Shown here in pieces: positions 1-58,605 of a DNA stretch of 58,605 nt. Positions within the stretch are counted from its first letter, which is position 1; the number at the start of each line of letters is the position of its first letter. This DNA is from an uncultured Saprospiraceae bacterium (GTDB taxonomy: Bacteria > Bacteroidota > Bacteroidia > Chitinophagales > Saprospiraceae): the NCBI GenBank assembly GCA_964508975.1, contig CAZDVQ010000024.1, positions 1-58,605 of the forward strand, written 5' to 3'. Both the position numbers and the translations under genes were made by a program. A model generated the notes under the pieces. It saw only the letters and a program-made list of their open reading frames with translations, searched no databases and had not been told where the DNA came from.

Positions 1-22
1 GGAACAAGGCCGAAAAGAACCC

Positions 23-277
23 ATGGAGCGGATTGAAATAAAATCGGACGGCGAGCGGGCCCTATATGAAGTTAACCTGCTGACGGAAGAAAACTTTAAG
101 CCCGTTACTTTTACCCAAACTAGCCTAACAGCTACCGAGTTAATTTTTGAGAACCCAGATAACGAGTTCCCGCAACGCATTAGTTACCGTTTTATCACAC
201 ATGATAGCCTACATGCCAGTATCAGCAACTTGGAAGGCGATAAAAGGGTGCTATTTATATACAAAAGAGTACGCTAA
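23..277 (+). CDS. hypothetical protein; small ORF or 3' end of a gene that begins before the window
   Basis: 84-aa ORF ending at a TAA stop and followed by a GC-rich repeat. No recognisable motifs and the composition is only weakly coding-like. Confidence 0.3.
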   Translation: MERIEIKSDGERALYEVNLLTEENFKPVTFTQTSLTATELIFENPDNEFPQRISYRFITHDSLHASISNLEGDKRVLFIYKRVR

Positions 278-413
278 TCCTGCGCAAGCTGCCCGGAAGG
301 CAGCGGCGTAGCCGCTGGTGCGCAGCACCGAGCGAACAGCGAGCCTGTAGGGGAGCGACCCCGCCTTGCGGTATCGCAAGGCGGGGATGCGCCCAAATCC
401 ATTAAAAAAGAAA

Positions 414-1250
414 TTATTCTACAAGGTGCTCTTGTTTGACCTGCAACACCTCGTAGTTATTGTTTGCGGGGTCGTTGCGGCTCACGAAGGCGATGATATG
501 GCATTTTTCGGCCCGCCAAAGCGCTGGCAGGGTAGTGCTAAAACTCTTGGTGCTAGGCAAACTGGCCAGCGGCTCGCCCTGCGTGTTGGGAAGCACCACG
601 CGCAACACATGTTTGTGCACGTAATTATCGTTGATCCCTGCTGGAGTAAGTTGCGCCGAGACGATGCTGTCCTCGGTTACATAAACCGTCAATACTAAAT
701 TGCTGCCTGCGTTGGCTATTTCTTCCACATCCACGGTTACATCGAGGTTGCGGGTGCCAGCGTTCCAGGTGTGGTCAAAATCTACGCGTACCTTGGCGCT
801 CTCGGCCAGTTCATCAGCGATTCTTGGGCCCCAATCGCTCAAAATCAAGGGCCTAGCACTTTGTCCGTTGAATGCTTTGCGGTTTACAATGGCCGCTGGG
901 TAGCCTGTTACTGGGCCATAAGTGGCGTTGATGGCTGTACCTTCGGCAACGGTTAAATTTTGGGTGCTTTGCGGGTAAACCTGCGAGAAAAAGCCCGTGT
1001 GGATAGAAACCGCCACGAGTTTGTCGCCGTGTTGGGCCAACAAATTTTCAATCTCGGCGCTACCACCGGGGCAGTTTACACATTTCACGCCGGTAAATTC
1101 TTCAATCATGACGCGACGTACGGTGTCAGAATTGTTGTTGTTGCCGCCACTACCTAGCTCGTTCTCGAGGTCGAGGCCCGGAGGGGTAATTTCTTCACAA
1201 GCCGTGAACAGCATGGCGCTGGCCAGCAAGAGGCACAATAAATGTTTCAT
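414..1250 (-). CDS. Omp28-related outer-membrane lipoprotein
   Basis: ATG start at 1250. Signal peptide with a lipobox (LLLASAMLFTAC). Poly-Asn linker and CxxC pair typical of Bacteroidota Omp28-family lipoproteins. Assignment is by family-level resemblance only. Confidence 0.55.
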   Translation of the reverse strand: MKHLLCLLLASAMLFTACEEITPPGLDLENELGSGGNNNNSDTVRRVMIEEFTGVKCVNCPGGSAEIENLLAQHGDKLVAVSIHTGFFSQVYPQSTQNLTVAEGTAINATYGPVTGYPAAIVNRKAFNGQSARPLILSDWGPRIADELAESAKVRVDFDHTWNAGTRNLDVTVDVEEIANAGSNLVLTVYVTEDSIVSAQLTPAGINDNYVHKHVLRVVLPNTQGEPLASLPSTKSFSTTLPALWRAEKCHIIAFVSRNDPANNNYEVLQVKQEHLVE

Positions 1251-1289
1251 ATCGTATTGGTTAAAGATATTTAATGTTTGTTTACTGGG

Positions 1290-3020
1290 CTAGAACCTGG
1301 TGGTACAACCAAAACGTACACCGCTGAATGCGGGTTCCAAGCGACAAATACCGCCTGTACAAACAACGCCTTGTGGTTGTTTCACGTAGCTGAGCGAGAA
1401 TTTACTGGCCTTGTGCGTATAAAAAATAGCCAAGGTTGGGTACAATACCGGGGCTTGGGTTTTAAAGGTGCCGTCGGGTTGTTGTTTCTCAATCACTTCG
1501 CCTAGCTTGCGGGGTTGCGTATTGACCAAGGCCGCAGCGGTAAAGGTCCATTTGCGGTTAAAAGTAAACTCAACCAAACCAAAAGCCCATGAACCGAGGT
1601 CGCCCTTGGTAAACATGTATTGGGATTCAAAGCGGATAGAATTTTTCTTGTCGATTTTGTAGGTAAACTCGGCAAATGGGGTGATACTGTTTACCACATC
1701 GTTCGAGTCTTTCACCAACTCTGTTTTCAATTCATAAAAACGTTGGTTATAGGCAATGTGTTGGATACCGCCAATCAATTTCCACTTGTTTTCTTTTTGT
1801 TTGTAGGTAGTTTCAAAGTAAACCTCGCGGAACAAATCGGGTTTAGCCAAGAAACCTACAATATCGTTTTGGGTCGTTGAAGTGCTTGAATAGTTAAGGG
1901 CAAAACCTAATTGCTTGGTAGGGTTGTACATCAAGTCGAGCATGTACGAGTTCTCGCTGAACTCTTGGGCAGCAGCATTATAACGGGCCGTTAAGCGGTA
2001 AGTGTTTTGGCGTTGCATCGGGGGTAAAAACGCAATGGCACCGCGGTTAAAACGCATGAAGGGTGAGGTGCGGAAGTAAAAATCCTCGGTATGTTTAAAC
2101 TGCAAGGTAGCACCAAAGCCTTTTGCGGCATAGCCCAAGCTGGTATACAAAATATAGCCCGGTTTATTTTTGACACGGACGTTACCGGTTTCAAGCAACT
2201 CGATATTATCTGGAATCGCCTCGGCTGTTTTGTAGGAGCCTTCCATGTACCAGCTAAAATCCTTTACGCGTAGGGTATTGTAAACCGTTGCAGCGTAGGT
2301 ATTGTACTTGGGTATAAAGCGGTTGGCCAAGCTATCGCTGTTGATGTTGAGCACGATGGTACGCATAGTATTATCGTCGAGCGAGCGGTTTACGAAACCT
2401 GCACCGGGAGCAATACTGATAGAGCCTGTACTATCGAGCTCGATATAGCCATCAATGGAGCCACCCGTAATCATCGGTTTAAAGGTTTCCAGTAAGTTTT
2501 CTTGCTCGTCAACTTTCTTTTGGCGGCCGGTGAAGGCTTTGATACGCCAGTTCTTGTTGATTTCGTAATCGAGCTTGATACCAACCAATGCGTTATCAAT
2601 GGCCAGCGGACGGGCCTCGTAAGCCCTGAAAATAATACCGCTACCAATTTGGTCGTAGAAATAACCTGCCGTTACGGTCAAGTTCTCGATTTTCTTGCGC
2701 ACGTGGAAACGACCAATACCCAAGGCCGTATAATTGGTGTTGGGGTTAATCAAGATACTGTTGGTAAACATATCGAATCGGACGCCGATATCAAATCCCT
2801 TGTTGCTGTAGTTGAGTGCGAGCCATGCATCGGCACCAACCTTCTGGTAATCATACTGTGGTGGGCCTACCGGCGGACCTGCGGCGCCAATCAGCGAATC
2901 CCGAATGAAAAAATTGGTGTTCAACTCTAGGTCACCAGAAAATTGTCCCTGGGCACTAGCATTGTTTTGGAAAGCCATCAAACACAGGAATAGCCCTACC
3001 AAACTGCGAGTCAATTTCAT
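1290..3020 (-). CDS. outer-membrane beta-barrel protein (DUF6029-like)
   Basis: The ORF extends to 3068, but the start is more likely the internal ATG at 3020, which opens a signal peptide (MKLTRSLVGLFLCLMAFQNNASAQ). The rest is rich in aromatic/Gly beta-strand pattern and ends in a C-terminal aromatic residue. Confidence 0.55.
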   Translation of the reverse strand: MKLTRSLVGLFLCLMAFQNNASAQGQFSGDLELNTNFFIRDSLIGAAGPPVGPPQYDYQKVGADAWLALNYSNKGFDIGVRFDMFTNSILINPNTNYTALGIGRFHVRKKIENLTVTAGYFYDQIGSGIIFRAYEARPLAIDNALVGIKLDYEINKNWRIKAFTGRQKKVDEQENLLETFKPMITGGSIDGYIELDSTGSISIAPGAGFVNRSLDDNTMRTIVLNINSDSLANRFIPKYNTYAATVYNTLRVKDFSWYMEGSYKTAEAIPDNIELLETGNVRVKNKPGYILYTSLGYAAKGFGATLQFKHTEDFYFRTSPFMRFNRGAIAFLPPMQRQNTYRLTARYNAAAQEFSENSYMLDLMYNPTKQLGFALNYSSTSTTQNDIVGFLAKPDLFREVYFETTYKQKENKWKLIGGIQHIAYNQRFYELKTELVKDSNDVVNSITPFAEFTYKIDKKNSIRFESQYMFTKGDLGSWAFGLVEFTFNRKWTFTAAALVNTQPRKLGEVIEKQQPDGTFKTQAPVLYPTLAIFYTHKASKFSLSYVKQPQGVVCTGGICRLEPAFSGVRFGCTTRF

Positions 3021-3144
3021 AAAATGTCGATTTAGGGTGTTTCTTAACGCATGCTTCGCATGAAACACACGCTTCGACTGCGAAGGTAGCTATTTCCCCT
3101 AAACACAGACGCGTTTAAACCAATAAAAGCGCTACAAGCCCTTG

Positions 3145-3690
3145 TTACTCGGTTAATCGCCTGATAATCCAGGCCCCTAATCCAGCCAATATCAACAATA
3201 TGGAGGCAAACACAAAAAGCCACTTGAATAACGTAAAAGTAGCCGCTAGTTGAGCTACGAGGATTACTTTCTCGGGAAACTGGTTAACCATTGCTACTAT
3301 GCTAAAGTTTTCAGCATAGTCAAACAGCACAGCCAAAGCTGGTACCATACATAAACGCCCTGACCATTTATGTTCTGGTGTAACCTTTTGCCAAAGGTAA
3401 GCAATCAGTAAAATTAAGGTAAGCCCATAGATGATGGGATAAATCAAGTCTTCGCCAAAAGCAATGCTCTTATAAACTGCACGCCCAGCATCCCCAAGAT
3501 TTTCAACGGCCATTAGGGCCTCTTCCGAATGGTAGGTCGGAATCGTTAAGTCCAGTATTACACCGCCAGGACTAGCTTGCTCCATACGGGAAGCTGCCTG
3601 TGGCATGACCACAGCCGACATGAAAATATTAGCTGCCATAAAACAAATAACTAACCACCCTGGGACATTTCGATAGAATGCACGTATCAT
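3145..3690 (-). CDS. hypothetical integral membrane protein
   Basis: 181 aa with ATG start and 4-5 hydrophobic helices. No recognisable catalytic motif. Confidence 0.5.
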   Translation of the reverse strand: MIRAFYRNVPGWLVICFMAANIFMSAVVMPQAASRMEQASPGGVILDLTIPTYHSEEALMAVENLGDAGRAVYKSIAFGEDLIYPIIYGLTLILLIAYLWQKVTPEHKWSGRLCMVPALAVLFDYAENFSIVAMVNQFPEKVILVAQLAATFTLFKWLFVFASILLILAGLGAWIIRRLTE

Positions 3691-3762
3691 TTCTAATTAA
3701 ATTTAAACATGCTCTTAGACTATACCAACATCAAAAAGTCACAGGGTGATTTTACCTAACTC

Positions 3763-6579
3763 CTAGCGAGTCAAGTACATAGACCGTTCTTTGTCTAGTT
3801 TTCTGAAGTATGGGTCGTTCAAATCTTTGATAAAGTGGATGGCTTCTCCCGTTGATTTCATCTCAGGGCCGAGCTTTTTATCTACGTTCGGGAATTTATC
3901 AAAAGAGAATACCGGAATCTTAATCGCAAAGCCTTCTAGCTTTTTGGTTATCTCAAAATCTTTCAGCTTGTGTGTACCCAACATTACTTTGGTGGCAATA
4001 TTCAAATACGGTACACCGTATGCTTTGGCAATGAACGGCGTGGTACGAGAAGCACGTGGGTTGGCCTCAATTACGTACACTTTACCATCTTTAATGGCAA
4101 ACTGGATATTGATCAAACCGCGAGTGTTGAGGGCAAAAGCCAACTTACGGGTATACTCAATCATGGTGTCGATAATCTCCTGGCTGAGGCTGTGTGGTGG
4201 TAGTACCGCCGACGAGTCGCCAGAGTGGATACCTGCAGGCTCAATGTGTTCCATCACGCCCATGATGTGAACGTCATCCCCGTCGCAAATAGCATCAATT
4301 TCAGCCTCTTTGGCGCGATCTAAGAACTGGTCAATCAATATCTGGTTCTCAGGGATATGCTTCATGATATCAACTACCGAGCGTTCTAGCTCGTTGTCGT
4401 TGATTACAATTTTCATCCTTTGGCCACCCAACACGTACGACGGGCGCACCAAAACGGGGTAAGTTACCCGGCGAGCGATGGCCAAGGCTTCGTCGGCATC
4501 CGTAGCGATACCGTATTTAGGGTATGGAATTTCTAATTCCTTGAGCAAGTCCGAGAACTGGCCACGGTCTTCGGCCATATCTAGGGCCTCGTAGCTGGTT
4601 CCAATGATTTTGATACCTTTTTCGTGCAGGGTCTTGGCCAGTTTCAAAGCGGTTTGCCCGCCCAGCTGCACAATTACACCCTCGGGTTGTTCCAACTCGA
4701 TGATTTCCTCGAGGTGCTCCCAGTACACGGGTTCAAAGTAGAGTTTATCGGCCACGTCAAAGTCGGTCGAAACCGTTTCTGGGTTACAGTTGACCATGAT
4801 GGCCTCGTAATCCATTTCTTTCAGGGCGAGTAAGCCGTGCACGCAGCAATAGTCAAACTCAATACCTTGACCGATGCGGTTAGGACCTGAGCCTAAAACG
4901 ATGACTTTCTTTCTATCGCTGCGGATACTTTCGTTCTCTGTATCGAAGGTAGAGTAGTAGTATGGAGTTTTGGCTTCAAACTCGGCAGCACAGGTATCTA
5001 CCAGTTTATAGGTTCTGCGAATACCCAAACCTTTGCGGTAAGCGGTCACATCGCTGGCTTTACATTTCAACAACCAGGCAATTTGCTCATCCGAGTAGCC
5101 CAGCTGCTTGATATCCATTAGGAAATCAGCTGGTACATGCTCCAGTGCGCGGTAACGCATCAGGTTGTTTTCAACCTTGATCATGCGTTGAATCTGGCGG
5201 ATATACCAAGGGTCAATCTGGGTCAACTTGTGTACGGTGCCTTTCGGGATACCCAAGGTCAGGGCATCTTTCAGGCGGAAAATGCGGTCGTCTTTCGGCC
5301 ATTCCAAACCTTCGAGGATATCTTGGGTACGTTGCCAGTCTTTACCGTCGGCACCAAGGCCATGGCGGTTATTTTCTAGCGATTGACAAGCTTTTTGGAG
5401 GGCTTCCAAGAAGTTTCGGCCAATGGCCATCACCTCGCCTACCGATTTCATCTGTAGGCCTAGGCGTTGGTCGGCACCTTGGAATTTCTCAAAATTCCAG
5501 CGGGGCATTTTTACGATTACGTAGTCGAGCGTAGGCTCAAAATATGCCGAGGTGGTTTTGGTAATCTGGTTGTTCAGCTCGTCGAGGTGGTAACCGATGG
5601 CCAACTTCGAGGCAATTTTAGCAATAGGGTAGCCGGTAGCCTTACTGGCCAAGGCCGACGAGCGCGAAACCCGTGGGTTCACCTCGATGGGTATCAATTC
5701 CTCGGTAGCTGGGTTGAGGGCAAATTGCACGTTACAGCCGCCATGAAAGTTACCGATGGCACGCATAATCATGATGGCATCGTTGCGCATCTGCTGGTAG
5801 GCACGGTCTGATAGGGTCATGGCGGGGGCCACGGTGATACTATCGCCAGTGTGCACGCCCATGGGGTCGAGGTTCTCGACAGTACATATAATAACCACGT
5901 TGTCGTTGGCATCGCGGAGGAGCTCCAACTCGTATTCTTTCCAACCCAACACGGCTTGTTCAACCAACACCTCGTGTGTCGGCGATGAATTCAAACCGTG
6001 GCGTAGGGCCTCGTCAAATTCTTCTTCTTTCATGACGAAACCACCACCGGTACCGCCCAAGGTGTATGAAGGACGTATAACTAGCGGAAAACCAATGTCT
6101 TGTGCAGCTTCTTTACCTTCCAAGAACGAGTTTGCAATGGCCGATTTAGCCACGTTCAAACCCAATTTAACCATGAGGCGTTTAAACTCCTCGCGGTTCT
6201 CGGTACGGTCAATGGCTTCAATATCAACACCAATCAAGCGTACACCATATTTTTTCCAGATGCCAAGTTCTTCGGCTTCTTTGGCCAGGTTCAAGGCCGT
6301 TTGGCCACCCATGGTAGGTAGGCAGGCGTCAATCTGGCGTTCCTTCAAAATCTCCTCTATACTCTCCACGGTAAGTGGTTTGAGGTAGATATGGTCGGCC
6401 GTGACCGGGTCGGTCATAATGGTAGCCGGGTTGGAGTTAATGAGGGAAACTTCAATGCCTTCTTCACGAAGAGAACGAGATGCCTGTGAACCGGAATAAT
6501 CGAATTCGCAGGCCTGACCTATGATAATCGGTCCGCTTCCAATGATGAGTACTGAGCGGATGGACGAGTCTTTCGGCAT
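3763..6579 (-). CDS. carB: carbamoyl-phosphate synthase large subunit
   Basis: 938 aa. N-terminus IIGSGPIIIGQACEFDYSGSQA, a duplicated ATP-grasp architecture and a second LGSGPNRIGQGIEFDYCCVH repeat are the canonical CarB signature. Confidence 0.95.
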   Translation of the reverse strand: MPKDSSIRSVLIIGSGPIIIGQACEFDYSGSQASRSLREEGIEVSLINSNPATIMTDPVTADHIYLKPLTVESIEEILKERQIDACLPTMGGQTALNLAKEAEELGIWKKYGVRLIGVDIEAIDRTENREEFKRLMVKLGLNVAKSAIANSFLEGKEAAQDIGFPLVIRPSYTLGGTGGGFVMKEEEFDEALRHGLNSSPTHEVLVEQAVLGWKEYELELLRDANDNVVIICTVENLDPMGVHTGDSITVAPAMTLSDRAYQQMRNDAIMIMRAIGNFHGGCNVQFALNPATEELIPIEVNPRVSRSSALASKATGYPIAKIASKLAIGYHLDELNNQITKTTSAYFEPTLDYVIVKMPRWNFEKFQGADQRLGLQMKSVGEVMAIGRNFLEALQKACQSLENNRHGLGADGKDWQRTQDILEGLEWPKDDRIFRLKDALTLGIPKGTVHKLTQIDPWYIRQIQRMIKVENNLMRYRALEHVPADFLMDIKQLGYSDEQIAWLLKCKASDVTAYRKGLGIRRTYKLVDTCAAEFEAKTPYYYSTFDTENESIRSDRKKVIVLGSGPNRIGQGIEFDYCCVHGLLALKEMDYEAIMVNCNPETVSTDFDVADKLYFEPVYWEHLEEIIELEQPEGVIVQLGGQTALKLAKTLHEKGIKIIGTSYEALDMAEDRGQFSDLLKELEIPYPKYGIATDADEALAIARRVTYPVLVRPSYVLGGQRMKIVINDNELERSVVDIMKHIPENQILIDQFLDRAKEAEIDAICDGDDVHIMGVMEHIEPAGIHSGDSSAVLPPHSLSQEIIDTMIEYTRKLAFALNTRGLINIQFAIKDGKVYVIEANPRASRTTPFIAKAYGVPYLNIATKVMLGTHKLKDFEITKKLEGFAIKIPVFSFDKFPNVDKKLGPEMKSTGEAIHFIKDLNDPYFRKLDKERSMYLTR

Positions 6580-6744
6580 GGCTTTGTTTTATATTCTCGC
6601 GAAGATACACTAATTTAATTTTTTGTCATTTTATCACCCATCATTTATTCAGTTATTGACTATTTTCTACATTTCATATGCTATCGATAGTCTTTCACGT
6701 TGTTCGTTCCACGTTCATTGTTCATCGTTCATTGTTCATCGTTA

Positions 6745-6898
6745 TTTGGGCACCCGGCTCGCGTTGCTCGCCGTCGCTATGCTACGGCGCTCGCTGTTCG
6801 CTCGGCCCTGCGCCGCAGAGCGGCTTGGTCTGGCCTCCCTTTGGTCGGCCACGCCTCCGCAGCGCTGGTGCATTTAGGGCTGGGTTTACCGCCACGCG
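6745..6898. repeat. GC-rich REP/MITE-like intergenic repeat, copy in TTTGGGC-first orientation
   Basis: Begins tatttgggcacccggctcgcg and contains ctacggcgctcgctgttcgctcggccc, a motif shared with at least 13 other loci in the window. Preceded by two tandem copies of gttcattgttcatc. Confidence 0.8.
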
Positions 6899-6904
6899 AC
6901 AAAT

Positions 6905-6975
6905 AAATGTGCTATTTGTTGCATATTATGCAACGAATAGATAGTATATTTGTCGCAAATTATGCAACAAATGAG
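6905..6975 (+). promoter_or_regulatory. putative promoter/operator of the Fic gene
   Basis: TATATTTG at 6943-6950 matches the Bacteroidota -7 consensus TAnnTTTG, with TTTG further upstream. Palindrome TTGCATAtTATGCAA at 6919-6933 and a related half-site GCAAATTATGCAAC at 6955-6968 overlap the start region. Confidence 0.35.
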
Positions 6976-8074
6976 CATTTACATCCATCAACTTCCCCAC
7001 TGGCCCCAGTTTACCTGGGATTCAAAGCGCTTGATAAACCTACTGGGCGAAGCAAGGCTTATACAAGGCATGCTATTAGGCAAGATGGAAACACTAGGTT
7101 TTGAACTCAAGGCTGAAGCCATGCTTGATACCATGACCCTTGATGTCATCAAATCAAGCGAAATTGAAGGCCAAATTTTCGATCTAGAACAAGTCAGGTC
7201 ATCCATTGCCAGGCGTTTAGGCATTCAACACAACGCCGAAGTTGAAACCAGCCGTAACCTAGAAGGCATGGTTGAAATGCTTTTGGATGCAACGCAACAG
7301 TGTTCCGCACCACTATCTGCTGAACGGCTTTTCGACTGGCATGCAGCTCTTTTCCCCACCGCCCGCAACGGTATGTTCAAAATTATAGTTGGCGATTGGC
7401 GTAAGGACTTGAAAGGGCCCATGCAAGTGGTATCAGGTGCTATAGGGAAAGAACAAGTCCATTTTCAAGCACCAGCCGCCAACCTGCTTGAAAATGAAAT
7501 GTTGCAGTTTATACAATGGTTCAACCACGACAAGGAGACCGACCTTGTGCTAAAAGCGGGTATTGCTCATTTATGGTTCGTGACCATCCACCCCTTTGAA
7601 GATGGTAATGGCCGTATCGCACGTGCGCTAGCCGATATGCTCTTGGCTCAATCTGATAATAGCCCGCAACGCTTTTATAGCATGTCGGCACAAATCAGGT
7701 TACAAAGGAAGCACTACTACAATATCCTCGAAAGCACGCAAAAGGGCAACCTTGACATCACCAACTGGTTAGTGTGGTTTTTAGAATGCCTGATTGAAGC
7801 CATTAAAGCCAGCGAGTCCACGTTGAACCAAGTGTTGCTCAAGGCTGCGTTTTGGCGCAAACATGCCACAACGCCACTCAACCCAAGGCAGCAAAAAATG
7901 CTGAACAAACTATTAGATGGTATGGAAGGCAAACTCCACTCGGCCAAATGGGCCAAAATGGCCAAATGCTCCCGCGATACGGCTATCCGGGATATTAACG
8001 ACCTGCTCGACAAAGCAATACTGACCAAGGAAAATGCTGGAGGCCGTAGTACGAGTTATGTGTTGAGCGAGTGA
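6962..8074 (+). CDS. Fic/DOC family protein (putative AMPylator)
   Basis: HPFEDGNGRIARAL matches the Fic motif HPFx[DE]GNGR. The ORF track starts on TTG at 6950; the first ATG is at 6962. A winged-helix-like C-terminal region follows the Fic core. Confidence 0.85.
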   Translation: MQQMSIYIHQLPHWPQFTWDSKRLINLLGEARLIQGMLLGKMETLGFELKAEAMLDTMTLDVIKSSEIEGQIFDLEQVRSSIARRLGIQHNAEVETSRNLEGMVEMLLDATQQCSAPLSAERLFDWHAALFPTARNGMFKIIVGDWRKDLKGPMQVVSGAIGKEQVHFQAPAANLLENEMLQFIQWFNHDKETDLVLKAGIAHLWFVTIHPFEDGNGRIARALADMLLAQSDNSPQRFYSMSAQIRLQRKHYYNILESTQKGNLDITNWLVWFLECLIEAIKASESTLNQVLLKAAFWRKHATTPLNPRQQKMLNKLLDGMEGKLHSAKWAKMAKCSRDTAIRDINDLLDKAILTKENAGGRSTSYVLSE

Positions 8075-8075
8075 G

Positions 8076-8186
8076 CCTTCTTGCGCCAGGCATGCGAAGC
8101 GTGGCCGCGATAGCGGCCAGCCCGAAGGGCCGAGCGTCCAGCGAGCGCGTAGCACGCCGACGGCCGTAGGCCGGGGCGCCCAAAAA
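8076..8186. repeat. GC-rich REP/MITE-like repeat, GCGCCAGG-first orientation
   Basis: Reads gcgccaggcatgcgaagcgtggccgc...gggccgagcgtccagcgagcgcgtagcacgcc...ggggcgcccaaaaaac, the reverse complement of the 54358-54480 copy. Confidence 0.8.
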
Positions 8187-8224
8187 ACAATAAATAATTA
8201 GTCCCACCAAAAATAATTCCGCAA

Positions 8225-8260
8225 TTTTTGTATTTGTCAAAATATCTATATATTTGCATA
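8225..8260 (+). promoter_or_regulatory. putative sigma-A promoter of the acyl-CoA synthetase gene
   Basis: TATATTTG at 8249-8256 (-7 box TAnnTTTG) with TTTG motifs 12-20 bp upstream, placed 27 bp before the ATG at 8283. Confidence 0.35.
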
Positions 8261-8282
8261 TAAATATATAAAGCCTACACCA

Positions 8283-10205
8283 ATGACTCCCCAACGTAAC
8301 TACGCCAACACTTATCAAGCGAGTATTGAAAACCCTGAAGCCTTTTGGTTGGAGCAAGCCCGCCAAATTGATTGGTTTCAATCGCCTGCCACGGCACTAA
8401 GCACCGACCAAAACGGCTTTTACCGCTGGTTTAAAGGTGGCTCGCTCAATACCGCACACCTGGCCCTCGACTATCACGTGGCCAACGGCCGGGCACAACA
8501 AACGGCCATTATCTACGACTCGCCCGTGACCAATACTGTACAAAGTTACACTTATGCCGAGCTGCTGGATAAGGTGGCCAGGCTGGCCGGGGCGCTCCAA
8601 AACCTTGGGGTACAAAAAGGCGATACCGTGGTTATTTATATGCCAATGGTGCCCGAGGCCGCCATGGCTATGCTGGCTTGCGCCCGGCTTGGTGCGGTAC
8701 ACTCAGTGGTTTTTGGCGGTTTTGCCCCGCACGAGTTGGCCCTGCGCATCGACGATGCCAAGCCGAAAGTCGTTATTTCAGCCTCCTGCGGTATAGAAAT
8801 CGATAAGGTTATTCCCTATAAGCCCTTGCTCGACCGGGCCATCCACGAGTCGGCGTACAAGCCGCACCACTGCGTTATTTTACAGCGTAGCATGTTGCTG
8901 GCCGATATGAACCCCAATATCGACCACGATTTTGAACAGATCCTAGCGGCGGCGGAGCCGGTGGCTTGCACACCCGTTGATGCTACCGACCCGCTGTATA
9001 TTCTCTACACCTCGGGCACTACAGGTAAACCCAAAGGTATTGTTCGCGATAACGGCGGGCATGCGGTGGCGCTGAAATATAGCATGTCGGCCATTTACGA
9101 TGTAAATCCTGGCGATGTGTTCTGGGCCGCCTCAGATGTTGGCTGGGTGGTGGGGCACTCCTACATCGTTTACGCCCCGCTGATTCACGGTTGTACCAGC
9201 ATTTTGTTCGAGGGTAAACCCATCAAAACGCCCGATGCTGGCGCTTTCTGGCGCATCATCGAGCAACATCAGGTGAAGGTATTGTTCACGGCCCCCACGG
9301 CCATACGGGCTATCAAAAAGGAGGACCCACATGCCGAGCTCAAGGCCAAACACAACTTGTCGAGCATGAAATACCTCTTCCTGGCTGGCGAGCGCTGCGA
9401 CCCCGCCACGCTTGAATGGGCGCAGGAACAGCTCCAGATGCCGGTTATCGACCACTGGTGGCAAACCGAATCGGGCTGGCCCATGGTGGCCAACATGATG
9501 GGCTTGGAGTCGTTTGAGGTTAAACTAGGCTCGGCCACCAAACCGGTTCCGGGCTACGATATACAAATACTCGGTGAACACGGCCAGCCACTTGGTCCCA
9601 ACGAAGAAGGTTACGTGTGCATCAAGTTGCCCTTGCCGCCCAGTTGCTTGCCTACCTTGTGGAACGACGATGCCAGATTTATGTCCTCGTACCTCAGCAA
9701 ATTCCCGGGGTACTACCTCACGGGAGATGGCGGCTACAAGGACGAGGACGGCTACGTGTTTATCATGGGCCGCGTTGACGATGTGATTAACGTGGCGGGC
9801 CACCGCCTTTCAACAGGCGAGATGGAAGAGATTTTGGCCTCGCACCCGCAGGTGGCCGAGTGCTGCGTCACGGGTATCCACGACGAATACCGCGGCCAAC
9901 GCCCCGTTGGGTTGGTGGTGCTTAAAGATGGCCAGAACGTAGCAGAAATGCAGCTTGAGCAGGAGTTGGTTAGCTTGGTTCGCGACCAGATTGGCGCGGT
10001 GGCCTTCTTCAAATCGGCTATCTTGGTGAAACGCTTGCCCAAAACCCGCTCGGGTAAAATCCTGCGCAAGAACATCCGCTTTATAGCCGATGGCATCGCG
10101 TTTGATGTACCTTCAACCATCGATGACCCTGCAATTTTGGACGAGATCCACGAGGCTTTCGAGCGCAGGCAAATCGGGAAAGCATTTGAGCCACAAGAAG
10201 GCTAA
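8283..10205 (+). CDS. propionate/acetate--CoA ligase (PrpE-like AMP-forming acyl-CoA synthetase)
   Basis: 640 aa. N-terminus EAFWLEQARQIDWFQ...YRWFKGGSLNTAHLALD is PrpE-like. AMP-binding motifs YTSGTTGKPKG and GDGGYKDEDGY, and a C-terminal SGKILRK lysine. Confidence 0.8.
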   Translation: MTPQRNYANTYQASIENPEAFWLEQARQIDWFQSPATALSTDQNGFYRWFKGGSLNTAHLALDYHVANGRAQQTAIIYDSPVTNTVQSYTYAELLDKVARLAGALQNLGVQKGDTVVIYMPMVPEAAMAMLACARLGAVHSVVFGGFAPHELALRIDDAKPKVVISASCGIEIDKVIPYKPLLDRAIHESAYKPHHCVILQRSMLLADMNPNIDHDFEQILAAAEPVACTPVDATDPLYILYTSGTTGKPKGIVRDNGGHAVALKYSMSAIYDVNPGDVFWAASDVGWVVGHSYIVYAPLIHGCTSILFEGKPIKTPDAGAFWRIIEQHQVKVLFTAPTAIRAIKKEDPHAELKAKHNLSSMKYLFLAGERCDPATLEWAQEQLQMPVIDHWWQTESGWPMVANMMGLESFEVKLGSATKPVPGYDIQILGEHGQPLGPNEEGYVCIKLPLPPSCLPTLWNDDARFMSSYLSKFPGYYLTGDGGYKDEDGYVFIMGRVDDVINVAGHRLSTGEMEEILASHPQVAECCVTGIHDEYRGQRPVGLVVLKDGQNVAEMQLEQELVSLVRDQIGAVAFFKSAILVKRLPKTRSGKILRKNIRFIADGIAFDVPSTIDDPAILDEIHEAFERRQIGKAFEPQEG

Positions 10206-10207
10206 AC

Positions 10208-11197
10208 CTAGCGCCTACGCAGCCACAGCACGGTCAAGGCCAGCGCGAAACCCATGCCTAGCAACACTAGGAAAAAGTAGTTGCCGCTTTTTTCGGGGGG
10301 CGTGCTGTTGTCAATTTTACGCACAATTGCCAAGCTCCCAACGATGGTTTTAGTGTTGTGCAGCAGCATGCCGATATAGGTGCCCGGCTCGGTTCCGGGC
10401 TCGCCCAGCGAGTCGGAGTACAATTTGCCGCCAATCACGATGCCTTTGTCTTTGGCCAGTTGTTGCAGCAATTTAGGGTTGATGGTACTTTCCACGAATA
10501 TCGCGGGAATATTCCGCTCGCTGATGAGTTTGCTCAGGCGCTGCATGTCGGAGGTGCGCACGTCAGCATCGGTCGAGGTGCCCATCGAGGCTTCAACTTG
10601 CAGGCCATACGCTTTGCCGTAGTAGTGGAAGGCGTCGTGGGCGGCAATCAGCACGCGTTGTTTTTCGGGAATTTTAGCAATTTCAGTTTTGATGAAGGCA
10701 TCAACTGAATCTAGTTTTTGGCTGTAGTTAAAAGCGCTCAACGCATAAAAACGGGCATTGGCAGGATCCAGTTTTTGGAAGGCCATTTCTATGTTTTTGA
10801 CATAAATTTTAGCGTTTTGGGCATCGCCCCAGGCGTGTGGATCGGGCGAGCCAGCATAAGTTTGGCTTTCAATCACGGCTACGCCTTGGCTCAGTTCAAC
10901 AACATTGGCCTTGGTGCCCGAGCTGGCAATCAATTTACTGATCCAGCCTTCCAAGGTGAGGCCGTTTTTCAGGATTAGGTTGGCGCTGGCCGTCAGGCTC
11001 ACATCCTTTGGGGTAGGCTCGAACAAGTGGGGGTCGCCACCGGTGGGCAGGAGGCAAATCACGTCCAGTTTATCCCCGGCCACGTTCCGGGCCATATCGG
11101 CAATCATGGTGGTGGTGGCCAATACTTTGGGTTTGTTTTGGGCTTGTATGCTTGCATAGCCGAGCAAACAGCAGAGGAAAAGGCTTAATTTATACAT
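10208..11197 (-). CDS. metal ABC transporter substrate-binding protein (ZnuA/TroA family) with C-terminal membrane anchor
   Basis: Signal peptide followed by a ZnuA-like fold with metal-binding His residues (DPHLF...DPHAWGD...AAHDAFHYYG). A hydrophobic C-terminal helix YFFLVLLGMGFALALTVLWL is unusual for this family. No permease or ATPase genes are adjacent. Confidence 0.75.
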   Translation of the reverse strand: MYKLSLFLCCLLGYASIQAQNKPKVLATTTMIADMARNVAGDKLDVICLLPTGGDPHLFEPTPKDVSLTASANLILKNGLTLEGWISKLIASSGTKANVVELSQGVAVIESQTYAGSPDPHAWGDAQNAKIYVKNIEMAFQKLDPANARFYALSAFNYSQKLDSVDAFIKTEIAKIPEKQRVLIAAHDAFHYYGKAYGLQVEASMGTSTDADVRTSDMQRLSKLISERNIPAIFVESTINPKLLQQLAKDKGIVIGGKLYSDSLGEPGTEPGTYIGMLLHNTKTIVGSLAIVRKIDNSTPPEKSGNYFFLVLLGMGFALALTVLWLRRR

Positions 11198-11203
11198 AGT
11201 TGA

Positions 11204-13450
11204 TTATTTACTTAGGTTTAATCGAAATCCGAGAAATGCTCTAATGCCTTGTACTGGGGCATACATGTAGCTGGGGTCAAAGGTGTAGCCGTTGGGGTTG
11301 TTCAAGGGATCGTCCACGTTTTGGTCAAAAGGGTCAAATGGCCTTAAAATGGGGTCTTGGGGTATAAAGTTCAACATGTTTTTTAAGCCTCCATACAGCG
11401 TTATGCCCTTGGGAAAGGTTTTGCTCATTTGAAAGTTTACAATGCTGAACCAAGGTGAAAAAGCGGGTCTAAAATCGTTGGGAACCACGGGCAAGCGCAT
11501 GGGGCCGTTTAAACGGGCGGTGATGTCGAACTTCAGTCCTGTTTTCGCCCAATCGTAACTCAGGTTCATGGTACCAGATACAACCGGGGTGTACACTTGC
11601 CTTTGTTTCACCGATTGGTTTACTTCAAAAACATCTAGTATTGTAGCCCCGATGACAGCTTTCAAGCCGAAGTCTAGGTACACATCGGCGTTGGCGCTAA
11701 AACCCCTTGAAACGGCGTAACCATCTAGGTTTTCATAGATGATTTTACTGGGGTCCGTATCGAAGTCGGCGGTAATTTTATTGTTGAAATAGGTGTAAAA
11801 AGCGCTGAAATCTAAACCCACAAAGCCCTTATCGGAATTAAGTTGTGTGCTGTAGTTGACATTCACGTTCCAACTCTGTTCGGGGTTTAACGAATCCATG
11901 ATAACCACGTCCCTGGCGCCACTTAAAGCCGCATGGTCTTCGGCAAATAAATTAACTACCCGGTAGCCATTACCCATGCTTAACCTCAAGGTATTCAGGC
12001 GGTTAGGCTGATATTTAAGGCTTAATCGGGGGCTTATAATGGAGCCGTGGTTCATGTGGTAATCGTACCTTATACCCAGCAACAAGTTTAAATTGCGGTG
12101 TATAGCCCAATCGTCTTGCGCAAAAATACCGGGCAGTACGCTCGACATTGGTTTGTTCTCCACCTCACCTGCACGTAGTTGTTCGGTTACCACCGAGTTG
12201 TCGTCGTAGTAGGTGTACCGCACGGGTAAGCCAAACAGTAATTCGTGTTTACCCACTTTTTTATCCCAGAGCCATTGCACAAAACCTATTTGTTGAATAG
12301 CGTTGTAGGCCATGGTGCCATAATAACTGCGCTGCTGGTGTATATTGTAACTGTATTGTAAACGGGTATTTTCTGCTCCAATTTTTAAACCGTAATGCCC
12401 AATCAACTCTATTCTACCTGTACGGATAATTTCGCCGTAAATGCTATCGCTGCCAGCATATTGAGGCTTAAATTGTAGTTCTCCGCCCCAGCGCTGTTCG
12501 GCCAAACCTCTAAGCGCAAATGAAAATGCTTGTCCTGATTTCCGTTTAATATCCCAGCGGTTGAATACTGAAATGCGTTTTTGCTGGGCTATATCGCTAA
12601 AGTTATCCCCGTTGATATCGTGTAGTTTATTGTACCAGTAACCATGTACCCCCAGTATACCGTTGGCCTTTGGTGTACTAATACGTGTGCTGGCATCCAG
12701 GCTCAATTCTTGCCACGATGTAGCCATCACATCTAGGTATAAAGCGGGTGTTGAACTATGATCTTTGGTAATCACGTTGATTACCCCGCCCACGGCCTCG
12801 CTCCCGTACAAGGTCGATGCTGGTCCTTTGATGATTTCAATCCGTTTCACCAAGCTGTTCGGAATCCCCGACAAGCCGTACACCGTAGACAAGCCCGATA
12901 CAATTGGCATCCCGTCGATTAGCACCATGGTGTTGGGCCCTTCCATACCGTTTATGTGGATATCGCCCGTGTGGCAAACGTTGCAGTTGAGCTGCGGTTG
13001 TATACCGTTTATCGCCCCGATAGATTCAAATATACTTGGCGTCGGGTTTTTTAAGAAAAACTGGTTACTGTATACTTCAACGGCTACACTGCTGGCCATG
13101 CGACTGTTTTCCTTGAGCGTGCCGCTCACCACAAGTTCTTGTAGTTCTTGCCAATTTTCAACCAGCCTGAAGTTGTACTGTGTTTGCCCCGCGTGCAGGT
13201 TCACACTATCGGTCTTGTACCCAATGTAAGTGCATATCAAAGGCTTGCCCAAGTCGTCAGGACTTATGGCTAGGCTATATTTCCCCTCCGCGTCAGTGTA
13301 AACCCCTCGTTGGCCCGAGCCCACATACAGGTGCGCGCCAACTAAGGCTTCACCGCTGTTTTGGCTGCGTACTTGCCCTTCTACCACGACGTTTTGCGCC
13401 ATGCAGTTTATGGTAAGCCCGCAAAAAAGCACCAAAGGAATTATATTCAT
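11204..13450 (-). CDS. TonB-dependent receptor with N-terminal carboxypeptidase-regulatory-like domain
   Basis: 748 aa with signal peptide, a CarbopepD_reg-like N-terminus, a plug domain (TLYGSEAVGGVINVITK) and a C-terminal beta-barrel ending in an aromatic-rich segment. Co-located with the ZnuA-like protein and DtxR-family regulator, suggesting metal uptake. Confidence 0.85.
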   Translation of the reverse strand: MNIIPLVLFCGLTINCMAQNVVVEGQVRSQNSGEALVGAHLYVGSGQRGVYTDAEGKYSLAISPDDLGKPLICTYIGYKTDSVNLHAGQTQYNFRLVENWQELQELVVSGTLKENSRMASSVAVEVYSNQFFLKNPTPSIFESIGAINGIQPQLNCNVCHTGDIHINGMEGPNTMVLIDGMPIVSGLSTVYGLSGIPNSLVKRIEIIKGPASTLYGSEAVGGVINVITKDHSSTPALYLDVMATSWQELSLDASTRISTPKANGILGVHGYWYNKLHDINGDNFSDIAQQKRISVFNRWDIKRKSGQAFSFALRGLAEQRWGGELQFKPQYAGSDSIYGEIIRTGRIELIGHYGLKIGAENTRLQYSYNIHQQRSYYGTMAYNAIQQIGFVQWLWDKKVGKHELLFGLPVRYTYYDDNSVVTEQLRAGEVENKPMSSVLPGIFAQDDWAIHRNLNLLLGIRYDYHMNHGSIISPRLSLKYQPNRLNTLRLSMGNGYRVVNLFAEDHAALSGARDVVIMDSLNPEQSWNVNVNYSTQLNSDKGFVGLDFSAFYTYFNNKITADFDTDPSKIIYENLDGYAVSRGFSANADVYLDFGLKAVIGATILDVFEVNQSVKQRQVYTPVVSGTMNLSYDWAKTGLKFDITARLNGPMRLPVVPNDFRPAFSPWFSIVNFQMSKTFPKGITLYGGLKNMLNFIPQDPILRPFDPFDQNVDDPLNNPNGYTFDPSYMYAPVQGIRAFLGFRLNLSK

Positions 13451-13454
13451 GTTT

Positions 13455-13630
13455 TGTTTTGTTGTTTTTTGGGCGGCCCGCCCGCTACGCGGTCGGCGCT
13501 ACGCTACGCGGCTCGCTGTTCGCTCGGCCCTTCGCCGCCGTGGGCAGGGGCAAGCCCTGCCCCTACAATGCGGCGGCTCGGTCTGGCGGCTACGCCGCCA
13601 CCGCTCCGCATCGCTGCCGCAGGGCCCTCT
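13455..13630. repeat. GC-rich REP/MITE-like repeat, longer variant with internal hairpin
   Basis: Reads ttttttgggcggcccgcccgctacgcgg...gctcgctgttcgctcggccc...gggcaggggcaagccctgcccc (hairpin)...ccgcagggccctc. Confidence 0.8.
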
Positions 13631-13631
13631 A

Positions 13632-14282
13632 TTACCTTACCATGATGGTTTCGGCAATGTTGAAGGCTAGGTTTTGGGCTTGGCCTTGATCTACACTGAT
13701 GGAGAACTGTTGATTATCGCGGCCTAGTACTTTAAATGGGGTGCCCGGCCGTAAACCTAGTGTTTCTAGGCGTTGCAGCCAGTTTTCGTTATCATCCTCC
13801 ACGGCGATGACGGTGGCTTCATCGCCAGGTGAGAGTTCAGATAAAAGCAAGCGGGCTTGGGTTTTAATGCGGCCTTGTTCATCGGGGATGGGGTGGCCGT
13901 GTGGGTCAAACTGTGGCCTTTCGAGAAAAATATCCAGTCGGCGAATGAGCTCTGGCGAGCTGATGTGCTCCAGCTCTTCAGCAATCTGGTGGATTTCATC
14001 CCAGGCGAAATGTAGTTTTTCAACTAGGAATACTTCCCAGAGGCGGTGTTTACGGATTAATTCGGTGGCATGGGCCTTGCCGGTGTCGGTGAGTTTTACA
14101 CCGCGATATCGTTCGTAGCTAATCCAGCCCTTATCGGTTAGCTTTTTAAGCATGTCGGTTACCGAGGCCGCCGAGGTTTTCATGGCCGCTGCAATGGCGT
14201 TGGTGCTCACGGCAATGCGGGCATCGTGTTGTGAGCACTTAAAAATGATTTTCAGGTAGTTTTCCTCAGCAGTTGAAGGCAC
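13632..14282 (-). CDS. DtxR/MntR-family metal-dependent transcriptional repressor with FeoA-like C-terminal domain
   Basis: 216 aa with a GTG start. N-terminal winged HTH (ENYLKIIF...SVTDMLKKL) and dimerisation/metal-binding region (HRLWEVFL, HGHPIP), then an SH3-like FeoA tail. Confidence 0.85.
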   Translation of the reverse strand: MPSTAEENYLKIIFKCSQHDARIAVSTNAIAAAMKTSAASVTDMLKKLTDKGWISYERYRGVKLTDTGKAHATELIRKHRLWEVFLVEKLHFAWDEIHQIAEELEHISSPELIRRLDIFLERPQFDPHGHPIPDEQGRIKTQARLLLSELSPGDEATVIAVEDDNENWLQRLETLGLRPGTPFKVLGRDNQQFSISVDQGQAQNLAFNIAETIMVR

Positions 14283-14382
14283 GGCTTATATTTTTAGACA
14301 AGCTTAAATTTATTTAGTTAAACACAGATTTTATTGGAAGGTTTTGTGTTTTTTGATTTTTTGCGTTTTAGATTACTATAAA

Positions 14383-14432
14383 AAAGCCAAGTATCCTTTT
14401 TTGAAAAAGGATACTTGGCTTTATGCTCTGCT
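14383..14432 (-). terminator. rho-independent terminator downstream of the large T9SS gene
   Basis: Near-perfect inverted repeat aaaagccaagtatccttttt / aaaaaggatacttggcttt. On the minus strand the hairpin is followed by a TTTTTTAT tract. Confidence 0.6.
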
Positions 14433-14451
14433 CTAATCACTTTGCTCTCTG

Positions 14452-14582
14452 CTCTAAATCATTGGCCTAGCGATGCGTAGGGCGGCCGATGGCCGTACCG
14501 AAGGGGCGAAGCCACGAGGTATGAGCGAATAGCGAACCCGGAGCGTAGCGCCGACGCGCAGCGGCGGAGGCCCCAAAACAAC
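14452..14582. repeat. GC-rich REP/MITE-like repeat
   Basis: Reads gcgatgcgtagggcggccgatggccgtaccgaaggggcgaagcc...gagcgaatagcgaacccggagcg...ggccccaaaacaac. Confidence 0.75.
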
Positions 14583-14587
14583 AATAC

Positions 14588-17500
14588 TTATTCTTTCACA
14601 AAGCGTTTGACCACGATAACTTGTCCTCCATTGAACAAAAGCCGTACGTGATACATACCTGCGGGTAAATCGCTTACGTCGAAACCGATGCTGCGTTGGC
14701 TAAAATCAAGCTCGGGCGAAAGCTGCATGAGTTGACCGCTGGCGCTAAACACATCTACTTGCTCGGGCATTTGCTGCAACTGGCTCAGCTTAACCTTGCG
14801 GTGGCTGGGGTTTGGCGATAGGATAATCTGGTCGAGCGCGAGGCTTGATTCCAGTCCTGTGTAAGTAGCGGTAACCGTTTGGCTGATGGTATCGCTGCCG
14901 CAGCTGTTGCTTACAATCAGCTGGATGGTATAGCTGCCCGGCGAGGGGAACACCACCACGGGGTTCGCAAAAGTACTGTTTACACCGATGCCAAAATCCC
15001 AGAGGTAGCTGCCGCCGGTGGATAAATTTTCCATGGTGTAGCGCATGCCATTGCCCGAAACGCTGAAGTTAAAATTGGCCACTGGCGGGCTATCTATGCT
15101 AAGGGTGGTGCTGGCGCTGTTGCTACAACCTAGGCTATTGGTAACCGTGAGGCCATACACGCCTGGGCTAGCGGTATTGATACTCTGTTGGGTAGAACCA
15201 GTGCTCCAGCTGTATTGGCTAAAACCACCGGGTGCCGTTAAGGTAGCTTGCTGGCAGGCTGCTGTTGTGGCGGGCAGGTTTACCGTAGGCAGTGGCGAGA
15301 CAGTGCTAACCACCATGCTATCTTCGAGGATACAACCGTTGGGCTCGGCCACGGTAACTGCGTAAGTGCCAGGGCCGGTAACGCTGATAGTGGGTTGCGT
15401 GGCCCCAGTGCTCCAGAGGTAAACCGAGCCAGGGCTGTATAGGGCAGAGAGTGTGCTGCCGCACAAAACGCCATCGGCGGGCAAGGCAAAAGCCGCCGGG
15501 AATGCTACACGGATGGTATCGGTTGCCACGCAGGCATCGTTGGTAGAGCTCACGGTGACGCTGTAAGTACCTGATTCCGTAACTTGTATACTTGGGCTAG
15601 AGCTACCTACGCTCCAGGCGTAGGTGGCGTTGCTGCTGGTCGCATCGAGCGTGATGGGGTCGCAGGTGTACACAGAATCCAGCAAGTTCAAGGGGTGGCG
15701 TACGGTTACGGTCAAGGCTTCGCGGGTACTGGTGCAAGCATCGAAGCCATAGCTGTAGTGCCAATCAAAAAAGTAATAATTAATATTCCCGCCGACGGTG
15801 CTTCCTGTAATGTTCAAACGGTTTGATTGCAGCGGGTAAGCCGTTGCATCGGTAGCTAGACCACCGCCGCTCAAGTTGCCAAAGGAGAGGCGGTAAGCCG
15901 TGCCGATGCCGATATCAAAACCAGCAGGCACAAACACTTTCTGGTTGGGCGTGCTCACACTGACCTGGCGGCTATGGAGCAACACACCAGCCGAGTTGCG
16001 CAGGCGAAGCTCGAAGGTAGCAGGAGCATTGACGTACACCGCTACCGAGTCGAGGGTTATGGGCTCGGTCACATCGAAAATAGTACCGATGCTAAAGGTT
16101 GAGAAGCCCGTTCCGGCAGGATTGCTATGGTTGCGTTGGCCGCCGATGCCTACAGTGCGAGGAGCAGCCTCCAGGTAATAGGTCTGCGTATTGGCCTGGA
16201 AGGTTTCATATAACCCTGCGGAGGCAAAAGGCATGGTTGCGTTGATGGAATCGTACCAGAGGTACACCAGGCTTGGATCGGGCTGGGCAAAACTGAAAGC
16301 TTGGGCTTGGCACAAGGTGGTGTCTTGTGGAATTTGAATAGAAGGCCTATTGTAAAACTGCAGCAAAACAGAATCGACACGCGTGCACAAGTTGGCATTG
16401 GTTACCGTGACGTTGTAAGTATCGGCAGTACTAACTTGTATACTTTGGCTTGTTGCGCCGGTGCTCCATTGATAGCTGGCACCAGTGTTTTGGGCATCTA
16501 GGGTATAAACGGCTACATCGCAGAAGGAAGAATCTTGGCCTAGCTCGAGGGCGGGGTATTGCACCACATTAACTTGGAAGGTATCCCTGGGGCTGGCGCA
16601 GTAATTTCCGGCAATCGTCCAGTTGTAAAAATAGTTGTATTGCGTTGAGTTTGCCCCAGCGTTCACGATACCAGCATTAATAGAGAAAACACCACTGAGT
16701 CCTATGGGGTAAAACCCGCTTAAACTAAGGTTACGCGACAAAGCGCCAGAGTAAAAAGTATCTACAACTAGGGTTAAATTAGTGGCTACAGGAACATCGA
16801 AGTAAAGATCAATATCAGATTCGCCATCAGCAACGCTGAGTGTCTTACTGGCCAGCGCTACACCTGCCGAGTTGCGCAAATCCACCTTGAATGTAGTATT
16901 GCCTTGTGCGTACACTTTAACCCCTTTTAAGGTAAAAGCTTGTGTTGCGGTAAAACGGAGCCCGGAGTTATCAACTGGGGTAAAAGAAACGTTTGAGCTG
17001 ATGGTATTATCGGCTGCTGCTGCCGTGATATTATTGAAATACAATCGGCTTTCGGTATACCATTGAGTAGAATCGCTTATATATGCCGTTATGGAATCGC
17101 TGGCATAGACAAAACTACCTGGATTGGCAGCATTAAACCAGAATAAACCATCACCGCTATGTATGCCTTGCAGCAATAAAGGCCCAGCACAAATGGTAGT
17201 ATCTACGATTGCTGCTAAGGTTGGTACTGCTGATAGGGTTACATCTATGCTGTCGGTAATAGCACAAGGCCCGTTGCTTGCCGTTACGTAGTAAATTCCT
17301 GAAGTGTTTAGGGTTACTTGTCCCGTCGTTTGGCCACTTGACCAGGCATAGGCATTGGCAATTGGGCTAGAAACATCAATGGATAAGCTAGTACCACAAT
17401 GTAGGGTATCGCTAATAAGGTTGATGGATGGCGTTTGAATGAGGTTAATATTCACGGAATCCACCTGGCTAGAACAGAATGCAAGTGCATTTTGCCAATT

Positions 17501-19234
17501 GTAAAAATAAAAATAACTACCTGAATTATTGGATGAACCCTGTGCACCACTTGTAATGGAAACAAGATTGTTGGAACTGATGAGGGGATAAACACCGCTC
17601 AAATTATTGTTGGTGAGCAATGTCCCCCCAGTAATCCCAGTGCCTTGTAAAGATAAGCCAGTGCCTTGAGGTACATTAAAGCCTAGGGCAACGGTATGCT
17701 TACCCGCTGCAGGAACACTAATGGCCCTGGATTGGATTACAACATTAGAGGCATTCCGCAATTCAATATTCATAGTCAGGGCAGAGCTGCTGTAAATATC
17801 AACAGTAGACAAGGTGAATGCACTATTTGCGTTAAAGCGTAGACCCCTGGCCGTTGTTGATATCGCTGGAACTGTGGTCGTTAAAGAAGTATCTAAAGCG
17901 CCTGCCGTGAAGGTGTCAAAGTAATTAAAACTCTGGCCAAATACCCTGGTGGTATCATTGTATATACCGGATAATGTATTCCCTGCCGCAATGGCACTGC
18001 CTAAAGGACTCGACCAGATAAATGCATCGCCATCGTGGCTGGCATTAATTTGAAATAATCCTCCGCATGAAAGGGTGTCATTCGGTAAACTCATGCTGGG
18101 CACCTCACGCAGCTCCAGCTGTACACTACCTGTGGTACTACAGTTGTTGGCGGTAACGGTATAGCCGTAATTACCCGAGCTTGTTGCTGTAATGCTGCTG
18201 CTCGTTTCGCCTGTTGACCAACTGTAACTGCTACTGGGGTTACTCGCGTCAAATACAATACTACTCGCACAAAGTGTAGTATCGTTTGGCAGGTTTACAA
18301 TTGGACTTGATAAAGCCGTTACTTGGAATGGCTGAATTGCAGATAAACATGCCGCTGTTGATACCTGCCAGTTATAGAAATAATAATAAAATGCGTTGTT
18401 GTTGGTTGTTGTACCCGAGGCCCCATTGGTTATACTCGCTATGCCTGCTGTTGTTTGTGGATAAATTCCACTCAGGTTGTTGTTGCAGGTTAATTGTCCA
18501 CCCGTAATACTTGATAACCACAAAAGGTAGCCGTTTCCAGTGGGGACCGTAAAATTTAAATTAAGCGTGTTTAGGCCCGCAGTCAAGGTAAAAGTCTTTT
18601 GTTGTAGTACGCTTGCACCATTGGCCGATAACAGCTGTACGGTTATCGTTGGGCTACTAACGGCATACACGTTTACCGTGCGCAAGGTAAAGTTCGCGAG
18701 GGCATTAAACCTCAAGCCCCTGGCCAAGCTAAGGTTAGTCGTGGTTCCTATACTATTATTGGCTGGCCCAACGCTTACTTGGTTCGAATAACTTTGTCCT
18801 TGCAAGTAATAAGCAGTATTGGCGTTGAGCGTTTGCGTGTATGTAGCACCTGAATATACTTGATTCTGGCCTGCGGCATCGTTGAACCAGGCCAACTGTT
18901 GGCCAGTGAAGCCTGGGCTCAAGTTTACCGTGCCACCGCATAATGTTGTATCAGTACTCAAAACACTGGGTATACCCAAAATACTCACCACAATGGTATC
19001 GGCATCAGAGCCTTGGCCATTGGTGGCCGTAACGGCATAAGTGCCGCTGGCCGTTACAGTAATACTTTGTGTGGTGGCTCCATTACTCCACAAGTATGTA
19101 CTGCCTGCGTTGGCGGCATCAAGTACTGTTGATGTACATACCTGCCTGTCGGTTCCTAGGTTTACATTGGGTTGAGCCCATACCGTTAAGGGTAGGCTAC
19201 TAAGCGCCACAAGTATGAATAGCAGTTTGTGCAT
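14588..19234 (-). CDS. large repetitive T9SS-sorted surface protein (Ig-like/PKD-like tandem domains, Por secretion C-terminal domain)
   Basis: 1548 aa. Signal peptide MHKLLFILVALSSLPLTVWAQ. About 10 internal repeats carry conserved Cys pairs and the motif Y.WS.G.T..SI.V..SG.Y.VTV. The C-terminal roughly 80 aa (SPNPSHRKVKLS...GMYHVRLLF.....VVKR) is a T9SS type A sorting domain. Confidence 0.8.
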   Translation of the reverse strand: MHKLLFILVALSSLPLTVWAQPNVNLGTDRQVCTSTVLDAANAGSTYLWSNGATTQSITVTASGTYAVTATNGQGSDADTIVVSILGIPSVLSTDTTLCGGTVNLSPGFTGQQLAWFNDAAGQNQVYSGATYTQTLNANTAYYLQGQSYSNQVSVGPANNSIGTTTNLSLARGLRFNALANFTLRTVNVYAVSSPTITVQLLSANGASVLQQKTFTLTAGLNTLNLNFTVPTGNGYLLWLSSITGGQLTCNNNLSGIYPQTTAGIASITNGASGTTTNNNAFYYYFYNWQVSTAACLSAIQPFQVTALSSPIVNLPNDTTLCASSIVFDASNPSSSYSWSTGETSSSITATSSGNYGYTVTANNCSTTGSVQLELREVPSMSLPNDTLSCGGLFQINASHDGDAFIWSSPLGSAIAAGNTLSGIYNDTTRVFGQSFNYFDTFTAGALDTSLTTTVPAISTTARGLRFNANSAFTLSTVDIYSSSALTMNIELRNASNVVIQSRAISVPAAGKHTVALGFNVPQGTGLSLQGTGITGGTLLTNNNLSGVYPLISSNNLVSITSGAQGSSNNSGSYFYFYNWQNALAFCSSQVDSVNINLIQTPSINLISDTLHCGTSLSIDVSSPIANAYAWSSGQTTGQVTLNTSGIYYVTASNGPCAITDSIDVTLSAVPTLAAIVDTTICAGPLLLQGIHSGDGLFWFNAANPGSFVYASDSITAYISDSTQWYTESRLYFNNITAAAADNTISSNVSFTPVDNSGLRFTATQAFTLKGVKVYAQGNTTFKVDLRNSAGVALASKTLSVADGESDIDLYFDVPVATNLTLVVDTFYSGALSRNLSLSGFYPIGLSGVFSINAGIVNAGANSTQYNYFYNWTIAGNYCASPRDTFQVNVVQYPALELGQDSSFCDVAVYTLDAQNTGASYQWSTGATSQSIQVSTADTYNVTVTNANLCTRVDSVLLQFYNRPSIQIPQDTTLCQAQAFSFAQPDPSLVYLWYDSINATMPFASAGLYETFQANTQTYYLEAAPRTVGIGGQRNHSNPAGTGFSTFSIGTIFDVTEPITLDSVAVYVNAPATFELRLRNSAGVLLHSRQVSVSTPNQKVFVPAGFDIGIGTAYRLSFGNLSGGGLATDATAYPLQSNRLNITGSTVGGNINYYFFDWHYSYGFDACTSTREALTVTVRHPLNLLDSVYTCDPITLDATSSNATYAWSVGSSSPSIQVTESGTYSVTVSSTNDACVATDTIRVAFPAAFALPADGVLCGSTLSALYSPGSVYLWSTGATQPTISVTGPGTYAVTVAEPNGCILEDSMVVSTVSPLPTVNLPATTAACQQATLTAPGGFSQYSWSTGSTQQSINTASPGVYGLTVTNSLGCSNSASTTLSIDSPPVANFNFSVSGNGMRYTMENLSTGGSYLWDFGIGVNSTFANPVVVFPSPGSYTIQLIVSNSCGSDTISQTVTATYTGLESSLALDQIILSPNPSHRKVKLSQLQQMPEQVDVFSASGQLMQLSPELDFSQRSIGFDVSDLPAGMYHVRLLFNGGQVIVVKRFVKE

Positions 19235-19377
19235 ATTTTTTGTATTTGCTGTTTAGTCAATGGGTTTGGCAACAAAATAGGCCTACCCATTCACAAATAT
19301 AAACACAAAAAACATTAAGAACCGATTAGATTACGCAAAGCCCGCCCAAAAACAACCAAATCAAGGTTTGCCGCCTG

Positions 19378-20757
19378 CTAAAACTTGATTTTACCCGAGA
19401 ATTCCGAGAACTCCGATATCACTTTTTGGTAATAGGCCTTCTGTTCTAGGTCAAATATCATTTCTTCCACAGGATTAGCATTGCCTGGTACTGGTTCGTA
19501 TCCTGGCTCGTCCATATCCGTTTGTGCTGGCCCTTGGTACCATTTTCCGTTGCGCAGCATAAATCGGTGTTGGCCATACAAAAAGGCCAATTGGTTATAC
19601 TTGTAGTTCTCGTGTGTAGCGCCTTTATTGTTGTACCAGTACGATGACATGATGGGGTGCGAGCGCTCTACTTCGTCGAGTACCGACGGCCCGTTACCTT
19701 TTTCGCCAATTACCTCGCACATCGATGAGTACAAGTCGCGCGTACTCATGGGGCTAAGTACTCGGCTAGCTGGACGGCCATCGTGGGGCAGCCAAAACAT
19801 CGGTACCTTGTTGCCCGCATCGGTCACGTTGCTGAAGTGGTAGGTCCAACCGCTTTCGCCAAAGTTTTCACCGTGGTCAGCGCCAAAAACCACCAGGTTA
19901 CCGGTATTTTCGTGCATTTCTTGGCAAAAACTATCCACGTCGCGGGCTATAGAGCGCCAAGCTTTTTGCTGGCGACCCTTGAGCTGGTCTAGTTGTGGCC
20001 GCTTCACGTTTTGGTAGCCTTTTTTCAAGAAGGTTTGGTTGGCCATGTGGAATAAAGCCACCAACTCTTGCAATTTCTTGAAAATACCGGGTGCATCTAA
20101 TCTAAAAGTAGGCGCCACGTGATAGGGGAAGTGCGTTTCCATCAAGTTCAAGAAAATGAAACTGCTTTCGCCTTTGGCCTCATTTTCGGCCACAATCTGC
20201 CGGGCTTTATTGAAAATATCCAAGTAAGTATGCTGTAACCAGGTCTTGGCGGTCTCGATATCCTCGCTCAGACGGTTCATAATCATGTCTTTCGACAATA
20301 ATTTTTCCCGTAAACGAGGCTTTGCAATCAACACTAAAAACTGTTGTAAAGTCGAGAACTTGGGTTCAACCTGCTGCCAAATCCGGTGTATTTCGTCAAA
20401 GCCGCGGTCAAGGCCAAATATATGCGTGGTGGCCACGTTGGCCGTAATCTGGTAGGTTTTGTACCCTGCCGCCTTCATTTTTTCAGCTAGCGTGGGAATA
20501 TCCTTGTGTATACCGCGTGTTTGGGCCGTTGCACCATGCTCGTGTGGCAGCAAACCTGTAAATATAGATGCCGTGGCGGGCAAGGTCCAACAACCGCCTG
20601 ATCGGGCCTCCAAAAATTGAATACTGTTGGGCTCTACATAGTCAAGGCCTGTTCCGGCCTCGGTGTAAACGCTGTCGAAGCGCAGGCTATCGGCAACAAT
20701 TACTATAATATTGCGGGGCTTTTCTGCCATGTGCGTTGTTGTTGATTGATACTGCAA
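19378..20757 (-). CDS. sulfatase-like hydrolase/transferase (alkaline-phosphatase superfamily)
   Basis: N-terminal NIIVIVADSLRFDS metal-binding motif and GCWTLPATASIFTG core typical of PF00884. Alternative start at M10 (20730). Adjacent to a GT39/ArnT-like glycosyltransferase, which suggests envelope lipid/glycan modification. Confidence 0.65.
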   Translation of the reverse strand: MQYQSTTTHMAEKPRNIIVIVADSLRFDSVYTEAGTGLDYVEPNSIQFLEARSGGCWTLPATASIFTGLLPHEHGATAQTRGIHKDIPTLAEKMKAAGYKTYQITANVATTHIFGLDRGFDEIHRIWQQVEPKFSTLQQFLVLIAKPRLREKLLSKDMIMNRLSEDIETAKTWLQHTYLDIFNKARQIVAENEAKGESSFIFLNLMETHFPYHVAPTFRLDAPGIFKKLQELVALFHMANQTFLKKGYQNVKRPQLDQLKGRQQKAWRSIARDVDSFCQEMHENTGNLVVFGADHGENFGESGWTYHFSNVTDAGNKVPMFWLPHDGRPASRVLSPMSTRDLYSSMCEVIGEKGNGPSVLDEVERSHPIMSSYWYNNKGATHENYKYNQLAFLYGQHRFMLRNGKWYQGPAQTDMDEPGYEPVPGNANPVEEMIFDLEQKAYYQKVISEFSEFSGKIKF

Positions 20758-20827
20758 AGGTATAACTTTTGATTGTCTTAAACGTCAAGCAAAAGGCCAA
20801 ACATTCGGCCATGGCATCAATCTAAGT

Positions 20828-22405
20828 TTAATCAACGCTATCGTTTGCTTCTTTTAGCTCTAAACAAACCCAATACCGCAGTTCCACGGCTTGCTGTCGT
20901 AAGGCTGGATTCAAAAATTTTAGGTTTAGTTTCTGGATTGAAAACTGCTCCAACTCGGTAACCGCGGTTACCTGTGTACGCGTCCTTAACTCGGCCAAGC
21001 CTTCCGGAGTGGTATAAACACAGGCTTTACCCCGGAATGTAGCCAGGTCTAACTCCGTTTTTACACCACCCGAGTAAAAGTCAAATCCATGTGTATGGGC
21101 CTTGTACGTGAATACGGCCTCCGATATGCCCTTCGCTTTTTGCCCAGCTACGCTGCCCGACTGGTACTGCATCAACCACGGATATAAAAATAGATTTAAA
21201 CATAGGTTTACGCCTATAAACGCCGCCGCCGATAATACCATCGTCTCCCCGCCCTTGAACTTGTACCAGCCTAGCCCAACACAAATCGATAAACCCAGCC
21301 CAAAGGCTACATAATTCCAAGGCCTGTCTATCAACAAGCCCATCGAGGCCGCAGCCAGGGGAATCAGCAAGACTAAAGCGGTTTGTACGTACTTTAACCA
21401 GGGTGTACTTTCTACTTGTGCTATGGCATTGGCGGCCAATATCGCTGCAAACGGGAACGATACGTATATGTAATGTGGTAGTTTGTATTGCGAAAATGAC
21501 AAGGCAACAATAGGTAATACAAAGCCTCCCAAACTTAAAAACTCGCTTGGCTTACGCTTGAATAACTGCACCAACACGTACAAACTCCAGGGCAAAAAGG
21601 CCCAGAGGAAGGTGTGCGTAAAAAACAAATACCCCGAATCGTTTTTCCAGCTGTTTTCGCCGGTAATCCGACCAAAACTTTGTGTCCAGAAGAAAAATTT
21701 AGGCCCCTCCGCCCCATACTGCAGGTACAATCCCCACAACATTGGGCTCAACAACAAGCCTACCCACAATAATCCAAGAATCCAGGCTGGTTTAAAAAAC
21801 ATACGCCATTGGCCCTGGCCAGCCCAATAGCTGGCTAAAGCCATGCCCGGCACAACGAGGCCAATCGGGCCCTTGGCCATCATCGCCAAGCTAACTGCCG
21901 TGAATCCAAACAAAAAATGCTGCCATTTATTCGTTTCTGCAAATGCCCAAAGTTGCCAAGTAGCCACAATGATGGCGTTGGCCAAAAGGGTATCTGCCCG
22001 CAAGTCGTGGTGTATTAAAAACCAGGCCTGGCAAGTCAGTAATATAACCGATGCCCGCAAGCCCGTTTGTTCATCGTACAGGCCCCTGGCCAAACGGTAG
22101 CACGCGTATGCCCCAAGCATGCTGGATAGTAAAGCCGGTATACGGAACACAAAATGGCTGTAACCCAACAGTTTAAAACACATGGCCGATAACCAGAACA
22201 ACAGCGGCGGCTTGTCCAAATAGTCCGCCCCGCGATGCTGAACGGCTAACCAATCCCCGCCCTGCGCCATTTCCTGCGCAATAGAAGCATATTGGGCCGA
22301 GTCTATTTCCAACAGGCCAACCCGCCACATCCCAAGGATGTAAACGCCAATACTCGCCACAATAAGCCCCAGAAGGGTGGTTTTGTTCGTTGCCATATGC
22401 TGCAT
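20828..22405 (-). CDS. GT39/ArnT-family glycosyltransferase (polyprenyl-phosphate sugar transferase)
   Basis: About 12 TM helices with the conserved N-terminal loop EIDSAQYASIAQEMAQGGDWL...YLDKPPLLFWL, typical of PMT_2/ArnT. The ORF track extends to 22615 through a GC-rich repeat; the internal ATG at 22403-22405 (MQHMATNKTT) is the more plausible start. Confidence 0.7.
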   Translation of the reverse strand: MQHMATNKTTLLGLIVASIGVYILGMWRVGLLEIDSAQYASIAQEMAQGGDWLAVQHRGADYLDKPPLLFWLSAMCFKLLGYSHFVFRIPALLSSMLGAYACYRLARGLYDEQTGLRASVILLTCQAWFLIHHDLRADTLLANAIIVATWQLWAFAETNKWQHFLFGFTAVSLAMMAKGPIGLVVPGMALASYWAGQGQWRMFFKPAWILGLLWVGLLLSPMLWGLYLQYGAEGPKFFFWTQSFGRITGENSWKNDSGYLFFTHTFLWAFLPWSLYVLVQLFKRKPSEFLSLGGFVLPIVALSFSQYKLPHYIYVSFPFAAILAANAIAQVESTPWLKYVQTALVLLIPLAAASMGLLIDRPWNYVAFGLGLSICVGLGWYKFKGGETMVLSAAAFIGVNLCLNLFLYPWLMQYQSGSVAGQKAKGISEAVFTYKAHTHGFDFYSGGVKTELDLATFRGKACVYTTPEGLAELRTRTQVTAVTELEQFSIQKLNLKFLNPALRQQAVELRYWVCLELKEANDSVD

Positions 22406-22435
22406 TTGGGCGCTAAAATGGTAACTTTGCGCCAC

Positions 22436-22572
22436 ATTTTTTTCTTTTTTTTGGGCGCGCCGGCTGCATGCGCAGCCGTCAGGCTGCTCCGGGTTCGCTA
22501 TTCGCTCATACCTTGGGGCATTCGCCCCTGCGGTACGGCCTTCGGCCGCCCTGCGCATCCTTCGCGCGATTC
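22436..22572. repeat. GC-rich REP/MITE-like repeat in a divergent promoter region
   Basis: Reads ttttttgggcgcgccggctgcatgcgcagccgtcagg...cgctattcgctcatacc...gcgcatccttcgcg. Sits between the divergent glycosyltransferase and amidohydrolase genes. Confidence 0.75.
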
Positions 22573-22606
22573 GTTTCCTGTCATACCCCACATGCCTCCC
22601 TTGCCA

Positions 22607-23800
22607 ATGTCGCAACTCAAAAATCTAGTACAAGCCCAAGCCCAGGCCATCTTTGGCCAAGTACTTGAACTACGCCGCCACTTGCACGCCCACCCCGAGC
22701 TATCGTTCGAGGAGGCTCAAACCAGCGCTCACCTCGCCCAGATGCTACAATCGGCAGGCATACCTTTCCAAGCAGGCGTGGCGGGTCATGGTATCGTGGC
22801 CCTGATTAAAGGCGATTTACCCGGCGACAAAGTCATTGCCCTGCGTGGCGATATGGATGCCTTGCCCATCCACGAGGCCAACGACGTACCTTACCGCTCT
22901 CAAAACCCCGGCGTGATGCACGCCTGCGGCCACGATGTCCACAGTGCCTCGGTGATGGGGGCTGCCCTTATTTTAAACCAGTTGAAAGCACATTTTGGTG
23001 GCACGGTTAAAATCTTGTTCCAACCGGCCGAGGAAAAACTACCCGGTGGCGCTTCGCTGATGATAAAAGCTGGCGCACTGGAAAACCCCAGCCCAAGCGC
23101 TATCCTAGGCCAACATGTTTACAATCCCATCGAGGCGGGTAAAATTGGTATCCGTTCGGGTATGTACATGGCCTCTGCCGACGAGATTTACGTTACCGTT
23201 AAAGGTCAAGGTGGTCACGGTGCTGTACCGCAAGATTGTGTCGACCCCGTGCTTGTATCTGCACACCTTATCGTGGCCTTGCAGCAAATCGTTAGCCGCA
23301 ACGCCAACCCGACCATTCCCTCGGTCTTGTCGTTTGGTAAGGTAGAGGCCAACGGCGCTACTAATATCATTCCCTACGAGGTGAAAATGGAAGGTACTTT
23401 CCGCACCATGGACGAGGCATGGCGCAGCAAGGCGCACCATCGCATGAAACAACTAGCCGAAACCCTTTGCGAGAGTATGGGTGCCACCTGCGAGTTCCGC
23501 ATTGAAAAGGGTTATCCCACCTTGTTTAACCACGAGGCCCTTACACAAGATGTACGGAGCCTGGCCGAAGCATATCTCGGCCCAGAAAACGTTGAAGACC
23601 TGCCCATCCGCATGACCGCTGAGGATTTTGCCTACTACTCGCAAGTGATGCCGGCTTGTTTCTGGCGCTTAGGCACCGGCAACAAGGCCAAGGGGATCAC
23701 ATCACCCGTACATACCAACACCTTCGATGTGGATGAATCTAGCCTCGAGGTTGGTAGCGGCCTCATGGCCTGGCTGGCGATTAATTATTTAGTGCGTTAG
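22607..23800 (+). CDS. M20D-family amidohydrolase (N-acyl-L-amino acid amidohydrolase/hippuricase-like)
   Basis: Metal-ligand motifs HACGHD, QPAEE and H.....GGHGA. The ORF-track start at 22292 runs through the repeat; the ATG at 22607 (MSQLKNL) is the likely start. Confidence 0.85.
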   Translation: MSQLKNLVQAQAQAIFGQVLELRRHLHAHPELSFEEAQTSAHLAQMLQSAGIPFQAGVAGHGIVALIKGDLPGDKVIALRGDMDALPIHEANDVPYRSQNPGVMHACGHDVHSASVMGAALILNQLKAHFGGTVKILFQPAEEKLPGGASLMIKAGALENPSPSAILGQHVYNPIEAGKIGIRSGMYMASADEIYVTVKGQGGHGAVPQDCVDPVLVSAHLIVALQQIVSRNANPTIPSVLSFGKVEANGATNIIPYEVKMEGTFRTMDEAWRSKAHHRMKQLAETLCESMGATCEFRIEKGYPTLFNHEALTQDVRSLAEAYLGPENVEDLPIRMTAEDFAYYSQVMPACFWRLGTGNKAKGITSPVHTNTFDVDESSLEVGSGLMAWLAINYLVR

Positions 23801-23821
23801 GCCAATGTCATTCAGCGTGAT

Positions 23822-24012
23822 TTATTTGGGCCATTTCAGGGCATGATAAGACAGATGCTGCCCAAAGGGCAGCCCATATCGGTAGCCGCGGGTAAGCAAA
23901 GCGCAACCCGGGGAAATTGAGCAACAACAGAAAACCCGTGGTGGCAAGCCGTTTGGATAGGTACGATACAGGAATCGCCACGGAACGATAGCCGTACCGA
24001 AACCCGGTCGAG
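23822..24012 (-). repeat. about 180-nt structured repeat element (family B), minus-orientation copy
   Basis: Its reverse complement aligns at about 80% with 42497-42700 (ggtttcggtacggctatcgttccgtggcgatt...ccccgggttgcgctttgcttacccgcggctaccgatat...ctgccctttgggcag). A partial inverted third copy lies at 24195-24265. Confidence 0.75.
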
Positions 24013-24194
24013 CGTAGCTCGGCCCAACCCCCGCTACCAACGGACGCGCAGCGTCTGTGCAGTGGAGGGGGGAGGCGCATAAGGCCTTAATTCCTATTTA
24101 AATTTGCAATAAAAACTTGTATCCATTGCGCGGCGAGGCAAGGTCTTGCCCCTTTTTTAACGATAACCGCCGCGCATGGGCTTGGGTTTACGTT

Positions 24195-24265
24195 GCGTTA
24201 ATTACCCCGGGTTGCGCTTTGCTTACCCGCGGCTACCAATATTGTCTGCCCTTTGGGCTGATCTG
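24195..24265 (+). repeat. partial copy of the family B structured repeat (3' module)
   Basis: attaccccgggttgcgctttgcttacccgcggctaccaatattgtctgccctttgggc, inverted relative to 23865-23935 and direct relative to 42610-42675. Confidence 0.7.
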
Positions 24266-24372
24266 CGTTAGGCATGCGAAGCGTGGCCGCAACGCGGCCA
24301 GCCCGTAGGGCCGACCGTCCAGGGAGCGCGTAGCACGCCGGCGACGCGCCTCGCGCGGTGCAACGCCCCAAT
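24265..24372. repeat. GC-rich REP/MITE-like repeat
   Basis: ttaggcatgcgaagcgtggccgcaacgcggccagcccgtagggccgaccgtccagggagcgcgtagcacgcc...cgccccaataaaaaacc, the same family and orientation as 8076-8186. Confidence 0.8.
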
Positions 24373-24427
24373 AAAAAACCTCCTGAACCGAGCGTGAAGC
24401 ACAAGTTACAGGAGGTTGGGGTTGCTG
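24372..24427 (-). terminator. rho-independent terminator downstream of the MltD-like gene
   Basis: Stem acctcctg / caggaggt. On the minus strand the hairpin is followed by TTTTTTATTGGGG. Confidence 0.5.
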
Positions 24428-24444
24428 GGGAGCAATATATTTTC

Positions 24445-25836
24445 CTAGCTGTTGATTTTCATGATTTTGATCATGTCGCCAGCTTGGATACGGTTAATTT
24501 TTGAAGCACCGTTCATCTCGATGATTGATTTTACATCAACATCTGGGTAGAGTTTAGAGATTTTCCACACGTTGTCGCCGGCTTGAACTTCGTAGTACAA
24601 GGTACCGTCAGACGTTACAGCAGTGTGCTCTGGGATAAACGGAACGTTTGCCGTGCGCAAAGAGAAGGTTTTGGCAATTTTTTGCTCAATAGTTCCTTTT
24701 TTGATAGCAGCGTTGTCTTCAGATTTGATAGCCAATTTGCTACCAACCGTTAGCGGAACACCCGCGCGGAGGTTGTTCCACAACATCAATTGCTGTGGAC
24801 TAACGCCGTGCAAGCGGGCAATACCTTCAACGGTGTCATCTTTACCCACGATGTGGAGGAGTTTTACACCGGCAAATTCATCGCCAGCGTAAGTAGCCTG
24901 GGCCAACATGTTGCCCGCGTATGATGATGTACTGGCAAAACCTTTGTACTCGGCCGCTTTGCGCAAAGGCAAAGTAACCACGTAACCGTTTTTGCTAGCA
25001 GGGATGAAGTTCAACAAGAAGGCAGGGTTCAAGAAACGGAGCGTCTCGATGGACACGCTAGTTTGCTCAGATAAATCCTTGAAACTAGTGGCCTTGTACA
25101 CGTGGATGGTATCGGTCAACAAGAATTCCTCGTCGAAACTCAAGGGCGACAAATCGTGCAGGTAGTAGTAGTTGGCCACGTAAGCAGCAGCGATAAACTT
25201 AGGTACGTATACCTGCGTTTCGCGGGGTAGGTTGTTCGAGAAAACCCAGTAATCAACTGAGCCAGTAGCTTTAATAGCGTTGTTTACTTTTACTTGGCCA
25301 GCATTGTAAGCAGCCAAGGCAGCAGCCCAACTGTTGTACTGGGTATACAAGCGCGACAAGAGAATAGCTGCAGCCTCAGACGATTTGTAGGGGTCGCAAC
25401 GCTCGTCGACATATTTATTGATGGTCAAGCCGTACATGCGTGCTGTTTCGGGCATAAATTGCCAAAAACCACCGGCACCAGCAGGAGAAAGCGCAGCAGG
25501 TTCAAGCTGCGATTCAATCATCGGGAGATACTTAAACTGGGTAGGAATTTGATGCTTGAGCATGTATTGCTCAAAAATCGGGAAAAATATTTGACCCTTT
25601 CCTAGTACGCGCTCAGAGGTTTTCTTACCTCTTACGGTTTGCGCAACGATATAATCCTTTACGGTTTGGTTATATCTGAATTCAAAGGCGTATGAAATGT
25701 TTTTGATACGCTGTTCGTATTCTTCGTCTGAATACGTTGGAATGTTGTTGTTGTTGTTGCTTTTTGGTTTAGCAGATAAAGTCGTAGTAGTAACGATAAA
25801 CAACAAGCAAACGAGGCTTAGGAGGCTCGTTTTCAT
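24445..25836 (-). CDS. membrane-bound lytic murein transglycosylase (SLT domain plus LysM repeats, MltD-like)
   Basis: Signal peptide. SLT catalytic region (IESQLEPAALSPAGAGGFWQFMPETA...AAYNAG). Two or three C-terminal LysM modules (VKLLHIVGKDDTVEGIARLHGVSPQQLMLWN; YEVQAGDNVWKISKLY). Confidence 0.8.
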   Translation of the reverse strand: MKTSLLSLVCLLFIVTTTTLSAKPKSNNNNNIPTYSDEEYEQRIKNISYAFEFRYNQTVKDYIVAQTVRGKKTSERVLGKGQIFFPIFEQYMLKHQIPTQFKYLPMIESQLEPAALSPAGAGGFWQFMPETARMYGLTINKYVDERCDPYKSSEAAAILLSRLYTQYNSWAAALAAYNAGQVKVNNAIKATGSVDYWVFSNNLPRETQVYVPKFIAAAYVANYYYLHDLSPLSFDEEFLLTDTIHVYKATSFKDLSEQTSVSIETLRFLNPAFLLNFIPASKNGYVVTLPLRKAAEYKGFASTSSYAGNMLAQATYAGDEFAGVKLLHIVGKDDTVEGIARLHGVSPQQLMLWNNLRAGVPLTVGSKLAIKSEDNAAIKKGTIEQKIAKTFSLRTANVPFIPEHTAVTSDGTLYYEVQAGDNVWKISKLYPDVDVKSIIEMNGASKINRIQAGDMIKIMKINS

Positions 25837-25958
25837 GGTTTAGTAATTTTGTTGAACAATTGGCTACCCCGGGAGGTAGGTACTTGGCAGTACATTTATT
25901 AGTAAAAATAAACCCGTTTTTTTAGTGACGCTTCCTAATTGCAAACGTCATGCCAAGT

Positions 25959-26174
25959 TTATTTTTTGTCGGCTTCTTTGCGGTCAGACTCGCGAATTCC
26001 TTCACGGATTTCTTCTTCAACCGAGTTTTTCGCGGTGTTGAATTCGCGGATACCTTTTCCTAAACCACGCATGAGCTCAGGGATTTTGCGGCCACCGAAC
26101 AACAATAATACGATAAGCAAGATTAAGATAATTTCTTGACCACCAAGTCCAAGAATTAAAAATAACGATTTCAT
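25959..26174 (-). CDS. tatA: twin-arginine translocase subunit TatA/E
   Basis: 71 aa. N-terminal TM helix plus amphipathic helix ([28 protein letters not shown]) and an acidic C-terminal tail. Confidence 0.8.
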
Positions 26175-26257
26175 AGTGAGTTTTTTAACTGCTTTTAGTT
26201 CAAGCAGAATACAAAGTTACAAATTATGCTGGAATGTTGGGCCAAATTGAGCAATAA

Positions 26258-26782
26258 TTAACCTATCGGCTTGGCTTGTTTGTACAGCGGCACGGTAGAG
26301 CATGGCTCGCCGTACATGATGCTGTTGGCCACGGGCCGAAGCCTTTTGGCCAGTTCAAGGTACGCCGCGGTAGGCACTGGCTTGTTGCTACAACCCTTGA
26401 TGACTATTTTTTGGTCCTGGTACGCACTGATATCCAACGCGGCGATGGTTTCGCGGTAGTATTGTCCCAAGGCTTGCTCCACGGTACCCATGTAAATATC
26501 AGTCGCGAAGGGCGATGCCTGTATAGCAATCAACTGGTAGGCCCAAACCGGCACGATGGCATCGGTAGAGCAGTATACCGCTAGGCGTTGCCCACGGTAT
26601 TGTTCCCAGTTGTGGGCTTTCATGGCCTCGCGGAAATCTTTTTCCCGGAGCAGCAACTCCCGGAACAAGTATTCCTTGATGTCGAAGGCAACAATCGGCT
26701 CCGCCGGGTAGTAGTGCTCCAGGTTGATGGTGATCAAACTACTGGCCGCTACTTTGTTGACTAAAGGTTGCATGTTGTCCAT
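26258..26782 (-). CDS. DUF2480-family protein
   Basis: Bacteroidota-specific conserved protein pattern (LITINLEHYYP...IKEYLFRELLLREKDFRE). Start chosen at the internal ATG (MDNMQPLVNKV); the ORF track extends to 26821. Confidence 0.5.
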   Translation of the reverse strand: MDNMQPLVNKVAASSLITINLEHYYPAEPIVAFDIKEYLFRELLLREKDFREAMKAHNWEQYRGQRLAVYCSTDAIVPVWAYQLIAIQASPFATDIYMGTVEQALGQYYRETIAALDISAYQDQKIVIKGCSNKPVPTAAYLELAKRLRPVANSIMYGEPCSTVPLYKQAKPIG

Positions 26783-26889
26783 ATTAAAAAAGCCATTTGT
26801 ACAATACAATGTATAATACAAATGGCTTATATAAAAAGTTTACCCGAAAGAGAGCTGTTTTTCGCCGGAAGCTAAAGTCCAAACATACT

Positions 26890-29004
26890 CTAATAAAATT
26901 TCGAGCGGTTATCTTTGATTTTCGCTTTGTCGCGGAGCGCAGGCATCAACTTAGAGTTTACAGATTGCTCCATTTTAGAGCTCACTTGCTTGCGAACGGT
27001 CAGCGGGTCGGTAACTGGAGCTTCTGTACGGTTCAACACCTTGAATACATAAACACCGTTTTTACCAACGATTGTTTTTGAGTTAGCACCGATGGCCGCT
27101 ACTGAAGCAGCGCCCAACAACTTGGTTTCTTGACCAATAACTGGTGTAAACCTAGAGTTCATCGATACACCAACAGCGGTATCAACTTCAACGTTGAATT
27201 TGCTGGCCACTGCGTTCACGTCGGTTTGAGTACCAATTTTTTCTTTGATCATCGCACCTTTTTTCTCGTTGCGTACCATTGGTAAAATCTGCTCGCGTAC
27301 ATCATCAACCGATGGAAGGCCTTTACCTTTCTTAGAGGCTACTGCTACAACCACGTAACGGTTGGTGAAACGGCTAGCTGATTGCTGGTTCTCAAAAGAG
27401 TATGGTTTTTTAGATACTTCACCAACTTTGGCCTCGTGTGCCCACTTGATGATATCGCGTGATGCATCTTGTGGACCAAGTTCGCTGATAGAGTAATCAT
27501 TTGGTTTAAGGTTACCAGCTTTCTTCACAACAAGGCCTTCTTTTTGGGCACCCTTGCGGAACGACTCGATGTCGCGGTTGTTCACGATGAAGTTCAAGGC
27601 TTTTTGGTTAACCAACTCGCGGCTTTGTTTTGATGGCAAAACTTCTTTGCCGATGCTTGCGAACCAAACACCTACTTTACCGCTGGTTTTTTGGCCAGTA
27701 ACTTCAACCAAGTGTAAACCAAACTGTGTTTGAACGATGTTCAATTCACCCACTTTAGCTTTGTAGAAAGTCAAGTCGTTGAATTCTGGTACCATAGCAC
27801 CTGGGCCGTAGAAGCCAAGATCGCCACCTTTGCCTTTGGTACCGTCGGTACCCATAGAGTCGGCTGCTTGAGCAAAAGTAGTTTTACCCGCTTTGATAGC
27901 GTTTTTAACGCTGTCGAGTTTGTTGTATACCGCTTGGCGGTCGGCACCTTGTATAGGCAACAAGATGTGGCGTGCACGTACAGAGTCTGGAATCGCCTGA
28001 CGACCCAACAACTTGGTCACGGTCATTTGACCAGCGTCGTCGTATGGACCAAATACAGTACCTACAGCAGCTGAGAACAATGAATCGGCAATTGGTGAGC
28101 TAGCCACTTGATCGCGGGTAAAGTAGTTTTTACCCCAAGCCTCTGGTTTACCCGTGTTTTGAACCACGAAAGCAGAGTCAGATGCTGTTGCCTTAAATTT
28201 AGTGGCAATCTCCAACATTTTAGCGTTCAAAGCATCTTTATCGGCTTGTGTAGCCACAACGTCAAACACTACGAATTCGAGAGCAACGGTTGGTTCTTTT
28301 TCGAAATCCTTCTCGTTGGCCTTGATGTAGGCTTTCAAGTCGGTATCTTCCACTTTAACGTCGTTATCGTTGATATTGGCGTAAGGTACAAATGCAAACG
28401 CAAGCTCCATCATGGCGCTAGAGCTTTTGTACTCGCGGTCAGCCATCCAGGTTGGGGTGTAGATACCCTTGCGAACCATGTTGTTGTACTTGGCCACTTT
28501 TTGCTGAAGGGCAACTTCCTCGCGGATGTCTTTCAATTGTTGTTTCTGTGTTGCATCACCTTGTGATTCAACTTGTTGGATATACTCGCGAACACGAGCC
28601 ACATCAAACTGGCCAGTTTGCTGGTCGCCAAAAATTTGACGTACAAACGGCGAGATAAAACGTTGGTCTTCGCTGGTCATCAACTCGTCAACCTCTGCGC
28701 TAGATACCGAAATACCTAAGGCTTCAACCTCGTCGGTTAAAAGTTTGTTGTTGATGAATTGGTTCCAAACGTTGTCAACCACCTGGAAACCAGATGCTTG
28801 GCTGTTTTGAGAACTGTTCGAAACAGCTTTCTGGAACTCCTGGATATCAATGGTTTTACCGTTGATAGAACCTACAGATGAAGCGCCACCGCCACCCCTG
28901 AGTAATGATGATACAGCTTCACTTAAAATGAAAAGCAGAAGTGCTAGCGCCACGAAACCTACCAAGAGGCCTGTGCGTTTTCTGATGTCGCCAATTAATG
29001 CCAT
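26890..29004 (-). CDS. periplasmic chaperone/peptidyl-prolyl cis-trans isomerase (PpiD/SurA-like)
   Basis: 704 aa with an N-terminal membrane anchor, a SurA_N-like chaperone region and a parvulin-like rotamase segment (ARHILLPIQGADRQAVYNKLDSVKNAI...GGDLGFYGPGAMVPEF). Confidence 0.75.
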   Translation of the reverse strand: MALIGDIRKRTGLLVGFVALALLLFILSEAVSSLLRGGGGASSVGSINGKTIDIQEFQKAVSNSSQNSQASGFQVVDNVWNQFINNKLLTDEVEALGISVSSAEVDELMTSEDQRFISPFVRQIFGDQQTGQFDVARVREYIQQVESQGDATQKQQLKDIREEVALQQKVAKYNNMVRKGIYTPTWMADREYKSSSAMMELAFAFVPYANINDNDVKVEDTDLKAYIKANEKDFEKEPTVALEFVVFDVVATQADKDALNAKMLEIATKFKATASDSAFVVQNTGKPEAWGKNYFTRDQVASSPIADSLFSAAVGTVFGPYDDAGQMTVTKLLGRQAIPDSVRARHILLPIQGADRQAVYNKLDSVKNAIKAGKTTFAQAADSMGTDGTKGKGGDLGFYGPGAMVPEFNDLTFYKAKVGELNIVQTQFGLHLVEVTGQKTSGKVGVWFASIGKEVLPSKQSRELVNQKALNFIVNNRDIESFRKGAQKEGLVVKKAGNLKPNDYSISELGPQDASRDIIKWAHEAKVGEVSKKPYSFENQQSASRFTNRYVVVAVASKKGKGLPSVDDVREQILPMVRNEKKGAMIKEKIGTQTDVNAVASKFNVEVDTAVGVSMNSRFTPVIGQETKLLGAASVAAIGANSKTIVGKNGVYVFKVLNRTEAPVTDPLTVRKQVSSKMEQSVNSKLMPALRDKAKIKDNRSKFY

Positions 29005-29133
29005 GTCGCTTTTAGCAATTATTTAAATTATTAACTATTGATTTTCAATTACTTATCTACAGGGCACACCTATAGAGTGGGGCAAAAATACTATTTTTTA
29101 TGAAATAGCAAAGTAATATCAGTGATTTACTTG

Positions 29134-29712
29134 CTAATCATGCTTTTGCATCGCCTCGTGGGCCAGCTCCAGCTTGTCGTAAAACTCGGCGCCGTAGCGG
29201 CGGGTCAGGGGTTCTTTCAGGAAGCGGAACATGGGTACGCCGAGTTCTTGACCAAAACCACAGGCCGGACTGCAAATGTCCCACTTGTTGTAATTCAAGG
29301 CTTCGTATTCGGGGAGTTTAAGCACGCGGATGGGGTACAAATGGCAAGAAATGGGTTTCTTGAAGTCCACCACACCGTCCTCGTAAGCTTTTTCGATACC
29401 GCATTTGCACATACCTTGTTCATCGATAATCATGTAGGCGCAAGCGGCATTTTTTTGCAGGGGCGCCACGGTTTCATCCACCTCGGGGTCGTAGTACGAG
29501 GTGCCGTATTCCTCGATAGCCTGTTTGCCTTCCTCGGTCAGGTAAGGTTTCACCTTGGGGTAAATCTGCTCCAGGATACTGATTTCGTCCTCTTCCACGG
29601 GCGCGCCCGAGTCGCCTTCCCAGCAACAAATACCCTTGCAGGCATCCAGTTTACACACGAAATGCACGTCGAAAACGTCGTCGCTGATCAGCTTATCGTC
29701 AATGATAATCAT
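29134..29712 (-). CDS. DUF3109-family Cys-rich protein
   Basis: 192 aa with CKLDACKGICCWEG and CKCG...CHLYP cysteine clusters characteristic of Bacteroidota DUF3109. Confidence 0.55.
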   Translation of the reverse strand: MIIIDDKLISDDVFDVHFVCKLDACKGICCWEGDSGAPVEEDEISILEQIYPKVKPYLTEEGKQAIEEYGTSYYDPEVDETVAPLQKNAACAYMIIDEQGMCKCGIEKAYEDGVVDFKKPISCHLYPIRVLKLPEYEALNYNKWDICSPACGFGQELGVPMFRFLKEPLTRRYGAEFYDKLELAHEAMQKHD

Positions 29713-29734
29713 GGATATTGGTATATTTAGCGCA

Positions 29735-29835
29735 AAGATAGCTGAAATTAGGTAAAGGGTAAAATGGGGTAAAAATGGGTGAAAATGGGTGAAAGGGGGC
29801 GAAGATGGGTGAAAGGGGGCTAAAAGCTAAAGATA
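29735..29835. repeat. degenerate short tandem repeat
   Basis: Three or four imperfect units of (a)aatgggtgaaa / gggtgaaagggggc, then gctaaag units. Lies between the DUF3109 start and the next GC-rich repeat. Confidence 0.5.
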
Positions 29836-29889
29836 GCTAAAGGCTAAAAACGCAAAAAATCAAAACCCTGGTCATTTACTCAATTACTC

Positions 29890-30040
29890 GTTTAATCATT
29901 TCATCTTTTTGGGGCGCTGCGCCCGCCGGGGCGGTCGCCGTTACGCTACGGCGCTCGCTATTCGCTCGGCCCGCTACGCGGTCTGGCCCTGCGGGCCACG
30001 CCTCCGCATCACTAGCGCGAGGAAACGGCGGTTTTGTAGC
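29890..30040. repeat. GC-rich REP/MITE-like repeat at the boundary of low-GC island 1
   Basis: tttttggggcgctgcgcccgccggggcgg...cgctacggcgctcgctattcgctcggcccgctacgcgg...ggccacgcctccgcatcac. Confidence 0.8.
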
Positions 30041-30069
30041 TATGCAATATGAACAGGGATTGGTCAATA

Positions 30070-31677
30070 TCATTTATTCCTATTTAGCCTCCTTGCCGAA
30101 AGTTTCTTCCAAATACTATCTGCAAGTTTTATTTCTTTATCGGTAAAGCCATATCCGTCTTTTAGAATTTGCTTATTGGTGATTTTTAAAATTTCATCAA
30201 TGCTCTTTTTCTCTCGCATCATTTTATCAATGGTGGCAAGTAAATCTGCATTGTCGGTTTGGTAGGGAAGTAGTATTTTTTCTGCTTCACTTGGCATTAG
30301 TTCTAAAACACCACCGCCATAACTACGCCCAACAATTTCTGAAAACGCCAACGATAATGAATTGTAAAAACTGGCTATGAAAGCGTTTTTGTCCGTGTCT
30401 TTTTTCATAAATACACGGTGCATTGTGTCGGTTGTATATGCGTTTGCCGAATTCAGGATTAAACGGGGATAAAGATTGTTTCTACGGATAAACAAAGCAT
30501 CTGAAAGTTTGATGGAAGGAATGACAAACCAATCATCACGAATGCCTGTTTTGTAACCTTTGTTTATCCCCATTGATTCGCCCAAATGAATGTATGAGTT
30601 AGCTCCTTTGTGCCCATTGATTTTTTCTTTGGCTGGGAATACTAATAAATGGGCTTTTGCTTTGGTTTGCCTGTTTAGTTTCCAATCCTTTTCCGTAAAA
30701 ATTACGCTATTGACCTGAACACTTCTGCCAACCATTGGCTTTGCGTATTCTTTCAAATCGTAAGCTTCTACAACAGGCAAAGGAACGGTGAAGTAGTCAT
30801 TTGCACCTGTAGTGATACCAACTTCTACACTTGCGTAATTTCCTATTGTCGGAACTTTTCGTTTCCTGGCAATTTGTTCCAAAAAGTCAATTTCTTCTTG
30901 CTCTAAAAAGTAATAAGTCCATTTATTGGATTTGAAATCAATCTTTTTTGTCGGGCTTTTAAGTCGGGTTACATCCAAGCTTTCAAGGTCAGAAGCATCT
31001 TTTAATTCAAGGTGTTCAATTAAATGTGAATCGCTTCCGTTTCTTTCACAAAGCAACAAAACAACTTCTTGCTGAATGTCAGGGAATACCAACTTCTCAA
31101 AAGAAATAATGTTGATTTTATTGTAGAAATGAGCCAAAAATTCACGGAGTTGTTGAGCATAAGAAACCTGTAATAATTCCGCCGGAATTACAAAACCAAT
31201 CTTTCCTTTTTCTTTGAGCAACAAACTTGAACCAACTACAAAAGAAACCCATGCATTGGTCAACTTTGAATATTTTAGTTTAGCTCGATTGAAAACTTTA
31301 ATAGCTTCATTTTGCTGTTCTGCTTGAAAATATTGGTAACGAATGTAAGGCGGATTGCCTACCACTAAGTCAAATTTTTGTGTGGTTTCATTGCAATACA
31401 AATGAAAATCTGCATTAATTACAGTCTTGTTATCAATTTCAATTCTTTCCGCTTTTTCAGCTTCTACATCATCGAATTCAATAGCGGTTAGTGACTTGAA
31501 TTTATGTTTGTTATATTTAATTTGTTCAATAAAGACGCCATCACCACAACTTGGCTCTAAAATTTCATAATCGGAACTTCCATTGATACCCCATTTTAGA
31601 ATGAATGCAGCAATTGGCTCAGGTGTGTAAAATCCACCTCTCAATTTCTCGGCTGTCGCGTTTTTAATTAGCTTCAT
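30070..31677 (-). CDS. N6-adenine DNA methyltransferase (gamma-class), second methyltransferase of an Eco57I-like system
   Basis: 535 aa with motif I EPSCGDGVF and motif IV GNPPYIRYQ. Overlaps the upstream R-M fusion gene by 14 nt. Low GC. Confidence 0.85.
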   Translation of the reverse strand: MKLIKNATAEKLRGGFYTPEPIAAFILKWGINGSSDYEILEPSCGDGVFIEQIKYNKHKFKSLTAIEFDDVEAEKAERIEIDNKTVINADFHLYCNETTQKFDLVVGNPPYIRYQYFQAEQQNEAIKVFNRAKLKYSKLTNAWVSFVVGSSLLLKEKGKIGFVIPAELLQVSYAQQLREFLAHFYNKINIISFEKLVFPDIQQEVVLLLCERNGSDSHLIEHLELKDASDLESLDVTRLKSPTKKIDFKSNKWTYYFLEQEEIDFLEQIARKRKVPTIGNYASVEVGITTGANDYFTVPLPVVEAYDLKEYAKPMVGRSVQVNSVIFTEKDWKLNRQTKAKAHLLVFPAKEKINGHKGANSYIHLGESMGINKGYKTGIRDDWFVIPSIKLSDALFIRRNNLYPRLILNSANAYTTDTMHRVFMKKDTDKNAFIASFYNSLSLAFSEIVGRSYGGGVLELMPSEAEKILLPYQTDNADLLATIDKMMREKKSIDEILKITNKQILKDGYGFTDKEIKLADSIWKKLSARRLNRNK

Positions 31678-34651
31678 ACAACTCTTTGATTAATGGGATT
31701 AATGAGTCTTCAATACCTAAATCGTATAATTTAGCTAATAGCTTTTCTAAATCGGCCTTTACAGTAACGAACTGTCTACGTAGTGGAGTTAATGCTCTTA
31801 TGTTTCCTGCGTTAGCATCTATTTGGTCATAAATACTGATTAATTCTTTTTGGATTTCTACAATTTTGTCGTGTAGTGCATTTTGATTAGTATCAGAAAA
31901 GTCAATCTTACGAATTGGTAGATTTTTCAAAACCTTTGTTCCTCTTGCTATATAACCACCTCTGAAAACTTCACCATACAAAGCACTTAACCATTCCAAG
32001 TATTTAGAGTTGAGAATGGCTTGAATGTAGTAAATGGAGTAATCAGAAGTTGCTGGAATTGCAACTACACAATAACCTGCTGTCCCACCTGACGAAATCA
32101 AAGTTCCATGAACATCAATTGCGTATTTGTCACCAACGGAGAGAACGCCAACAATAATTTTTGAAGGTAGTCCGCAACTATCCAAACTTTGATGTCTACC
32201 GTATCTGTGCCATTCATTTTTTGTTTTTGGCTCTGGTTTTATATCTCGTTTTGAATTATTTAAAATGGCTTTATGCTTTTGCAAATAGTCATAAGCTAAA
32301 GGAAACTTCTTCCGAATTGTTGTTAGAGGAATGATATCAACCCCTGTTTTTGTTGTCAAATAAGGATAAATTACCCTGGCATTCGGTTTGAAAGTTCTGT
32401 AAGTATATAAATTATCTTCGCCTGAAGAAGTTTGAAAATATGGTTTTGTTAATTCTTTTTCAATTTTATAATTAATGCCTTTCTTTGTGAAATAAAAATG
32501 CTTCTTATCCTCTTTGTTTGGCGTGAAAATGTAAACTTCATTTGCACTGGTCTGAATACCATTGAAAATATTGTCGCTTCCAACCAAATCGTTAAGTTTT
32601 ATACTTTGAGAAATAATTTTATTGTAAGTGTTTGTTAATTCGGGTGGAACTAAAACCCAAACTTCACTATCCAATTCATCTGTTTTCTTTGAACCGTATT
32701 TTGCTGCTTCTGGTTCTCTAACTTTCCAACTTTTCAGGCTTCTTACTTCCGCATATCGGAAATTTTTTTGTGGCTTCTTACTCAGAATCAATAAGCAAGT
32801 GTAGGTTGATTTGTCCGCAAAAACTTGATTTGCACCAAATGAAACGATTGAATGTAAATACTCTTTGTCTGCGAGTAATTCACGAAGTTTTTTACCTGCA
32901 CCAACTTTTGTAAATTTGCTTGGAACGATATAACCTAAAATTCCGTCATCATTTAATAAGTTTATTCCTTGCTCAAGGAAAAGAAAGTATTTATCAAACT
33001 GCTTATAAGCCGAATCGTAATTGGTTTTGTAAAGTGGCAATTCAAGCGGAGTAATGTTTTTCATATCCTCCGATTTCATGTAAGGCGGATTGCCTACAAT
33101 GACATCAAAGCGAAGTTTTGAAAAATCAAACGGATTGATAATTACCTGATCTTTCTTGTTTGTTACTTGTTTCGGATTCAATAAACTGTTTCCGAAAAAA
33201 ATACTTTCTGAAAGGTCGGGTAAAACAGGTTTTGTCTTGTTGGTCGAATTTACATCTTCACCTTCAAGCAATTTGAGAAGTAAACCAAATTTTGTGGTTT
33301 CAACTGCATTATAATCTTTATCAACGCCATAGATACAGTTCAATAGAAGTTGATGCTTAATTTCAAACGGCAGTTTGAACGTGTTGATATTGGTTTGAAT
33401 GAGTTTAGATTTGTCGTTTTTTAGATAGTTATCAATCAAAATATCATTTAGCAACTGAAACAATTCCAATAAAAACGCTCCAGAACCACACGAAATATCA
33501 GCGAATTTTAGATTAAGAATTTCCTTGACTGTTTTCCCTTCGCATCTATTCAAAACTGTATTTCGTAAAATATCGTTTATAATGAAAGTCGGTGTAGTGA
33601 TAATATCACGGTCAACACTCTCCGGTTTCTTCACCAAAACAACAGAATCACTTTGAACGGTCAATTTTTCAGAAAGGAAAATTTCATAAATGCTTCCTAG
33701 TACATCAGAAGAAAAAACGCTGAATGAATAGGGGCTTTCAGGATAATACAATTGCTTGATGATAGCCCAAAATACCGAACTGATATTTTCTACAATCTTG
33801 TCTTTCAGCAATTGGTCAAAAAGTCCTGAATTATAGTGTTTATCTGCTTGTTCAAATTTCTTTATGAGTGCTTTGAAGTCGTTTGCGTTGGCAAATTTTA
33901 AAAGTGTTTGATAATCTTCTAAATTCCTGTCCTCACAAACACGCAGAAATAAGACCCTGTTCAAATAACTTTGAACAATATCATTAAGTTGTTGCTCGCC
34001 AATTTTGGGGTCGTGTTTGTAAATTTCAGCACCTAAAGCTTTTCTCCAATCATTAATTTGGTTTAGAAATAAGTTGTCAATCGAGTATTGATTGATTTTG
34101 CTTTCTATTTCTTTCCACTCCGTTTCAAATGCGCCTGAATAAACCGATTCCTTACCTAAAAGCTGTTTGATTTCCTCAAACTTGCTTTCAAATTCTGTAT
34201 AATGGTATTTTTTTACAAGTGCCTTTGCATTGTTGTCGTCCTTTTCAACTTTTACCGAAGTGTCGTAAATAATTAAGTATTCAAAATTTGAGAGAACAGA
34301 AATTTTCAATTTGGCTGTGAATCCGTATCGTCTTACTTGTTTTGCTGTGTCGTTGTTTGATTCAATAGAAACACAAGGTTTCTTGGCTTCCAAAAAGAAT
34401 TTTCTTTCAGAAAAAAGTCGGAAAGTATAGTCAGGTTTTTTTGAATGTTCAGAAGCGCTTGCCTTTAGTGCTTCTTCCAGAATTACTTCTCTTTCGTTGG
34501 TCGGTTTTCCTGCATTGTTTTTAATATCCCAACCAAGCAACTCGAAAAAAGGGTCTAAGAAATCACTGCGAAGCAGTGTTTCATTATACTTGCTTGTCAA
34601 GTAATAAGCCCTGTCGGCTGAATATTTTTCTATGAGTTGCTTAATTGTCAT
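31664..34651 (-). CDS. Type IIG restriction-modification enzyme (N-terminal PD-ExK nuclease, gamma-class m6A methyltransferase and target-recognition domain), Eco57I-like
   Basis: 995 aa. N-terminal nuclease motif KKPDYTFRLF...FFLEAKK (PD...ExK). Methyltransferase motif I DISCGSGAFLLE and motif IV VIVGNPPYMKSED, then a long C-terminal target-recognition region. The 995 + 535 aa pairing mirrors Eco57I as I recall it (997-aa R-M fusion plus 544-aa M.Eco57I). Confidence 0.85.
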   Translation of the reverse strand: MTIKQLIEKYSADRAYYLTSKYNETLLRSDFLDPFFELLGWDIKNNAGKPTNEREVILEEALKASASEHSKKPDYTFRLFSERKFFLEAKKPCVSIESNNDTAKQVRRYGFTAKLKISVLSNFEYLIIYDTSVKVEKDDNNAKALVKKYHYTEFESKFEEIKQLLGKESVYSGAFETEWKEIESKINQYSIDNLFLNQINDWRKALGAEIYKHDPKIGEQQLNDIVQSYLNRVLFLRVCEDRNLEDYQTLLKFANANDFKALIKKFEQADKHYNSGLFDQLLKDKIVENISSVFWAIIKQLYYPESPYSFSVFSSDVLGSIYEIFLSEKLTVQSDSVVLVKKPESVDRDIITTPTFIINDILRNTVLNRCEGKTVKEILNLKFADISCGSGAFLLELFQLLNDILIDNYLKNDKSKLIQTNINTFKLPFEIKHQLLLNCIYGVDKDYNAVETTKFGLLLKLLEGEDVNSTNKTKPVLPDLSESIFFGNSLLNPKQVTNKKDQVIINPFDFSKLRFDVIVGNPPYMKSEDMKNITPLELPLYKTNYDSAYKQFDKYFLFLEQGINLLNDDGILGYIVPSKFTKVGAGKKLRELLADKEYLHSIVSFGANQVFADKSTYTCLLILSKKPQKNFRYAEVRSLKSWKVREPEAAKYGSKKTDELDSEVWVLVPPELTNTYNKIISQSIKLNDLVGSDNIFNGIQTSANEVYIFTPNKEDKKHFYFTKKGINYKIEKELTKPYFQTSSGEDNLYTYRTFKPNARVIYPYLTTKTGVDIIPLTTIRKKFPLAYDYLQKHKAILNNSKRDIKPEPKTKNEWHRYGRHQSLDSCGLPSKIIVGVLSVGDKYAIDVHGTLISSGGTAGYCVVAIPATSDYSIYYIQAILNSKYLEWLSALYGEVFRGGYIARGTKVLKNLPIRKIDFSDTNQNALHDKIVEIQKELISIYDQIDANAGNIRALTPLRRQFVTVKADLEKLLAKLYDLGIEDSLIPLIKELYEAN

Positions 34652-34974
34652 TTCTTCTTATTGGCTTTAATGTATTTGGCTCTTTCCTCTGCTACTTTCA
34701 GAGCTTTTATTCCTAAATCTTCGTTTTGAATTTCATACAAAATCTTGTCGCTTAGGAATGAAACTAAAAGGTCATCTGCATCATAGTTGTATATGTTCGC
34801 AAGTTTCAGAACTACTTCTTTTGTAATTCTTCGTTCCCCTCGTTCCATCTTGCTCAAAATAGCAACATCAATGTCGAGCAAGGCAGCAACTTTTCTTAGA
34901 GGAAGTTCCTTTTCTTCTCGTATGTGTCTTAACTTTTCGCCTATTGTTTCCGTTGACATAACCTGTGTTGACAT
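34648..34974 (-). CDS. XRE-family HTH transcriptional regulator, putative R-M controller (C) protein
   Basis: 108 aa with HTH EKLRHIREEKELPLRKVAALLDIDVAILSKMERGER. Its stop overlaps the R-M gene start (ATGA). Confidence 0.7.
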   Translation of the reverse strand: MSTQVMSTETIGEKLRHIREEKELPLRKVAALLDIDVAILSKMERGERRITKEVVLKLANIYNYDADDLLVSFLSDKILYEIQNEDLGIKALKVAEERAKYIKANKKK

Positions 34975-34990
34975 AAAGTGTCAAAATTAG
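34950..34990 (-). promoter_or_regulatory. putative controller-protein operator overlapping the HTH gene start
   Basis: Direct 10-bp repeat GTTGACATAA at 34952-34961 and 34967-34976, each covering one of the two in-frame ATGs (MSTQVMSTE). Palindrome TTGACAtaaagTGTCAA at 34968-34984. Confidence 0.4.
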
Positions 34991-35129
34991 AATATATTTT
35001 TGATTCGTTCCCATTTAATTTAATTTTTTTTAAACATCCTTGTCAATCGTTGGAAAATTGGCTCTTATGCAAATCTTAGGTTATTGGTTGGTTTGAGAAG
35101 TTTTGTAAATGTGTCACCAAATGCAATGG

Positions 35130-37445
35130 CTAATATTTCGATTGTTTTAAAAAGTCTTTTAGTTTAATCGTCGTTATGCCAAAACCCTTGCATTTAAGCT
35201 GTATGCCATTGTCTGATGTCAACATAATAGGGTTTTCTTTTTTGTATTTAAGTGCAACTGTCAAAATAAAATTATCTGGCGATTTTTTGTCAAAGTCACT
35301 TGGCAACAAAGTCAGGTCGGCTATATCCATTTTGATATTCCGTTTGTCAAAACTGTCGTTGATTTGTTTGATTGCTTTTTGAACATTTTGTTTTTGTTGT
35401 TCTGTTTGCAGCGTTACTTTCAGTTTGTCCAACTCGTCAATGACTTTTGCAGATAAGACTATTTTATACTGTTTGTCAATTTTTGAAATTATGTCGGGCT
35501 GGTCAACAAATACGTTAGTGTCAATAATATAAATATTTTCCCTCCCATTAACGATTTCTTTCTTAGGCTTTTCAAATTGGGAAAGGTCTATTTTGCCAAG
35601 AACCTTTAATCCTGTTTGACTTTCTAATTTTTCTTCATCCTCAGGTGTATTTGATTCTGTCGTTTTGCTTTCAATTAGTTTTTTTTCAGTGGTATAATAA
35701 AACGAATATTCTTCATTTAATTTTTCAAGATAAGTTTTAACATATTTATTTAATTGAAAATCGGAACTGATAATATCCTTGTCTGCAATTATGATTGTAT
35801 GACGTTTTGAACGGCTTGTCGCAACATTGAACAAACGCTTTTCTAATGAATGATTGTAGCCTGAATTTGGAATTACCAAAATGGTTACGTCTGTGGTAAG
35901 ACCTTGTATTCTTGCTACTGTTTCAATCAATAAATTTTCATGGTTGTCAATTGATCCGTAAATGCTTTTTTGTAATGCCTTTACTGTCTCAATGTAATTG
36001 CTTAAAACAGAGATGTGCAATTTTTCTTCGACAGTCAGTAGATGAGTAACTAACAGCTTTGCTATTGCCGATGCGTTTACAGGCTTTTTACTTCCAACTT
36101 CCAAATCTGTTTTAATAAGCGTTGAACCGCCCTCCGGATTGAAAAATACGTTCACTTCATTAGTCATTTCAGGAAATGAAAGTCGTATGTCTGATTTTGA
36201 TTTTGATTTTAAACTGTTATTGTAGAACAATCCTGTGTAATAAGAACCTCTGTTTGGCAAACGATATGTTTCTGTAAGTTGATAAATCGGAACAGCAGAA
36301 GTATCTGCAAGAGCTTTCAATCCCTCCACTAAAATCTCATAATTCTTTTTACCTACTTTATCATCACTGATTGCAATAACTGGAGGCAACTGCATTGTGT
36401 CACCAATCCAAATATTTTTCTGCCCTAAAAGTTTTGCTGCACCAAACATTGCAAGTAACGCCTGGCTTGCTTCGTCAACTAATACATAGTCAAAAGGCGG
36501 TGTATTCGCAATCTTAGTTGCTTCGGTGCTTGCTATAAAAAAGGTGGATAAAACTAACTTGCCTGGTTGTGGATTTATATCCTTTGTCGGTTGTAATCTT
36601 GGAATTTCTTTGGCTTCATCTGTTGATATTTTGGTTTTAAAAACTTTACCCTCATCTAGAATAGTTGCTAATGCTGGTTTTTCAACGACTTCAATTAACG
36701 CTCTATTTGTAAGCGATGTAACTAAAACGGATTTTCCTTGCTCACATAAAAGTTTACAGATTTCAGCTATTTGATAGGTTTTTCCTGTGCCAGGAGGTCC
36801 TATCAAAACAACGTTATCGGATAATGTTAATTGATTTAATATGAAATTTGGTATATCATTTTTTTCATCAAGTAATGAAGGTTCCCCATTGGTTTTTAAA
36901 AAGTCTTGGTCTAAAATTGAACTTACTGCTTCAGAGTAGTTATTCTTAACTATTTTTTGTAAATTCTCTATATACCCATAGGGTGGGACATTCGGGCCTA
37001 AAAGCAATATAATTTTTTCCGCTTTTGAAATATTTACCGAAAAATCCAATTCAACACCACGAAAACCTGCGATGTAAAAGTCTTTATCAAGATTCCCGTC
37101 CTTGTCTTTTGACGGAGCTTGCCAAACGCAAACAGTTTCAGTAAAATTTCCTTTTTCTTTTATTAAGTCGCCATACGTTTTCTTACCCCAATTTCTGTAA
37201 TCTCTCAACTCTTTTGGAACAGTAAAACAATACAAATACTCGCCTTTGCGCGGTAAGCCACGTTTAGTTGAGAATTTTAAGATCATTTCTCCGTCTTTGA
37301 AAGTCAAAAATTGAGCAACAAAAAGCTCTTCCCTTTCTTGAAGCAAAAACGTAGCGGAAGTATTTAACTTTTGGTTAAATGCTTTCGTTTGTGCTTGAAG
37401 TTCTTCCTCAAGAAAGTTGCAGTGTTCTTGTCTAGTATATTTCAT
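35130..37445 (-). CDS. Upf1/DNA2-like SF1 helicase fused to a C-terminal PIN-domain nuclease (candidate defence effector)
   Basis: 771 aa. Walker A LIGPPGTGKTYQ, motif II DYVLVDEASQ, arginine finger/motif VI NVATSRSKRHTIII. C-terminal roughly 150 aa is a PIN fold with acidic residues in IYIIDTNVFVD, IDELDKL and TSDNG. The ATG at 37445 directly abuts the TAA of the upstream gene. Confidence 0.8.
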   Translation of the reverse strand: MKYTRQEHCNFLEEELQAQTKAFNQKLNTSATFLLQEREELFVAQFLTFKDGEMILKFSTKRGLPRKGEYLYCFTVPKELRDYRNWGKKTYGDLIKEKGNFTETVCVWQAPSKDKDGNLDKDFYIAGFRGVELDFSVNISKAEKIILLLGPNVPPYGYIENLQKIVKNNYSEAVSSILDQDFLKTNGEPSLLDEKNDIPNFILNQLTLSDNVVLIGPPGTGKTYQIAEICKLLCEQGKSVLVTSLTNRALIEVVEKPALATILDEGKVFKTKISTDEAKEIPRLQPTKDINPQPGKLVLSTFFIASTEATKIANTPPFDYVLVDEASQALLAMFGAAKLLGQKNIWIGDTMQLPPVIAISDDKVGKKNYEILVEGLKALADTSAVPIYQLTETYRLPNRGSYYTGLFYNNSLKSKSKSDIRLSFPEMTNEVNVFFNPEGGSTLIKTDLEVGSKKPVNASAIAKLLVTHLLTVEEKLHISVLSNYIETVKALQKSIYGSIDNHENLLIETVARIQGLTTDVTILVIPNSGYNHSLEKRLFNVATSRSKRHTIIIADKDIISSDFQLNKYVKTYLEKLNEEYSFYYTTEKKLIESKTTESNTPEDEEKLESQTGLKVLGKIDLSQFEKPKKEIVNGRENIYIIDTNVFVDQPDIISKIDKQYKIVLSAKVIDELDKLKVTLQTEQQKQNVQKAIKQINDSFDKRNIKMDIADLTLLPSDFDKKSPDNFILTVALKYKKENPIMLTSDNGIQLKCKGFGITTIKLKDFLKQSKY

Positions 37446-40400
37446 TTACAATAATTCTTCATCATCACCAGTTAATTCTTCTTCGTTTCTTCTTTCGTCG
37501 AAACGGTAATCGCTTAAATCTTTGGCTATGCTATAATCGCTCGGATTTACACTATTAAAATCAAAGTGGACGTTGCCGAAGTAATGAAGCAATTCGGCAA
37601 ATTTATCTAATCTGTCCTCTACATCAAGATTTTCTGTGCTAAAACTAATAGTAAGCTTATCCTGATTTCTCAATAAATCATATAATTTTAAGCATCCTAA
37701 TTTCCTGTTTCCAAAATGTAACCAAAACATTGAATTTGGTTTCATTAGTTGTATCCATTCGTTTGCTCCAATTTTTAAAGGCTCGTCTTCATATTTGTAA
37801 CTTTTTACAACAATCGGAAATTCAACATTATCTTTATAAACACCGTCAATTGTTGAGAACTTGCCTATTCCTTCAGTAAATTCAAATCCTTCTCTTTCTA
37901 ATTTTTCCTTGACAATTTCTTTTGCTTCTCGGTTAGCTTCTTTTTGGTCGTTTTTAGAAATGTCTGTGCTAAATTCACTTCCTAATGTAGCGTCGCTTGA
38001 TCTTCTTAATTGTGCGTTTTCTTTTTCTAATATTTCTAATTTGTTTTGCCACAATCCGTCAAAATTAAAATCGTTATACTCCTCCAATTCTAATTTTCTT
38101 AGTTCTTTTTTTACATCTGCGTTTTGATTTATGTAAATATTGTTTTTATCATCAACTGCGGTATTGCCTTCAAAAAAAGAATAGAACACATAATCTTCAA
38201 TTTCATTAAGTGAAATTGTTTTAGGTAATTCGCCTTCGTATAGAAAAATAGCAACATTAGAATCCTTTTTCCAATTTTCATAATATGATTCTTCCCACAC
38301 TAATGCGTTCTCTTCTAACTCTTCAACATCCAAATCCTCTTTAATTTCTAAATCTCCATTGTTGGTTCTGTTTTCATTGATAACTTCAACTACTTTCTTA
38401 AATGTTTCAAATTGTTCCGCTGTTTTGAATGTAACTTCGTTTTCTTTAAGCCAAACCAACGAATTGAATAGGTTTAATTCACCTTCGTTAAAACGTGTTT
38501 CTTGTGACAAACGATTGTTTTGAAAATCTTTTATTTTACCGCTTAAATATTTTCGCAATACAACAATGACAGAGCTTTCTGTCCACACGCCCAAGTCAGA
38601 AAGGAAATCAATTTTGGCATCTTCTTCACCAAGCCATTCTATTAGATAATCAGGTAGTAGTTCACTTTCACAAGCGTATTTACTTGGATAAACGGATGTT
38701 GTTGGATTGAATCCTAAAATGTTTTCAGTTTTTACATCATCAATTGTATTCCAATCAATATTTTTGATTGACGTCTTTTTACTTTTCTTATTCCACTGAT
38801 TGAATAAAAACTCTATAAGACTTAGTTTCTGCTCATCTGATAAATTTTCTTCAATGTACGGACAAATGAATTTAGCGTCTTCAAAATAAGGTTCTTTAAT
38901 GAGCAATAAATTATCATTGTCTTCTACTACAACAGGAAAGTCTTTGAATATTTTAGAAATACTTCTGTATTTTTTATGAAGTATTTCGGATTGCTGTATA
39001 AAATCAAAGTCCGTTAAATATTTATCTGTTCCCAGTTCTATTTCTTCTTCATTTACGTTTAGGGCATTAAACTGATTAAAATTTATTTTTTCAATATACA
39101 AACCGTAAAGAAACAAAAATGCTAATTGTTCGGCATTTTCCAATGTTTCAACTTGTTCAGAAAACATTTCATAAATGACGCTTGGTTCAGGTTCTTCACT
39201 TACGCCAAACAAATTCCCAATTCGCTCTTTGTTCAAACCAAGTCCAATAAAATGATTTATCAAACTGCTTAAATAGTCGCTGTTTTCGTAATTGTCTGGG
39301 AGAATTTTAGCAAGACTTATTTCATAATTATCAATTTTAATTTTATCCGTGAAGGGTGGAATTTCAGAAAGTTTTAAATCTTGATTTTCCGTTTCAATGA
39401 CAACTTTTTCTTTGAATTTTAGATAATCGTTTTCTTTCAGTTCACTACAAGCTAAATCTAAAATTTTATACTCGTAATCCTCCCTAGAGTATTCATTTTT
39501 AGAATTAAATCTGAACTCTGATAGTTGTTGTAAAAACTTGTGTTTGGCTTTATATTTTACTATATCCACAAGTATTTCTTTGTGTTCATCTGCATCAACA
39601 AATTCCAAAATCAAACCGTGCAAATCATCGGCTTTTATTATACCTTCTTCGTCCTTGTAGTTTTCCACAAACTCATAAGGAAGAACAAATAAATTGTCAG
39701 CACAATTTTCATCTAAAAATTTTCTTGCTTCCTTATCGGCTGATTGAACCTGATAGGTTTCGCTTGTTTTTTTATCGATTATAAAGTCTTTATTCTCTTT
39801 TTTAATTATGAACTCTTTGAAGAATGATTTTTGATTGTCTTGATAAAGATTAATAAGCGATTTAATTTCCTCTGCTGTTGTTAATTCAGCAATTATATCA
39901 TCTTGATTTTGTTGGTAAATTTCTTTGAAAATATTCCCTGAATCTAAAATCAGGTAGGGGTAGAGTTCAGCAAAGTATTCATCTTGTTTTATTTTGTGTG
40001 CGTTTAACCAACTTGGCGTTTTAATATTACCTATAAGTTCGCTTAGTGGTTTTATTTCTGAATTATTATTGCAAAATAATTCTAAGTTTTTTAATGTGCC
40101 TTCAGCAACATTATCAAACTTTGTTGTTTCGTTAATAAAACTGAGAAATAAAGTTTTCTTTTCTTTGGCTGACAAGGTGTTAGTTTTGCATTTTTCAGCA
40201 ATATAAGTGTACATCTGTTTTTCGTCAGGCATTATTTCAATACAAGAAAAAATGTTTGGATATTCAGAAGTAGTAATTTCAGATACAATGATTCCAATTT
40301 TGTCAAGCTCTTCTACGATGCCTATTGTTTTTTGTATTTTGAAAAAAACATTAGCAAAACCATAACTAGCGATAGTTCTATTTTGTGAGATTTGTTTTTT

Positions 40401-42128
40401 TACTATTTCATTGAACGAATAGAACTCGTCATTGGAAAATTTAAAAAGTTTGATTTGAGAAAGTTTCTCTTTAGTTTCCTTGCGCAAATAACTTTCTTCT
40501 AATTCATCTAAAAATGATTCATAAGTTTTTTTATCACAAGTAGCAATCCAATTATTTATACTTACCAGATTGGCATTTTCTACAATATCTCTGATGTCCC
40601 ATTCTTTAAGGCCCAATTTTTCTGTTTTGGTTGCTTCGTTAATCAACAATTTATCTACCTCACTATCCCACTCAAACCATTGAATATGGTTCAATCCTAA
40701 TTCCGATAAGTTTATAGAGAGTTTGAGCTTATTAATTTTTACGTTTTGAGCGTTGTCAGAAAAACCAATTTTGGTTGGTATATTTTCAGATAGGTATTGA
40801 TGAATGAAATTTGAAAAACTATTACTTATATGAGGCTTGTTTTTGGGGTCTTTCGACAGTAGAAAGTTAGAGTACAAAGACAAAAACAAATTACGGTTAT
40901 TTTCTTTCTGTATATCTGAATACTTAATTACGTTTTGTGCAATTAAGGGCAAAAGCTTTTCGTTGATTTGAGAATTAGCTTGAAGTTTACGCCTGTCATT
41001 ATTCATGTCAAAGGCATTGCAATGCAACAAAAAACTAAAACCATTCTTTTCTTCGTCCATAGAAAAGAACGTGTAAAGATTTGGTGCTAATTCATTTTGT
41101 AAATCAACAGCCTTTTTGTAATCATGATAAAATGCAAATGTGAATTTTATGTCCCGATTTTTATTTTTTGGATTTATGTCTTTGAATTCATTACTGCCAA
41201 TAGGAAAAGAATCTGAATAATCCAAAACAGCTTTTGCTTTGATTTCTTCGTCATTGATGTATATTTTTTGCAAGCTGTTCAAAAATTTGAAAGAATATGA
41301 CAATCCACTTTTAATTTTATCGATACCCTCATCAAGAAATTTGCTTTTACCCTTACCTAGTTTGAGAAAGAAGATTGAGCCGCTTTTTAAATTGTTTGTT
41401 TCTTTCAGATTTACGTTTTGCAGTGAATGTTTTAAAAATGTCCTCATTTCGGACAATTCGTTTTTTGAAAACCTTATGCCTTCTGTATCGTAGTTTTGCA
41501 ATTTTAATTTTTCGTCCAAATGAGAAGGAAAACAAGTGTAAAGCAATTTTATAAGCCAAGGATTTTCGCTATCCTTTGTTACGTCGAAGCCTACTTTGAT
41601 TTCATCTTCCTTTAGAAATGCATCTAATTGAAAAAATTTATTCCAGCTAAAAATGATTGGCCCTGCATAATCGTTTATTATAGCTTCTCTTCCATCATCA
41701 GCACCAACTAATCTGTGTAAAATTTTGAAGCCAATACCAAATGTGCCAATATCTTCTCCATCTTTGTAGTTGCCAGCAACATTGATGATTGCGGACATGT
41801 CACGGTCTGAAAAATAATTCCCATTGTTTATGCAGAGTAAATAGTCCTCATTGTAGCTCACGCTAAAAAAAGACGATTTACAATCGTCAGCGTTTTGAAT
41901 AAGTTCATATATGGCTTGGTCGTCTGCGGCTACGTTTAAAGCAATTGTTCCTAGTAGTTTTCCTAAATCTTCCCTATTACCATAAATCAGTTTTGAAAAT
42001 CCAGTTTCTCTACGTTTTCTGTCGGGATGTAATGAACCCACAAAGTTGAGGTCTATATAACCACTTTCTCTCGCAACTTCTTCTTTGTAGAATCTACGAA
42101 AATAAAAAGCATTTCTTGTGTATAACAT
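37446..42128 (-). CDS. giant sacsin/Hsp90-like GHKL ATPase with C-terminal DUF3883/PD-(D/E)xK-like domain (candidate defence protein)
   Basis: The ORF track starts on TTG at 42197; the first ATG is at 42128 (MLYTRNAF). GHKL N-box AIYELIQNADDC and G2 box GTFGIGFKILHR. About 1200 aa of low-GC helical middle region. The C-terminal segment GFEFTEGIGKFSTIDGVYKDNVEFPIVVKSYKY fits a DUF3883/restriction-endonuclease-like D...E.K core. Confidence 0.8.
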   Translation of the reverse strand: MLYTRNAFYFRRFYKEEVARESGYIDLNFVGSLHPDRKRRETGFSKLIYGNREDLGKLLGTIALNVAADDQAIYELIQNADDCKSSFFSVSYNEDYLLCINNGNYFSDRDMSAIINVAGNYKDGEDIGTFGIGFKILHRLVGADDGREAIINDYAGPIIFSWNKFFQLDAFLKEDEIKVGFDVTKDSENPWLIKLLYTCFPSHLDEKLKLQNYDTEGIRFSKNELSEMRTFLKHSLQNVNLKETNNLKSGSIFFLKLGKGKSKFLDEGIDKIKSGLSYSFKFLNSLQKIYINDEEIKAKAVLDYSDSFPIGSNEFKDINPKNKNRDIKFTFAFYHDYKKAVDLQNELAPNLYTFFSMDEEKNGFSFLLHCNAFDMNNDRRKLQANSQINEKLLPLIAQNVIKYSDIQKENNRNLFLSLYSNFLLSKDPKNKPHISNSFSNFIHQYLSENIPTKIGFSDNAQNVKINKLKLSINLSELGLNHIQWFEWDSEVDKLLINEATKTEKLGLKEWDIRDIVENANLVSINNWIATCDKKTYESFLDELEESYLRKETKEKLSQIKLFKFSNDEFYSFNEIVKKQISQNRTIASYGFANVFFKIQKTIGIVEELDKIGIIVSEITTSEYPNIFSCIEIMPDEKQMYTYIAEKCKTNTLSAKEKKTLFLSFINETTKFDNVAEGTLKNLELFCNNNSEIKPLSELIGNIKTPSWLNAHKIKQDEYFAELYPYLILDSGNIFKEIYQQNQDDIIAELTTAEEIKSLINLYQDNQKSFFKEFIIKKENKDFIIDKKTSETYQVQSADKEARKFLDENCADNLFVLPYEFVENYKDEEGIIKADDLHGLILEFVDADEHKEILVDIVKYKAKHKFLQQLSEFRFNSKNEYSREDYEYKILDLACSELKENDYLKFKEKVVIETENQDLKLSEIPPFTDKIKIDNYEISLAKILPDNYENSDYLSSLINHFIGLGLNKERIGNLFGVSEEPEPSVIYEMFSEQVETLENAEQLAFLFLYGLYIEKINFNQFNALNVNEEEIELGTDKYLTDFDFIQQSEILHKKYRSISKIFKDFPVVVEDNDNLLLIKEPYFEDAKFICPYIEENLSDEQKLSLIEFLFNQWNKKSKKTSIKNIDWNTIDDVKTENILGFNPTTSVYPSKYACESELLPDYLIEWLGEEDAKIDFLSDLGVWTESSVIVVLRKYLSGKIKDFQNNRLSQETRFNEGELNLFNSLVWLKENEVTFKTAEQFETFKKVVEVINENRTNNGDLEIKEDLDVEELEENALVWEESYYENWKKDSNVAIFLYEGELPKTISLNEIEDYVFYSFFEGNTAVDDKNNIYINQNADVKKELRKLELEEYNDFNFDGLWQNKLEILEKENAQLRRSSDATLGSEFSTDISKNDQKEANREAKEIVKEKLEREGFEFTEGIGKFSTIDGVYKDNVEFPIVVKSYKYEDEPLKIGANEWIQLMKPNSMFWLHFGNRKLGCLKLYDLLRNQDKLTISFSTENLDVEDRLDKFAELLHYFGNVHFDFNSVNPSDYSIAKDLSDYRFDERRNEEELTGDDEELL

Positions 42129-42496
42129 TATATTTTTATTTTTTGGAATTGATGATGTGTCCGCAATGCGGTTGTGACACAAGTAAATGTGTTGCAACGG
42201 TGTCGGCTAATGCATTGGTTTTCAAATCTTTTGATTTTGTGAAGTCTTGGCATTTTGTCTGTTGTATTACTGTTTGTTTTTGTTGTGTCGTCTTTTAGCA
42301 TCACAACCAACCTCCCCGCAGCCACAACTCCCCTGGCTTTATAGTGTCACTATTCAGGTTTAATGAATAGAACAAGTAGCTAGTACCCGTGTGTGTTGTG
42401 TTACAACGAATGATAGGTCCTGTGCAAAGGTATTGAAAATATGCTAATCTCAGTAATTTTTATCATCAATTTATAGGGCATTTTACGTGCTTTGGG

Positions 42497-42700
42497 TGCT
42501 TGGTGCTTGGTAAGGCTCGATGGGGTTTCGGTCCGGCTACCGTTCCGTGGCGATTTCTGTATTGGGCATTCTCGTCTGGCTTGCCGCCACGGGGTTTTGG
42601 TTGTTGCTTTAAACCCCGGGTTGCGCTGCGCTTAACCCGCGGCTACCGATATTGCCTGCCCCTTGGGCAGGATTTAGCGCGCAGCACGCAGCGTGAAATT
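42497..42700 (+). repeat. about 180-nt structured repeat element (family B), plus-orientation copy
   Basis: Aligns with the reverse complement of 23822-24012 and contains the hairpin ctgcccc-ttg-ggcag. Lies immediately upstream of a GC-rich repeat, the same composite arrangement as at 23.8-24.4 kb. Confidence 0.75.
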
Positions 42701-42711
42701 GTGAGTTAAAT

Positions 42712-42848
42712 CAAACCATCGCCAGTACACGATTCGGCTTAGCTGCCTGTAGGGCGCCGCCGCAGGCGGCGGTGCGCGTAGCGCACGGAGCGAATAGCGA
42801 ACCCCGGAAGGGAGCGGCCCGCGCAGCGGGAAAGCCCCAAAAAAGAGC
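42712..42848. repeat. GC-rich REP/MITE-like repeat at the other boundary of island 1
   Basis: ccatcgccagtacacgattcggcttagctgcctgtagggcgccgccgcaggcggcgg...cggagcgaatagcgaaccccggaagg...aaagccccaaaaaag. Confidence 0.8.
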
Positions 42849-43031
42849 ATTCATCCGATAATCTTACACTTTCATATAAATATTTGAACTTTGAACTCAA
42901 TTCTGTTTTAAACTTGTACCCTTAATCCAATACACGGGAATTTTTTCCGTAGTTTTGGAGTTCTCTGATTGTTCTGCCCGGTTTTAAGGCAAAACCCTCT
43001 ACACCTTACAGCTCTTAACTATAAGCACACC

Positions 43032-44453
43032 ATGCGACAAGCGACCCTTATTCTATTTTTGCTCCTTGGCCACTTTGCCCTTCAGGCACAAGAAACCTGG
43101 GATCTCGAAAAATGCATCCGTTATGCCCAGGAAAATAGCCTGCTCATTAAACAAAATGCCATCAACGTTGAAAACAACAAGCTCGACCTTACCCTGGCCA
43201 AACGCTCCCGGCTCCCAACCGCCGATGCTACCCTGAGCCAAAGCCTTAACTTTGGTCGCTCGATTGACCCTACCACCAACACCTTCCAACAACAAACCAT
43301 TTATGCCAACGGCTATGGTATATCTGGTGGTGTACCTATTTATAATGGCGGTCGGATAAACCATAGCATCGACCAAACGGAAGTATCCGTGCGGGCCGCC
43401 GAGGAAGACCTGGCCAACGTGCAAAATAACCTGGCGCTCAACGTGGCACAAGCTTACCTCAATGTGCTGCTGGCCGAAGAAGCTATCCTGGCCCTGCAAG
43501 AACAACAAAAACAAACCGAAAACCAGATGGCCAATACCCGCAAGATGATTGCCGCGGGTACCCTGCCCGCCAATACCATTTTCGACCTGGAAGCGCAACT
43601 GGCCCGCAACGAGCAAAATATCGTTAACGGTCAAAATGCCATCGACCTGGCGTACTTGAGTTTGAAGCAAATCATGAATTTTGACCCCTACACGCCTATA
43701 CTAATCAGTAAGCCCAACATCAACGTGCTCGAAACGGCGGAGGTGATTAGCGCGGAAGCCATTTATAGCTTGGCCGAGCAAAATCAACCCAACATCAGGG
43801 CTAACGAGCTGCGTGAAGAAAGCGCCCGCATTAATGTGGAAGTGGCACAATCAGCCTTGAAGCCTCAAATTAACGGTTTCTACCAGTTTCAAACCAACTA
43901 CTCTAGTCTCGGTAAAGAAGTGACGGGCTTTACGCCAGTTCAACAAAACCTCGGCGATGTTGAAATCCCGAACGTGGGCACATTCCCCTTGCTGATTACA
44001 ACTCAGGCCCCTACCTTGCGCAACACGCCGTATTTCAACCAGCTGGGCGACAACTTCCGCCAGGCCGTTGGGGTATCGTTGAGTGTACCGATATACAATG
44101 GCGATCGGAATAAAATTCAAATTGAACGGGCCAAGCTGGGCGTTGTCTCGGCTGAAATTGCTTCAGAACAATCTAAAGTACAGCTCAAGGCCGATATCAA
44201 CCAAGCGATTGCCAATGCCCGTGCGGCATTAAAACGCTACAACGCCGCCTTGAAAACCGTTAACGCCCTAGAGCAAGCCCTGGGTAATACCCGCAAGCGT
44301 TTTGACGCCGGTGCCGCTAGCGCTTTTGAACTCACCACCGCCGAGAATAGCCTCTTGGTATCTCGTGCTGAATTGATTCAATCCAAGTACGATTACATTT
44401 TCAGGCTTAAAATCCTCGATTTTTACGAAGGAAAACCTATCGTGCTTGAGTAA
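43032..44453 (+). CDS. TolC-family outer-membrane efflux protein
   Basis: The ORF track starts on TTG at 42969; the ATG at 43032 opens a signal peptide (MRQATLILFLLLGHFALQAQ). Two TolC-type coiled-coil/beta-barrel repeats (LDLTLAKRSRLPT... and ...LKADINQAIANARAALKRY). Confidence 0.85.
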   Translation: MRQATLILFLLLGHFALQAQETWDLEKCIRYAQENSLLIKQNAINVENNKLDLTLAKRSRLPTADATLSQSLNFGRSIDPTTNTFQQQTIYANGYGISGGVPIYNGGRINHSIDQTEVSVRAAEEDLANVQNNLALNVAQAYLNVLLAEEAILALQEQQKQTENQMANTRKMIAAGTLPANTIFDLEAQLARNEQNIVNGQNAIDLAYLSLKQIMNFDPYTPILISKPNINVLETAEVISAEAIYSLAEQNQPNIRANELREESARINVEVAQSALKPQINGFYQFQTNYSSLGKEVTGFTPVQQNLGDVEIPNVGTFPLLITTQAPTLRNTPYFNQLGDNFRQAVGVSLSVPIYNGDRNKIQIERAKLGVVSAEIASEQSKVQLKADINQAIANARAALKRYNAALKTVNALEQALGNTRKRFDAGAASAFELTTAENSLLVSRAELIQSKYDYIFRLKILDFYEGKPIVLE

Positions 44454-44507
44454 TACTATCAAAAAGAAACACTCACCTCCTTTTACACCAATTTATAGAT
44501 ACTTCAT

Positions 44508-45833
44508 ATGGCAAGTCCAGCTAATAGCAAGAAAAAACGCTCACCTTGGTTAATTCCCGGCATCGTCCTCGCCGTCATCGTGGTTGCAGGAATAGTGTTC
44601 TCGAAGAAAAATAAAGACACCGGTACCGCCGTGACCATGGAAGCCGTGGCCAAGCGCACGATTGTTGAAACCGTTTCGGCCAACGGGAAAGTTTACCCCG
44701 AAGAAGAACTGAAAATCAGCTCCGACGTGTCGGGTACGCTCGTTGATGTTTACGTAGTGGAAGGCGACTCGGTGAAAGAGGGCCAAATCCTGGCGCGCGT
44801 AAACCCAGATCAGCTAGAATCAGTAGTTGAACGCGCCGCAGCCGCGGCCGATGGCGCCCGTGCACAAGTACAAACCTTGAGCGCGCAGCTACAGCAAGCC
44901 AATGCTAACCTGCAAAACGCCCGCAACATCTTAGCCCGCCAGAAAAAACTCTACGATGATGGGGTAATTTCGACCGCCGACTACGAGAATGCCCAAACAG
45001 CCGTGCTTAGCGCAGAGGCCAACGTGGAGTCTATCCGCCAGAACATCAAGGCCAGCGAGTTTAACGTGGCCAGTGCCAACGCAACCGTGAAAGAACAACG
45101 CGTGAACCTGTCGCGCACGGCTATATACGCGCCCATGAGCGGCGTGGTGACCAATATCAGCCGCAAAAAAGGCGAGCAAGTGGTGGGTACCATCCAGATG
45201 GCCGGTACTGAAATCATGCGCATCGCCAACATGAAAGCCATCGAGGTGCGCGTGGATGTTTCAGAAAACGAAGTGATGAAAGTCAGCGTGGGCGATACCG
45301 CCGACATCGAGGTGGATGCGTACAGCAACCGCAAGTTCAAAGGTGTGGTGACGCATATCTCCAACTCGGCCAATAATCTCGATGCCGCTTTGGTGAGCAC
45401 CGACAAGGTTATCGAGTTTACGGTGAAGGTACACGTGCTAGAAAGTTCGTATGCCGACCTGACGGCTATTGGTCGTTCACCATTCTTGCCGGGCATGTCG
45501 GCCTCCGTTGAAATCCGGACCAACACCTTGGCCTCGGTGCTTAGCGTTCCGATTGGAGCCGTGACCACCCGAGCAAAAGAAGATGATAAAAATAAAAACA
45601 TTACAGATGCTGAGGTGTTAGAGGTGGTATTCATTCACCAAGCCGACACCGTCGAGATGCGTGAAGTAAGCACCGGCATCCAAGATGATAGCTACATTCA
45701 AGTTTTAAGTGGCTTAAAAGAAAAGGAAATGGTGGTTACGGGTCCTTATACCGCTATCTCCAAAGATTTAGAAGCGGGCAAAAAGGTACGCAAAGAAGAG
45801 AAGGAGAAGCTGTACAAGAGCTCCAAAAAATGA
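44508..45833 (+). CDS. efflux transporter periplasmic adaptor subunit (HlyD/MacA-like membrane fusion protein)
   Basis: N-terminal TM anchor, a biotinyl-lipoyl-like beta hairpin (VSGTLVDVYVVEGDSVKEGQILARV), a long coiled coil and a beta-barrel domain. No adjacent inner-membrane pump gene. Confidence 0.85.
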   Translation: MASPANSKKKRSPWLIPGIVLAVIVVAGIVFSKKNKDTGTAVTMEAVAKRTIVETVSANGKVYPEEELKISSDVSGTLVDVYVVEGDSVKEGQILARVNPDQLESVVERAAAAADGARAQVQTLSAQLQQANANLQNARNILARQKKLYDDGVISTADYENAQTAVLSAEANVESIRQNIKASEFNVASANATVKEQRVNLSRTAIYAPMSGVVTNISRKKGEQVVGTIQMAGTEIMRIANMKAIEVRVDVSENEVMKVSVGDTADIEVDAYSNRKFKGVVTHISNSANNLDAALVSTDKVIEFTVKVHVLESSYADLTAIGRSPFLPGMSASVEIRTNTLASVLSVPIGAVTTRAKEDDKNKNITDAEVLEVVFIHQADTVEMREVSTGIQDDSYIQVLSGLKEKEMVVTGPYTAISKDLEAGKKVRKEEKEKLYKSSKK

Positions 45834-46465
45834 CGTCCATAGCCAAAGCCAACTTATTAATATTTATCAAGAATCCAAAGGCCGGGCGGGTGAAAACCCG
45901 CCTGGCCGCCAGTATCGGTGATGCCGAGGCGCTTAAAGTTTACAAGCGCCTGTTGCAGCACGTAAATGAGCAAACCCTACAGCTTGATGTAGACAAAAAG
46001 CTGTACTACAGCGATTTTGTGGATTGGCTCGACGAGTGGGACGATAACCGCTACGCCAAGCTGCAACAAAGCGGTAAAGACCTAGGTGAACGCATGGAAA
46101 AGGCTTTTCACCAAGCTTTTCTCGAGCGCAAAAAAGGTAGTACCCAATTGGCGCTATCTACCGAGCCACGGCCAACAATTATTATTGGCAGCGATTGCCC
46201 GCAACTCACCCAACAAGCCCTGGAGCAAGCCTTTGAAAGCCTTCAACAATGTGATATGGTGATTGGCCCAGCCGAAGACGGTGGTTATTACCTCTTGGGC
46301 TTAAATTTCCACCAGGCCGATTTATTCAAAGGCATTGCCTGGAGTACCGAGCAGGTTTTTGAACAAACCATGCAAGTGGCTGCCCAGTTGGGCTTAAAGG
46401 TAACGGTGTTGCCCACCCTCCGCGATTTAGATACGGTGGATGATTTGCTAGCTTTGGGGTTTTAG
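45830..46465 (+). CDS. TIGR04282/DUF2064-family nucleotidyltransferase-like protein
   Basis: 211 aa with the pattern KNPKAGRVKTRL...GSDCPQL...DGGYYLLG typical of the DUF2064 glycosyltransferase-like family. Overlaps the adaptor gene stop (ATGA). Confidence 0.55.
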   Translation: MTSIAKANLLIFIKNPKAGRVKTRLAASIGDAEALKVYKRLLQHVNEQTLQLDVDKKLYYSDFVDWLDEWDDNRYAKLQQSGKDLGERMEKAFHQAFLERKKGSTQLALSTEPRPTIIIGSDCPQLTQQALEQAFESLQQCDMVIGPAEDGGYYLLGLNFHQADLFKGIAWSTEQVFEQTMQVAAQLGLKVTVLPTLRDLDTVDDLLALGF

Positions 46466-46467
46466 GG

Positions 46468-46872
46468 GCAGTTCTGCCCCCCTGTCTTCACTTCGTTCAG
46501 ACATCCCCCCACTCGCTTCGCTTCGCGTGGGGGGATGTCACCAGCGCTAGCGCAGTGACAGGGGGGCAGACGGGCATCGCCAAAATTGCGCCTCCCCCCG
46601 GCGCTGCACGCCGACCCCCTCCACTGCACAGACGCTGCGCGGCCGTTGGTAGCGGGGGTTGGGCCGAGCTTAGCTCGGCCGAGGGGGGACGCAGCGGCAA
46701 AAACTGTACTAATCGTAGCGCCTGCTTAGGGCATGTCCGTTCATAGTTCATTGTTCATCTTTTCCTAGCGCCAGGTGCCCGGCGGGCGCGGCTGGAAGCC
46801 GCGGTGCGAAGCACGGAGCGAAGCGAACCCCAGAGGGGACCGCCGCCGCGCAGCGGCGGGGCGCCCAAAAAC
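46468..46872. repeat. composite GC-rich repeat region (nested hairpins plus REP/MITE-like copy)
   Basis: Nested inverted repeats ggggcagttctgcccccctgtc ... gacaggggggcagac and gacatccccccac ... gtggggggatgtc. A 46621-46690 segment is shared with 24010-24062 (ccactgcacagacgctgcgcg.ccgttggtagcgggggttgggccgagct). The region ends with gttcatagttcattgttcat plus ccaggtgcccggcg...ggggcgcccaaaaacc, as at the 6.7-kb copy. Confidence 0.8.
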
Positions 46873-46907
46873 CTATCCTCTAAAATTCATCGTTCAAGTG
46901 TAATACC

Positions 46908-47672
46908 ATGAACCCTCGTGTAAAAGCCCTGCTGGATGCCAAGCTGCTGGAATATAACCAGCCCGGCTTTATTGCTGACGACCCTATTTCAATCCCGCAT
47001 CGGTTTAGCCAGAAACAAGATATTGAAATCACTGCTTTTTGGGTGGCCATGCTGGCCTGGGGACAACGCAAGAGCATTATCAACAGTGCCAACAAGCTGA
47101 TTGCCTTGATGGATAACGCGCCCCACGACTTTGTGCTGAACCATGCCGAAACCGACCGCAAGCGTTTTCTGGATTTTGTACACCGTACCTTCAACGCCAC
47201 GGATGCCTTGTATTTCCTCGATTTTTTCCAGCGGTACTACCAGCAGCACGATAGCTTGGAGCAAGCCTTTTCGCGGTTTATCAGTCCTGCCGATGAGCAC
47301 GTGGAAGCGGCTTTAATTGGTTTTCACCGTTTATTTTTTGACCGTCCTTACGCGCCGCAGCGCACGCGTAAACACGTGAGCACGCCCGAGCGAAAATCGA
47401 CTTGCAAGCGGCTCAACATGTTTTTGCGCTGGATGGTGCGGCAAGATAACGCCGGCGTCGATTTTGGTATCTGGCAGGAGGTAAAGCCCGGCCAACTGCT
47501 CGTGCCACTGGATGTACACGTAGAGCGCCAAGCCCGGATGTTGGGCCTCATTGAGCGCAAACAAACCGATTGGCAAACGGTGTTGGAGCTAAGCGCAACG
47601 CTGCGTCAACTTGACCCCTCGGACCCCGTGAAATACGATTATGCGTTGTTTGGGATGGGGTTGGAGCGTTAA
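46908..47672 (+). CDS. TIGR02757/DUF2400-family protein
   Basis: 254 aa with a conserved Bacteroidota hypothetical pattern (FWVAMLAWGQRKSII...RLNMFLRWMVRQDNAGVDFGIW). Confidence 0.55.
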   Translation: MNPRVKALLDAKLLEYNQPGFIADDPISIPHRFSQKQDIEITAFWVAMLAWGQRKSIINSANKLIALMDNAPHDFVLNHAETDRKRFLDFVHRTFNATDALYFLDFFQRYYQQHDSLEQAFSRFISPADEHVEAALIGFHRLFFDRPYAPQRTRKHVSTPERKSTCKRLNMFLRWMVRQDNAGVDFGIWQEVKPGQLLVPLDVHVERQARMLGLIERKQTDWQTVLELSATLRQLDPSDPVKYDYALFGMGLER

Positions 47673-48580
47673 ATCAAACCCAATTCTTTAGCTTCTTGTA
47701 TGGCGGACTCTACTATTGACTGCTCTACGCCTAAAGTAAGGGCAATAGTTTGAATATCATGCCCTTTTTTATATTGATCAATAATTTCTAGGGCAAGCCG
47801 CACGCCTTCTTCCTTTCCTTTTTCGATGCCTTTTTCGATGCCTTCGAGATTGCCTTTTTGAATTCCTTTATTGTATAGGTAGTCGGTTTCAACGTCTTCA
47901 AGTTCAATGTAGATGGGCATGGTGTTGAAGTTTTCGATTAAAAGATGGTCAAATTTACGTAAACGTGCTAAGTTGAGCAACTGTGCGTGATATTTTTTTA
48001 GTTTGTTGAGGTCATGACAACATTGATGCAATTTTATGACTATAGAACGCAAAACTTGTTCTGTTTGTTCCTTGCTAAACTTGGCAAACACTGCGAAGAT
48101 AATCACCTCGGGCACTTGGGAGGAGAGGAATTGCTCTGGGTCCAGCTCATTCAGCGTGATGATGTCGTACTCAAAATGTGAACGAAGCCCTGTAAGCTGC
48201 CGAACCATGCGATGTGGCTTAGAGTCTAGATAGATAACTATTTGCCAAACGGGTAGTTTGTATTTTTGGCTAATCAAGCCATAATAAACCAGCATCCTAT
48301 AGTGCATTTCAGGGTCGGTTCTAGATTGGAATTCCATATGAACCAACAGGCGTGTACCATCTGCTTGTGTCACCTCGTACAACATGTCAAGTTCTCGTTC
48401 CAAGGTACTTTGTAGCTTGCCGGGCAAAGGTTTTATGTTAATCCATCTCGCATCAGGGGTCAGTGCCTTGAACAACTCCAGGGCATTTTCCTTGATGATT
48501 TTATCATAGATGTTCCCTGTATCGGGTATGGGGGGAATCGGTTTGTTTTCCATGTCGCAAAGTTCTGGCGACTGGCCCAT
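47669..48580 (-). CDS. Rpn-family recombination-promoting nuclease/putative transposase (PD-(D/E)xK, YhgA-like)
   Basis: N-terminal nuclease core (LLVHMEFQSRTD) and a C-terminal DUF4351-like helical tail with repeated EKGIEKG. Alternative start at 48553 (MENKPIP). Confidence 0.65.
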   Translation of the reverse strand: MGQSPELCDMENKPIPPIPDTGNIYDKIIKENALELFKALTPDARWINIKPLPGKLQSTLERELDMLYEVTQADGTRLLVHMEFQSRTDPEMHYRMLVYYGLISQKYKLPVWQIVIYLDSKPHRMVRQLTGLRSHFEYDIITLNELDPEQFLSSQVPEVIIFAVFAKFSKEQTEQVLRSIVIKLHQCCHDLNKLKKYHAQLLNLARLRKFDHLLIENFNTMPIYIELEDVETDYLYNKGIQKGNLEGIEKGIEKGKEEGVRLALEIIDQYKKGHDIQTIALTLGVEQSIVESAIQEAKELGLI

Positions 48581-48919
48581 TAAACCTATTCGACTGGGTT
48601 ATACTTGACCCGTTTAGGTAATACTATATTACAATTTGCGAAATTTTTGGAATATCGCCCCCGTCTAAGCCCCAACGACACATTTTCCGCTCCAATCTCC
48701 TCTCTTCTATCTCCGCTCTCCTATCTAAGCCCCGTGGCCCACATTGACCACGGGGACCGCCCAAAATGAATAAATGATAAAGGGAATAAATGAATAAACG
48801 ACATGCACGGCACTTACCTTAATGTACCAATTAAAGGGTACATACTTACACGTATATAGACTCTGTAATTTGATAGGTATTTGTTTTCGGTATTCTAAAA
48901 TGCCGTAGACTTACGCCCG

Positions 48920-50350
48920 CTAGTCCTCGCGACTACCGTCAGCAGCCATACGCACCATTTTTGGTTGGAACATGGCCACCACGTCAACCAGCTCGGTTTG
49001 CGCTTGCATCACCTCGTGGATGTTTTTGTAGGCCATCGGTGCCTCGTCGAGACCACCGCCAATCAAGGTTACGCCGTGTAGTTTCAACTCGTCGCGCAGG
49101 GCTTGCTTGGTCCCAGCCTTGATGGCCTTGGTTCGGCTCATCTGTCGACCAGCGCCGTGCGAGGCTGATTGCAACGCGCTTTCAACTCCTTTTCCGCGCA
49201 CCAAGAAGCCTGGTGCCGTCATGCTACCTGGGATAATACCCATCACGCCTTTGGCGGCAGGGGTTGCTCCTTTACGGTGTACAATCACTTCCTCGCCGTT
49301 CCAGATCTCTTTCCAGGCGAAGTTATGGTGGTTTTCTACCTTGGCCAACACGTGGCCACCGATGGCTGCCGTCAGTTTTCGGTGGATGACCTCGTGGCAG
49401 GCCGAGGCGTAATCGCCAGCCAGGTTCATGGCCAACCAGTACTCCATACCTTCTTGGCTATCCAGCGACAAGTACGCTAGGTTTTGGGCTTCTTGCGGCA
49501 ATTTACACAGGCTCTTGGCCAACTTGGTGTAATGCCCGGCAATGGTTGCCCCGAAACCGCGTGAACCAGAGTGGGTCAACAAAGCCACGTATCGGCCTTT
49601 TGGTATACCCAGGACCTCGTCGGCCTGGGCAAACTCAATGATGCCCCACTCCACGAAATGGTTTCCACCACCCGAGCTCCCCAGTTGGGAATAAGCCTTA
49701 TCACGCAGGTTTTTCACGAAAGGGTTGATGTTGAACAAGTCGTTTTCCAGCACGGCATGGTCGCTCTTGTACTGTGGTTTAAAGCCATGTCCAGCGCCAA
49801 ACAAGCTATGGGCAATCAACTCGCGTTTGTACTTGGCCTCGTTTTCCAAGAAATGGCTTTCCGGGATATCGTAGATACTCAAGGCCATTCGGCAACCGAT
49901 GTCCACGCCCACGCCGTAAGGTATAATCGCATTCCGGGTAGCCAACACCCCGCCGATAGGCAGGCCGTAGCCCTGGTGGGCATCTGGCATCAAGGCCCCG
50001 GCCACGGTAACGGGTAGTTTCATGGCGGTTTTCATCTGTAGGTGGGCGCCTTCCTCGATATGTTCGGTCCCGAACACGGCGTACTCGGCAGGGTTTTCCA
50101 ACAGCTCGATACAGGCATCGGCTTCGGCTTGCTCGGCGATATCCAATAGGCAGCGGGCTACTTGGTTAAAGTATTCCATATCCAAGAAATCGGCTGGGTT
50201 TTCCAGCACTTGTTGCAGGGTTTGCAGCAAGATCTCGGCTGGCATATGCGGCAAGTGTTGCTCGGCGATTTGCAAGGCAATACCGATGGCCTTGTTCTCG
50301 GCATAGCCGAGGGCGAGGAGATGTTCTCCGCCTATAATATTATTTTTCAT
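48920..50350 (-). CDS. rtcB: RNA-splicing ligase RtcB
   Basis: 476 aa with metal/GTP-binding motifs DAHQGYG, GVDIGCRM, HSGSRGFG and NHHNFAW, and the catalytic His in SHGAGR. Confidence 0.9.
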   Translation of the reverse strand: MKNNIIGGEHLLALGYAENKAIGIALQIAEQHLPHMPAEILLQTLQQVLENPADFLDMEYFNQVARCLLDIAEQAEADACIELLENPAEYAVFGTEHIEEGAHLQMKTAMKLPVTVAGALMPDAHQGYGLPIGGVLATRNAIIPYGVGVDIGCRMALSIYDIPESHFLENEAKYKRELIAHSLFGAGHGFKPQYKSDHAVLENDLFNINPFVKNLRDKAYSQLGSSGGGNHFVEWGIIEFAQADEVLGIPKGRYVALLTHSGSRGFGATIAGHYTKLAKSLCKLPQEAQNLAYLSLDSQEGMEYWLAMNLAGDYASACHEVIHRKLTAAIGGHVLAKVENHHNFAWKEIWNGEEVIVHRKGATPAAKGVMGIIPGSMTAPGFLVRGKGVESALQSASHGAGRQMSRTKAIKAGTKQALRDELKLHGVTLIGGGLDEAPMAYKNIHEVMQAQTELVDVVAMFQPKMVRMAADGSRED

Positions 50351-51035
50351 AGTATGGATTTAACTCCACAAAAGTCAATTTTACTAATAATTTTAAAAAT
50401 TCAAAGGACTTTTGCGTAAATTCATTCACAAAGCCTTGTGATGTTATTTGATAAGACCTATGAACACCAGGTTTTCCATCTAATAAGCAATGATAGTTTG
50501 AATTCAAAAGAATTCCATCCAGTTTTTGTAGGAATGATTCGAAGTTGTCCTGTTTTGCGCTGAAATAAAAACTACCCATGGGATAATGGGCAAATTGGTT
50601 TCTCAGTATTCTAAATAGGTATATTTGAGTTCGTAATGACTGAAATTCCTGGGATAAATTTACATCTTTAAGCAGATTATTCATGGCATCTTCTGGGCTT
50701 GAATAAGTTACAATTTCTGTGGGCTCTAAATTTTTGCACCTCCATTGGTAATGAAAAAGTATGTTGTTTATAGAATTATCTAATAGAATAGTCAATTCAA
50801 TCAATGCGTTTTTAAACATTATAGAGTGAGTTATGCTTTCTACCCCTGCTTTCTTTTCCAATGAATTATTTATAATGCATTCGCTAGCAAAAGAATAAAT
50901 ATTAATCACATTGTTCACACCCGCAGCATATTCTTGAGGGAGTCCATGCACTAAATTATCCCAAAAATTCTTGCCAAGCTTGTCATTTGTGGTTATTGAT
51001 GAAAATAATATTGAATGCCTTTTCCTTTTATTCAT
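50340..51035 (-). CDS. hypothetical protein with an RNxxAH HEPN-like motif (possible Abi/HEPN RNase)
   Basis: 231 aa, low GC, overlaps the rtcB start by 11 nt. Motif LFRILRNQFAHY fits R-x4-H, as in Abi_2/DUF4145-type HEPN domains. Confidence 0.5.
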   Translation of the reverse strand: MNKRKRHSILFSSITTNDKLGKNFWDNLVHGLPQEYAAGVNNVINIYSFASECIINNSLEKKAGVESITHSIMFKNALIELTILLDNSINNILFHYQWRCKNLEPTEIVTYSSPEDAMNNLLKDVNLSQEFQSLRTQIYLFRILRNQFAHYPMGSFYFSAKQDNFESFLQKLDGILLNSNYHCLLDGKPGVHRSYQITSQGFVNEFTQKSFEFLKLLVKLTFVELNPYYEK

Positions 51036-51083
51036 GATGGAGTAATATTAATTATTCGGAATACTAAAATATGTTTCAAAAAA

Positions 51084-51944
51084 CTATTCACGGTCTTTCA
51101 TCCAAACCCAGGAAGTGTAATCGTTCGAGCTCGCACGCGGGGAAATTTCATCTAATTCATAGGTGCCATCTTCTTGCAAAACATTAATCAATAGAGGCCC
51201 ATCTATTGCCTTACGCAAGTAAATATTACCATAAAATTCAAAATACTGCAATAGGTAATCATGGACAAGCAGCGTTTTATGAATTATTTCAGCCCATTGC
51301 TTAAACGAAAGGCTGTAAACGGAATCGAGATTTTCCTTAGCATTTCCATATCCAATATTATTACCCATGAAAAAGTATTGAGAGTGTGCAATCGAGTTTC
51401 GAATTTGCGTATTGTAGATATCTTTAACTAGCTTTGAAAATTTCGGACAAGAAACCTCTGTAGGCTTAATAATTTTTTCTAAGATGAAAGAGCTTCTCCT
51501 ATAAAGTTCCCTTGAGAGATCGTTCCATCTATAATTTTTATGATTAGCTAAATTGATAAGTTGATGAATTTTTTTTAAGGTCATTTCGGATTCCCAAAAT
51601 TTCAGGTAAATTTGTTTTTCAATGTTGATGGAATAGAGTTCTGTATTTTTCAGTTTTGTATCTAATTGGGCCTGCACTTCAAACTCTTCCATCGTTCCAG
51701 GAAGTTTGTAAGCCTCTCGGTGGAGTATTAAAAATTGATTTACGGTGGACTCGCAGTGCCCTATTATATCAGGTCCCAAGCAACGCTTAGTCTCTCCGTT
51801 TGCATCTTTTTGAAAACATGCATGGGCAATAACTAGCAGTAAATCCTGCTCATGCTTTTGGTTCTGAAAAGCATTTTTAAATAGTTCTTCAACAGCTTGA
51901 CCTACTTCGTCTCTGTATTCCTTAACAATTTCATCAAAAATCAT
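51084..51944 (-). CDS. hypothetical protein with an RNxxAH HEPN-like motif (paralog-like to the 50340-51035 gene)
   Basis: 286 aa, low GC. Motif NTQIRNSIAHSQY has the same RN..AH pattern as its neighbour. Confidence 0.5.
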   Translation of the reverse strand: MIFDEIVKEYRDEVGQAVEELFKNAFQNQKHEQDLLLVIAHACFQKDANGETKRCLGPDIIGHCESTVNQFLILHREAYKLPGTMEEFEVQAQLDTKLKNTELYSINIEKQIYLKFWESEMTLKKIHQLINLANHKNYRWNDLSRELYRRSSFILEKIIKPTEVSCPKFSKLVKDIYNTQIRNSIAHSQYFFMGNNIGYGNAKENLDSVYSLSFKQWAEIIHKTLLVHDYLLQYFEFYGNIYLRKAIDGPLLINVLQEDGTYELDEISPRASSNDYTSWVWMKDRE

Positions 51945-52023
51945 GATTTGAGATTTAGAAGATTATTAGATTTTTTAGTTTTAAACTGGAATTTACATCA
52001 AGATTTAGCCATGATGATAGTGC

Positions 52024-52944
52024 TTAGCTTTTTTTATGAGGTGTAGATATTTTAACAGTTGTTTTTATTTGAACAATTCCTTTGTTAATAGAATTGCTTT
52101 TCTCTATTACGTCCTTGCCAAAAATGGGTACTTCAACAGGTAAATTTGCTTTCACATCTTTTTCAAATTTCAAAGATAGTCTCCGGAAATTGATTAAACT
52201 ATATATCAACTCCGAGCAAAACAACGTCATTTTATAATCCCTTTCATGGTTTTGAATTTTTGTCACAACACTCAGTTCATCTTTTTTAGATCCTTTTGTG
52301 TAGAAAGACATTGAGTCTTCTAGGTTAACATTCATAAGTGGTTTAACGGTCTTAGGATCGACAAATGTAACTTTAGAAAACATCGGTACAATTCTAAGTC
52401 CATGTTTATAAGAATTGTACTCTGTTCGATCTGAAAAGTCTTTGGCGAGAATAGTAATACCATATTTTATGGCGCCAATGCTTTCCAAAATATCTTTAAT
52501 AAATTCTTTATTATTAAATATGCCCATATAGAACAAATAATGTCCAACGGTAACGTGATGTCCTTGAAAGTTTATTTTTTTATCTAGAAAATTTAGAATT
52601 TCAGGATTTTCCGCTATCCGATTTATGAAGGCGTAATTCTTCTGCCAATTAGAATTTGTAATATTGAAAAGAATATTTTTATCATCAAAACTTTCCTTTC
52701 CATCAGGATTGAGCGCAAACAGTAGCTCAAAAAAACTTTCAATAGCATGAAAGTAATTTTGGCGAAGTTCGCTTTTGAGGGTTCTACGAATAGAATCTCT
52801 ATCTTCATCAGAAGTATCCTCTCCAAAGAACTCTTTTAGATAGTTTTCCTCTAGTCCAGCTATCATTTTGTTTAAATAAGTAGCTTTGTACTTGTGGTAC
52901 TTAGAAATGTAAGATTGGTAAAATAATTCTGGCTCAAAATACAT
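52024..52944 (-). CDS. hypothetical protein (low-GC island gene)
   Basis: 306 aa with ATG start, coding-like periodicity, no TM segments. Contains ELRQNYFHAIE (R-x4-H), but this could be coincidental. Confidence 0.45.
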   Translation of the reverse strand: MYFEPELFYQSYISKYHKYKATYLNKMIAGLEENYLKEFFGEDTSDEDRDSIRRTLKSELRQNYFHAIESFFELLFALNPDGKESFDDKNILFNITNSNWQKNYAFINRIAENPEILNFLDKKINFQGHHVTVGHYLFYMGIFNNKEFIKDILESIGAIKYGITILAKDFSDRTEYNSYKHGLRIVPMFSKVTFVDPKTVKPLMNVNLEDSMSFYTKGSKKDELSVVTKIQNHERDYKMTLFCSELIYSLINFRRLSLKFEKDVKANLPVEVPIFGKDVIEKSNSINKGIVQIKTTVKISTPHKKS

Positions 52945-52984
52945 GATTCGTTATTTTTCAATGTAATAGAAAGTAAGTTAAACG

Positions 52985-53045
52985 AGGAATGTAGGGGCAG
53001 GGCTCGCCCCTGCCCAACAACATCGCGGTTTTTGGGGCTTAGGAA
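52985..53045. repeat. short GC-rich hairpin repeat related to the internal hairpin of the REP family
   Basis: gtaggggcagggctcgcccctgccc, compare gggcaggggcaagccctgcccc at 13540-13562. Confidence 0.5.
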
Positions 53046-53114
53046 TCAGGTTTCAGCTGCTAGGCATCAGTATAATAACTAACCCCTAATAACTAAAACC
53101 TAATCCCTCACACC

Positions 53115-54266
53115 TCATTTCACAAAAATTTGTTTTAGTTGTTCAATCAGTTGGCCGTTACCCGACAGGTTGATGTTGTTGATTTTTTCCGCGATTTTTT
53201 CCACGTACTCCATTTCTTTCAACTTGTACAGGGTCGCGTTTTCTTCCATCAATTTGGCGGTGTTCAACAAGCTACGCATCGAGGCCGTTTCTTCGCGGCG
53301 CATGATGATGTTGGCTTGGGCGCGTTTTTCGGCAACCAGTACTTGGTTCATGATGTCGCGCATCTCGCCGTTCAAGATAATATCTTTCACACCGGCGTTG
53401 AACAGGGTCAAGCCCAGGTTTTCCACTTGTGCCGACACGGTTTCCAACACCTTGGCCGTGATGCTTTCCTTGTTGTCCATCAGTTCGTCCAGGCTCATTT
53501 GGCCTACGTATTCACGCAAGGCCAGCTGCAACAGGGCGTACAGTTGTTTCTCAAAGTCCTTGTTCTCTTCCAGCGCTTTCACGATGTCGATCACTTGGTA
53601 TTGCACCACGAAGTTGATGCGGATTTGCGCTTTGTCGCGGGTCAATATTTCCTGGCCGTTCACCTCCATGTTCTGGCGGCGCATATCGGTTTTGGCTACA
53701 TGAACCGTGATAGCATTTTTGTAAAAGTAGTAGGTACCGGCGTCCAAGATACGGTCTTGTTTACCGTCCAGGTACAGGATCGCTTTTTCAAAAATCTCGA
53801 CCTTTACCGAGCGCAGGTAGCCGTTCAAGAAACCTTTTTCAATCAGGTTACGGTCAATTTCGGTACCTACTTCCAGTTGGTTCAGGTTGGCGCGTTGTAT
53901 CGTGAAGGTGTAAATACCTTTTACATAAGCGTGGCGGCCCACACCCAGTACCGATTCAAACTTACCGTCTTTGTACAAAATGGCAAACTCGTTATCCTGC
54001 ACGTCAAAAACATCTAGCTCGGCTCTGATGTCGACGTATTTCAGCAATAAATCTAAGTTGTAGCGGCTTGTAAAAGCTTTGCCGCGTTCAATTAGTTCCA
54101 AATCGTCAAAGAAATTGATCATGGTTCGACCTGTTTTCAGCACCTTCACGAACTCGTTCGAGCGGAAAACCAGGGCTAATTTGTTCGAATTTACAGTAAT
54201 GATACTCATGATAAAAGGTATAAAAAGATGATAATAAACGGTTAAAATAGGCGAGTGCTGGTTCAT
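53115..54266 (-). CDS. SPFH/band-7 (stomatin/flotillin-like) domain protein
   Basis: N-terminal hydrophobic anchor. SPFH core (DKAQIRINFVVQYQVIDIVKA...LGLTLFNAGVKDIIL) followed by a coiled-coil tail. Confidence 0.8.
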   Translation of the reverse strand: MNQHSPILTVYYHLFIPFIMSIITVNSNKLALVFRSNEFVKVLKTGRTMINFFDDLELIERGKAFTSRYNLDLLLKYVDIRAELDVFDVQDNEFAILYKDGKFESVLGVGRHAYVKGIYTFTIQRANLNQLEVGTEIDRNLIEKGFLNGYLRSVKVEIFEKAILYLDGKQDRILDAGTYYFYKNAITVHVAKTDMRRQNMEVNGQEILTRDKAQIRINFVVQYQVIDIVKALEENKDFEKQLYALLQLALREYVGQMSLDELMDNKESITAKVLETVSAQVENLGLTLFNAGVKDIILNGEMRDIMNQVLVAEKRAQANIIMRREETASMRSLLNTAKLMEENATLYKLKEMEYVEKIAEKINNINLSGNGQLIEQLKQIFVK

Positions 54267-54357
54267 TCAGGGTTCGGTGCGGAGGGCCTTGTGCCAGCGG
54301 GTTAGTTGGCGCTTTGCCAGCAGTTGGGCTAGTGGTACTTGCTTGACTTTTTTTGGA

Positions 54358-54480
54358 GGATGATTTGGGCACCCCGCCGCTACGCGGCGGCGGTCCCCTA
54401 CGTGCTCGCTATTCGCTCGGCCCCTGGCGGGGCTGGCCGCTACGCGGCCACACTCCGGGCACCTGGCGCAGCATCATCTT
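54358..54480. repeat. GC-rich REP/MITE-like repeat, most canonical copy
   Basis: tttgggcaccccgccgctacgcggcggcggtcccctacgtgctcgctattcgctcggcccctggcggggctggccgctacgcggccacactccgggcacctggcgc. Reverse complement of 55236-55352 at better than 85% identity. Confidence 0.85.
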
Positions 54481-54785
54481 ACTGTTAAGTCAAGGTTTGT
54501 AGCAACAAGCTTAGCTGAAAGCGTGGCGCGAGCCAGTGCCCGCGGCGATTCAAAGCGCTACAAGCGCTGAATCCCTTGTTGTGTTAAGTTCCCGAGCAAA
54601 ATTACTTTACGTTAAAAACTTGCATATTTCCAGTCATACTTCGTTGTAAAAAGTGCGTCGTAGGAACCACTACGCCTTATTTTTACGCCTCGTCTGCCAG
54701 AAAATCTGCGGCGTTTTTATTTGTAAGCAATTTCGCCCGAGAACTTACAACCGAATGCCTTTGCACTCGCCTTGCTGAACATTTG

Positions 54786-54946
54786 AAAAGTGTTCGACTT
54801 TTAAAGGATGGATTAAAATTCCATTGCATGACCACTATGCTACCCCACGATGCCGTGGGGGCAGGATTCGAACCTGCGTGAATGAAGTGTTGCTCTACCA
54901 GCTGAGCTATTGTTCTTGCGAACAAATGGGACTCGAACCCACGACC
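54786..54946 (-). pseudogene. cluster of tRNA-like modules in non-canonical (permuted/degenerate) order; no intact tRNA could be folded
   Basis: Read 5' to 3' on the minus strand, the modules run as follows. T-arm GTGGG-TTCGAGT-CCCAT. Closed hairpin TTGTTC-GCAA-GAACAA. TA plus D-arm GCTC-AGCTGGTA-GAGC. A 13-nt unpaired segment. T-arm GCAGG-TTCGAAT-CCTGC. Closed acceptor-like hairpin CCCCACG-GCAT-CGTGGGG. TA plus D-arm GCAT-AGTGGTC-ATGC. Anticodon arm ATGGA-ATTTTAA-TCCAT (UUU, Lys). Degenerate T-like arm AAAAG-TCGAACA-CTTTT. Acceptor strands pair only with the neighbouring unit. ORF-track entries 54683-54949 (-) and 54824-55099 (+) are translations of these modules (AQLVEQ, GFESH, GSNPA). Confidence 0.45.
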
Positions 54947-55235
54947 CACACGCTGTTGAATTTTTTGCGGCTACTAAACATACCGTGCAAGAGGCTTGTC
55001 GGCATTGTGGTGCTATACAGAAACACCGACGCTGAGTGGCTCATTCTTTCAACATTGCAAAGATGTAGGCAATACTGCGCAGTATATTTGCGCAGTTAAA
55101 TTTATTTTTGAAAAAGTTGAAAATTTATGCCCATTTAATTTTTAATATATTGATATTCAATATTTTAAAATTAAAATTATTTTTCAAAAATTTAACCACT
55201 AAAATCACATTTACACAAGTGCGCAGATAGATTGC

Positions 55236-55352
55236 GTTGTTGTCCGCGCCAGGTGCCCGGCGTGTGGCCGCGTAGCGGCCAGCCCCGCAAGGGGCCGAGC
55301 GTCTAGCGAGCACAGAGGGGACCGACGGCGCGCTAGCGCCGGGGCGCCCAAA
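55236..55352. repeat. GC-rich REP/MITE-like repeat, GCGCCAGG-first orientation
   Basis: gcgccaggtgcccggcgtgtggccgcgtagcggccagccccgcaaggggccgagcgtctagcgagcacagaggggaccgacggcgcgctagcgccggggcgcccaaacc. Confidence 0.85.
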
Positions 55353-55480
55353 CCAATCACACAACTTAATTCGTTGATTAGGTAAAAATAACTTAACTAA
55401 TTTTTACATCTTTGTGCTACGGCGTACCATGCCTACTATCAAACGCTTCAAAGATTGCTTCAAAAACAAAACTTATACAC

Positions 55481-56191
55481 ATGAAAACGCTGCTTTTAAC
55501 CTTGTTCATACTGTTTAGCACTGCGCAATTGAGCCTGCAGGCCCAAAAGTTTTTGCGTCCATTTGAAACTTTTTCACATAGTTTACCCGCTTACATCACG
55601 CTTGAGGACGGTGTAGAGTTTGAGTGTACCATCAAGAAAATAGAGCGTAAAAAAGGCCTTATCGAGACGATTTACGTATCCACTGCCACAGAGAAAAAAC
55701 GCGAAATTGCCATAGAGACTATCAAGCATGCTTACCTTCCACAGAGTGGTTGGGACAAGATGATCGATTTCAATGATGTAATATACAGTGCCAACCGATG
55801 GGAAGATGGCTTATACGATAAGGAACGTATCAAGGCAGGTTATGCCTATTTTGAAAAAGCTACTGTAATTGTAAAGGATAAAGAAAGTACTATGCTTATG
55901 CAGTTGCTTAACCCACATGGTTCGGCCCGCATCAAAGTATACCACGACCCATTTGCTACAGAAACCATGGGTGTTGGGGTTGCGGGTATTCAATTGACCG
56001 GTGGCGACGATAGGTCATACTACATCAGCAAAGACGGTGCAACGGCCTATAAATACACCAAGAAAGAATTTAGGACCGATTTCAAAGGCCTGTTTGGCGA
56101 TTGCCAATCGGTGCTTGATACCTATGGCAAATCGGCTTGGTCAGAGTTTGAAAAAATCATGTTTAACTACAATTATACTTGCAGTAAGTAA
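55481..56191 (+). CDS. hypothetical secreted protein
   Basis: ATG at 55481 opens a signal peptide (MKTLLLTLFILFSTAQLSLQAQ); the ORF track starts upstream at 55412. No recognisable domain. Confidence 0.5.
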   Translation: MKTLLLTLFILFSTAQLSLQAQKFLRPFETFSHSLPAYITLEDGVEFECTIKKIERKKGLIETIYVSTATEKKREIAIETIKHAYLPQSGWDKMIDFNDVIYSANRWEDGLYDKERIKAGYAYFEKATVIVKDKESTMLMQLLNPHGSARIKVYHDPFATETMGVGVAGIQLTGGDDRSYYISKDGATAYKYTKKEFRTDFKGLFGDCQSVLDTYGKSAWSEFEKIMFNYNYTCSK

Positions 56192-56398
56192 GCTTTGTGG
56201 GTGTGCCTTTCCGGGTACTTTGCGTTTGCCCTGCCCTTGCGCTAGGCATGCATAGGGCAGCGCCGTAGGCGCTGGTACGAACCACGAAGTGCTCCGCAAA
56301 GGAGCGAAGCGACTGCGCGAACAAAGCACGGAGCGAATAGCGAACCCCGGAGCACGCCGACGGCGCGCAGCGCCAGGGCGCCCAAATTATAAGAACAA
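56192..56398. repeat. GC-rich REP/MITE-like repeat (extended copy)
   Basis: gcgtttgccctgcccttgcgctaggcatgcatagggcagcgccgtaggcgctgg...cggagcgaatagcgaaccccggagcacgccgacggcgcgcagcgccagggcgcccaaatt. Confidence 0.8.
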
Positions 56399-56514
56399 TG
56401 AATTGGGGGAGAATTAATTCTTTATAAATTCTTTATACCAGGCGGTTTACCTTTGTAAAAAATAAAGCATTGAATATACTTGCCACCCGGACATTGAGTT
56501 TAAAGCACCAGTAC

Positions 56515-57552
56515 ATGATCAGCATGTTGTTGGTGCTGTTGAGTGCCTTGGTTTGTTTTTTCGTATCGGGTTTGATTGGGTACCGCGGCGTGGCCTTGGC
56601 CTTGCTATTGATGGTGTCGGTATCGGCCATGTTGTTCGATATATTCCCGGTGTTGCTCACGGCGGTGCTGAGTGCCTTGATTTGGAATTTCTTTTTCATT
56701 CCGCCCGTCATGACCTGGCATATAGAGCGTGCCGAAGACGCCTTGATGTTTTTAATGTACTTTGTGATAGCCTTGATTAATGCCGCATTAACCTACAATA
56801 TCAGGGATGTGGAGCGCAAAGAAGGCATCAGGGCTGAGAAAGAGCAGAGTTTAAGGCTTTACAACACCGTGCTCAATTCGTTATCGCACGAGTTACGGAC
56901 GCCCATTGCCACCATCATCGGGGCAATAGATACGATTAAAGGCCAGCAAAACCAGCTATCAAAGGCACACCAAGAAACCTTGTACAACGAAATAGAAATA
57001 GCCAGTTTAAGGCTAAACAGGCAGGTTGAAAACCTGCTGAGCATGAGTCGGCTAGAAGCTGGCGTGTTGCAAGCCAAACCCGATTGGTGCGATGTAAACG
57101 AGACTATTTACGGTGTGCTGGAAGATTTAAGCGATCAATCTGCGCAACATATCGTCCTTTTTGACCCCAAGGAACAATTCCCCTTGTGTAAACTTGACCG
57201 GGGTTTGCTGGTACAAGTGCTGCGCAACATATTACTGAATGCCTTGCAGCATACGCCGGCAGGTACCCAGGTTCAAATAGCAGCCATAGCCCAAGCGGGC
57301 GCCTGTACAATAGTGATCAGCGATAATGGCCCTGGCTTTGAGCAGGCAGAGATAAGCCAGGTGTTTGATAAATTTTACCGGGCAAAATCCTCGGCACCGG
57401 GAGGTACAGGCCTTGGCTTATCCATTGTAAAAGGTTTTGTGGAGGCGATGAAGGGTCAGGTATACCTTGAAAACAATCGCGGCGGTGGGGCCGTGTTTAC
57501 CGTTGTCATACCATCGGAGATATCATCTATAAGCGATATAAACCATGAATAG
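56515..57552 (+). CDS. sensor histidine kinase (KdpD C-terminal-like: DUF4118 membrane domain, HisKA and HATPase)
   Basis: Four TM helices. H-box LSHELRTPIATI, N-box LRNILLNALQHT, G1 DNGPGF and G2 GGTGLGLSIV. The ORF track starts at 56470; the ATG at 56515 (MISMLLVLL) is equally plausible. Confidence 0.8.
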   Translation: MISMLLVLLSALVCFFVSGLIGYRGVALALLLMVSVSAMLFDIFPVLLTAVLSALIWNFFFIPPVMTWHIERAEDALMFLMYFVIALINAALTYNIRDVERKEGIRAEKEQSLRLYNTVLNSLSHELRTPIATIIGAIDTIKGQQNQLSKAHQETLYNEIEIASLRLNRQVENLLSMSRLEAGVLQAKPDWCDVNETIYGVLEDLSDQSAQHIVLFDPKEQFPLCKLDRGLLVQVLRNILLNALQHTPAGTQVQIAAIAQAGACTIVISDNGPGFEQAEISQVFDKFYRAKSSAPGGTGLGLSIVKGFVEAMKGQVYLENNRGGGAVFTVVIPSEISSISDINHE

Positions 57553-58222
57553 AGCTGAAATACTGGTTATAGACGACGAGCCGCAAATCCAAAAGCTATT
57601 ACAGATTAACCTGGAGCACAACGACTACAAGGTTAACCAAGCCAGTAGCGGTAAAACGGGCTTGGCCTTGGCAGCCAGTCATCCACCCGATTTAATCTTG
57701 CTGGATATTGGCCTGCCCGACAAGAGTGGGCACGTGATTTTGCAGGAATTAAGGGCGTGGTACAACAAGCCCATTATCATTTTATCCGTACAAGACAACG
57801 AGCAGGACATCGTCTCAGCCCTAGACAACGGCGCAACGGACTACTTGGTGAAACCCTTCCGGGTAGGCGAGTTATTGGCCCGGATACGCTCGGCCATTAG
57901 GCTTAGTCAAGGCGCATTGAACGAATCGCACAAACTTATAGGCAACCTTGAAATTGACTTTGCAGCCCGTGTCGTGAAACGAGATGGTTTATTGCTCAAG
58001 CTCACCTCTACCGAGTACAATTTACTTTGTTTATTGGCCAAGCATGAAGGGAGAGTACTGACACACCAATACATTTTAAAAGAGGTTTGGGGTTATGGAT
58101 ACTTACAAGAAACACAATATTTGAGGGTATTTATCAGCACCTTGCGCAAGAAAATAGAAGACAACCCCAACGCCCCAAAACATATTATCACCGAGAGTGG
58201 TGTTGGCTATAGGTTCCAATAA
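57545..58222 (+). CDS. OmpR/KdpE-family response regulator
   Basis: Receiver domain (VIDDEPQ, phospho-acceptor in LILLDIGLPDKSG, KPIIILS) and a winged-helix DNA-binding domain (LTSTEYNLLCLL...GYRF). Overlaps the kinase gene by 8 nt. Confidence 0.9.
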   Translation: MNRAEILVIDDEPQIQKLLQINLEHNDYKVNQASSGKTGLALAASHPPDLILLDIGLPDKSGHVILQELRAWYNKPIIILSVQDNEQDIVSALDNGATDYLVKPFRVGELLARIRSAIRLSQGALNESHKLIGNLEIDFAARVVKRDGLLLKLTSTEYNLLCLLAKHEGRVLTHQYILKEVWGYGYLQETQYLRVFISTLRKKIEDNPNAPKHIITESGVGYRFQ

Positions 58223-58352
58223 TCTTTATATTTTCTTAATGTTCTGGGGCTAAAGCTTTACGCCCTCTATATACCATTCGGCAGACCTTTACAGCGTCAA
58301 AACAAGAACGGATCAAACTGAAAAAACAGCCCCCGTTCGGTAAACAGATGCT

Positions 58353-58605
58353 ATGGAACCCGAGGAAAATTTGAATAATTTAAAAGAAGCGCTCGCCAGT
58401 TCGCTGGTAGCGTTATGCCAGCTGAGCCAGGATATAAAACGGCTACTGGATGGCCAAGCCTACCACGATATGCGACGATTACTACACTTGCACGAGCATA
58501 GCGAGGCCAGGGTCTCGATGCTTTTGTCGATGCAAAACCAACAAGGATTTAACCGAAACCTAGCGGCCTTTATCGCTGAGGTAGATGCGCTTGTACAACA
58601 ACCCA
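58353..58605 (+). CDS. hypothetical protein, 5' partial (runs off the window end)
   Basis: ATG at 58353 (MEPEENLNNLKEALASS...) remains open to the end of the window. No recognisable motifs. Confidence 0.3.
   Translation, partial: MEPEENLNNLKEALASSLVALCQLSQDIKRLLDGQAYHDMRRLLHLHEHSEARVSMLLSMQNQQGFNRNLAAFIAEVDALVQQP

Follow-up and report, generated by a model that had tools for sequence, protein, structure and literature searches.

The question raised by this locus, a 58,605-nt stretch of DNA from an uncultured Saprospiraceae bacterium (the window), is what kind of element the GC-rich repeats that recur between its genes represent. A covariance model (model positions 1-121) built from relatives in other genomes located 12 full-length copies in the window, with E-values from 1.5e-13 to 1.3e-3. 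A thirteenth (c10) was matched by neither the covariance model nor nhmmer and was recognized through its alignment with the other copies; its core is 2 nt shorter (TTCGCT--TCGCTC) and its hairpins carry TGC/TTC triloops (Table 1). Each of the 13 copies is intergenic and flanked by open reading frames with Pfam support, and their GC content is 0.66-0.80, compared with 44-56% in the surrounding DNA. The motif GGCCGCTACGCGGCCAC, at three mismatches or fewer, occurs six times in the window, against 0.07 expected from shuffles. The repeat family proposed in an earlier note on this DNA is thus real, and the 13 positions given there differ from the copies found by a few tens of bases at most. Two of them had been described as near-perfect reverse complements; 54383-54469 and 55246-55332 are 91% complementary over 87 nt. 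Within the longest proposed element, 46468-46872, the part corresponding to c10 is a family member, while the rest is not, and 46609-46681 is a different, MITE-like repeat. A supposed fragment at 3045-3100 had no match by covariance model or nhmmer, and one at 52985-53045 is not a truncated unit but a solitary GGGCAGGGGC.AGCCCTGCCCC hairpin module, of which c4 contains an inserted copy. This module lies within units of loci L030, L038, L050, L059 and L089, and many Lewinellaceae copies carry it as c4 does.

Table 1. Repeat copies and the solitary hairpin module in the window, with covariance-model scores and genomic context.
Feature	Position	Strand	Bits (E-value)	Details
c1	282-394	-	42.5 (5.8e-7)	Full length; closing helix GCGCA/TGCGC; DNA fold z-score -5.4; Omp28 gene (414-1250, -) stop ~20 nt from TTT end
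c2	6748-6871	+	73.6 (1.5e-13)	Closing helix GCACC/GGTGC; between divergent carB (3763-6579, -) and Fic (6950-8074, +)
c3	8083-8181	-	39.1	Closing helix GCGCC/GGCGC; 9 nt past Fic stop; Fic gene separates it from inverted partner c2
c4	13471-13620	+	66.4	150 of 181 nt between TonB-receptor start (13450) and DtxR-family gene stop (13632); extra hairpin module at 13541-13567
c5	14464-14574	-	53.1	14 nt past stop of 1548-aa Por-tail protein; DtxR gene between it and inverted partner c4
c6	22453-22567	+	38.6	DNA fold agrees with model; 115 of ~155-170 nt between divergent starts of PMT_2 (~22436) and M20 peptidase (22592 or 22607)
c7	24265-24368	-	29.2	
c8	29912-30018	+	72.0	Left border of low-GC restriction/defence island
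c9	42736-42838	-	39.0	Right side of low-GC island, upstream of OEP gene
c10	46768-46866	-		~40 nt upstream of DUF2400 start; identified by alignment with other copies
c11	54367-54469	+	38.1	Upstream of Band_7 gene
c12	55246-55349	-	26.8	Inverted copy of c11 (91%)
c13	56239-56375	-	26.7	Between ORF 55412-56191 and histidine-kinase gene
GGGCAGGGGC.AGCCCTGCCCC module	52990-53016	.		Solitary; 96% inverted repeat over 27 nt with 13541-13567

The range of the family is the order Saprospirales, with copies in Saprospira, Aureispira, Lewinella, Phaeodactylibacter and many Saprospiraceae and Lewinellaceae MAGs; a search with the 20-nt core recovered at least 99 stretches from S. grandis and these other groups. 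The covariance model gave 162 matches in 825 kb, nearly all of them full length. At the highest densities there is one copy per ~2.4-4.5 kb, and copies number in the hundreds per genome, with the number differing between genomes. No Rfam family matches the repeat, RefSeq annotates nothing under the copies, and none of the papers searched contains the core sequence; the family is apparently new to description.

The units are 100-170 nt long and contain five or six helices as well as a three-way junction. A T-run and GG are followed by a 5-bp closing helix, a variable hairpin, a conserved internal loop and a 4-bp helix leading to the three-way junction, after which two last hairpins close the unit. 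The long single strand of the junction is the invariant CTCGCTRTTCGCTC; the invariant core common to all copies spans 14-20 nt, with a single-stranded junction part of 14 nt. The helices co-vary, with Watson-Crick pairs only. In the covariance-model alignment, which is fitted to the structure and drawn from loci selected for having the core, 94.6% of cells are paired (73.1% in shuffles; at most 60% in slid controls) and 641 cells carry double changes (224 in shuffles). A sequence-only MAFFT alignment gave 91.7% paired, compared with 74.3% in shuffles. Of the termini that had been considered conserved, TTTGGG is general, while the five bases after it vary and invariably complement the five with which that copy ends. 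The 13 window copies have 10 different closing 5-mers, fully complementary to the copy's own 3' end in 12 and with one mismatch in c11. The minimum-free-energy DNA fold of c3 is the model structure; single-copy thermodynamic z-scores are mostly not significant. Whichever way they are read, the units have no trailing T-run, and this speaks against a canonical intrinsic terminator. The triloops are strongly polar, with 156 TNC and 4 GNA, so that C(GNA)G is read on the opposite strand, and the closing pair is C-G in 251 of 334. This polarity could stem from copy-and-paste inheritance between units and not from selection.

The Watson-Crick-only pairing, together with the strand asymmetry of the triloops, leads us to infer that the folding form is single-stranded DNA and not RNA. 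A cis-acting structured RNA in mRNAs or operons, acting as an RNase processing site, stabilizer or attenuator, with inverted neighbors pairing as sense and antisense across a gene, is on this basis unlikely. Such an RNA would fit the multi-helix architecture, the strong covariation, the invariant junction strand and the tolerated hairpin insertions, and copies lying inside operons, 1-20 nt from stop and start codons, must be transcribed; the alternating orientation described below would also place complementary 20-nt cores in both flanks of a bracketed gene. However, G·T mismatches (35), the G·U of an RNA, are not in excess over A·C (38), each being below the other mismatches (113), and the loops are the DNA-favored C(GNA)G triloops rather than GNRA or UNCG tetraloops. 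Orientation relative to the flanking ORFs is random (24/20/21/19), so in half of the cases the complement would be transcribed; the genomic copy number in the hundreds and the lack of an Rfam match also speak against an RNA.

The stability of the copies was assessed at nine window sites by comparison with a 95-99% identical relative (loci L101 and L107), in which all compared sites are kept except c12. Copies c9 and c10 are 100% identical in L107, as is c6 in L101; c8 is 98% identical in L101, with differences confined to hairpin loops. The stop codon of M20 directly adjoins c7 in L101, and comparison with that locus shows that in the window a 452-bp MITE has invaded the end of c7, with a 10-bp duplication, TGCGTTAGGC. 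The stems of c4 and c11 and the interior of c5 have been swapped for other perfect stems in the relative: c4 occupies the same site in L101, with P6 stem GGCGGC/GCCGCC replaced by GGCCC/GGGCC; c5 has matching flanks and a completely different interior (57% identity); and c11 has, in L107, an ortholog that lacks 35 nt internally and whose P4/P6 stems are different but likewise perfect. The c13 ortholog (L107, 16431-16544) differs at its TTT-proximal end. Perfect-stem replacement is likewise seen between plasmids, and two Lewinellaceae species share an orthologous copy that is more conserved than its flanks.

These comparisons render improbable the suggestion that the copies are classical MITEs, non-autonomous cut-and-paste elements whose two ends are bound by a transposase supplied in trans. 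High copy number that differs between genomes, complementary ends, composite plasmid units of ~500 bp in which two inverted copies surround a shared spacer, and the presence of c12 in the window but not in its close relative would all be expected of MITEs. The complementarity of the ends is, however, limited to 5 bp and varies from copy to copy, no target-site duplication was seen for the copies, and no transposase was found near them. At c12 the two genomes differ by the replacement of a segment, 55243-55493 being exchanged in L107 for an unrelated AT-rich 187 nt, and not by a precise insertion. None of the nine window sites showed a clean insertion or empty site, and none of 20 evaluable plasmid sites a clean gain or loss, whereas three classical TIR/TSD elements were gained or lost within the stretches compared. 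As no clean insertion/empty-site pair was found, only copy number and between-genome variation point to past mobility.

Orientation alternates between neighboring copies: in S. grandis loci, 50 of 61 pairs alternate (p = 5e-7), as do 10 of 12 in the window and 19/20, 18/19 and 21/21 on three Saprospira plasmids, the co-directional pur operon included. Short doublets, with 49-321 nt between their members, are always tail-to-tail, and a common spacer occurs in four per plasmid. The partners of inverted pairs resemble each other no more than random pairs do (0.61 vs 0.62), and many tail-to-tail pairs flank ordinary housekeeping genes, which a simple doublet-insertion model fails to explain. That orientation is selected, the copies being sites for a shufflon-like site-specific recombinase or comparable protein, or architectural sites for gyrase or a nucleoid protein, would agree with the near-perfect alternation, the near absence of direct neighbors (11/61), the invariant core in every copy and the inverted copies flanking each gene block, but is very improbable given that the three plasmids are collinear, as are the window and its relative, without inversions, that the core lacks the dyad symmetry of a recombinase site, that no recombinase lies consistently next to the copies, and that selection against direct neighbors alone would leave direct i/i+2 pairs.

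On balance, we consider it probable that the copies are extragenic palindromic units of the REP/BIME kind, a Saprospirales-wide family new to description. The REP/BIME likeness recognized in the earlier note holds in that these are high-copy, GC-rich, strictly intergenic palindromic modules in both orientations, with neighbors mutually inverted. REP, BIME and REPIN elements with their RAYT transposases are known from E. coli and Pseudomonas (PMC3116915, PMC3733652, PMC6006769). The Saprospirales units resemble them in being GC-rich, extragenic and high-copy, in palindromes thought to work as single-stranded DNA hairpins, in inverted neighboring units with head-to-tail pairs rare, and in several subfamilies per genome with vertical inheritance and long-lived positions. 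In size and structural complexity they far exceed classical REPs, and they have neither the single 20-40-nt hairpin nor the conserved GTAG or CGTC tag nor the flanking RAYT that mark those elements; their invariant part is the single-stranded junction, and their alternation is not limited to clusters but spans whole replicons with genes in between. A search for a RAYT returned one RAYT-like gene, at L017 (ortholog, L105), where it adjoins a minimal copy. This gene has its own canonical GTAG REPs, and no copy was found near 80 other loci encoding its relatives; the link to the units is not convincing, and no mobilizing enzyme was found.

The acting form would be the folded single-stranded DNA of the ...GCCCAAA strand; a lineage-specific protein may recognize the invariant GAGCGAAYAGCGAG motif that this fold exposes. 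The family may have spread in the past by way of single-stranded DNA, possibly in tail-to-tail doublets like REPINs, in which case alternation would be automatic. Short-patch gene conversion or template switching among hundreds of copies could keep the copies uniform and their stems perfect.

Other known elements share some of these features. Pneumococcal BOX, enterobacterial ERIC/IRU and Neisseria Correia and NIME/dRS3 elements are likewise ~100-150 nt long, intergenic, modular and sometimes co-transcribed with flanking genes, with variable inner modules and predicted extended stem-loops. Each of those families is restricted to one genus or family and ends in long terminal inverted repeats, frequently accompanied by target duplications (TA for Correia), whereas the Saprospirales units have a 5-bp closing helix, no duplication and an order-wide range. 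We know of no report of strict alternation for these elements. Integron attC sites are comparable in their conserved structure, variable sequence and variable central hairpins, and in a function presumed to reside in one strand's folded single-stranded DNA; the Saprospirales units lack RYYYAAC/GTTRRRY core sites and an integrase, and are inverted, dispersed and flank housekeeping genes, while attC sites all point the same way within one cassette array. The ssoA-type single-strand origin is a structured element of ~150 nt, active only as one strand's single-stranded DNA, with a conserved unpaired TAGCG(T/A) motif, and the folding strand of the Saprospirales units has TAGCGA in its invariant junction. 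An sso occurs once per rolling-circle plasmid and is orientation-dependent relative to replication, in contrast to hundreds of chromosomal copies in both orientations, and the shared hexamer may be due to chance.

The repeat family announced in the earlier note is real: a search for repeats, counts of its motifs and an alignment of the 13 stretches that the note had named all agree. Since an nhmmer profile search of the window gave 11 of the 13 copies and no new ones, we substituted a covariance model, R1, which derives from relatives in other genomes and not from the window copies. R1 returned 12 full-length matches (E-values 1.5e-13 to 1.3e-3; GC 0.66-0.80) against a background of 44-56% GC with low-GC islands. 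The 13th copy, c10 (46768-46866; copies are numbered c1 to c13 from left to right), has a core two bases shorter and was recovered solely by alignment; its sequence is 100% identical in a close relative (loci L101 and L107, the latter being the relative's DNA reached by an exact-protein look-up). It is also the part of the proposed repeat at 46468-46872 that belongs to the family, while the remainder does not. Two proposed fragments dropped out: the one at about 52985-53045 contains a solitary hairpin module (52990-53016), and that at 3045-3100, missed by R1 and nhmmer, is not a family member. The description as strictly intergenic held, with every window copy lying between Pfam-supported ORFs (carB, Fic, acs, TonB receptor, DtxR-family, PMT_2, M20 peptidase, SLT, DUF3109, OEP, DUF2400, Band_7 and histidine kinase). 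ORF callers extend gene starts across the units (window 20828-22615 (-) and 22292-23800 (+); L101 8222-9952), and the JGI gene call for PMT_2 takes in the c6 unit; the true starts flanking c6 probably lie near 22436, and at 22592 or 22607. R1 could be used to mask over-extended starts (e.g. 20828-22615) and the spurious Arg/Ala-rich ORFs.

Units are 80-189 nt long (median 120), with 22 modelled base pairs in eight helices. On the T-strand, which starts TTTGGG, a unit opens with a T-run (TTT in 92-96% of S. grandis copies) and GG, followed by an arm of 5 nt, complementary to the unit's final 5 nt, with which it forms helix P1. After P1 come a variable hairpin (P2) and a subfamily-specific internal loop, for example GCGCTACGTTTC opposite GCACATCGCT; the 4-bp helix P3 then precedes the invariant single strand CTCGCTRTTCGCTC, past which a GGCC(C)/GG(G)TC helix is built around an optional variable hairpin (P4/P5). 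One base separates this from hairpin P6, and one more base separates P6 from the returning strands. The minimal 80-nt unit, at locus L017, is without P2, P5 and P6, and some copies have additional hairpins inserted at loops. Each genome holds several subfamilies, set by the internal loop and common to different genera.

Among 150 aligned copies, 94.6% of cells are standard pairs, against 73.1 ± 0.5% in shuffled alignments, and double-change cells number 641 against 224; with the partner slid by one to three columns as a control, pairing is at most 60%. As this first alignment had been fitted to the model, the count was redone for 42 copies aligned with MAFFT from sequence only, which gave 91.7% pairing versus 74.3% and double changes at three of the four P3 pairs, whose columns had no part in sequence trimming. 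P1 takes the form of 10 different 5-mers among the 13 window copies and is fully complementary to its own 3' end in 12 of them, c11 having one mismatch. Minimum-energy DNA folds of c3, c6, c7, c9 and c12 match the model. Single-copy folding energies are no better than those of shuffles, except for c1; weak z-scores are expected because the DNA is 70-80% GC, and thermodynamic z-scores were set aside as an uninformative test of the fold for DNA this GC-rich.

Such covariation could point to a structured non-coding RNA family, but G·T cells (35) are about as frequent as A·C cells (38), one fixed G·T in P4 being left out of the count, and both are outnumbered by other mismatches (113); Rfam contains no family that matches the units, at the gathering threshold or down to E = 1. 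The lack of a G·T excess argues against RNA, since G·U pairs should abound in an RNA under selection. Unit orientation relative to flanking long ORFs is also random, the four possible arrangements occurring 24, 20, 21 and 19 times, and a 6:1 bias seen in the window vanished in this larger sample. A reading of the T-run plus G as the TAnnTTTG of a Bacteroidetes -7 box fails at position -6, which is T in 75% and A in 3% of copies. The hairpins are not followed by a T-run on either strand, which speaks against a canonical intrinsic terminator.

The triloops are polar. On the T-strand, TNC occurs 156 times (TGC 79, TTC 53, TAC 20) versus four occurrences of GNA, and a C-G pair closes 251 of 334 triloops; the opposite strand reads them as C(GNA)G with the middle base free. 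C(GNA)G is an exceptionally stable mini-hairpin loop in DNA, as in d(GCGAAGC). From the missing wobble excess, the random gene orientation and the polar triloops, we infer that it is the ...GCCCAAA strand that folds, in the form of single-stranded DNA.

The 20-nt core GCTCGCTRTTCGCTCGGCCC matched at least 99 stretches. Among the matches listed, whose genomes do not include the window's own, Saprospira grandis DSM 2844 accounts for about 40, and others are in Aureispira, Lewinella, Phaeodactylibacter and many Saprospiraceae and Lewinellaceae MAGs; a few core-carrying MAGs bear the labels Cytophagales, Flavobacteriales or Chitinophagales. Window proteins share 62-69% identity with proteins from Phaeodactylibacter, Lewinellaceae and Saprospiraceae, and a single JGI metagenome contig matches the window at 95-99% identity. 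R1 found 162 copies, nearly all full length, in 825 kb of fetched DNA; these loci were selected via the core. Copy density is 13 per 58.6 kb in the window, 20-22 per 50 kb in three Saprospira plasmids and 101 per 280 kb in S. grandis loci, which were picked for holding a copy. Extrapolation from these local densities puts the copy number per genome between several hundred and about a thousand, and the share of the units at a few per cent of Saprospira-type genomes. Units fill most intergenic gaps, even within the pur and paa operons, and break short-read assemblies, and R1 may serve as a marker of Saprospirales contigs in metagenomes. The core is absent from viral contigs, and RefSeq places no annotation under the copies. 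Among the papers searched, none has the core sequence or deals with repeats in these taxa, and the supplements of PMC6006769 name neither the taxa nor the core.

Comparisons of orthologous sites covered one close relative and one plasmid lineage. Comparison of the window with its close relative revealed that c6, c9 and c10 are identical and that c8 differs in loops only. The P6 stem of c4 is GGCGGC/GCCGCC in the window and GGCCC/GGGCC in the relative; the interior of c5 is wholly replaced, resembling c6 in the window and c4 in the relative; c11 has a 35-nt deletion in the relative, where its P4 and P6 stems are perfect but of another sequence; and c13 differs at one end, while c7 is broken by other insertions in both. 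Copy c12 is missing from the relative, which has unrelated sequence in place of segment 55243-55493. It is a 91% inverted copy of c11, and the window's orientation string would alternate at this position if c12 were removed. In the three plasmids, with flanks 76-100% identical, every evaluable copy has a positional match in one or both of the other plasmids with one exception, the paaZ gap, where strain CCB-QB6 has a shorter non-family remnant and a swapped P5 stem distinguishes strain Lewin from strain WH. A copy at a shared site in two Lewinellaceae species is more conserved than the DNA on either side of it, and one of its pairs is G-C in one species and C-G in the other. At locus L001 two subfamilies are combined in a chimera, which lies 1.8 kb away from the apparent donor.

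Nine window and 20 plasmid sites gave no clean empty site and no target site duplication (TSD); the 5' TTT flank (in 92-96% of S. grandis copies) is without a matching 3' repeat. By contrast, three other elements in the same DNA are polymorphic, with TSDs of 10, 3 and 8 bp (see table). The 452-bp element sits in the end of c7 and is absent from the orthologous site in L101, while the 197-nt insertion, found among the three plasmids only in strain CCB-QB6, recurs in the S. grandis DSM 2844 chromosome (L067, L085). Unlike these classical mobile elements, which are gained and lost, the units are positionally stable and internally fluid. The suggestion that they are MITEs did not survive, terminal inverted repeats (TIRs) of at least 10 bp, TSDs and precise presence/absence all being wanting. 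Internal change at fixed positions is consistent with short-patch gene conversion, or with template switching, between the many copies, which would also account for double changes without wobble intermediates.

Mobile elements, doublet spacers and other features in the window and comparison loci
Feature	Locus	Position	Remarks
452-bp MITE-like element	window	23813-24263	59-bp TIRs, 23860-23918 / 24200-24258, 93% complementary; 10-bp direct repeat TGCGTTAGGC on flanks
Further copy of 452-bp element, different site	L107	10638-11041	
Piece related to 452-bp element	window	42515-42673	
Piece related to 452-bp element	window	46609-46681	
160-bp MITE	L101	13267-13426	perfect 13-bp TIRs GCGTATGTTTGGA, TAA duplication; only in relative
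Empty site of 160-bp MITE	window	26261	
Partial copy of 160-bp MITE	window	26832-26893	
197-nt insertion	L191	about 21205-21401	8-bp flanking repeat ATTT(A/C)AT(T/C); adjoins purB-purD unit
Doublet spacer	L190	157-387	
Doublet spacer	L190	5427-5660	
Doublet spacer	L190	46294-46616	
Doublet spacer	L192	11061-11342	
Doublet spacer	L192	15077-15349	
Doublet spacer	L192	19041-19281	
Doublet spacer	L192	24255-24488	
Low-GC island	window	30070-42197	30-35% GC; between c8 and c9
Segment missing from relative	window	35116-42613	SF1-helicase-PIN and 1583-aa genes
Segment missing from relative	window	47661-48916	one 303-aa ORF
Segment missing from relative	window	50345-53068	three ORFs, 31-39% GC, without Pfam match
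Segment missing from relative	window	54582-54752	171-nt stretch
RtcB gene	window	48920-50350	near YrlA-like match
YrlA-like match	window	54785-54950 (-)	between c11 and c12; sub-threshold Rfam YrlA (42.2 bits, E 5e-6) and tRNA (27, 24.7 bits)
GTTCAT(T/C) heptamers, short tandem repeats	window	6701-6743	beside c2
GTTCAT(T/C) heptamers, short tandem repeats	window	46734-46762	beside c10
GGGTGAAA/GGGGGCTAAA-type array	window	29745-29860	upstream of c8
Further GC-rich palindromes	window	46468-46700	beside c10; e.g. GACATCCCCCCAC[TCGCTTCGCTTCGC]GTGGGGGGATGTC

Neighbouring units alternate in orientation. In the S. grandis loci 50 of 61 neighbour pairs do so (p = 4.6e-7), as do 37 of the 47 pairs more than 1 kb apart (p = 1e-4) and 10 of 12 pairs in the window. 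Two of the homologous Saprospira plasmids read +-+-+-+-+-+-++-+-+-+- and +-+-+-+-+-+-+-++-+-+, and the third is -+ repeated 11 times (21/21 alternating). Alternation persists within co-directional operons, as in purQ E+ purH E- purC purB E+ purD E- purN purF E+, where E denotes a unit. Doublets with gaps of 49-321 nt are all tail-to-tail with their T-runs outward, and the gap in the opposite arrangement, with T-runs inward, is never below 1.1 kb; in the S. grandis loci +- gaps are shorter than -+ gaps (Mann-Whitney p = 1e-5). Each plasmid has four doublets with a homologous AT-rich spacer of 229-321 nt, forming composite units of ~500 bp. The spacers of the plasmid tail-to-tail doublets are 35-44% GC, mutually homologous in either orientation, and have inverted repeats of their own (AATAAAGATTCCGTTA/TAACGGAATCTTTATT, CTGTGGGT..ACCCACAG and ATCGC-GAA-GCGAT).

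Inverted pairs of this kind might be the ends of composite transposons or mobile cassettes. However, partners are no more alike than random pairs (similarity 0.61 vs 0.62), TSDs are lacking, and the enclosed genes are ordinary ones (purD, rpiB, Clp ATPase, PorP, peptidases, ABC-F protein, Omp85); the unremarkable similarity and the housekeeping content argue against mobile-cassette ends. Inversion sites of the shufflon type are contradicted by the collinearity of the three plasmids, and of the window and its relative, with no minus-strand blocks.

A search for an associated REP-associated tyrosine transposase (RAYT) had been suggested. A motif scan (HUH regex) of ~0.9 Mb found a single HUH-Y1 ORF, in L017 (NCBIfam REP_Tyr_transpos 53.8 bits, below the cut-off of 80; Pfam Y1_Tnp 21.5 bits). 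This RAYT-like ORF lies 25 nt from the minimal unit, with the same layout in a 68% identical ortholog, L105. Inside the gene, which occupies L017 5884-6446 (-), a canonical double-foot GTAG REP, GTAGAGACAGAATATATTCCGTCTCTAC, is inserted in frame, and another stands at its stop codon; by virtue of these REPs the gene looks like a member of Bacteroidetes RAYT subclass 2.4, as described in PMC6006769. Its relatives share the same 'VETxxxASL' peptide insert, and none of the 83 loci encoding them (80 metagenome and three other loci) has a unit within 1.5-3 kb. No transposase was found in the unit flanks. The loci searched thus yielded one RAYT-like neighbour of a minimal unit but no convincing association with the units, as this sole adjacent gene has its own GTAG REPs.

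The likeness to REP/BIME elements was borne out in that the units are high-copy and extragenic with inverted neighbours (13 copies in 58.6 kb; 21-22 per 50 kb plasmid, all between annotated CDS). Being palindromic and vertically stable as well, and probably of single-strand DNA character, they are in the right neighbourhood with REP/BIME. A REP, however, is a single imperfect palindrome of ~20-40 nt, whereas units have 80-189 nt and eight helices. REPs also have a conserved tag, GT[AG]G (or CGTC), left unpaired where the hairpin begins, and the units as a family do not: on the folding strand, GTAG stands near the foot of the first hairpin only in subfamily A (…AACGTAGCGCC…), with ACAG, ATAG and GGGA in subfamilies B, C and D. 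REPs flank a single-copy RAYT as its cognate repeats; in the loci searched, one RAYT-like ORF, scoring below cut-off, lies beside a minimal unit. MITEs have TIRs of at least 10 bp matching those of a transposase element; units have only the 5-bp closing helix, which differs among copies. Integron attC sites, with R''/R' sites RYYYAAC / GTTRRRY, lie in direct orientation in a cassette array next to intI, whereas units end in GGG plus a variable 5-mer, alternate, and stand beside housekeeping genes (purH, purD, clpB). The units therefore fail as REPs on size and tag and probably on RAYT, and fail equally as MITEs, an RNA family, attC sites or shufflon sites.

A more ambitious reading, which we consider rather improbable, is that the units would be folded single-strand DNA sites, distributed genome-wide and read via the invariant GAGCGAAYAGCGAG junction by a Saprospirales-specific protein, and not selfish leftovers; strict alternation would be required, bracketing each gene block with inverted sites, and an active process would keep restoring the stems to perfect palindromes. 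If true, the units would be a system of chromosomal punctuation, recombination or priming of a new kind, for which no counterpart has been described. The combination of an invariant motif, wobble-free perfect helices, DNA triloops of one polarity, stem swapping between near-identical strains and near-perfect alternation also makes the family a clean natural system in which to ask by what means bacteria copy, homogenise and tolerate repeats, and whether REP-like elements serve the host.

A number of additional features accompany the copies in the window. The low-GC island has Eco57I/MmeI-type methylase-restriction genes and an HTH gene, besides genes for an SF1-helicase-PIN protein of 771 aa and for a protein of 1583 aa without Pfam match, and the segment with the latter two genes is missing from the 98% identical relative; none of the three other segments missing from the relative is bordered by units. 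The array upstream of c8 is entirely different in the relative. The loop of the example palindrome beside c10 repeats the unit core's TCGCT motif, and in many S. grandis copies hairpin loops are likewise made up of TCGCT. The YrlA-like match may represent a Y-RNA-like gene, and the ORF at 54824-55099 is probably spurious.

Follow-up and report, generated by a model that had tools for sequence, protein, structure and literature searches.

What fills the gap between two convergent genes of an uncultured Saprospiraceae bacterium, and is it a small RNA or a piece of mobile DNA? The window analysed here, i.e. the whole stretch of 58,605 nt, carries a cluster of repeats in the intergenic gap 23801-24444 (site 1), and a sequence-only reading had proposed that they represent either a small structured RNA or a non-autonomous mobile element. 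The repeats listed in that reading are confirmed to be all present, far beyond chance. The similarity reported between the reverse complement of 23822-24012 and 42497-42700 was recovered by blastn as 23855-24013, in reverse complement, against 42515-42673 (160 nt, 80% identity, E=1e-34). The inverted repeat across site 1, also reported, joins 23852-23925 to 24192-24265 (~74-75 nt, 89%, E=5e-21 by blastn), with an exact core of 59 nt at 93% and an arm-to-arm distance of 281 nt. The further module, placed at 24010-24062 and 46621-46690, proved to cover 73 nt at 92% (24005-24077 against 46609-46681, inverted orientation, blastn E=7e-25) and is referred to as module D. The copies had been described as lying beside a REP element, and this holds for copies C and B and for the second copy of module D. 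An abundant GC-rich REP-type repeat family (window repeat families D1, D2, D7, D13 and D14) adjoins each listed repeat: copy C abuts the member at 24264-24345, copy B is ~70-90 nt ahead of the one at 42740-42845, and the second copy of module D (46609-46681) precedes the one at 46763-46870. The best reading of the data presented is that the element belongs to a generally known sort of selfish repeat DNA and does not represent a new RNA gene.

The repeated unit is ~150 nt long and consists of three GC-rich hairpins (Table 1). A covariance model, R1, was built from the aligned copies with the three hairpins and every window position was scored with filters off; exactly three full-length matches were obtained (copies A, B and C), with no further copies. 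Two full copies and one partial had been counted previously, the partial one being a 70-nt stretch at 24195-24265. This stretch belongs to a full but diverged unit, C; since 24111-24266 is matched by the whole of R1 (134 bits, model positions 1-149), the window holds three full copies. Copy C also aligns over its full length with a copy from a sister strain (copy E, below). It is the 5' half of C that has diverged, and its hairpin 1 has GCGCGGCG/CGCCGCGC where the others have CCGTGGCG/CGCCACGG; because the changes fall on both sides, the stem is kept, with two compensating pair changes. Read on the complementary strand, hairpin 2 consists of GTAG, CCGCGGGT, a 12-nt loop and ACCCGGGG, i.e. a tagged imperfect palindrome of 32 nt.

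Table 1. Features of the repeat family, its surroundings at site 1 and the contigs of other organisms that carry the hairpin-2/tag/hairpin-3 module. Positions are those of the window; R1 is the covariance model of the unit.
Feature	Position	Strand	Remarks
M20 peptidase gene	end 23800	+	left neighbour of site 1
Left direct repeat TGCGTTAGGC	23793..23802		identical to 24264-24273; takes in the M20 peptidase stop codon
Strain-specific left segment, 52 nt	23803..23854		inside the insertion; matches nothing else
Copy A, full unit	23852-24000	-	R1 165.9 bits, model positions 1-149; 80% to B over 160 nt
Copy A, hairpin 3	23858-23872
Copy A, GTAG + hairpin 2	23882-23913		read on +
Copy A, hairpin 1	23936-23983
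Module D	24005..24077	-	composite centre; 92% to 46609-46681
AT-rich spacer	24078..24110		contains AAATTTGCAATAAAAACTTGTA, a 22-mer identical in the L087 composite
Copy C, full diverged unit	24111-24266	+	R1 134.2 bits, model positions 1-149
Copy C, hairpin 1	24128-24175
Copy C, hairpin 2 plus CTAC	24205-24236
Copy C, hairpin 3	24246-24260
Right direct repeat TGCGTTAGGC	24264..24273		also first bases of the GC-rich REP-type repeat 24264-24345
Lytic transglycosylase/LysM gene	end 24445	-	right neighbour of site 1
Copy B, full unit	42528-42676	+	R1 160.4 bits
Copy B, hairpin 1	42545-42592
Copy B, hairpin 2 plus CTAC	42614-42646
Copy B, hairpin 3	42656-42670
Module D, second copy	46609..46681	+	without an A/B/C-type unit beside it in the window strain
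Hairpin 1 of the unit			8-bp stem, ~30-nt loop; then spacer
Hairpin 2 of the unit			CCCCGGGT-TGCGCTTTGCTT-ACCCGCGG, then CTACC, then 6-8 nt
Hairpin 3 of the unit			CTGCCC-TTT-GGGCAG
L001	metagenome contig, 66% GC		three module copies
L088	contig, 48% GC		four module copies; ATAA in place of GTAG
L089-L092	four loci, three viral-collection contigs, 67-70% GC		module present

An exact-protein look-up led to a sister strain, represented by a 440-kb contig of JGI metagenome 3300047129 (loci L002 and L005) whose identity to the window is 97-99% across tens of kb. It also led to short Logan contigs of SRR11802613 that match the window at 100%, and look-ups of the DUF2064 and M20 proteins for further strains returned the same two samples only, or nothing. 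At site 1 of the sister strain (L002), the M20 stop codon runs directly into the neighbouring REP, with a single TGCGTTAGGC and nothing inserted. The window has 461 extra bases at this point (23803-24263) with TGCGTTAGGC on both sides, and when 23803-24273 is taken out, i.e. the insert and one copy of the repeat, what is left is the sister-strain sequence. An exact direct copy 300-700 nt downstream exists for only 74 of the 58,595 ten-mers of the window, so the TGCGTTAGGC pair is not a product of chance.

Two further sites also differ. At site 2, a 7.5-kb block of the window (35116-42613), comprising two genes and the 5' half of copy B, is absent from the sister strain, and homology resumes exactly with the first base of hairpin 2 (42614); the sister copy, B2 (L002 402-531), has a degenerate 5' half and scores 57.9 bits with R1. 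The earlier remark that the position of the repeat at the edge of a genomic island is notable therefore has some substance, in that the strain-specific block 35116-42613 ends at the boundary between hairpins 1 and 2 of copy B. This strain-variable block lies in a low-GC island with restriction-modification-type genes, and copy B coincides with one of its breakpoints. At site 3 the strains differ in what lies between the DUF2064 and DUF2400 genes: the sister strain has unit E, a full one (L005 3159-3306), and the window has module D and other GC-rich hairpins, window 46467-46690 and L005 2893-3296 replacing one another between identical flanks. Occupancy differs between the two strains at 3/3 sites; the family has moved or been lost recently between two near-identical genomes. 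The proposal of a non-autonomous mobile element is supported by the empty site 1 in the sister strain together with the 10-nt direct repeat, and also by the presence of a sister-strain copy at a site where the window lacks one and of the whole composite on another contig.

The shared copy at site 2 has its own history. Over 42614-42760 the orthologues B and B2 agree at 83% of positions, i.e. are 17% diverged, and the next 200 nt after 42760 are essentially 100% identical (by arithmetic from the alignments). Furthermore, all three window copies have TTT or CTT as the loop of hairpin 3, and the sister copies E, F2 and B2 have TAC; copies thus resemble paralogues of their own genome more than the orthologue of the other strain. 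This within-strain resemblance points to conversion or replacement.

Seven copies from the two strains were available for comparison, three in the 58.6-kb window (A, B and C) and four in ~54 kb of the sister strain (E in L005, B2 in L002, and F1 and F2 in locus L087), and all seven are intergenic. The hairpin-2 stem is 8 bp long, with a C.C mismatch in 5/7 copies and perfect pairing in E and F2, and its loop is 12-13 nt; GTAG abuts the stem directly in six of the seven (A, B, C, E, F2 and B2), F1 having CTAG. Standard pairs account for 95% of stem cells vs 35-44% when the partners are slid, a comparison made on a small sample of seven copies with an alignment fitted to the model. Changes on both sides of a stem were seen at four pairs, in hairpins 1 and 3. 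In the A-like arm of L087, hairpin 3 is CGCTCC...GGAGCG in place of CTGCCC...GGGCAG, which amounts to three compensating pairs. The copies have no open reading frame in common.

At site 1 the units are organised into a composite of ~410 nt, in which two inverted units with their GTAG ends outward surround module D and the AT-rich spacer. The same composite is present at L087, which is another contig of the sister-strain metagenome and contains an A-like unit (-), module D, an AT-rich spacer and a C-like unit (+), in the same order and orientation as in the window. When window 23855-24262 is aligned with L087 1297-1725, 81% of columns in the aligned stretches (flanks counted) are identical, and module D has its counterpart at L087 1448-1515 (68 nt, 98.5% identity), likewise placed between the two arms. 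A, D, the spacer and C are one composite that recurs elsewhere, not independent neighbours, and the composite behaves as a single repeat unit. When the 421-nt composite is folded as single-stranded DNA, its arms pair into one long stem (~70 nt) and the fold reaches -126.8 kcal/mol vs -73.0 +/- 4.8 for shuffles (z=-11.2). A blastn search of the window, L002, L005 and L087 with the 52-nt segment at the left end of the insertion gave no match. Compared in inverted orientation with the beginning of the adjacent REP, this segment shows no significant resemblance (score 15 vs 12.7 +/- 2.1 for shuffles).

Beyond the two strains, the exact pattern GGGTTGCGCN{5,9}ACCCGCGGCTACC has 0 matches in representative genomes, 0 in viral contigs and one in metagenome contigs, L001, which belongs to another organism. 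The best relative of the M20 peptidase in representative genomes is 65% identical and comes from a Saprospiraceae MAG, and none of the 80 loci from the M20 peptidase scan gave a match to an HMM of the element. As spurious ORFs are sometimes called across repeats, the protein collection was searched with a profile of the element's translation, and this profile of spurious ORFs crossing the element produced two useful proteins, leading to L087 and L088. The L087 gene call across one copy had been named 'ribosome modulation factor' by JGI. A protein search with a 755-aa chimera of all six frames returned nothing, as did blastn of the element against plasmids.

The part of the unit that is found in other organisms is the hairpin-2/tag/hairpin-3 module, which occurs in unrelated contigs of 48-70% GC. 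Its loop, TGCGCT[GT][CT]GCT, is conserved across these contigs, the changes in its stem compensate each other on inspection (C-G to A-T, G-C to T-A), and each of them has a small GC hairpin following at an equal distance. In L001 a decayed gene remnant lies between inverted module copies, and we take it to be made of Y1 transposase pieces, MAGTFTRLLYHVVFS from the N-terminus being fused to GIEYDQRYLQD from the C-terminus; short fragments of L001 gave no identification in Pfam, NCBIfam or PDB. A separate 78-aa fragment of L001, near but outside the inverted pair, corresponds to PF01797 and, in a large homology search, matches 111 proteins with E down to 4e-32, many of them carrying PF01797 and several named from Planctomycetota. 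The putative Y1 fragments of L001 are the only link of the element to a RAYT-type enzyme, and the link is indirect. In the ~110 kb available from both strains (window, L002, L005 and L087), neither a PF01797 relative nor any other transposase was found by Pfam or tblastn. The window does contain other GTAG-tagged palindromes, e.g. GTAGGGGCAGGGCTTGCCCCTGCCC at 13541-13567 and 52990-53016, and under loose criteria 21 GTAG-tagged hairpins were counted vs 12.9 +/- 4.3 in shuffles, which is no significant enrichment.

The element is probably a non-coding, non-autonomous repeat family of the REP/BIME/REPIN kind in an uncultured member of the Bacteroidota, a phylum indicated by genes with type-IX secretion tails and by Omp28 and SusC-like genes. 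Copies would spread or be exchanged by means of an enzyme that acts in trans and is encoded at another place in the genome, and by analogy the most likely candidate would be a RAYT-type Y1 HUH transposase that recognises GTAG and hairpin 2 on single-stranded DNA; for this element, the putative REP-RAYT link is an analogy that rests on another organism. Gene conversion between copies would explain the homogenisation within each strain. Hairpins 1 and 3 are accessory stem-loops attached to hairpin 2. Any benefit to the host, such as protection of transcript 3' ends or termination between convergent genes, is speculation.

The other half of the original proposal, that the units are small structured RNA genes or cis-acting RNA elements (e.g. 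3' structures that stabilise or terminate transcripts), is unsupported, and an RNA gene is the least likely reading of the element, a highly improbable one. It could draw on the compensating changes that preserve hairpins 1 and 3, although these fit a single-stranded DNA hairpin equally well, and on the location of each unit on the same strand as at least one neighbouring gene. Copy C also has a hairpin and T-run inside its hairpin-1 loop, and the spacer ahead of it contains TAAATTTG, which we take to fit the Bacteroidetes -7 promoter motif, a motif too frequent to be evidence alone. However, no copy has a T-run after its last hairpin, single-unit RNA folds are no better than shuffles (z ~-1, except for one strand of A at -2.9), and two informative G-T wobble/mismatch positions indicate opposite strands on inspection. 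An Rfam scan had been suggested as a check, with a group II intron fragment as one conceivable outcome; Rfam 15 gave no match in the whole window at gathering thresholds and only chance-level matches at E<=10 for two loci (E of 0.36 or more), with no group II intron fragment, and ARAGORN detected no tRNA or tmRNA gene. Sigma-70 promoter and terminator scans of the element were uninformative. Copies are found in convergent, divergent and co-directional intergenic regions and their orientation varies, and the difference in site occupancy between strains that are 97-99% identical is a better fit to selfish DNA.

Two features go against a textbook REPIN driven by a RAYT, namely the 10-nt target duplication and the 52 unrelated nt at the left end of the insertion, and for this reason two rivals remain alive, a MITE mobilised by a DDE transposase and recombinational shuffling of modules. 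The former would mean that an insertion sequence, reduced by internal deletion to the 461-nt composite or to each 150-nt unit, is moved by a DDE transposase with a 9-10-bp staggered cut, and that the likeness of hairpin 2 to a REP is incidental. The only insertion with an available empty site is indeed flanked by TGCGTTAGGC, the composite is shorter than 600 nt with no coding capacity, its inverted arms are long (74 nt at 89%) and the right arm stops 3 nt short of the right TGCGTTAGGC copy. The left arm, however, is separated from TGCGTTAGGC by the 52-nt segment, no inverted repeats were found at the exact ends of the site-1 insertion, and no flanking direct repeat is visible on inspection around the L087 composite, a locus with no empty site for comparison. 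Furthermore, single units such as B and E have no partner, no parent insertion sequence was seen in the available loci, and a MITE of this type needs neither a GTAG and palindrome conserved in unrelated organisms nor their position beside a Y1 pseudogene in one of them. We consider such a MITE unlikely. Less likely still is a passive mosaic comparable to a BIME cluster, formed by homologous or microhomology recombination, deletion and gene conversion with no dedicated transposition. It would explain why modules are variously combined, D occurring with or without units and an extra GC hairpin being confined to L087 and site 3, why the motif GCTACGATTAGG recurs at module borders and why sets of modules are exchanged between identical flanks at site 3. 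It would likewise accommodate a 7.5-kb strain-specific block that ends exactly inside copy B and a shared copy that looks converted towards paralogues of its own strain. A clean insertion with a 10-nt duplication that has a locus-specific variant (TT vs the usual CC, family D7) is hard to produce in this way, however, and the presence of the same 410-nt composite at two unrelated loci means that some copying mechanism is needed.

A bolder version of the preferred REP-type reading is that the hairpin-2/GTAG/hairpin-3 module is an old, cross-phylum recognition element of one Y1 clade and that a REPIN-like composite of 410-460 nt inserts here with a 10-bp duplication. We regard this as a long shot, on a par with the recombinational mosaic, and we know of no RAYT or IS200/IS605 reaction that predicts a 10-bp target duplication. 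The contigs cited for it, Bacteroidota and Planctomycetota-like, carry the module at 45-70% GC. If true, it would mean an undescribed mobilisation of REP-type DNA, through a different enzyme or through repair-mediated insertion of a hairpin intermediate. In a variant, the three-hairpin unit would also work as RNA, transcribed from the conserved spacer.

What is known of the spread of REPs and REPINs comes almost entirely from Proteobacteria, and actual movement is rarely caught. Two strains that differ at every site of the family, with one clean and datable insertion, provide a natural system in the Bacteroidota, in which it can be asked which enzyme moves the element and whether the target is truly duplicated. 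There are also practical consequences, as these elements break short-read assemblies (a Logan contig of the window strain ends inside the neighbouring repeat) and generate false genes, such as the 'ribosome modulation factor' mentioned above. A known class is extended to a new lineage with one odd feature left, and current understanding is unchanged.

REPs are palindromes of 20-50 nt after GTAG, often arranged as inverted pairs (BIMEs) and associated with a Y1 transposase, TnpA-REP or RAYT (Corneloup et al. 2021, PMC8266576). Stems of 5-13 bp and loops of 2-20 nt have been published, GTAG-outward dimers are the commonest and the usual spacing in dimers is 20-100 bp (PMC3733652). Hairpin 2 agrees with the published definition in palindrome size, tag, stem and loop. 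As in GTAG REPs and BIMEs, GTAG lies directly ahead of a GC-rich palindrome, whose 12-nt loop has its own small inner stem, the element is intergenic and multi-copy with several tagged families in one genome, the site-1 pair is inverted with GTAG ends outward, i.e. an 'HH dimer', and a related module adjoins a putative Y1 transposase remnant in another organism. In contrast to those systems, the REP here makes up only the middle third of the 150-nt conserved unit, the partners are 281 nt and not 20-100 apart, no RAYT gene was seen in ~110 kb, and a 10-nt target duplication accompanies the one datable insertion; the host, moreover, is from the Bacteroidota, a phylum barely represented in REP surveys. 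To our knowledge, target duplication is not known for reactions of the IS200/IS605 and RAYT types, and it is in this respect that the present family differs from them, in the single case of TGCGTTAGGC flanking the only insertion with a known empty site.

Bacterial MITEs and modular repeats such as Correia, RUP, ERIC and BOX are similar in being small and non-coding, with inverted arms, strain-variable presence, target duplication (here at the one site with a known empty counterpart) and variously combined modules. The present element, however, lacks inverted repeats at its extreme ends, has no known parent insertion sequence and contains an internal REP-type hairpin conserved across phyla. REPINs, reportedly defined by Bertels and Rainey in 2011 as REP doublets that form hairpins, are matched by two inverted REP-bearing arms that fold into one long single-strand hairpin (z=-11.2), by the recurrence of the doublet as a unit at unrelated loci (site 1 and L087) and by the existence of singlets. 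The composite is nevertheless ~4x longer than Pseudomonas REPINs, its centre is modular (module D and the spacer), and the REP-REP distance of 281 nt contrasts with the short conserved spacing (tens of nt) of REPINs. In Pseudomonas, degenerate GTAG REPs are also joined to unrelated stem-loops and flank RAYT/TIRYT genes (Di Nocera et al. 2013, PMC3733652). Although the element described here has no transposase gene between its arms and is unrelated in sequence, these 'double palindrome' repeats likewise build a longer multi-copy repeat from a GTAG REP and unrelated stem-loops, and such REP-plus-stem-loop repeats are the nearest published architecture to the three-hairpin unit.

The window strain has a 7.5-kb block that the 97-99% identical sister strain (JGI metagenome 3300047129) lacks; the latter has 110 unrelated nt at this position. 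The block lies within a low-GC (30-35%) island, adjoins MmeI/Eco57I-type methyltransferase genes and encodes two proteins: one of 771 aa, in which SF1-helicase-type AAA domains are followed by a PIN domain at the C terminus, and one of 1583 aa, for which a Pfam search returned no match. The block looks like variable defence-island cargo. Two further segments of the window are missing in the sister strain, whose gene order places RtcB next to DUF2400 and the Band_7 gene. The first contains one 303-aa ORF and the second, which is low-GC, contains three (231, 286 and 306 aa), with no Pfam match for any of these ORFs.

Variation also affects the smaller repeats. In the sister strain, an AT-rich insert (~86 nt) that the window lacks splits the GC-rich REP neighbouring site 1, the window insertion flanked by a 10-nt direct repeat. 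Composed of small hairpins, e.g. TTAATGTG...CACATTAA and CCATTTGC...GCAAATGG, this insert is one more small module of the mobile or variable kind. The longest inverted repeat of the window (87 nt, 91% complementary, 776 nt between the arms) consists of the GC-rich REP-type family, and its region is 88-94% identical to the sister strain, with gaps. At site 3, the DUF2064/DUF2400 intergenic gap, a GC-rich nested palindrome stands directly after the DUF2064 stop codon (outer stem TCTGCCCCCCTGTC / GACAGGGGGGCAGA, inner stem GACATCCCCCCA / TGGGGGGATGTC); the sister strain is without it and has other modules in its place.

Positions of strain-specific segments, repeats and motifs (L002 and L005, loci on one contig of the sister strain; L087, another contig of the same metagenome, with a second copy of the ~410-nt composite)
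Feature	Position	Corresponding window position
7.5-kb block	window 35116-42613	
Segment with one ORF	window 47661-48916	
Segment with three ORFs	window 50345-53068	
AT-rich insert, ~86 nt	L002 ~11527-11612	~24315
Longest inverted repeat	window 54383-54469 and 55246-55332	
Nested palindrome	window 46473-46570	
CCTAATCGTAGC motif	window 46691-46715; L005 3302-3327; L087 1245-1258, 1735-1748; L002 ~497-512	
AT-rich spacer before copy C	window 24093-24115	
'Ribosome modulation factor' call	L087 1627-1845	
GTAG-tagged REP	window 13541-13567 and 52990-53016	

Several junctions of repeat modules share a short motif, CCTAATCGTAGC (reverse complement GCTACGATTAGG). It is similar to the TGCGTTAGGC duplicated at site 1, and on L087 inverted copies of it lie on both sides of the whole composite. 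This border motif may signal an end or serve as a preferred target. The conserved AT-rich spacer before repeat copy C includes TAAATTTG, which agrees with the Bacteroidetes -7 promoter consensus, TAnnTTTG; the L087 spacer has AAAATTTG. Since ~40 occurrences of TAnnTTTG are expected by chance in the window, TAAATTTG as a promoter is only a lead.

The JGI gene call 'ribosome modulation factor' (protein P0001) spans a copy of the repeat and is a spurious ORF. Short 'hypothetical proteins' with ...CA(L/S)LTRGY... are probably markers of the repeat family in other data sets.

Separately, a textbook GTAG-tagged REP, built of GTAG, GGGCAGGG, a 5-nt loop and CCCTGCCC, occurs twice in the window, in inverted relative orientation and with 39 kb between the copies. 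The genome of the window strain has several distinct families of tagged palindromes.

Follow-up and report, generated by a model that had tools for sequence, protein, structure and literature searches.

The gene for TmtA, the Tiamat protein, and the gene for an Upf1-like helicase form a near-obligate, abutting pair that moves as a unit. Here the pair lies within a low-GC block of about 12 kb in the stretch of Saprospiraceae DNA that we analyzed at its full length of 58,605 nucleotides (the window). This block is very probably a horizontally acquired, composite defense island in a Bacteroidota chromosome, put together from two or more cassettes that have had different histories. Both low-GC defense islands and systems like Eco57I are familiar, and the island and its restriction-modification (R-M) half are routine. 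The useful result concerns Tiamat: TmtA of this clade is almost never alone but is accompanied by a dedicated Upf1-like helicase, often with a PIN nuclease.

The first-pass annotation had judged the block by eye to be AT-rich, and the computed values agreed: positions 30070 to 42197 had a GC content of 33.0%, compared to 48.1% for the remainder of the window. In 500-nt windows, the GC fraction dropped from about 0.45-0.51 to 0.28-0.38 at about position 30000 and returned to 0.48-0.53 after 42250. GC3 was 0.27-0.33 in the five island genes and 0.43-0.67 in 26 of the 29 other open reading frames (ORFs). The sliding-window GC and tetranucleotide analysis that the annotation had proposed set the island apart in both measures. 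Tetranucleotide distance to the background, in 2-kb windows, was 0.50-0.70 inside the island and 0.19-0.31 outside it, so that the island stood at two to three times the distance of any other stretch of the window, leaving aside a second, small islet of deviant tetranucleotide composition at about 50.3-52.9 kb. The island thus has a composition that deviates from that of its host, as is required of a genomic island.

The predicted defense content was all present, namely, an R-M system, a small helix-turn-helix (HTH) gene, and a helicase/ATPase module (Table 1). Six tightly packed minus-strand genes had been counted; the strand and the packing held, but we found only five ORFs of at least 100 amino acids (aa), the threshold that defines our gene count. 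The two R-M genes overlap by 14 nt, the HTH gene overlaps the start of the adjoining R-M gene by 4 nt, the helicase and TmtA genes abut with no gap, and the one remaining junction is a gap of 155 nt. The sole candidate for a sixth gene was a 41- to 65-aa ORF at 42128-42325, upstream of tmtA, which we rejected because its reading frame is not kept in homologous cassettes. The frame shifts between the window and locus L055 while the nucleotides stay conserved, and conservation here is therefore at the nucleotide level.

Table 1. Features of the island and its flanks (positions in the window)
Feature	Position	Strand	Basis or detail
PpiD-like protein gene	26890-29004		Pfam
DUF3109 gene	29134-29712		Pfam
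REP copy, left boundary	29890-30040	-	Dispersed host repeat, 66% GC; core GAGCGAATAGCG at 29956-29967
Island ORFs	30070-31677, 31664-34651, 34648-34974, 35130-37445, 37446-42197	all -	ORF list
M.Eco57I-like N6-adenine DNA methyltransferase, 535 aa	30070-31677	-	Pfam, PADLOC, motifs
Two-gene R-M cassette common to a phage contig	30072-34662	-	Aligns to IMG/VR contig L074 over 4591 nt (86.5% nt identity)
Eco57I-type IIG bifunctional restriction endonuclease/methyltransferase, 995 aa	31664-34651	-	PADLOC, Pfam, motifs
XRE-family HTH protein, 108 aa, putative controller/island regulator	34648-34974	-	Pfam HTH_3, 2.1e-11
Perfect palindrome TTGACA-N5-TGTCAA, candidate operator	34968-34984	.	Spans first ATG of HTH gene
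TmtA + helicase-PIN cassette, 7.24 kb	35059-42298	-	Discrete nucleotide-homology ends in several loci
3' trailer imperfect hairpin	35059-35116	-	Arm A GCACATTTGC, loop, arm B GCAAAAGAGC; RNAalifold
Upf1-like SF1 helicase with C-terminal PIN_4 nuclease, 771 aa	35130-37445	-	Pfam AAA_11, AAA_12, AAA_19, PIN_4 (4.5e-19)
TmtA (Tiamat) homologue, 1560 aa	37446-42128	-	From ATG at 42128; ORF open to 42197
5' leader imperfect hairpin	42179-42238	-	Arm B TCAAAAGAGC, loop, arm A GCACATTTGC; RNAalifold
"Family B" host repeat, by right boundary	42497-42700	+	Partial copies elsewhere in window
REP copy, right boundary	42712-42848	+	GC-rich; core at 42788-42799; inverted relative to left copy
TolC/OEP-family protein gene	42969-44453		Pfam

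The TmtA homologue has a sacsin-like GHKL ATPase N terminus, with the N- and G-boxes present in its sequence, a long helical middle, and a putative C-terminal domain of the PD-(D/E)XK fold. It matched the PADLOC model PDLC03970 with 1140.9 bits in two stretches and three other TmtA models more weakly; all Tiamat-named PADLOC matches in the island were to TmtA models. In this clade the canonical ExK of the nuclease fold is replaced by VVK, and the domain may be noncatalytic. Comparison of TmtA by sequence with the Protein Data Bank returned nothing, and no match was found among the PLSDB plasmids.

The partner protein carries a family-specific N-terminal domain (residues 1-195), helicase motifs (GPPGTGKT at residue 216, DEAS at 324, and GDxxQLPP at 348), and a PIN domain with acidic residues in all four motifs (DTN at 642, DELD at 670, PDN at 723, and SDN at 744). 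Its nearest solved structures by sequence were IGHMBP2, DNA2, and Upf1. No PADLOC model covers this helicase, the best being a partial MkoA match (87.6 bits, residues 296-578), and the protein had no match in IMG/VR. More than 120 clusters of helicase-PIN proteins are at least 82% identical to the window protein, with labels including Bacteroidales, Niabella, and Saprospiraceae. Structure prediction for this protein was poor (pLDDT 32), because no homologue below 82% identity was available. Neither the TmtA C terminus nor the helicase N-terminal domain matched Pfam as an isolated domain.

We then compared the arrangement of these two genes across loci, which are designated here by L numbers. 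The pair is about 80 to 82% identical at the nucleotide level to copies in at least five unrelated gene neighborhoods, among them different type III-like R-M operons and a set of SusC/D-family genes with an IS91-family transposase. In nine loci with differing flanking genes, one of them in the isolate Aestuariibaculum marinum, the genes are 0 to 3 nt apart, with TmtA identity as low as 47%. A helicase gene lay directly downstream of a TmtA-like gene, with a gap of -13 to +12 nt, in 37 of 44 informative metagenome loci, which were those with room downstream and which covered TmtA identities of 22 to 91%. Four of the seven exceptions (L117, L119, L120, and L122) were ORFs of about 2300 aa. Helicase similarity was found by tblastn inside the ORFs of L117 and L122, and Pfam and PADLOC identified L117 as a TmtA-helicase fusion. 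A fifth ORF of about 2300 aa (L116) fell below the room threshold and is outside the 44.

The two proteins also covary. Identity of the TmtA C terminus tracks that of the helicase N-terminal domain (rho of 0.64 to 0.74), which that of the TmtA N terminus does not (rho of 0.31). This covariation could reflect linkage of adjacent segments and not contact. A full-length match to the helicase N-terminal domain was always a helicase of about 560 to 800 aa with the domain at its N terminus, and the domain had only 132 representative matches among 1.84 billion proteins.

One preprint gives Tiamat as a single-gene system (bioRxiv 10.1101/2024.10.26.620412), and TmtA may therefore work alone. If so, TmtA and the helicase-PIN protein could be two independent systems that are chance neighbors in a defense island. 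The restriction of the PADLOC Tiamat matches to TmtA is consistent with this idea, as is the fact that defense genes also cluster for reasons besides shared function, and identity of the PIN domain is uncorrelated with that of the helicase core (rho of 0.02), pointing to independent exchange of the PIN domain. We nevertheless consider chance association improbable. It would have to account for the near-constant adjacency of the genes across such divergent TmtA proteins, for the fusion in L117, for the very small N-domain family, found at the head of helicases in its full-length matches, and for blocks of nucleotide homology that start and stop around both genes jointly.

The ends of these blocks were precise. 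In several loci, homology to the window cassette extends as far as 35059-35060 and/or 42298. At 35059 it stops within longer sequence in L072, L081, L082, L086, and L088; at 42298 it stops within longer sequence in L072 and, in L055, 50 nt short of the end of the contig, the other homology end of that locus (35060) coinciding with the opposite end of its contig. Where the pair sits in R-M operons, only the two ORFs are common (35131-42142). Each end of the window cassette carries an imperfect hairpin, and the leader and trailer hairpins are built from the same two arm motifs in swapped order. The leader hairpin has 13 consensus stem pairs in nine loci, one of which is CG in four loci, GC in four, and UA in one. 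The small ORF that we rejected as a sixth gene overlaps this hairpin. The trailer hairpin has 13 consensus pairs in eight loci, two of them with compensatory changes, although the window copy is partly degenerate, with three pairs broken.

Beyond the cassette, some loci carry attC-like long palindromes and tyrosine recombinase or IS91 genes. Long ATAAC...GTTAT palindromes were found 3' of the cassette in L082 and L088 (z scores of -3.45 and -2.77), with a z score of -0.6 in L085. The corresponding flank in the window does not fold (z score of +0.59), and no integrase was found in the window; we therefore rejected both an attC-like element at the window cassette and the idea that the TmtA cassette is an integron gene cassette. 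A scan for sigma-70 promoters and terminators, which is ill suited to Bacteroidota, gave counts at the level of shuffled sequence.

The R-M half has a different set of relatives. The methylase matched Pfam M_Eco57I_C (1.9e-36), Eco57I (2.4e-16), and N6_Mtase and, over its full length, PADLOC MTase_II (679 bits), and it has the motifs SCGDG at residue 43 and NPPY at 108. The larger enzyme matched PADLOC REase_MTase_IIG over residues 2-992 (1186 bits) and Pfam Eco57I (8.9e-38), HSDR_N, and TaqI_C, with the nuclease motif PD(73)...EAK(88-90), SCGSG at 387, and NPPY at 521. It thus combines an N-terminal nuclease, a gamma-class N6-adenine methylase (NPPY), and a specificity domain in one polypeptide, alongside a separate methylase, as expected of an Eco57I-type IIG system. 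Both proteins are 91 to 92% identical to their counterparts on L074, a contig with phage content (a tape-measure protein, a RecA-like protein, and an S24-peptidase-domain protein) that has the R-M pair only, with neither the HTH gene nor tmtA. The R-M region had no match among GenBank phages. By analogy with Eco57I and from family membership, host DNA would be protected both by the stand-alone methylase and by the methylase portion of the fused enzyme, and the N-terminal PD-ExK nuclease of the fused enzyme would cut unmodified incoming DNA away from its site.

The HTH gene had been labeled a controller, and that label stood only in part. Its position, the 4-nt overlap, and the palindrome at its start favor it; the absence of the gene from the phage copy of the R-M pair, together with homologues (35 to 44% identical) beside TmtA modules that have no R-M genes, counts against it. 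The palindrome is the sole match in the window; with one mismatch allowed, at least one match occurred in 13 of 100 shuffles. A further TTATGTCAAC copy lies 15 nt downstream of it. A role as R-M controller is plausible, and the gene, coupled translationally to the R-M gene, would probably autoregulate the operon through the palindrome.

Could the whole 12.3 kb nevertheless be one mobile element, with the flanking inverted REP copies as its ends or as a hotspot? All genes are on one strand with similarly low GC, all five occur on one contig in a separate Logan assembly, and the island sits exactly between two REP copies. The left copy has its head towards the island and its ...GCCCCAAAAA tail towards DUF3109, the heads of both copies point at the island, and a 26-nt inverted match joins the two. 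As the first-pass annotation had proposed, the bounding repeats are real multicopy elements. Allowing one mismatch at most, we counted nine occurrences of the REP core GAGCGAATAGCG in the 58.6-kb window against 0.2 expected, and alignment of all copies together defines a common element of about 130 nt. Partial copies of family B, 89 to 92% identical, lie at 23858-23913, 23966-24005, and 24204-24258. Since REP elements are present in roughly one-quarter of intergenic gaps, two flanking copies are only mildly unusual, and a head-to-head pair also brackets an ordinary host repressor gene (13514/14523).

We found no positive evidence for the suggested recombination hotspot at the bounding repeats. 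None of the five island proteins had a Pfam integrase or transposase domain, scans of the window for tRNA genes and against Rfam returned nothing, and a search for flanking direct repeats or a target-site duplication gave only short, chance-level direct matches between the flanks. The two halves differ, moreover, in their relatives: L074 has only the R-M pair, and about 20 loci have TmtA and the helicase without this R-M system. Transfer as a single element is therefore quite unlikely, and the island is, on comparison with its homologues, a mosaic in which two or more cassettes have moved independently and not one unit.

Since both junctions lie in multicopy repeats, where short-read assemblies break, placement of the island between DUF3109 and TolC rests on the deposited assembly. 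Pfam agreed with the names given earlier to the neighbors DUF3109, PpiD, and TolC, and the island would occupy the divergent intergenic region between the DUF3109 gene and a TolC-family efflux operon. We considered an assembly chimera, in which a low-GC block from another organism or replicon was joined on through the repeats. The separate Logan assembly, of run SRR11802613, contained a contig identical (100%) to window positions 29992-42562 and a host-flank contig corresponding to 26866-29963; both end inside the left REP copy, leaving 28 nt unbridged, and there is no second genome to confirm the arrangement. However, the island contig extends 49 nt into the host-specific left REP copy and 66 nt into family B, and all further copies of both repeats in the window lie in its high-GC part. 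The REP copies are diverged, with matches of 26 to 42 nt at 88 to 96% identity, so that assembly could plausibly have followed a single route through them. Two independent false joins, both in one intergenic region, would also be needed for a chimera, which we regard as very unlikely.

We looked for relatives of the host locus. Among 5.8 billion proteins, the closest DUF3109 homologue outside the window's own contig was 62% identical. A scan of GTDB representatives for the DUF3109 protein turned up 53 loci, none above 54% identity, and PpiD or TolC adjoined DUF3109 in none of these distant relatives, which lack synteny. Exact-protein look-ups of the flank proteins returned only the same sample, SRR11802613. 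Since the nearest relative is at 62% and no island-free relative is available, the case for insertion at this locus is built on composition and foreign homologues only. These nonetheless bear out the claim of foreign origin: the composition deviates, the R-M pair is 86.5% identical in nucleotides to a phage contig, and the TmtA-helicase pair is about 80% identical to copies in unrelated neighborhoods. A long-resident block, with a low GC tied to its function rather than to recent transfer, is hardly credible, even with no island-free relative to compare, given the gulf in GC3 between the island genes and their neighbors and because copies 80 to 86% identical in nucleotides, in a phage and in contigs labeled as other Bacteroidota orders, do not fit vertical descent beside a DUF3109 gene at most 62% identical to anything known.

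How might the TmtA-helicase pair work? TmtA would act as an ATP-driven sensor and scaffold whose C-terminal domain, we propose, docks the private N-terminal domain of the helicase. The Upf1-like helicase would translocate along single-stranded nucleic acid (RNA most likely), which its PIN domain would degrade. Leads towards RNA are the Upf1/IGHMBP2-like helicase core, the PIN_4 domain, and, in L129, the fusion of an S1 RNA-binding domain to a TmtA-like relative; against an RNA target, DNA2 is another of the nearest solved helicases. These observations give a testable two-component model in which the effector is the PIN domain and the candidate interface is the TmtA C terminus with the helicase N-terminal domain.

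In its most far-reaching form, which we offer tentatively and hold to be doubtful, the Bacteroidota TmtA clade would be an obligate two-component system in which a degenerate nuclease-fold C terminus docks a Upf1-like helicase and an exchangeable PIN domain destroys invader RNA, carried on a discrete 7.2-kb cassette with matched end hairpins and conserved mismatches. If true, bacteria would have in this system a counterpart of helicase-guided RNA decay, and the hairpin-ended cassette would imply site-specific, cassette-type mobility of large defense modules in Bacteroidota. More generally, the precise two-gene homology blocks and common end hairpins illustrate how large defense modules are exchanged among R-M operons, phages, and chromosomes in Bacteroidota, and tools that score TmtA alone may underdescribe such loci.

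Each part of the island can be set against a known system. The R-M pair resembles Eco57I in its two-protein layout, protein sizes, and Eco57I and M_Eco57I_C domains, and in its N-terminal PD-ExK motif, NPPY motifs, and TaqI_C-like specificity region; the Eco57I proteins are about 997 and 544 aa. Unlike Eco57I, the window operon is headed by the XRE HTH gene, which the near-identical phage copy lacks. The HTH protein resembles R-M controller (C) proteins in being a small HTH_3 protein encoded immediately ahead of the restriction gene, on the same strand and in overlap with it, with a palindrome at its own start. It differs in its weak match to the PADLOC Control_protein model (21.9 bits), in a 40-aa C-terminal extension, and in lying outside the conserved R-M cassette, with homologues that occur apart from R-M genes.

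In the preprint cited above, Tiamat is an anti-phage system of one gene, with a PD-(D/E)XK structure (bioRxiv 10.1101/2024.10.26.620412). A review credits it to Millman et al. 2022, and the 2022 preprint of that discovery paper does not yet mention it. The window protein belongs to the Tiamat family by its TmtA model match (1141 bits), and it resembles Tiamat in its GHKL/sacsin-like N terminus and its putative C-terminal restriction-endonuclease-like fold. It differs in the VVK that its clade has at the ExK position and in its coupling to an abutting Upf1-like helicase(-PIN) gene; with 37 of 44 loci paired and at least one fusion, it is not a single-gene system in this sense. In the searchable literature we found neither a mechanistic paper on TmtA nor one linking a sacsin-like ATPase with a Upf1-like helicase-PIN protein, and a two-component TmtA-helicase system may be absent from the sources searched.

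Mokosh combines MkoA, a Upf1-like COG1112 helicase, with a phospholipase D (PLD) nuclease (bioRxiv 10.1101/2022.05.11.491447); type I also has an STK domain. The window pair is similar in joining an SF1 Upf1-like helicase to a nuclease, with RNA as the suspected target, and its helicase core partially matches MkoA. The nuclease, however, is PIN and not PLD, and the partner is a GHKL ATPase, which Mokosh lacks. We rejected identity with Mokosh because the MkoA match is only partial and none of the five island proteins matched a PLD or kinase domain in Pfam.

The working analogy, for cleavage of RNA guided by a helicase, is with eukaryotic Upf1 and the SMG6 PIN endonuclease of nonsense-mediated decay, which likewise bring together a Upf1-family helicase core and a PIN domain. 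The likeness is claimed at the domain level only, since in the window the helicase and PIN are in one bacterial polypeptide linked to a GHKL ATPase. A conflict-system origin of the PIN component of nonsense-mediated decay has been discussed (PMC5031192).

The low-GC block between the DUF3109 gene (29134-29712) and the TolC/OEP gene (42969-44453) had been proposed as a horizontally acquired defense island in a first-pass annotation. We found that the island is genuine and horizontally acquired, and the separate homologs of its two halves found elsewhere refine the proposal to a mosaic. GC content in 500-nt windows was 0.28 to 0.38 over positions ~30000 to 42250, against 0.45 to 0.51 on the left side and 0.48 to 0.53 on the right; it was 33.0% over 30070-42197 versus 48.1% in the remainder of the window. 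GC3 was 0.27 to 0.33 for the five island genes versus 0.43 to 0.67 for 26 of the 29 other ORFs, and the tetranucleotide distance to background (2-kb windows) was 0.50 to 0.70 within the island and 0.19 to 0.31 outside. The block is thus real, with sharp edges, and Pfam confirmed the neighboring genes as DUF3109, PpiD-like and TolC/OEP family. The annotation had also listed six packed minus-strand genes; strand and packing were correct, but we count five (ORFs of 100 aa or more), with two overlaps (14 and 4 nt), one abutting junction without a gap and one gap of 155 nt. By composition, one further stretch of the window was deviant, a three-gene islet lying directly downstream of the RtcB gene, which its first ORF overlaps by 11 nt. 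Pfam and PADLOC gave no match for the three ORFs of this islet.

Features of the island, its surroundings and related loci (window coordinates unless a fetched homologous locus, L-number, is named)
Feature	Location	Strand	Evidence or remark
M.Eco57I-like methylase	30070-31677	-	M_Eco57I_C 1.9e-36; PADLOC MTase_II 679 bits
Eco57I-type IIG fused endonuclease/methylase	31664-34651	-	PADLOC 1186 bits full length; PD...EAK, SCGSG, NPPY motifs
XRE HTH protein	34648-34974	-	HTH_3 2.1e-11
SF1 helicase, Upf1/IGHMBP2/DNA2 type, C-terminal PIN_4	35130-37445	-	helicase motifs and four acidic PIN motifs
TmtA homolog	37446-42197	-	PADLOC TmtA 1141 bits; sacsin-type GHKL N terminus
3' trailer hairpin	35059-35116		
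5' leader hairpin	42179-42238		
REP, GC-rich intergenic	330, 6792, 13514, 14523, 22496, 29956, 42788, 54407, 56331		core GAGCGAAYAGCG
Family B repeat	42497-42700		
Family B, three partial copies	23858-24258		40-57 nt, 89-92% identical
Tandem 10-nt repeat	29754-29813		~six AATGGGTGAA-like units; upstream of DUF3109 gene
24-nt duplication	29818-29865		GGCTAAAAGC type; after the tandem 10-nt repeat
Three-gene islet	50340-52944	-	ORFs of 231, 286, 306 aa; GC 0.31-0.36, GC3 0.28-0.34
Long palindrome	L082 ~12260-12400		DNA fold z -3.45
Long palindrome	L085 ~8635-8780		DNA fold z -0.6
Long palindrome	L088 ~10480-10620		DNA fold z -2.77

The island is a mosaic of an R-M pair (30072-34662) and a TmtA-helicase pair, TmtA being the protein that defines the Tiamat system. 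The R-M pair was 86.5% identical in nucleotides, and 91 to 92% in its proteins, to the IMG/VR contig L074 (UViG 3300044998_000941), where it lies at 10001-14582 without the HTH gene; on the upstream side, homology with the window extends 11 nt past the R-M start, and the HTH gene lies outside it. Since L074 encodes a tape-measure protein, a RecA-like protein, an S24-peptidase-domain protein and recombination/PD-(D/E)XK nucleases, we take it to be a phage or prophage. The R-M half is a new but ordinary Eco57I-family member, of which a phage contig carries a close copy. The TmtA-helicase pair was ~80 to 82% identical in nucleotides to copies in differing gene neighborhoods, among them the 3' side of two distinct type III-like R-M operons and a site with SusC/D-family genes on one side and an integrase plus IS91-family transposase on the other. 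Homology was limited to the two ORFs (35131-42142) in the R-M-operon contexts and extended as far as 35059 and 42298, the shared ends of a 7.24-kb cassette, in the others. More than 25 contigs with close TmtA homologs measured 7.0 to 7.9 kb, matching the cassette; these lengths suggest that the 7.2-kb unit occurs in several contexts per sample, which is the assembler output expected in that case.

The repeats reported to bound the island are genuine. The REP core GAGCGAATAGCG (at most one mismatch) occurs in nine copies in the window versus 0.2 expected, and all copies share a ~130-nt architecture with the 3' end GCCCCAAAA; family B, for which Rfam gave no match, has partial copies elsewhere in the window. 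The two boundary REP copies (29890-30040, minus; 42712-42848, plus) are inverted, with their heads toward the island. By our own estimate, nine copies in ~33 intergenic gaps would place two flanking copies by chance in ~7% of cases if gaps are independent; REP copies on both island sides are only mildly unexpected. Head-to-head (-/+) pairs also lie around an ordinary iron-dependent repressor gene (13514/14523) and around a 259-aa unknown ORF (54407/56331), and adjacent REP pairs are head to head in three of eight cases including the island pair, near chance expectation. The boundary repeats gave no positive sign of the recombination hotspot suggested earlier.

The evidence that the island lies between DUF3109 and TolC is the deposited contig. 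Run SRR11802613 was also assembled separately in Logan, where one contig of 12,571 nt is identical to window 29992-42562 and a second to 26866-29963. The break between them, with 28 nt unbridged, falls within the left REP, as might be expected had the low-GC block been joined falsely into a host contig; the island contig, however, runs 49 nt into the left REP and 66 nt into family B, so host-specific repeats adjoin the low-GC DNA at either end, and we regard a chimera as very improbable. The flanking genes DUF2480, DUF3109, DUF2400 and Por_Secre_tail protein point to Bacteroidota, of which the host lineage is essentially unsampled: the closest DUF3109 homolog was 62% identical among 5.8 billion proteins and 54% among GTDB representatives. 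Around DUF3109 in these distant GTDB genomes, we found no PpiD or TolC synteny.

The HTH gene and the R-M start share 4 nt. The first ATG of the HTH gene lies within a perfect TTGACA-N5-TGTCAA palindrome, with an TTATGTCAAC repeat 15 nt beyond. The overlap and the palindrome fit the "controller protein" label of the first-pass annotation, but the match to C-protein models was weak (21.9 bits) and the phage R-M copy does without the gene. Homologs 35 to 44% identical lie upstream of TmtA in L115 and head other R-M operons in L058; others in this range come after TmtA-helicase-Schlafen clusters free of R-M genes. In L124, L129 and L139, the homolog has repeats of its own upstream; in L124 it is downstream of the helicase, with one gene between. 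We treat the HTH protein as a putative island regulator.

In nine fetched loci, whose flanking genes differ, the helicase gene starts 0 to 3 nt after TmtA. The pairing persists down to 47% TmtA identity, including in Aestuariibaculum marinum, an isolate, and also in variants whose C-terminal half differs. Scanning JGI metagenomes with a profile, we obtained 80 loci, of which 44 combined a closed TmtA-like ORF with 1.5 kb or more of downstream sequence. In 37 of these 44, the helicase begins, N-terminal domain included, at -13 to +12 nt from the TmtA-like ORF, and a PIN domain was present in 20 of the 35 loci with room for one. Four of the seven exceptions (L117, L119, L120 and L122) are ORFs of ~2300 aa; with L116, a fifth long ORF that fell under the room threshold and outside the 44, they span 2276 to 2316 aa and start with TmtA-like sequence. 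Using tblastn, we detected helicase similarity within the long ORFs of L116, L117 and L122. The L117 ORF matched the TmtA model over profile positions 1 to 1461 and has an AAA_11/AAA_12 SF1 helicase at its C terminus, confirming a TmtA-helicase fusion. The helicase N-domain (residues 1-195) had only 132 representative matches among 1.84 billion proteins and was N-terminal in the full-length matches, proteins of ~560-600 or 735-795 aa.

The GHKL N-box (YELIQNADD) and G-box (GIGFK) of TmtA were invariant across 15 homologs. Identity of the TmtA C terminus, a PD-(D/E)XK-fold domain, correlated with that of the helicase N-domain (rho 0.64, or 0.74 when undetected matches are assigned low values), and identity of the GHKL end did not track it (rho 0.31); this covariation is suggestive only, the loci being phylogenetically nonindependent and the segments adjacent in DNA. 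PIN versus helicase core identity gave a rho of 0.02, and the PIN domain appears to be exchanged independently of the core. Domain mosaicism was compared over L081-L091 against window 35130-42128. PIN domains 73 to 90% identical sit on helicases with a core 37 to 39% identical to the window in L086, L088, L090 and L091, and the GHKL N-terminal third of TmtA is 37% identical in L083 and L085, with the rest of TmtA and the helicase at 65 to 90%. L129 encodes a TmtA-like protein of 2113 aa with an N-terminal S1 RNA-binding domain (4579-10920); PIN-less helicases in L129 and L139 are followed by a Schlafen/AlbA_2 and HATPase_c_4 gene and then the HTH homolog (intervals noted: L129 12595-14265, L139 11936-13414). 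Gene linkage and the presence of sequence motifs are the observed basis of a working model whose remaining steps we infer: TmtA would be an ATP-dependent sensor and scaffold, its C terminus would hold the helicase, and the helicase-PIN protein would unwind and cut single-stranded nucleic acid, probably RNA.

The leader and trailer of the cassette each form one imperfect hairpin; the two hairpins share a pair of arms, GCACATTTGC and CAAAAGAGC, whose order is swapped between them. Consensus folding gave 13 stem pairs per hairpin with conserved mismatches; one leader pair varies (CG in four, GC in four, UA in one), two trailer pairs show compensatory changes, and the window copies have three pairs broken in each. 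The leader is conserved at the nucleotide level, since the overlapping small ORF changes frame between loci. An imperfect palindrome of ~145 nt with ATAAC...GTTAT termini lies 3' of the trailer hairpin in L082, L085 and L088; folding of the window's cassette flank found no such palindrome (z +0.59). A tyrosine-recombinase fragment adjoins the cassette in L082, and in L072 the neighbors are an integrase and an IS91-family transposase; the arrangement is reminiscent of attC sites. The cassette-end hairpins are either candidate UTR structures or candidate recombination sites.

PADLOC had no model for the cassette helicase, the best match being a partial MkoA. The discrete hairpin-ended cassette and the two-gene Tiamat variant that it carries are the parts deserving follow-up. 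Tiamat is among the single-gene systems in a preprint list (bioRxiv 10.1101/2024.10.26.620412). By sequence the Tiamat half of the island belongs to the TmtA family; it falls outside the single-gene definition, and the best description is a two-gene variant in which a Upf1-like helicase-PIN protein serves as dedicated partner.

Follow-up and report, generated by a model that had tools for sequence, protein, structure and literature searches.

The two large minus-strand genes described here probably form a variant of Tiamat with two genes, borne on a compact mobile cassette, in which a helicase with or without a PIN domain takes the place of a built-in nuclease. Gene A matches TmtA whilst gene B matches no system over its whole length, and the locus would thus be a two-gene form of a known family that had been overlooked, and not a wholly new system. 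Tiamat was reportedly identified by Millman et al. in 2022 as a single-gene anti-phage system, with TmtA as its protein. An independent survey lists it as a single-gene PD-(D/E)xK system, and it appears in every defence-system census, with reviews placing it under "mechanism unknown". The helicase-PIN gene is not counted as part of Tiamat in current defence catalogues.

Identity of genes A and B

Genes A and B (1560 and 771 aa) are abutting minus-strand neighbours in a low-GC block of the window, the whole 58,605-nucleotide stretch of DNA that was analysed. No spacer separates the TAA of gene A (37446-37448) from the ATG of gene B (37443-37445), confirming the junction proposed in an initial annotation of this DNA. 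In full, the gene A reading frame covers 37446..42197 on the minus strand (1583 aa from a TTG). Public gene callers use the ATG at 42128, and the exact 1560-aa protein is already on record. Feature coordinates are collected in Table 1.

Gene A had been described as part of an unassigned module, a description that no longer holds. PADLOC, which covers Tiamat with models PDLC03964-03972, matched it to TmtA model PDLC03970 (E = 0, 1141 bits). The match is full-length, with model positions 3-733 covered by residues 4-753 and positions 950-1537 by the last 684 aa. On sequence grounds gene A is thus a strong member of TmtA, the protein that defines the single-gene Tiamat system, and PADLOC would label the locus Tiamat. 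At its N-terminus, aa 71-140 match the sacsin ATP-binding domain (NCBIfam NF047352, 2.9e-16), and Pfam SACS (PF25794) was also recovered (1.8e-8). In an alignment of 57 family members the ExxxNxxD N-box (E75, N79, D82) and the GxxGxG box (G128, G131, G133) were invariant, as were Q78, F134 and K135. The GHKL boxes noted earlier are thus well founded. A long helical body follows this N-terminus.

Table 1. Features of the two-gene cassette (positions in the window)
Feature	Position	Strand	Basis or context
Conserved mobile cassette of two genes (leader, gene A, gene B, 71-bp tail)	35059..42298	-	blastn, sharp borders, GC 0.320
Cassette 5' leader, conserved, imperfect hairpin	42129..42298	-	Copies 74-94% identical in front of divergent TmtA genes
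Gene A, TmtA of the Tiamat family, 1560 aa and stop	37446..42128	-	PADLOC PDLC03970
Sacsin-type GHKL (Bergerat) ATPase domain, aa ~60-165	41634..41951	-	NCBIfam, Pfam
N-box ELIQNADDC	41880-41906	-	GHKL domain of gene A
G-box GTFGIGFK	41724-41747	-	GHKL domain of gene A
Gene A C-terminal ~170-aa domain, "AC190" type, then acidic tail	37449..37955	-	Predicted PD-(D/E)xK-like fold
Gene B, fusion of helicase and PIN, 771 aa and stop, ATG start	35130..37445	-	ORF, Pfam
Gene B N-terminal domain, aa 1-200	36846..37445	-	Conserved across 18 partners
SF1B Upf1/IGHMBP2-like helicase core, aa ~201-580	35706..36845	-	Pfam AAA_11, AAA_12, AAA_19, AAA_30
Walker A GPPGTGKT	36777-36800	-	Gene B helicase core
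Motif II VDEASQ	36462-36479	-	Gene B helicase core
Motif VI ATSRSKRH	35799-35822	-	Gene B helicase core
PIN_4 nuclease domain (aa 639-762), all four acidic residues intact (IIDTN, DELD, SPDNF, TSDN)	35160..35531	-	Pfam PF13638

The Upf1-like SF1B helicase assigned to gene B on its motifs was recovered by Pfam AAA_11, AAA_12 and AAA_19, and its closest solved relatives in the PDB are IGHMBP2 (9.5e-12), DNA2 (1.2e-7) and UPF1 (1.4e-4). The helicase motifs were invariant in 25 partners. The C-terminal PIN domain predicted earlier was likewise recognised (PF13638, 4.5e-19 for gene B and 2.9e-20 for the isolated fragment), and its four acidic residues were kept in 12 of 12 PIN-bearing partners. Where identity in the helicase region (aa 1-600) was as low as 30-36%, that of PIN was still 64-91%. 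About half of the helicase partners lack the PIN domain, and no conserved third gene was found after these PIN-less helicases. Residues 1-200 of gene B matched nothing in Pfam or in a profile search against PDB sequences; by their pattern they may be the helix and beta-barrel found ahead of Upf1-like cores. An AlphaFold model of gene B, built on the 82-88%-identical alignment, was too low in confidence for use (pLDDT 32.9).

A search for gene B homologues returned 2375, of which the best 120 were 82-88% identical; the taxon-named entries listed among those 120 were Bacteroidota. No relatives were found in the plasmid collection or IMG/VR, and phage records yielded one 67-residue match, in a single unannotated record. 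In PADLOC, gene B matched MkoA (PDLC03920; 1.6e-25, 87.6 bits) over the helicase core alone, at model positions 771-1099 of 1112, and its best stretch against MkoC was 670-714 of 1136. Full-length matches to MkoA or MkoC, including their extra N-terminal regions, were not obtained for gene B, no PLD domain was found in either gene by Pfam or PADLOC, and no Nhi (nuclease-helicase immunity) model was among the gene B matches at E<=0.01. Gene B as a whole thus matches no catalogued defence system in these profile searches: PADLOC assigns gene A to a known system and leaves gene B unassigned.

A mobile cassette in defence islands

The block had been judged AT-rich by eye against flanks of roughly 50% GC. 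Computed GC was 0.320 for the cassette and 0.331 for the island (30000-42300), against 0.481 for the remaining window. By blastn the cassette was 81.6% identical over 7.3 kb to loci L009-L016, which carry 99.9%-identical copies with sharp borders in differing surroundings. These borders take in exactly genes A and B. At least five defence-island contexts, unrelated to one another, were found to hold the 7.2-kb cassette. Neither a tRNA nor an Rfam family was found flanking it. Copies of its leader also precede other defence genes, such as hsdM in L009, and an Rfam search of the leader returned no family. A 55-nt GC-rich inverted repeat brackets the island and was considered as its terminal repeats. 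Further copies lie at 6787 and 54402, indicating a dispersed repeat and not island termini.

Downstream of the cassette lie an HTH controller, a Type IIG R-M enzyme (PADLOC PDLC03604, E = 0) and a methyltransferase (PDLC03267). Because the conserved cassette end lies 71 bp past gene B and the cassette also occurs elsewhere without this R-M system, the latter is a neighbour only, outside the two-gene unit. Defence genes in the neighbourhood included BREX/PglZ, pAgo, GmrSD, BrxL, type I and III R-M, Septu and OLD-family genes, in keeping with the defence-island setting first proposed. No recurrent third gene was found beside the pairs.

We infer that the helicase-linked TmtA subfamily functions in defence. 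It is very unlikely that the cassette is instead non-immune, either a selfish addiction or stabilisation element or a passenger of genomic islands that serves DNA repair or RNA quality control. The TmtA family owes its name to a phage-defence screen and has models in PADLOC, its neighbours are overwhelmingly defence genes, and the cassette holds no recombinase or antitoxin-like partner. High mobility, with near-identical copies in different contexts, would suit a selfish element, and a GHKL protein beside an SF1 helicase follows the logic of mismatch repair; the patchy distribution, horizontal transfer and low GC are nonetheless unlike housekeeping repair genes.

Pairing of TmtA with helicase genes

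Conservation of the gene pair, suggested initially as a point to check, was found in genomes and metagenomes alike. Among 80 loci from named genomes, collected with a TmtA profile, 25 had a gene B homologue on the TmtA strand, downstream of TmtA. The helicase reading frame starts -40 to +12 nt from the TmtA stop in 24 of these 25, bearing out the suspected operon-like coupling; the homologues at these 24 tightly linked loci share 25-82% identity with gene B. A further 16 metagenome loci were retrieved through two close gene B homologues. All 16, representing at least five contexts, had the helicase-PIN gene directly behind a TmtA, which measured 1315 or 1572 aa except in one locus, where a contig end cuts it. 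A different TmtA subfamily (PDLC03967) has both the C-terminal domain and the helicase-PIN in common with this one.

The helicase was also found fused to TmtA. At 60 informative genome loci it was a separate gene in 25 and a fusion in one (L062), and natural TmtA-helicase fusions made up 15 of 103 near-full-length TmtA cluster representatives. The fused helicases are only distantly related to gene B, and phmmer with gene B matched just one fused representative, weakly. We therefore rejected the fusions as direct gene B orthologues; they support a link at the family level, as judged from these sequence comparisons, and not one-to-one orthology.

TmtAs linked to a helicase lacked the NOV_C/DUF3883 nuclease domain. 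None of nine NOV_C-type TmtAs had a helicase partner, against 25 of the 27 other TmtAs of 1,400-1,810 aa (Fisher p = 5.8e-7). NOV_C (PF13020) matched in L018, L043, L046, L048 and L081 (5e-7 to 3e-15), and PADLOC models PDLC03964, 03965 and 03972 end in a NOV_C-type domain. A longer TmtA class (1820-1940 aa) lacks NOV_C and also lacked the helicase in all 20 cases.

These data make it quite unlikely that genes A and B are two independent single-gene defences lying side by side, a Tiamat and a stand-alone helicase-PIN of the Mokosh/Nhi kind. Catalogues do give Tiamat as a single gene, defence genes cluster, single-protein helicase-nuclease defences exist (Mokosh type II), and gene B partially matches MkoA and MkoC. 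Chance neighbours would not, however, be expected to place a gene B homologue directly downstream of TmtA in 24 diverse genome loci or a TmtA directly upstream of it in every metagenome locus retrieved, to avoid NOV_C-type TmtAs altogether, to share cassette borders that hold exactly these two genes, or to occur as natural fusions.

The C-terminal domain, related systems and a possible mechanism

The C-terminus of gene A had been likened to DUF3883/PD-(D/E)xK. The fold part of that comparison stands, in that this AC190-type domain is predicted to adopt a PD-(D/E)xK-like fold (a structure model of modest confidence, pLDDT 59), lacking the canonical D and (D/E)xK acids. DUF3883 recognition does not, as Pfam NOV_C (PF13020) gave no match to gene A even at E<=10. 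A homologue search with the 190-aa C-terminal domain yielded 14 matches, mostly gene fragments, which is enough for an alignment and too few for a census. Among the aligned sequences the beta-2 Asp is variable (residues there include D, N, Y, S and H) and each has a hydrophobic residue in place of the (D/E)xK acid, whilst the alpha-1 Glu, the beta-3 Lys/Arg and the Glu in "NEW" are conserved. AC190 does not mark helicase linkage strictly, and we rejected that use of it: the domain also occurs in helicase-free TmtAs, namely L049 and, in a weak form, six of the 20 in the long class.

Similarity of the C-terminal domain tracked similarity of the helicase (Spearman 0.88, p = 4e-9), and that of the TmtA body did not (0.34, p = 0.09). 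This co-inheritance could reflect mere physical adjacency on the DNA.

The absence of the PIN domain from about half of the partners means that it cannot be the universal effector, and the idea that the nuclease role was handed over to gene B is thus incomplete. A rearranged active site might still make the C-terminal domain of gene A a nuclease. In the PD-(D/E)xK fold, catalytic acids can be relocated, as in Cfr10I. TmtA would then be the nuclease effector, acting through a non-canonical C-terminal site, with the helicase as an accessory motor that feeds it substrate and the PIN domain optional. Loss of PIN without a replacement gene and the retained Glu, Lys/Arg and following Glu fit this scheme, as does HmaA, a known helicase and NOV_C pairing in which NOV_C acts as a defence nuclease (PMC11232893). 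We consider it unlikely nonetheless, given the variable beta-2 Asp, the uniformly hydrophobic (D/E)xK acid position, the failure of Pfam NOV_C to recognise the domain, and the very strong conservation of PIN where it is present.

Gene A shares with catalogued Tiamat its sacsin-type GHKL N-terminus, its long helical body and its kind of defence-island habitat, and its TmtA match is full-length and very high in score. Many family members, however, end in a NOV_C/DUF3883 PD-(D/E)xK nuclease and stand alone as one gene, whereas gene A lacks NOV_C and is tightly linked to a helicase-PIN gene. Mokosh (type I, MkoA and MkoB; type II, MkoC) shares an Upf1-like (COG1112) SF1 helicase with a nuclease, and its defence requires both the helicase ATP site and the nuclease site. 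Its nuclease is of the PLD family (MkoB or the MkoC C-terminus) and not PIN_4 as in gene B, it has no GHKL partner, and type I MkoA also has a kinase domain. Prokaryotic MORC/paraMORC operons combine a GHKL ATPase, a helicase and a nuclease acting on nucleic acid, in R-M and defence neighbourhoods. By their description they are set apart by SF2 helicases and MORC-type GHKL+S5, in contrast to the sacsin/NO VEIN-type GHKL and SF1B Upf1-like helicase here, and the gene A protein is four to five times larger. GHKL-Shedu (VcSduA, formerly paraMORC3) also couples a GHKL ATPase to a PD-(D/E)xK nuclease domain, and both activities are needed for defence (PMC12137116). VcSduA differs in being one protein of ~600 aa whose nuclease is DUF4263 and which has no partner helicase; Shedu models (PADLOC, E<=0.01) and DUF4263 (Pfam, PADLOC) matched neither gene A nor gene B.

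Further afield, Arabidopsis NO VEIN and animal sacsin have the same sacsin-type GHKL module (Pfam, NCBIfam), and NO VEIN is the namesake of NOV_C, the domain that ends stand-alone TmtAs. Both are eukaryotic proteins with developmental or chaperone roles. Gene A lacks NOV_C. In domain logic only, UPF1-SMG6 of nonsense-mediated decay and PhoH2 (PIN plus ATPase) resemble gene B in pairing a Upf1-family helicase with a PIN_4-type endonuclease. Eukaryotic UPF1 and SMG6 are separate proteins with an mRNA substrate and ribosome-linked cues.

In the two-gene Tiamat variant that we favour, TmtA, a giant sacsin/NO VEIN-type GHKL ATPase, has a related fold without canonical catalytic acids in place of NOV_C. 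It may recognise a cue of infection as an ATP-driven sensor or clamp, and its C-terminal domain, perhaps with the acidic tail, would couple it to the helicase. The helicase would then move 5' to 3' along phage single-stranded nucleic acid, which the PIN domain would cut. A physical interaction between A and B, this division of labour and a substrate of RNA or DNA are all inferred here. The proposed mechanism resembles the activation of the SF1 helicase UvrD by the GHKL protein MutL in mismatch repair; triads of GHKL, helicase and nuclease and the MutL-UvrD analogy are both described by Iyer, Abhiman & Aravind 2008 (PMC2292703). A bolder proposal, to which we give a small chance, is that helicase-linked Tiamat is a form of RNA-surveillance immunity. 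The GHKL sensor would load an Upf1-like helicase-PIN RNase on phage transcripts or replication intermediates, as a prokaryotic counterpart of UPF1-SMG6, and TmtA bodies would be swappable specificity modules on a constant effector of C-terminal domain, helicase and PIN.

PADLOC-type rules would call such loci complete single-gene Tiamat and ignore the partner gene, leaving a gap in annotation. The 7.2-kb cassette offers a tractable test object, its modules (body, C-terminal domain plus helicase, PIN) having already been swapped in nature. For the Tiamat family, of which a large share is linked to an Upf1-like helicase, this linkage alternates with NOV_C, provides a mechanistic lead and points to nucleic-acid targeting by a partnership of GHKL ATPase and SF1 helicase.

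Organisation and domains of the locus

The initial annotation had described two abutting minus-strand ORFs in an AT-rich block, and both points held. The TAA of gene A runs into the ATG of gene B without a spacer, and GC content is 0.320 in the cassette carrying the pair and 0.331 in the island around it, against 0.481 in the remaining window. The public record contains a 1560-aa protein identical to gene A read from the ATG at 42128. Housekeeping genes flank the island: SurA-like and DUF3109 genes at one end, a TolC/HlyD-type efflux pair at the other. Neither a tRNA gene nor an Rfam match (at the families' gathering scores) occurs in the window.

The GHKL, helicase and PIN predictions were likewise borne out. 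Residues 71-140 of gene A are a sacsin ATP-binding domain (NCBIfam, 2.9e-16), also matched by Pfam SACS, and the GHKL boxes ExxxNxxD (E75, N79, D82) and GxxGxG are invariant in 57 aligned family members. The Upf1-like helicase of gene B matches Pfam AAA_11, AAA_12 and AAA_19, its nearest solved structures are IGHMBP2, DNA2 and UPF1, and the SF1 motifs are all invariant across 25 partner proteins. The C-terminal PIN domain was recovered at residues 639-762 (PIN_4, 4.5e-19), with its four acidic residues conserved.

An inverted pair of GC-rich repeats, about 55 nt in length (…GCGCTCGCTATTCGCTCGGCCCGC…), encloses the island, and the window has two more copies, one of them about 1.5 kb away from a second AT-rich block. 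The element resembles dispersed, REP-like intergenic repeats and may mark island insertion hotspots. A degenerate, intergenic 10-nt tandem repeat, (AAATGGGTGA)n, lies immediately left of the island. The second block (GC 0.324) is bordered by genes for an RtcB ligase and an SPFH/Band-7 protein; its three ORFs have no Pfam match, and it may likewise be a small island acquired by horizontal transfer.

Coordinates of features in the window and in compared loci (L001-L008 and L009, metagenome loci fetched via gene-B homologues; other L numbers, genome loci with TmtA)
Feature	Location	Strand	Remarks
Gene B	window 35130..37445	minus	771 aa, ATG start
Gene A ORF	window 37446..42197	minus	likely start ATG at 42128, giving 1560 aa
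Conserved unit (cassette)	window 35059-42298	minus	bounds from DNA comparison
Cassette 5' leader	window 42129-42298	minus	about 150 nt
Leader copies	L009 1949-2141 and 13779-13926; L033 5249-5397; L038 7262-7394; L057 9778-9918
AT-rich island	window 30000-42300
GCGCTCGCTATTCGCTCGGCCCGC repeat, inverted pair	window 29926-29980 and 42775-42829
GCGCTCGCTATTCGCTCGGCCCGC repeat, further copies	window 6787-6810 and 54402-54425
AAATGGGTGA tandem repeat	window 29754-29823
Second low-GC block	window 50340-52944	minus	three consecutive ORFs, 231/286/306 aa
Surroundings of TmtA and helicase-PIN cassette	L001-L008 3853-5922		PDLC03967-type TmtA
Stretch in the four-gene operon variant	L076 15073-17443		Prolixibacteraceae MAG

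Relation to Tiamat and helicase partners across the TmtA family

The pair had been proposed as an unassigned module. This does not hold for gene A, because PADLOC places it in TmtA (PDLC03970, E=0, 1141 bits), the sole protein of Tiamat; it stands for gene B, which as a whole matches no system in PADLOC. By profile and GHKL features, the locus belongs to the TmtA family. Tiamat is a single-protein system reported across many genomes; reviews list its mechanism as unknown, and one survey groups it with the single-gene PD-(D/E)xK systems. As catalogued, however, it is a single gene with a NOV_C (DUF3883) nuclease, and the locus has neither feature. Nor is it Mokosh, since gene B matches MkoA over the helicase core only and the PLD nuclease is absent. 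PADLOC likewise identified neither Nhi nor Shedu. No description of a TmtA-helicase linkage was found in PADLOC models or in full-text searches of part of the literature, without the primary Tiamat paper.

A full HMMER scan with gene A residues 1-1200 yielded 453 clusters. In 15 of 103 near-full-length representatives, a complete TmtA is naturally fused to an MkoA-like SF1 helicase that is only a distant relative of gene B. A TmtA-profile genome scan returned 80 loci, mostly Bacteroidota; the others were single Phycisphaerales, Gammaproteobacteria and Oscillospiraceae MAGs and three cyanobacterial loci. ORFs were called in the genome loci and classed with HMMs built for this analysis, and partners were tabulated where TmtA was complete and enough downstream sequence was available.

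Gene-B homologues downstream of TmtA, by C-terminal class
TmtA class	Homologue downstream	Remarks
NOV_C	0/9	Pfam-confirmed examples; motif YDFEI...VD[AS]K
AC190	16/17	same as window; PD-(D/E)xK-like fold without canonical acids
CL019	6/6
Other C-termini, 1,400-1,810 aa	3/4
Long class, 1820-1940 aa	0/20

A helicase partner followed none of the nine NOV_C TmtAs but 25 of the 27 other TmtAs of 1,400-1,810 aa (Fisher p=5.8e-7). At 24 of the 25 positive loci, the partner's reading frame opens at -40 to +12 nt relative to the TmtA stop. The exception is L076, where two paralogous genes of about 400 aa with overlapping stops and starts stand between TmtA and helicase. Among the 25 partners, 11 carry a PIN domain, 11 stop immediately beyond the helicase and three bear a different C-terminal domain; downstream of the PIN-less partners, no third gene is conserved. 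One hundred neighbouring ORFs, drawn from 21 of the 24 paired loci, hit 375 different PADLOC families, none of which matched more than three of those ORFs. This indicates that the paired loci lie in defence islands with no fixed third component.

The long class (L059-L096) forms a large clade, found mostly in Saprospiraceae, Aureispira and Cytophagales, with neither NOV_C nor a helicase partner. Its sole member scored, L059, reached 1484 bits against PDLC03970, the top value in the analysis.

Conservation and modularity of the gene pair

Homologues of gene B number in the thousands. Of these, the 120 closest are 82-88% identical, many lie on contigs of about 7 kb, and the taxon-named entries are varied Bacteroidota. 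The plasmid collection and IMG/VR contained no relatives, and the phage collection gave a 67-residue match only. All 16 loci fetched via two close homologues had TmtA directly upstream of the helicase-PIN gene, with a gap of 2-3 nt; TmtA was 1315 or 1572 aa in 15 and cut by the contig end in one. Together with the 25 genome loci, this establishes the genes as a conserved pair. DNA identity to fetched loci L009-L016 is 81.6% across the unit, and these loci share among themselves a 7.5-kb cassette, 99.9% identical and with sharp borders.

Contexts of the fetched loci vary (BREX/PglZ with pAgo; integrase, HerA and a type I R-M set; GmrSD; BrxL; sulfate transporter). The suggested defence-island setting beside a Type IIG R-M system was upheld, but the R-M system adjoins the cassette outside the conserved unit. 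In L001-L008, the cassette lies in a dense defence island: a Piwi-domain (pAgo) gene and a PglZ/SNF2 set immediately precede it, and a HipA/HipB pair and an SNase gene are found downstream.

The L001-L008 helicase-PIN protein is 83% identical to gene B and is paired with another TmtA subfamily (PDLC03967, 1315 aa), strongly similar to gene A in the last ~170 aa only. Over 26 pairs, C-terminal-domain similarity followed helicase similarity (Spearman 0.88, p=4e-9) whereas TmtA body similarity did not (0.34, p=0.09), and PIN identity stayed at 64-91% regardless of helicase divergence. The architecture thus behaves as if built from three interchangeable units, namely the body, the C-terminal domain together with the helicase, and the PIN. 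Physical adjacency on DNA could partly explain the co-inheritance of C-terminal domain and helicase.

The leader is itself a conserved element. Copies with 74-94% identity lie ahead of TmtA genes whose products share only ~32-50% identity, and also ahead of other genes, e.g. hsdM. Its core, AAATGCCAACGCTTCAGCAAAATCAAAAGAGCTGCA-N22-TGCAGCACATTTGCTTTTGCCC, folds into an imperfect hairpin in which one pair covaries (AU/UA), and it matches no Rfam family. The leader may be a shared promoter/operator, a structured 5' UTR or a site of recombination at the cassette junction.

Interpretation as a probable Tiamat variant

GHKL, helicase and nuclease triads have been described in MORC/paraMORC operons (PMC2292703), and the TmtA-helicase pairing recalls their logic; genes A and B also recall the GHKL and SF1 helicase pairing of MutL-UvrD. 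GHKL-nuclease defence proteins require both activities (PMC12137116), and NOV_C acts as the defence nuclease domain of HmaA (PMC11232893). Helicase partners without PIN are frequent, which shows that the universal effector is not PIN. A non-canonical catalytic site may persist in the C-terminal domain of gene A. Proteins A and B would make physical contact, either of them may sense infection, and the substrate may be RNA or DNA. On present sequence comparisons, the locus is best read as a putative two-gene variant of Tiamat. In it, a degenerate domain with a related fold would have replaced the built-in NOV_C nuclease, and an Upf1-like helicase, here with a PIN domain, would have been recruited.
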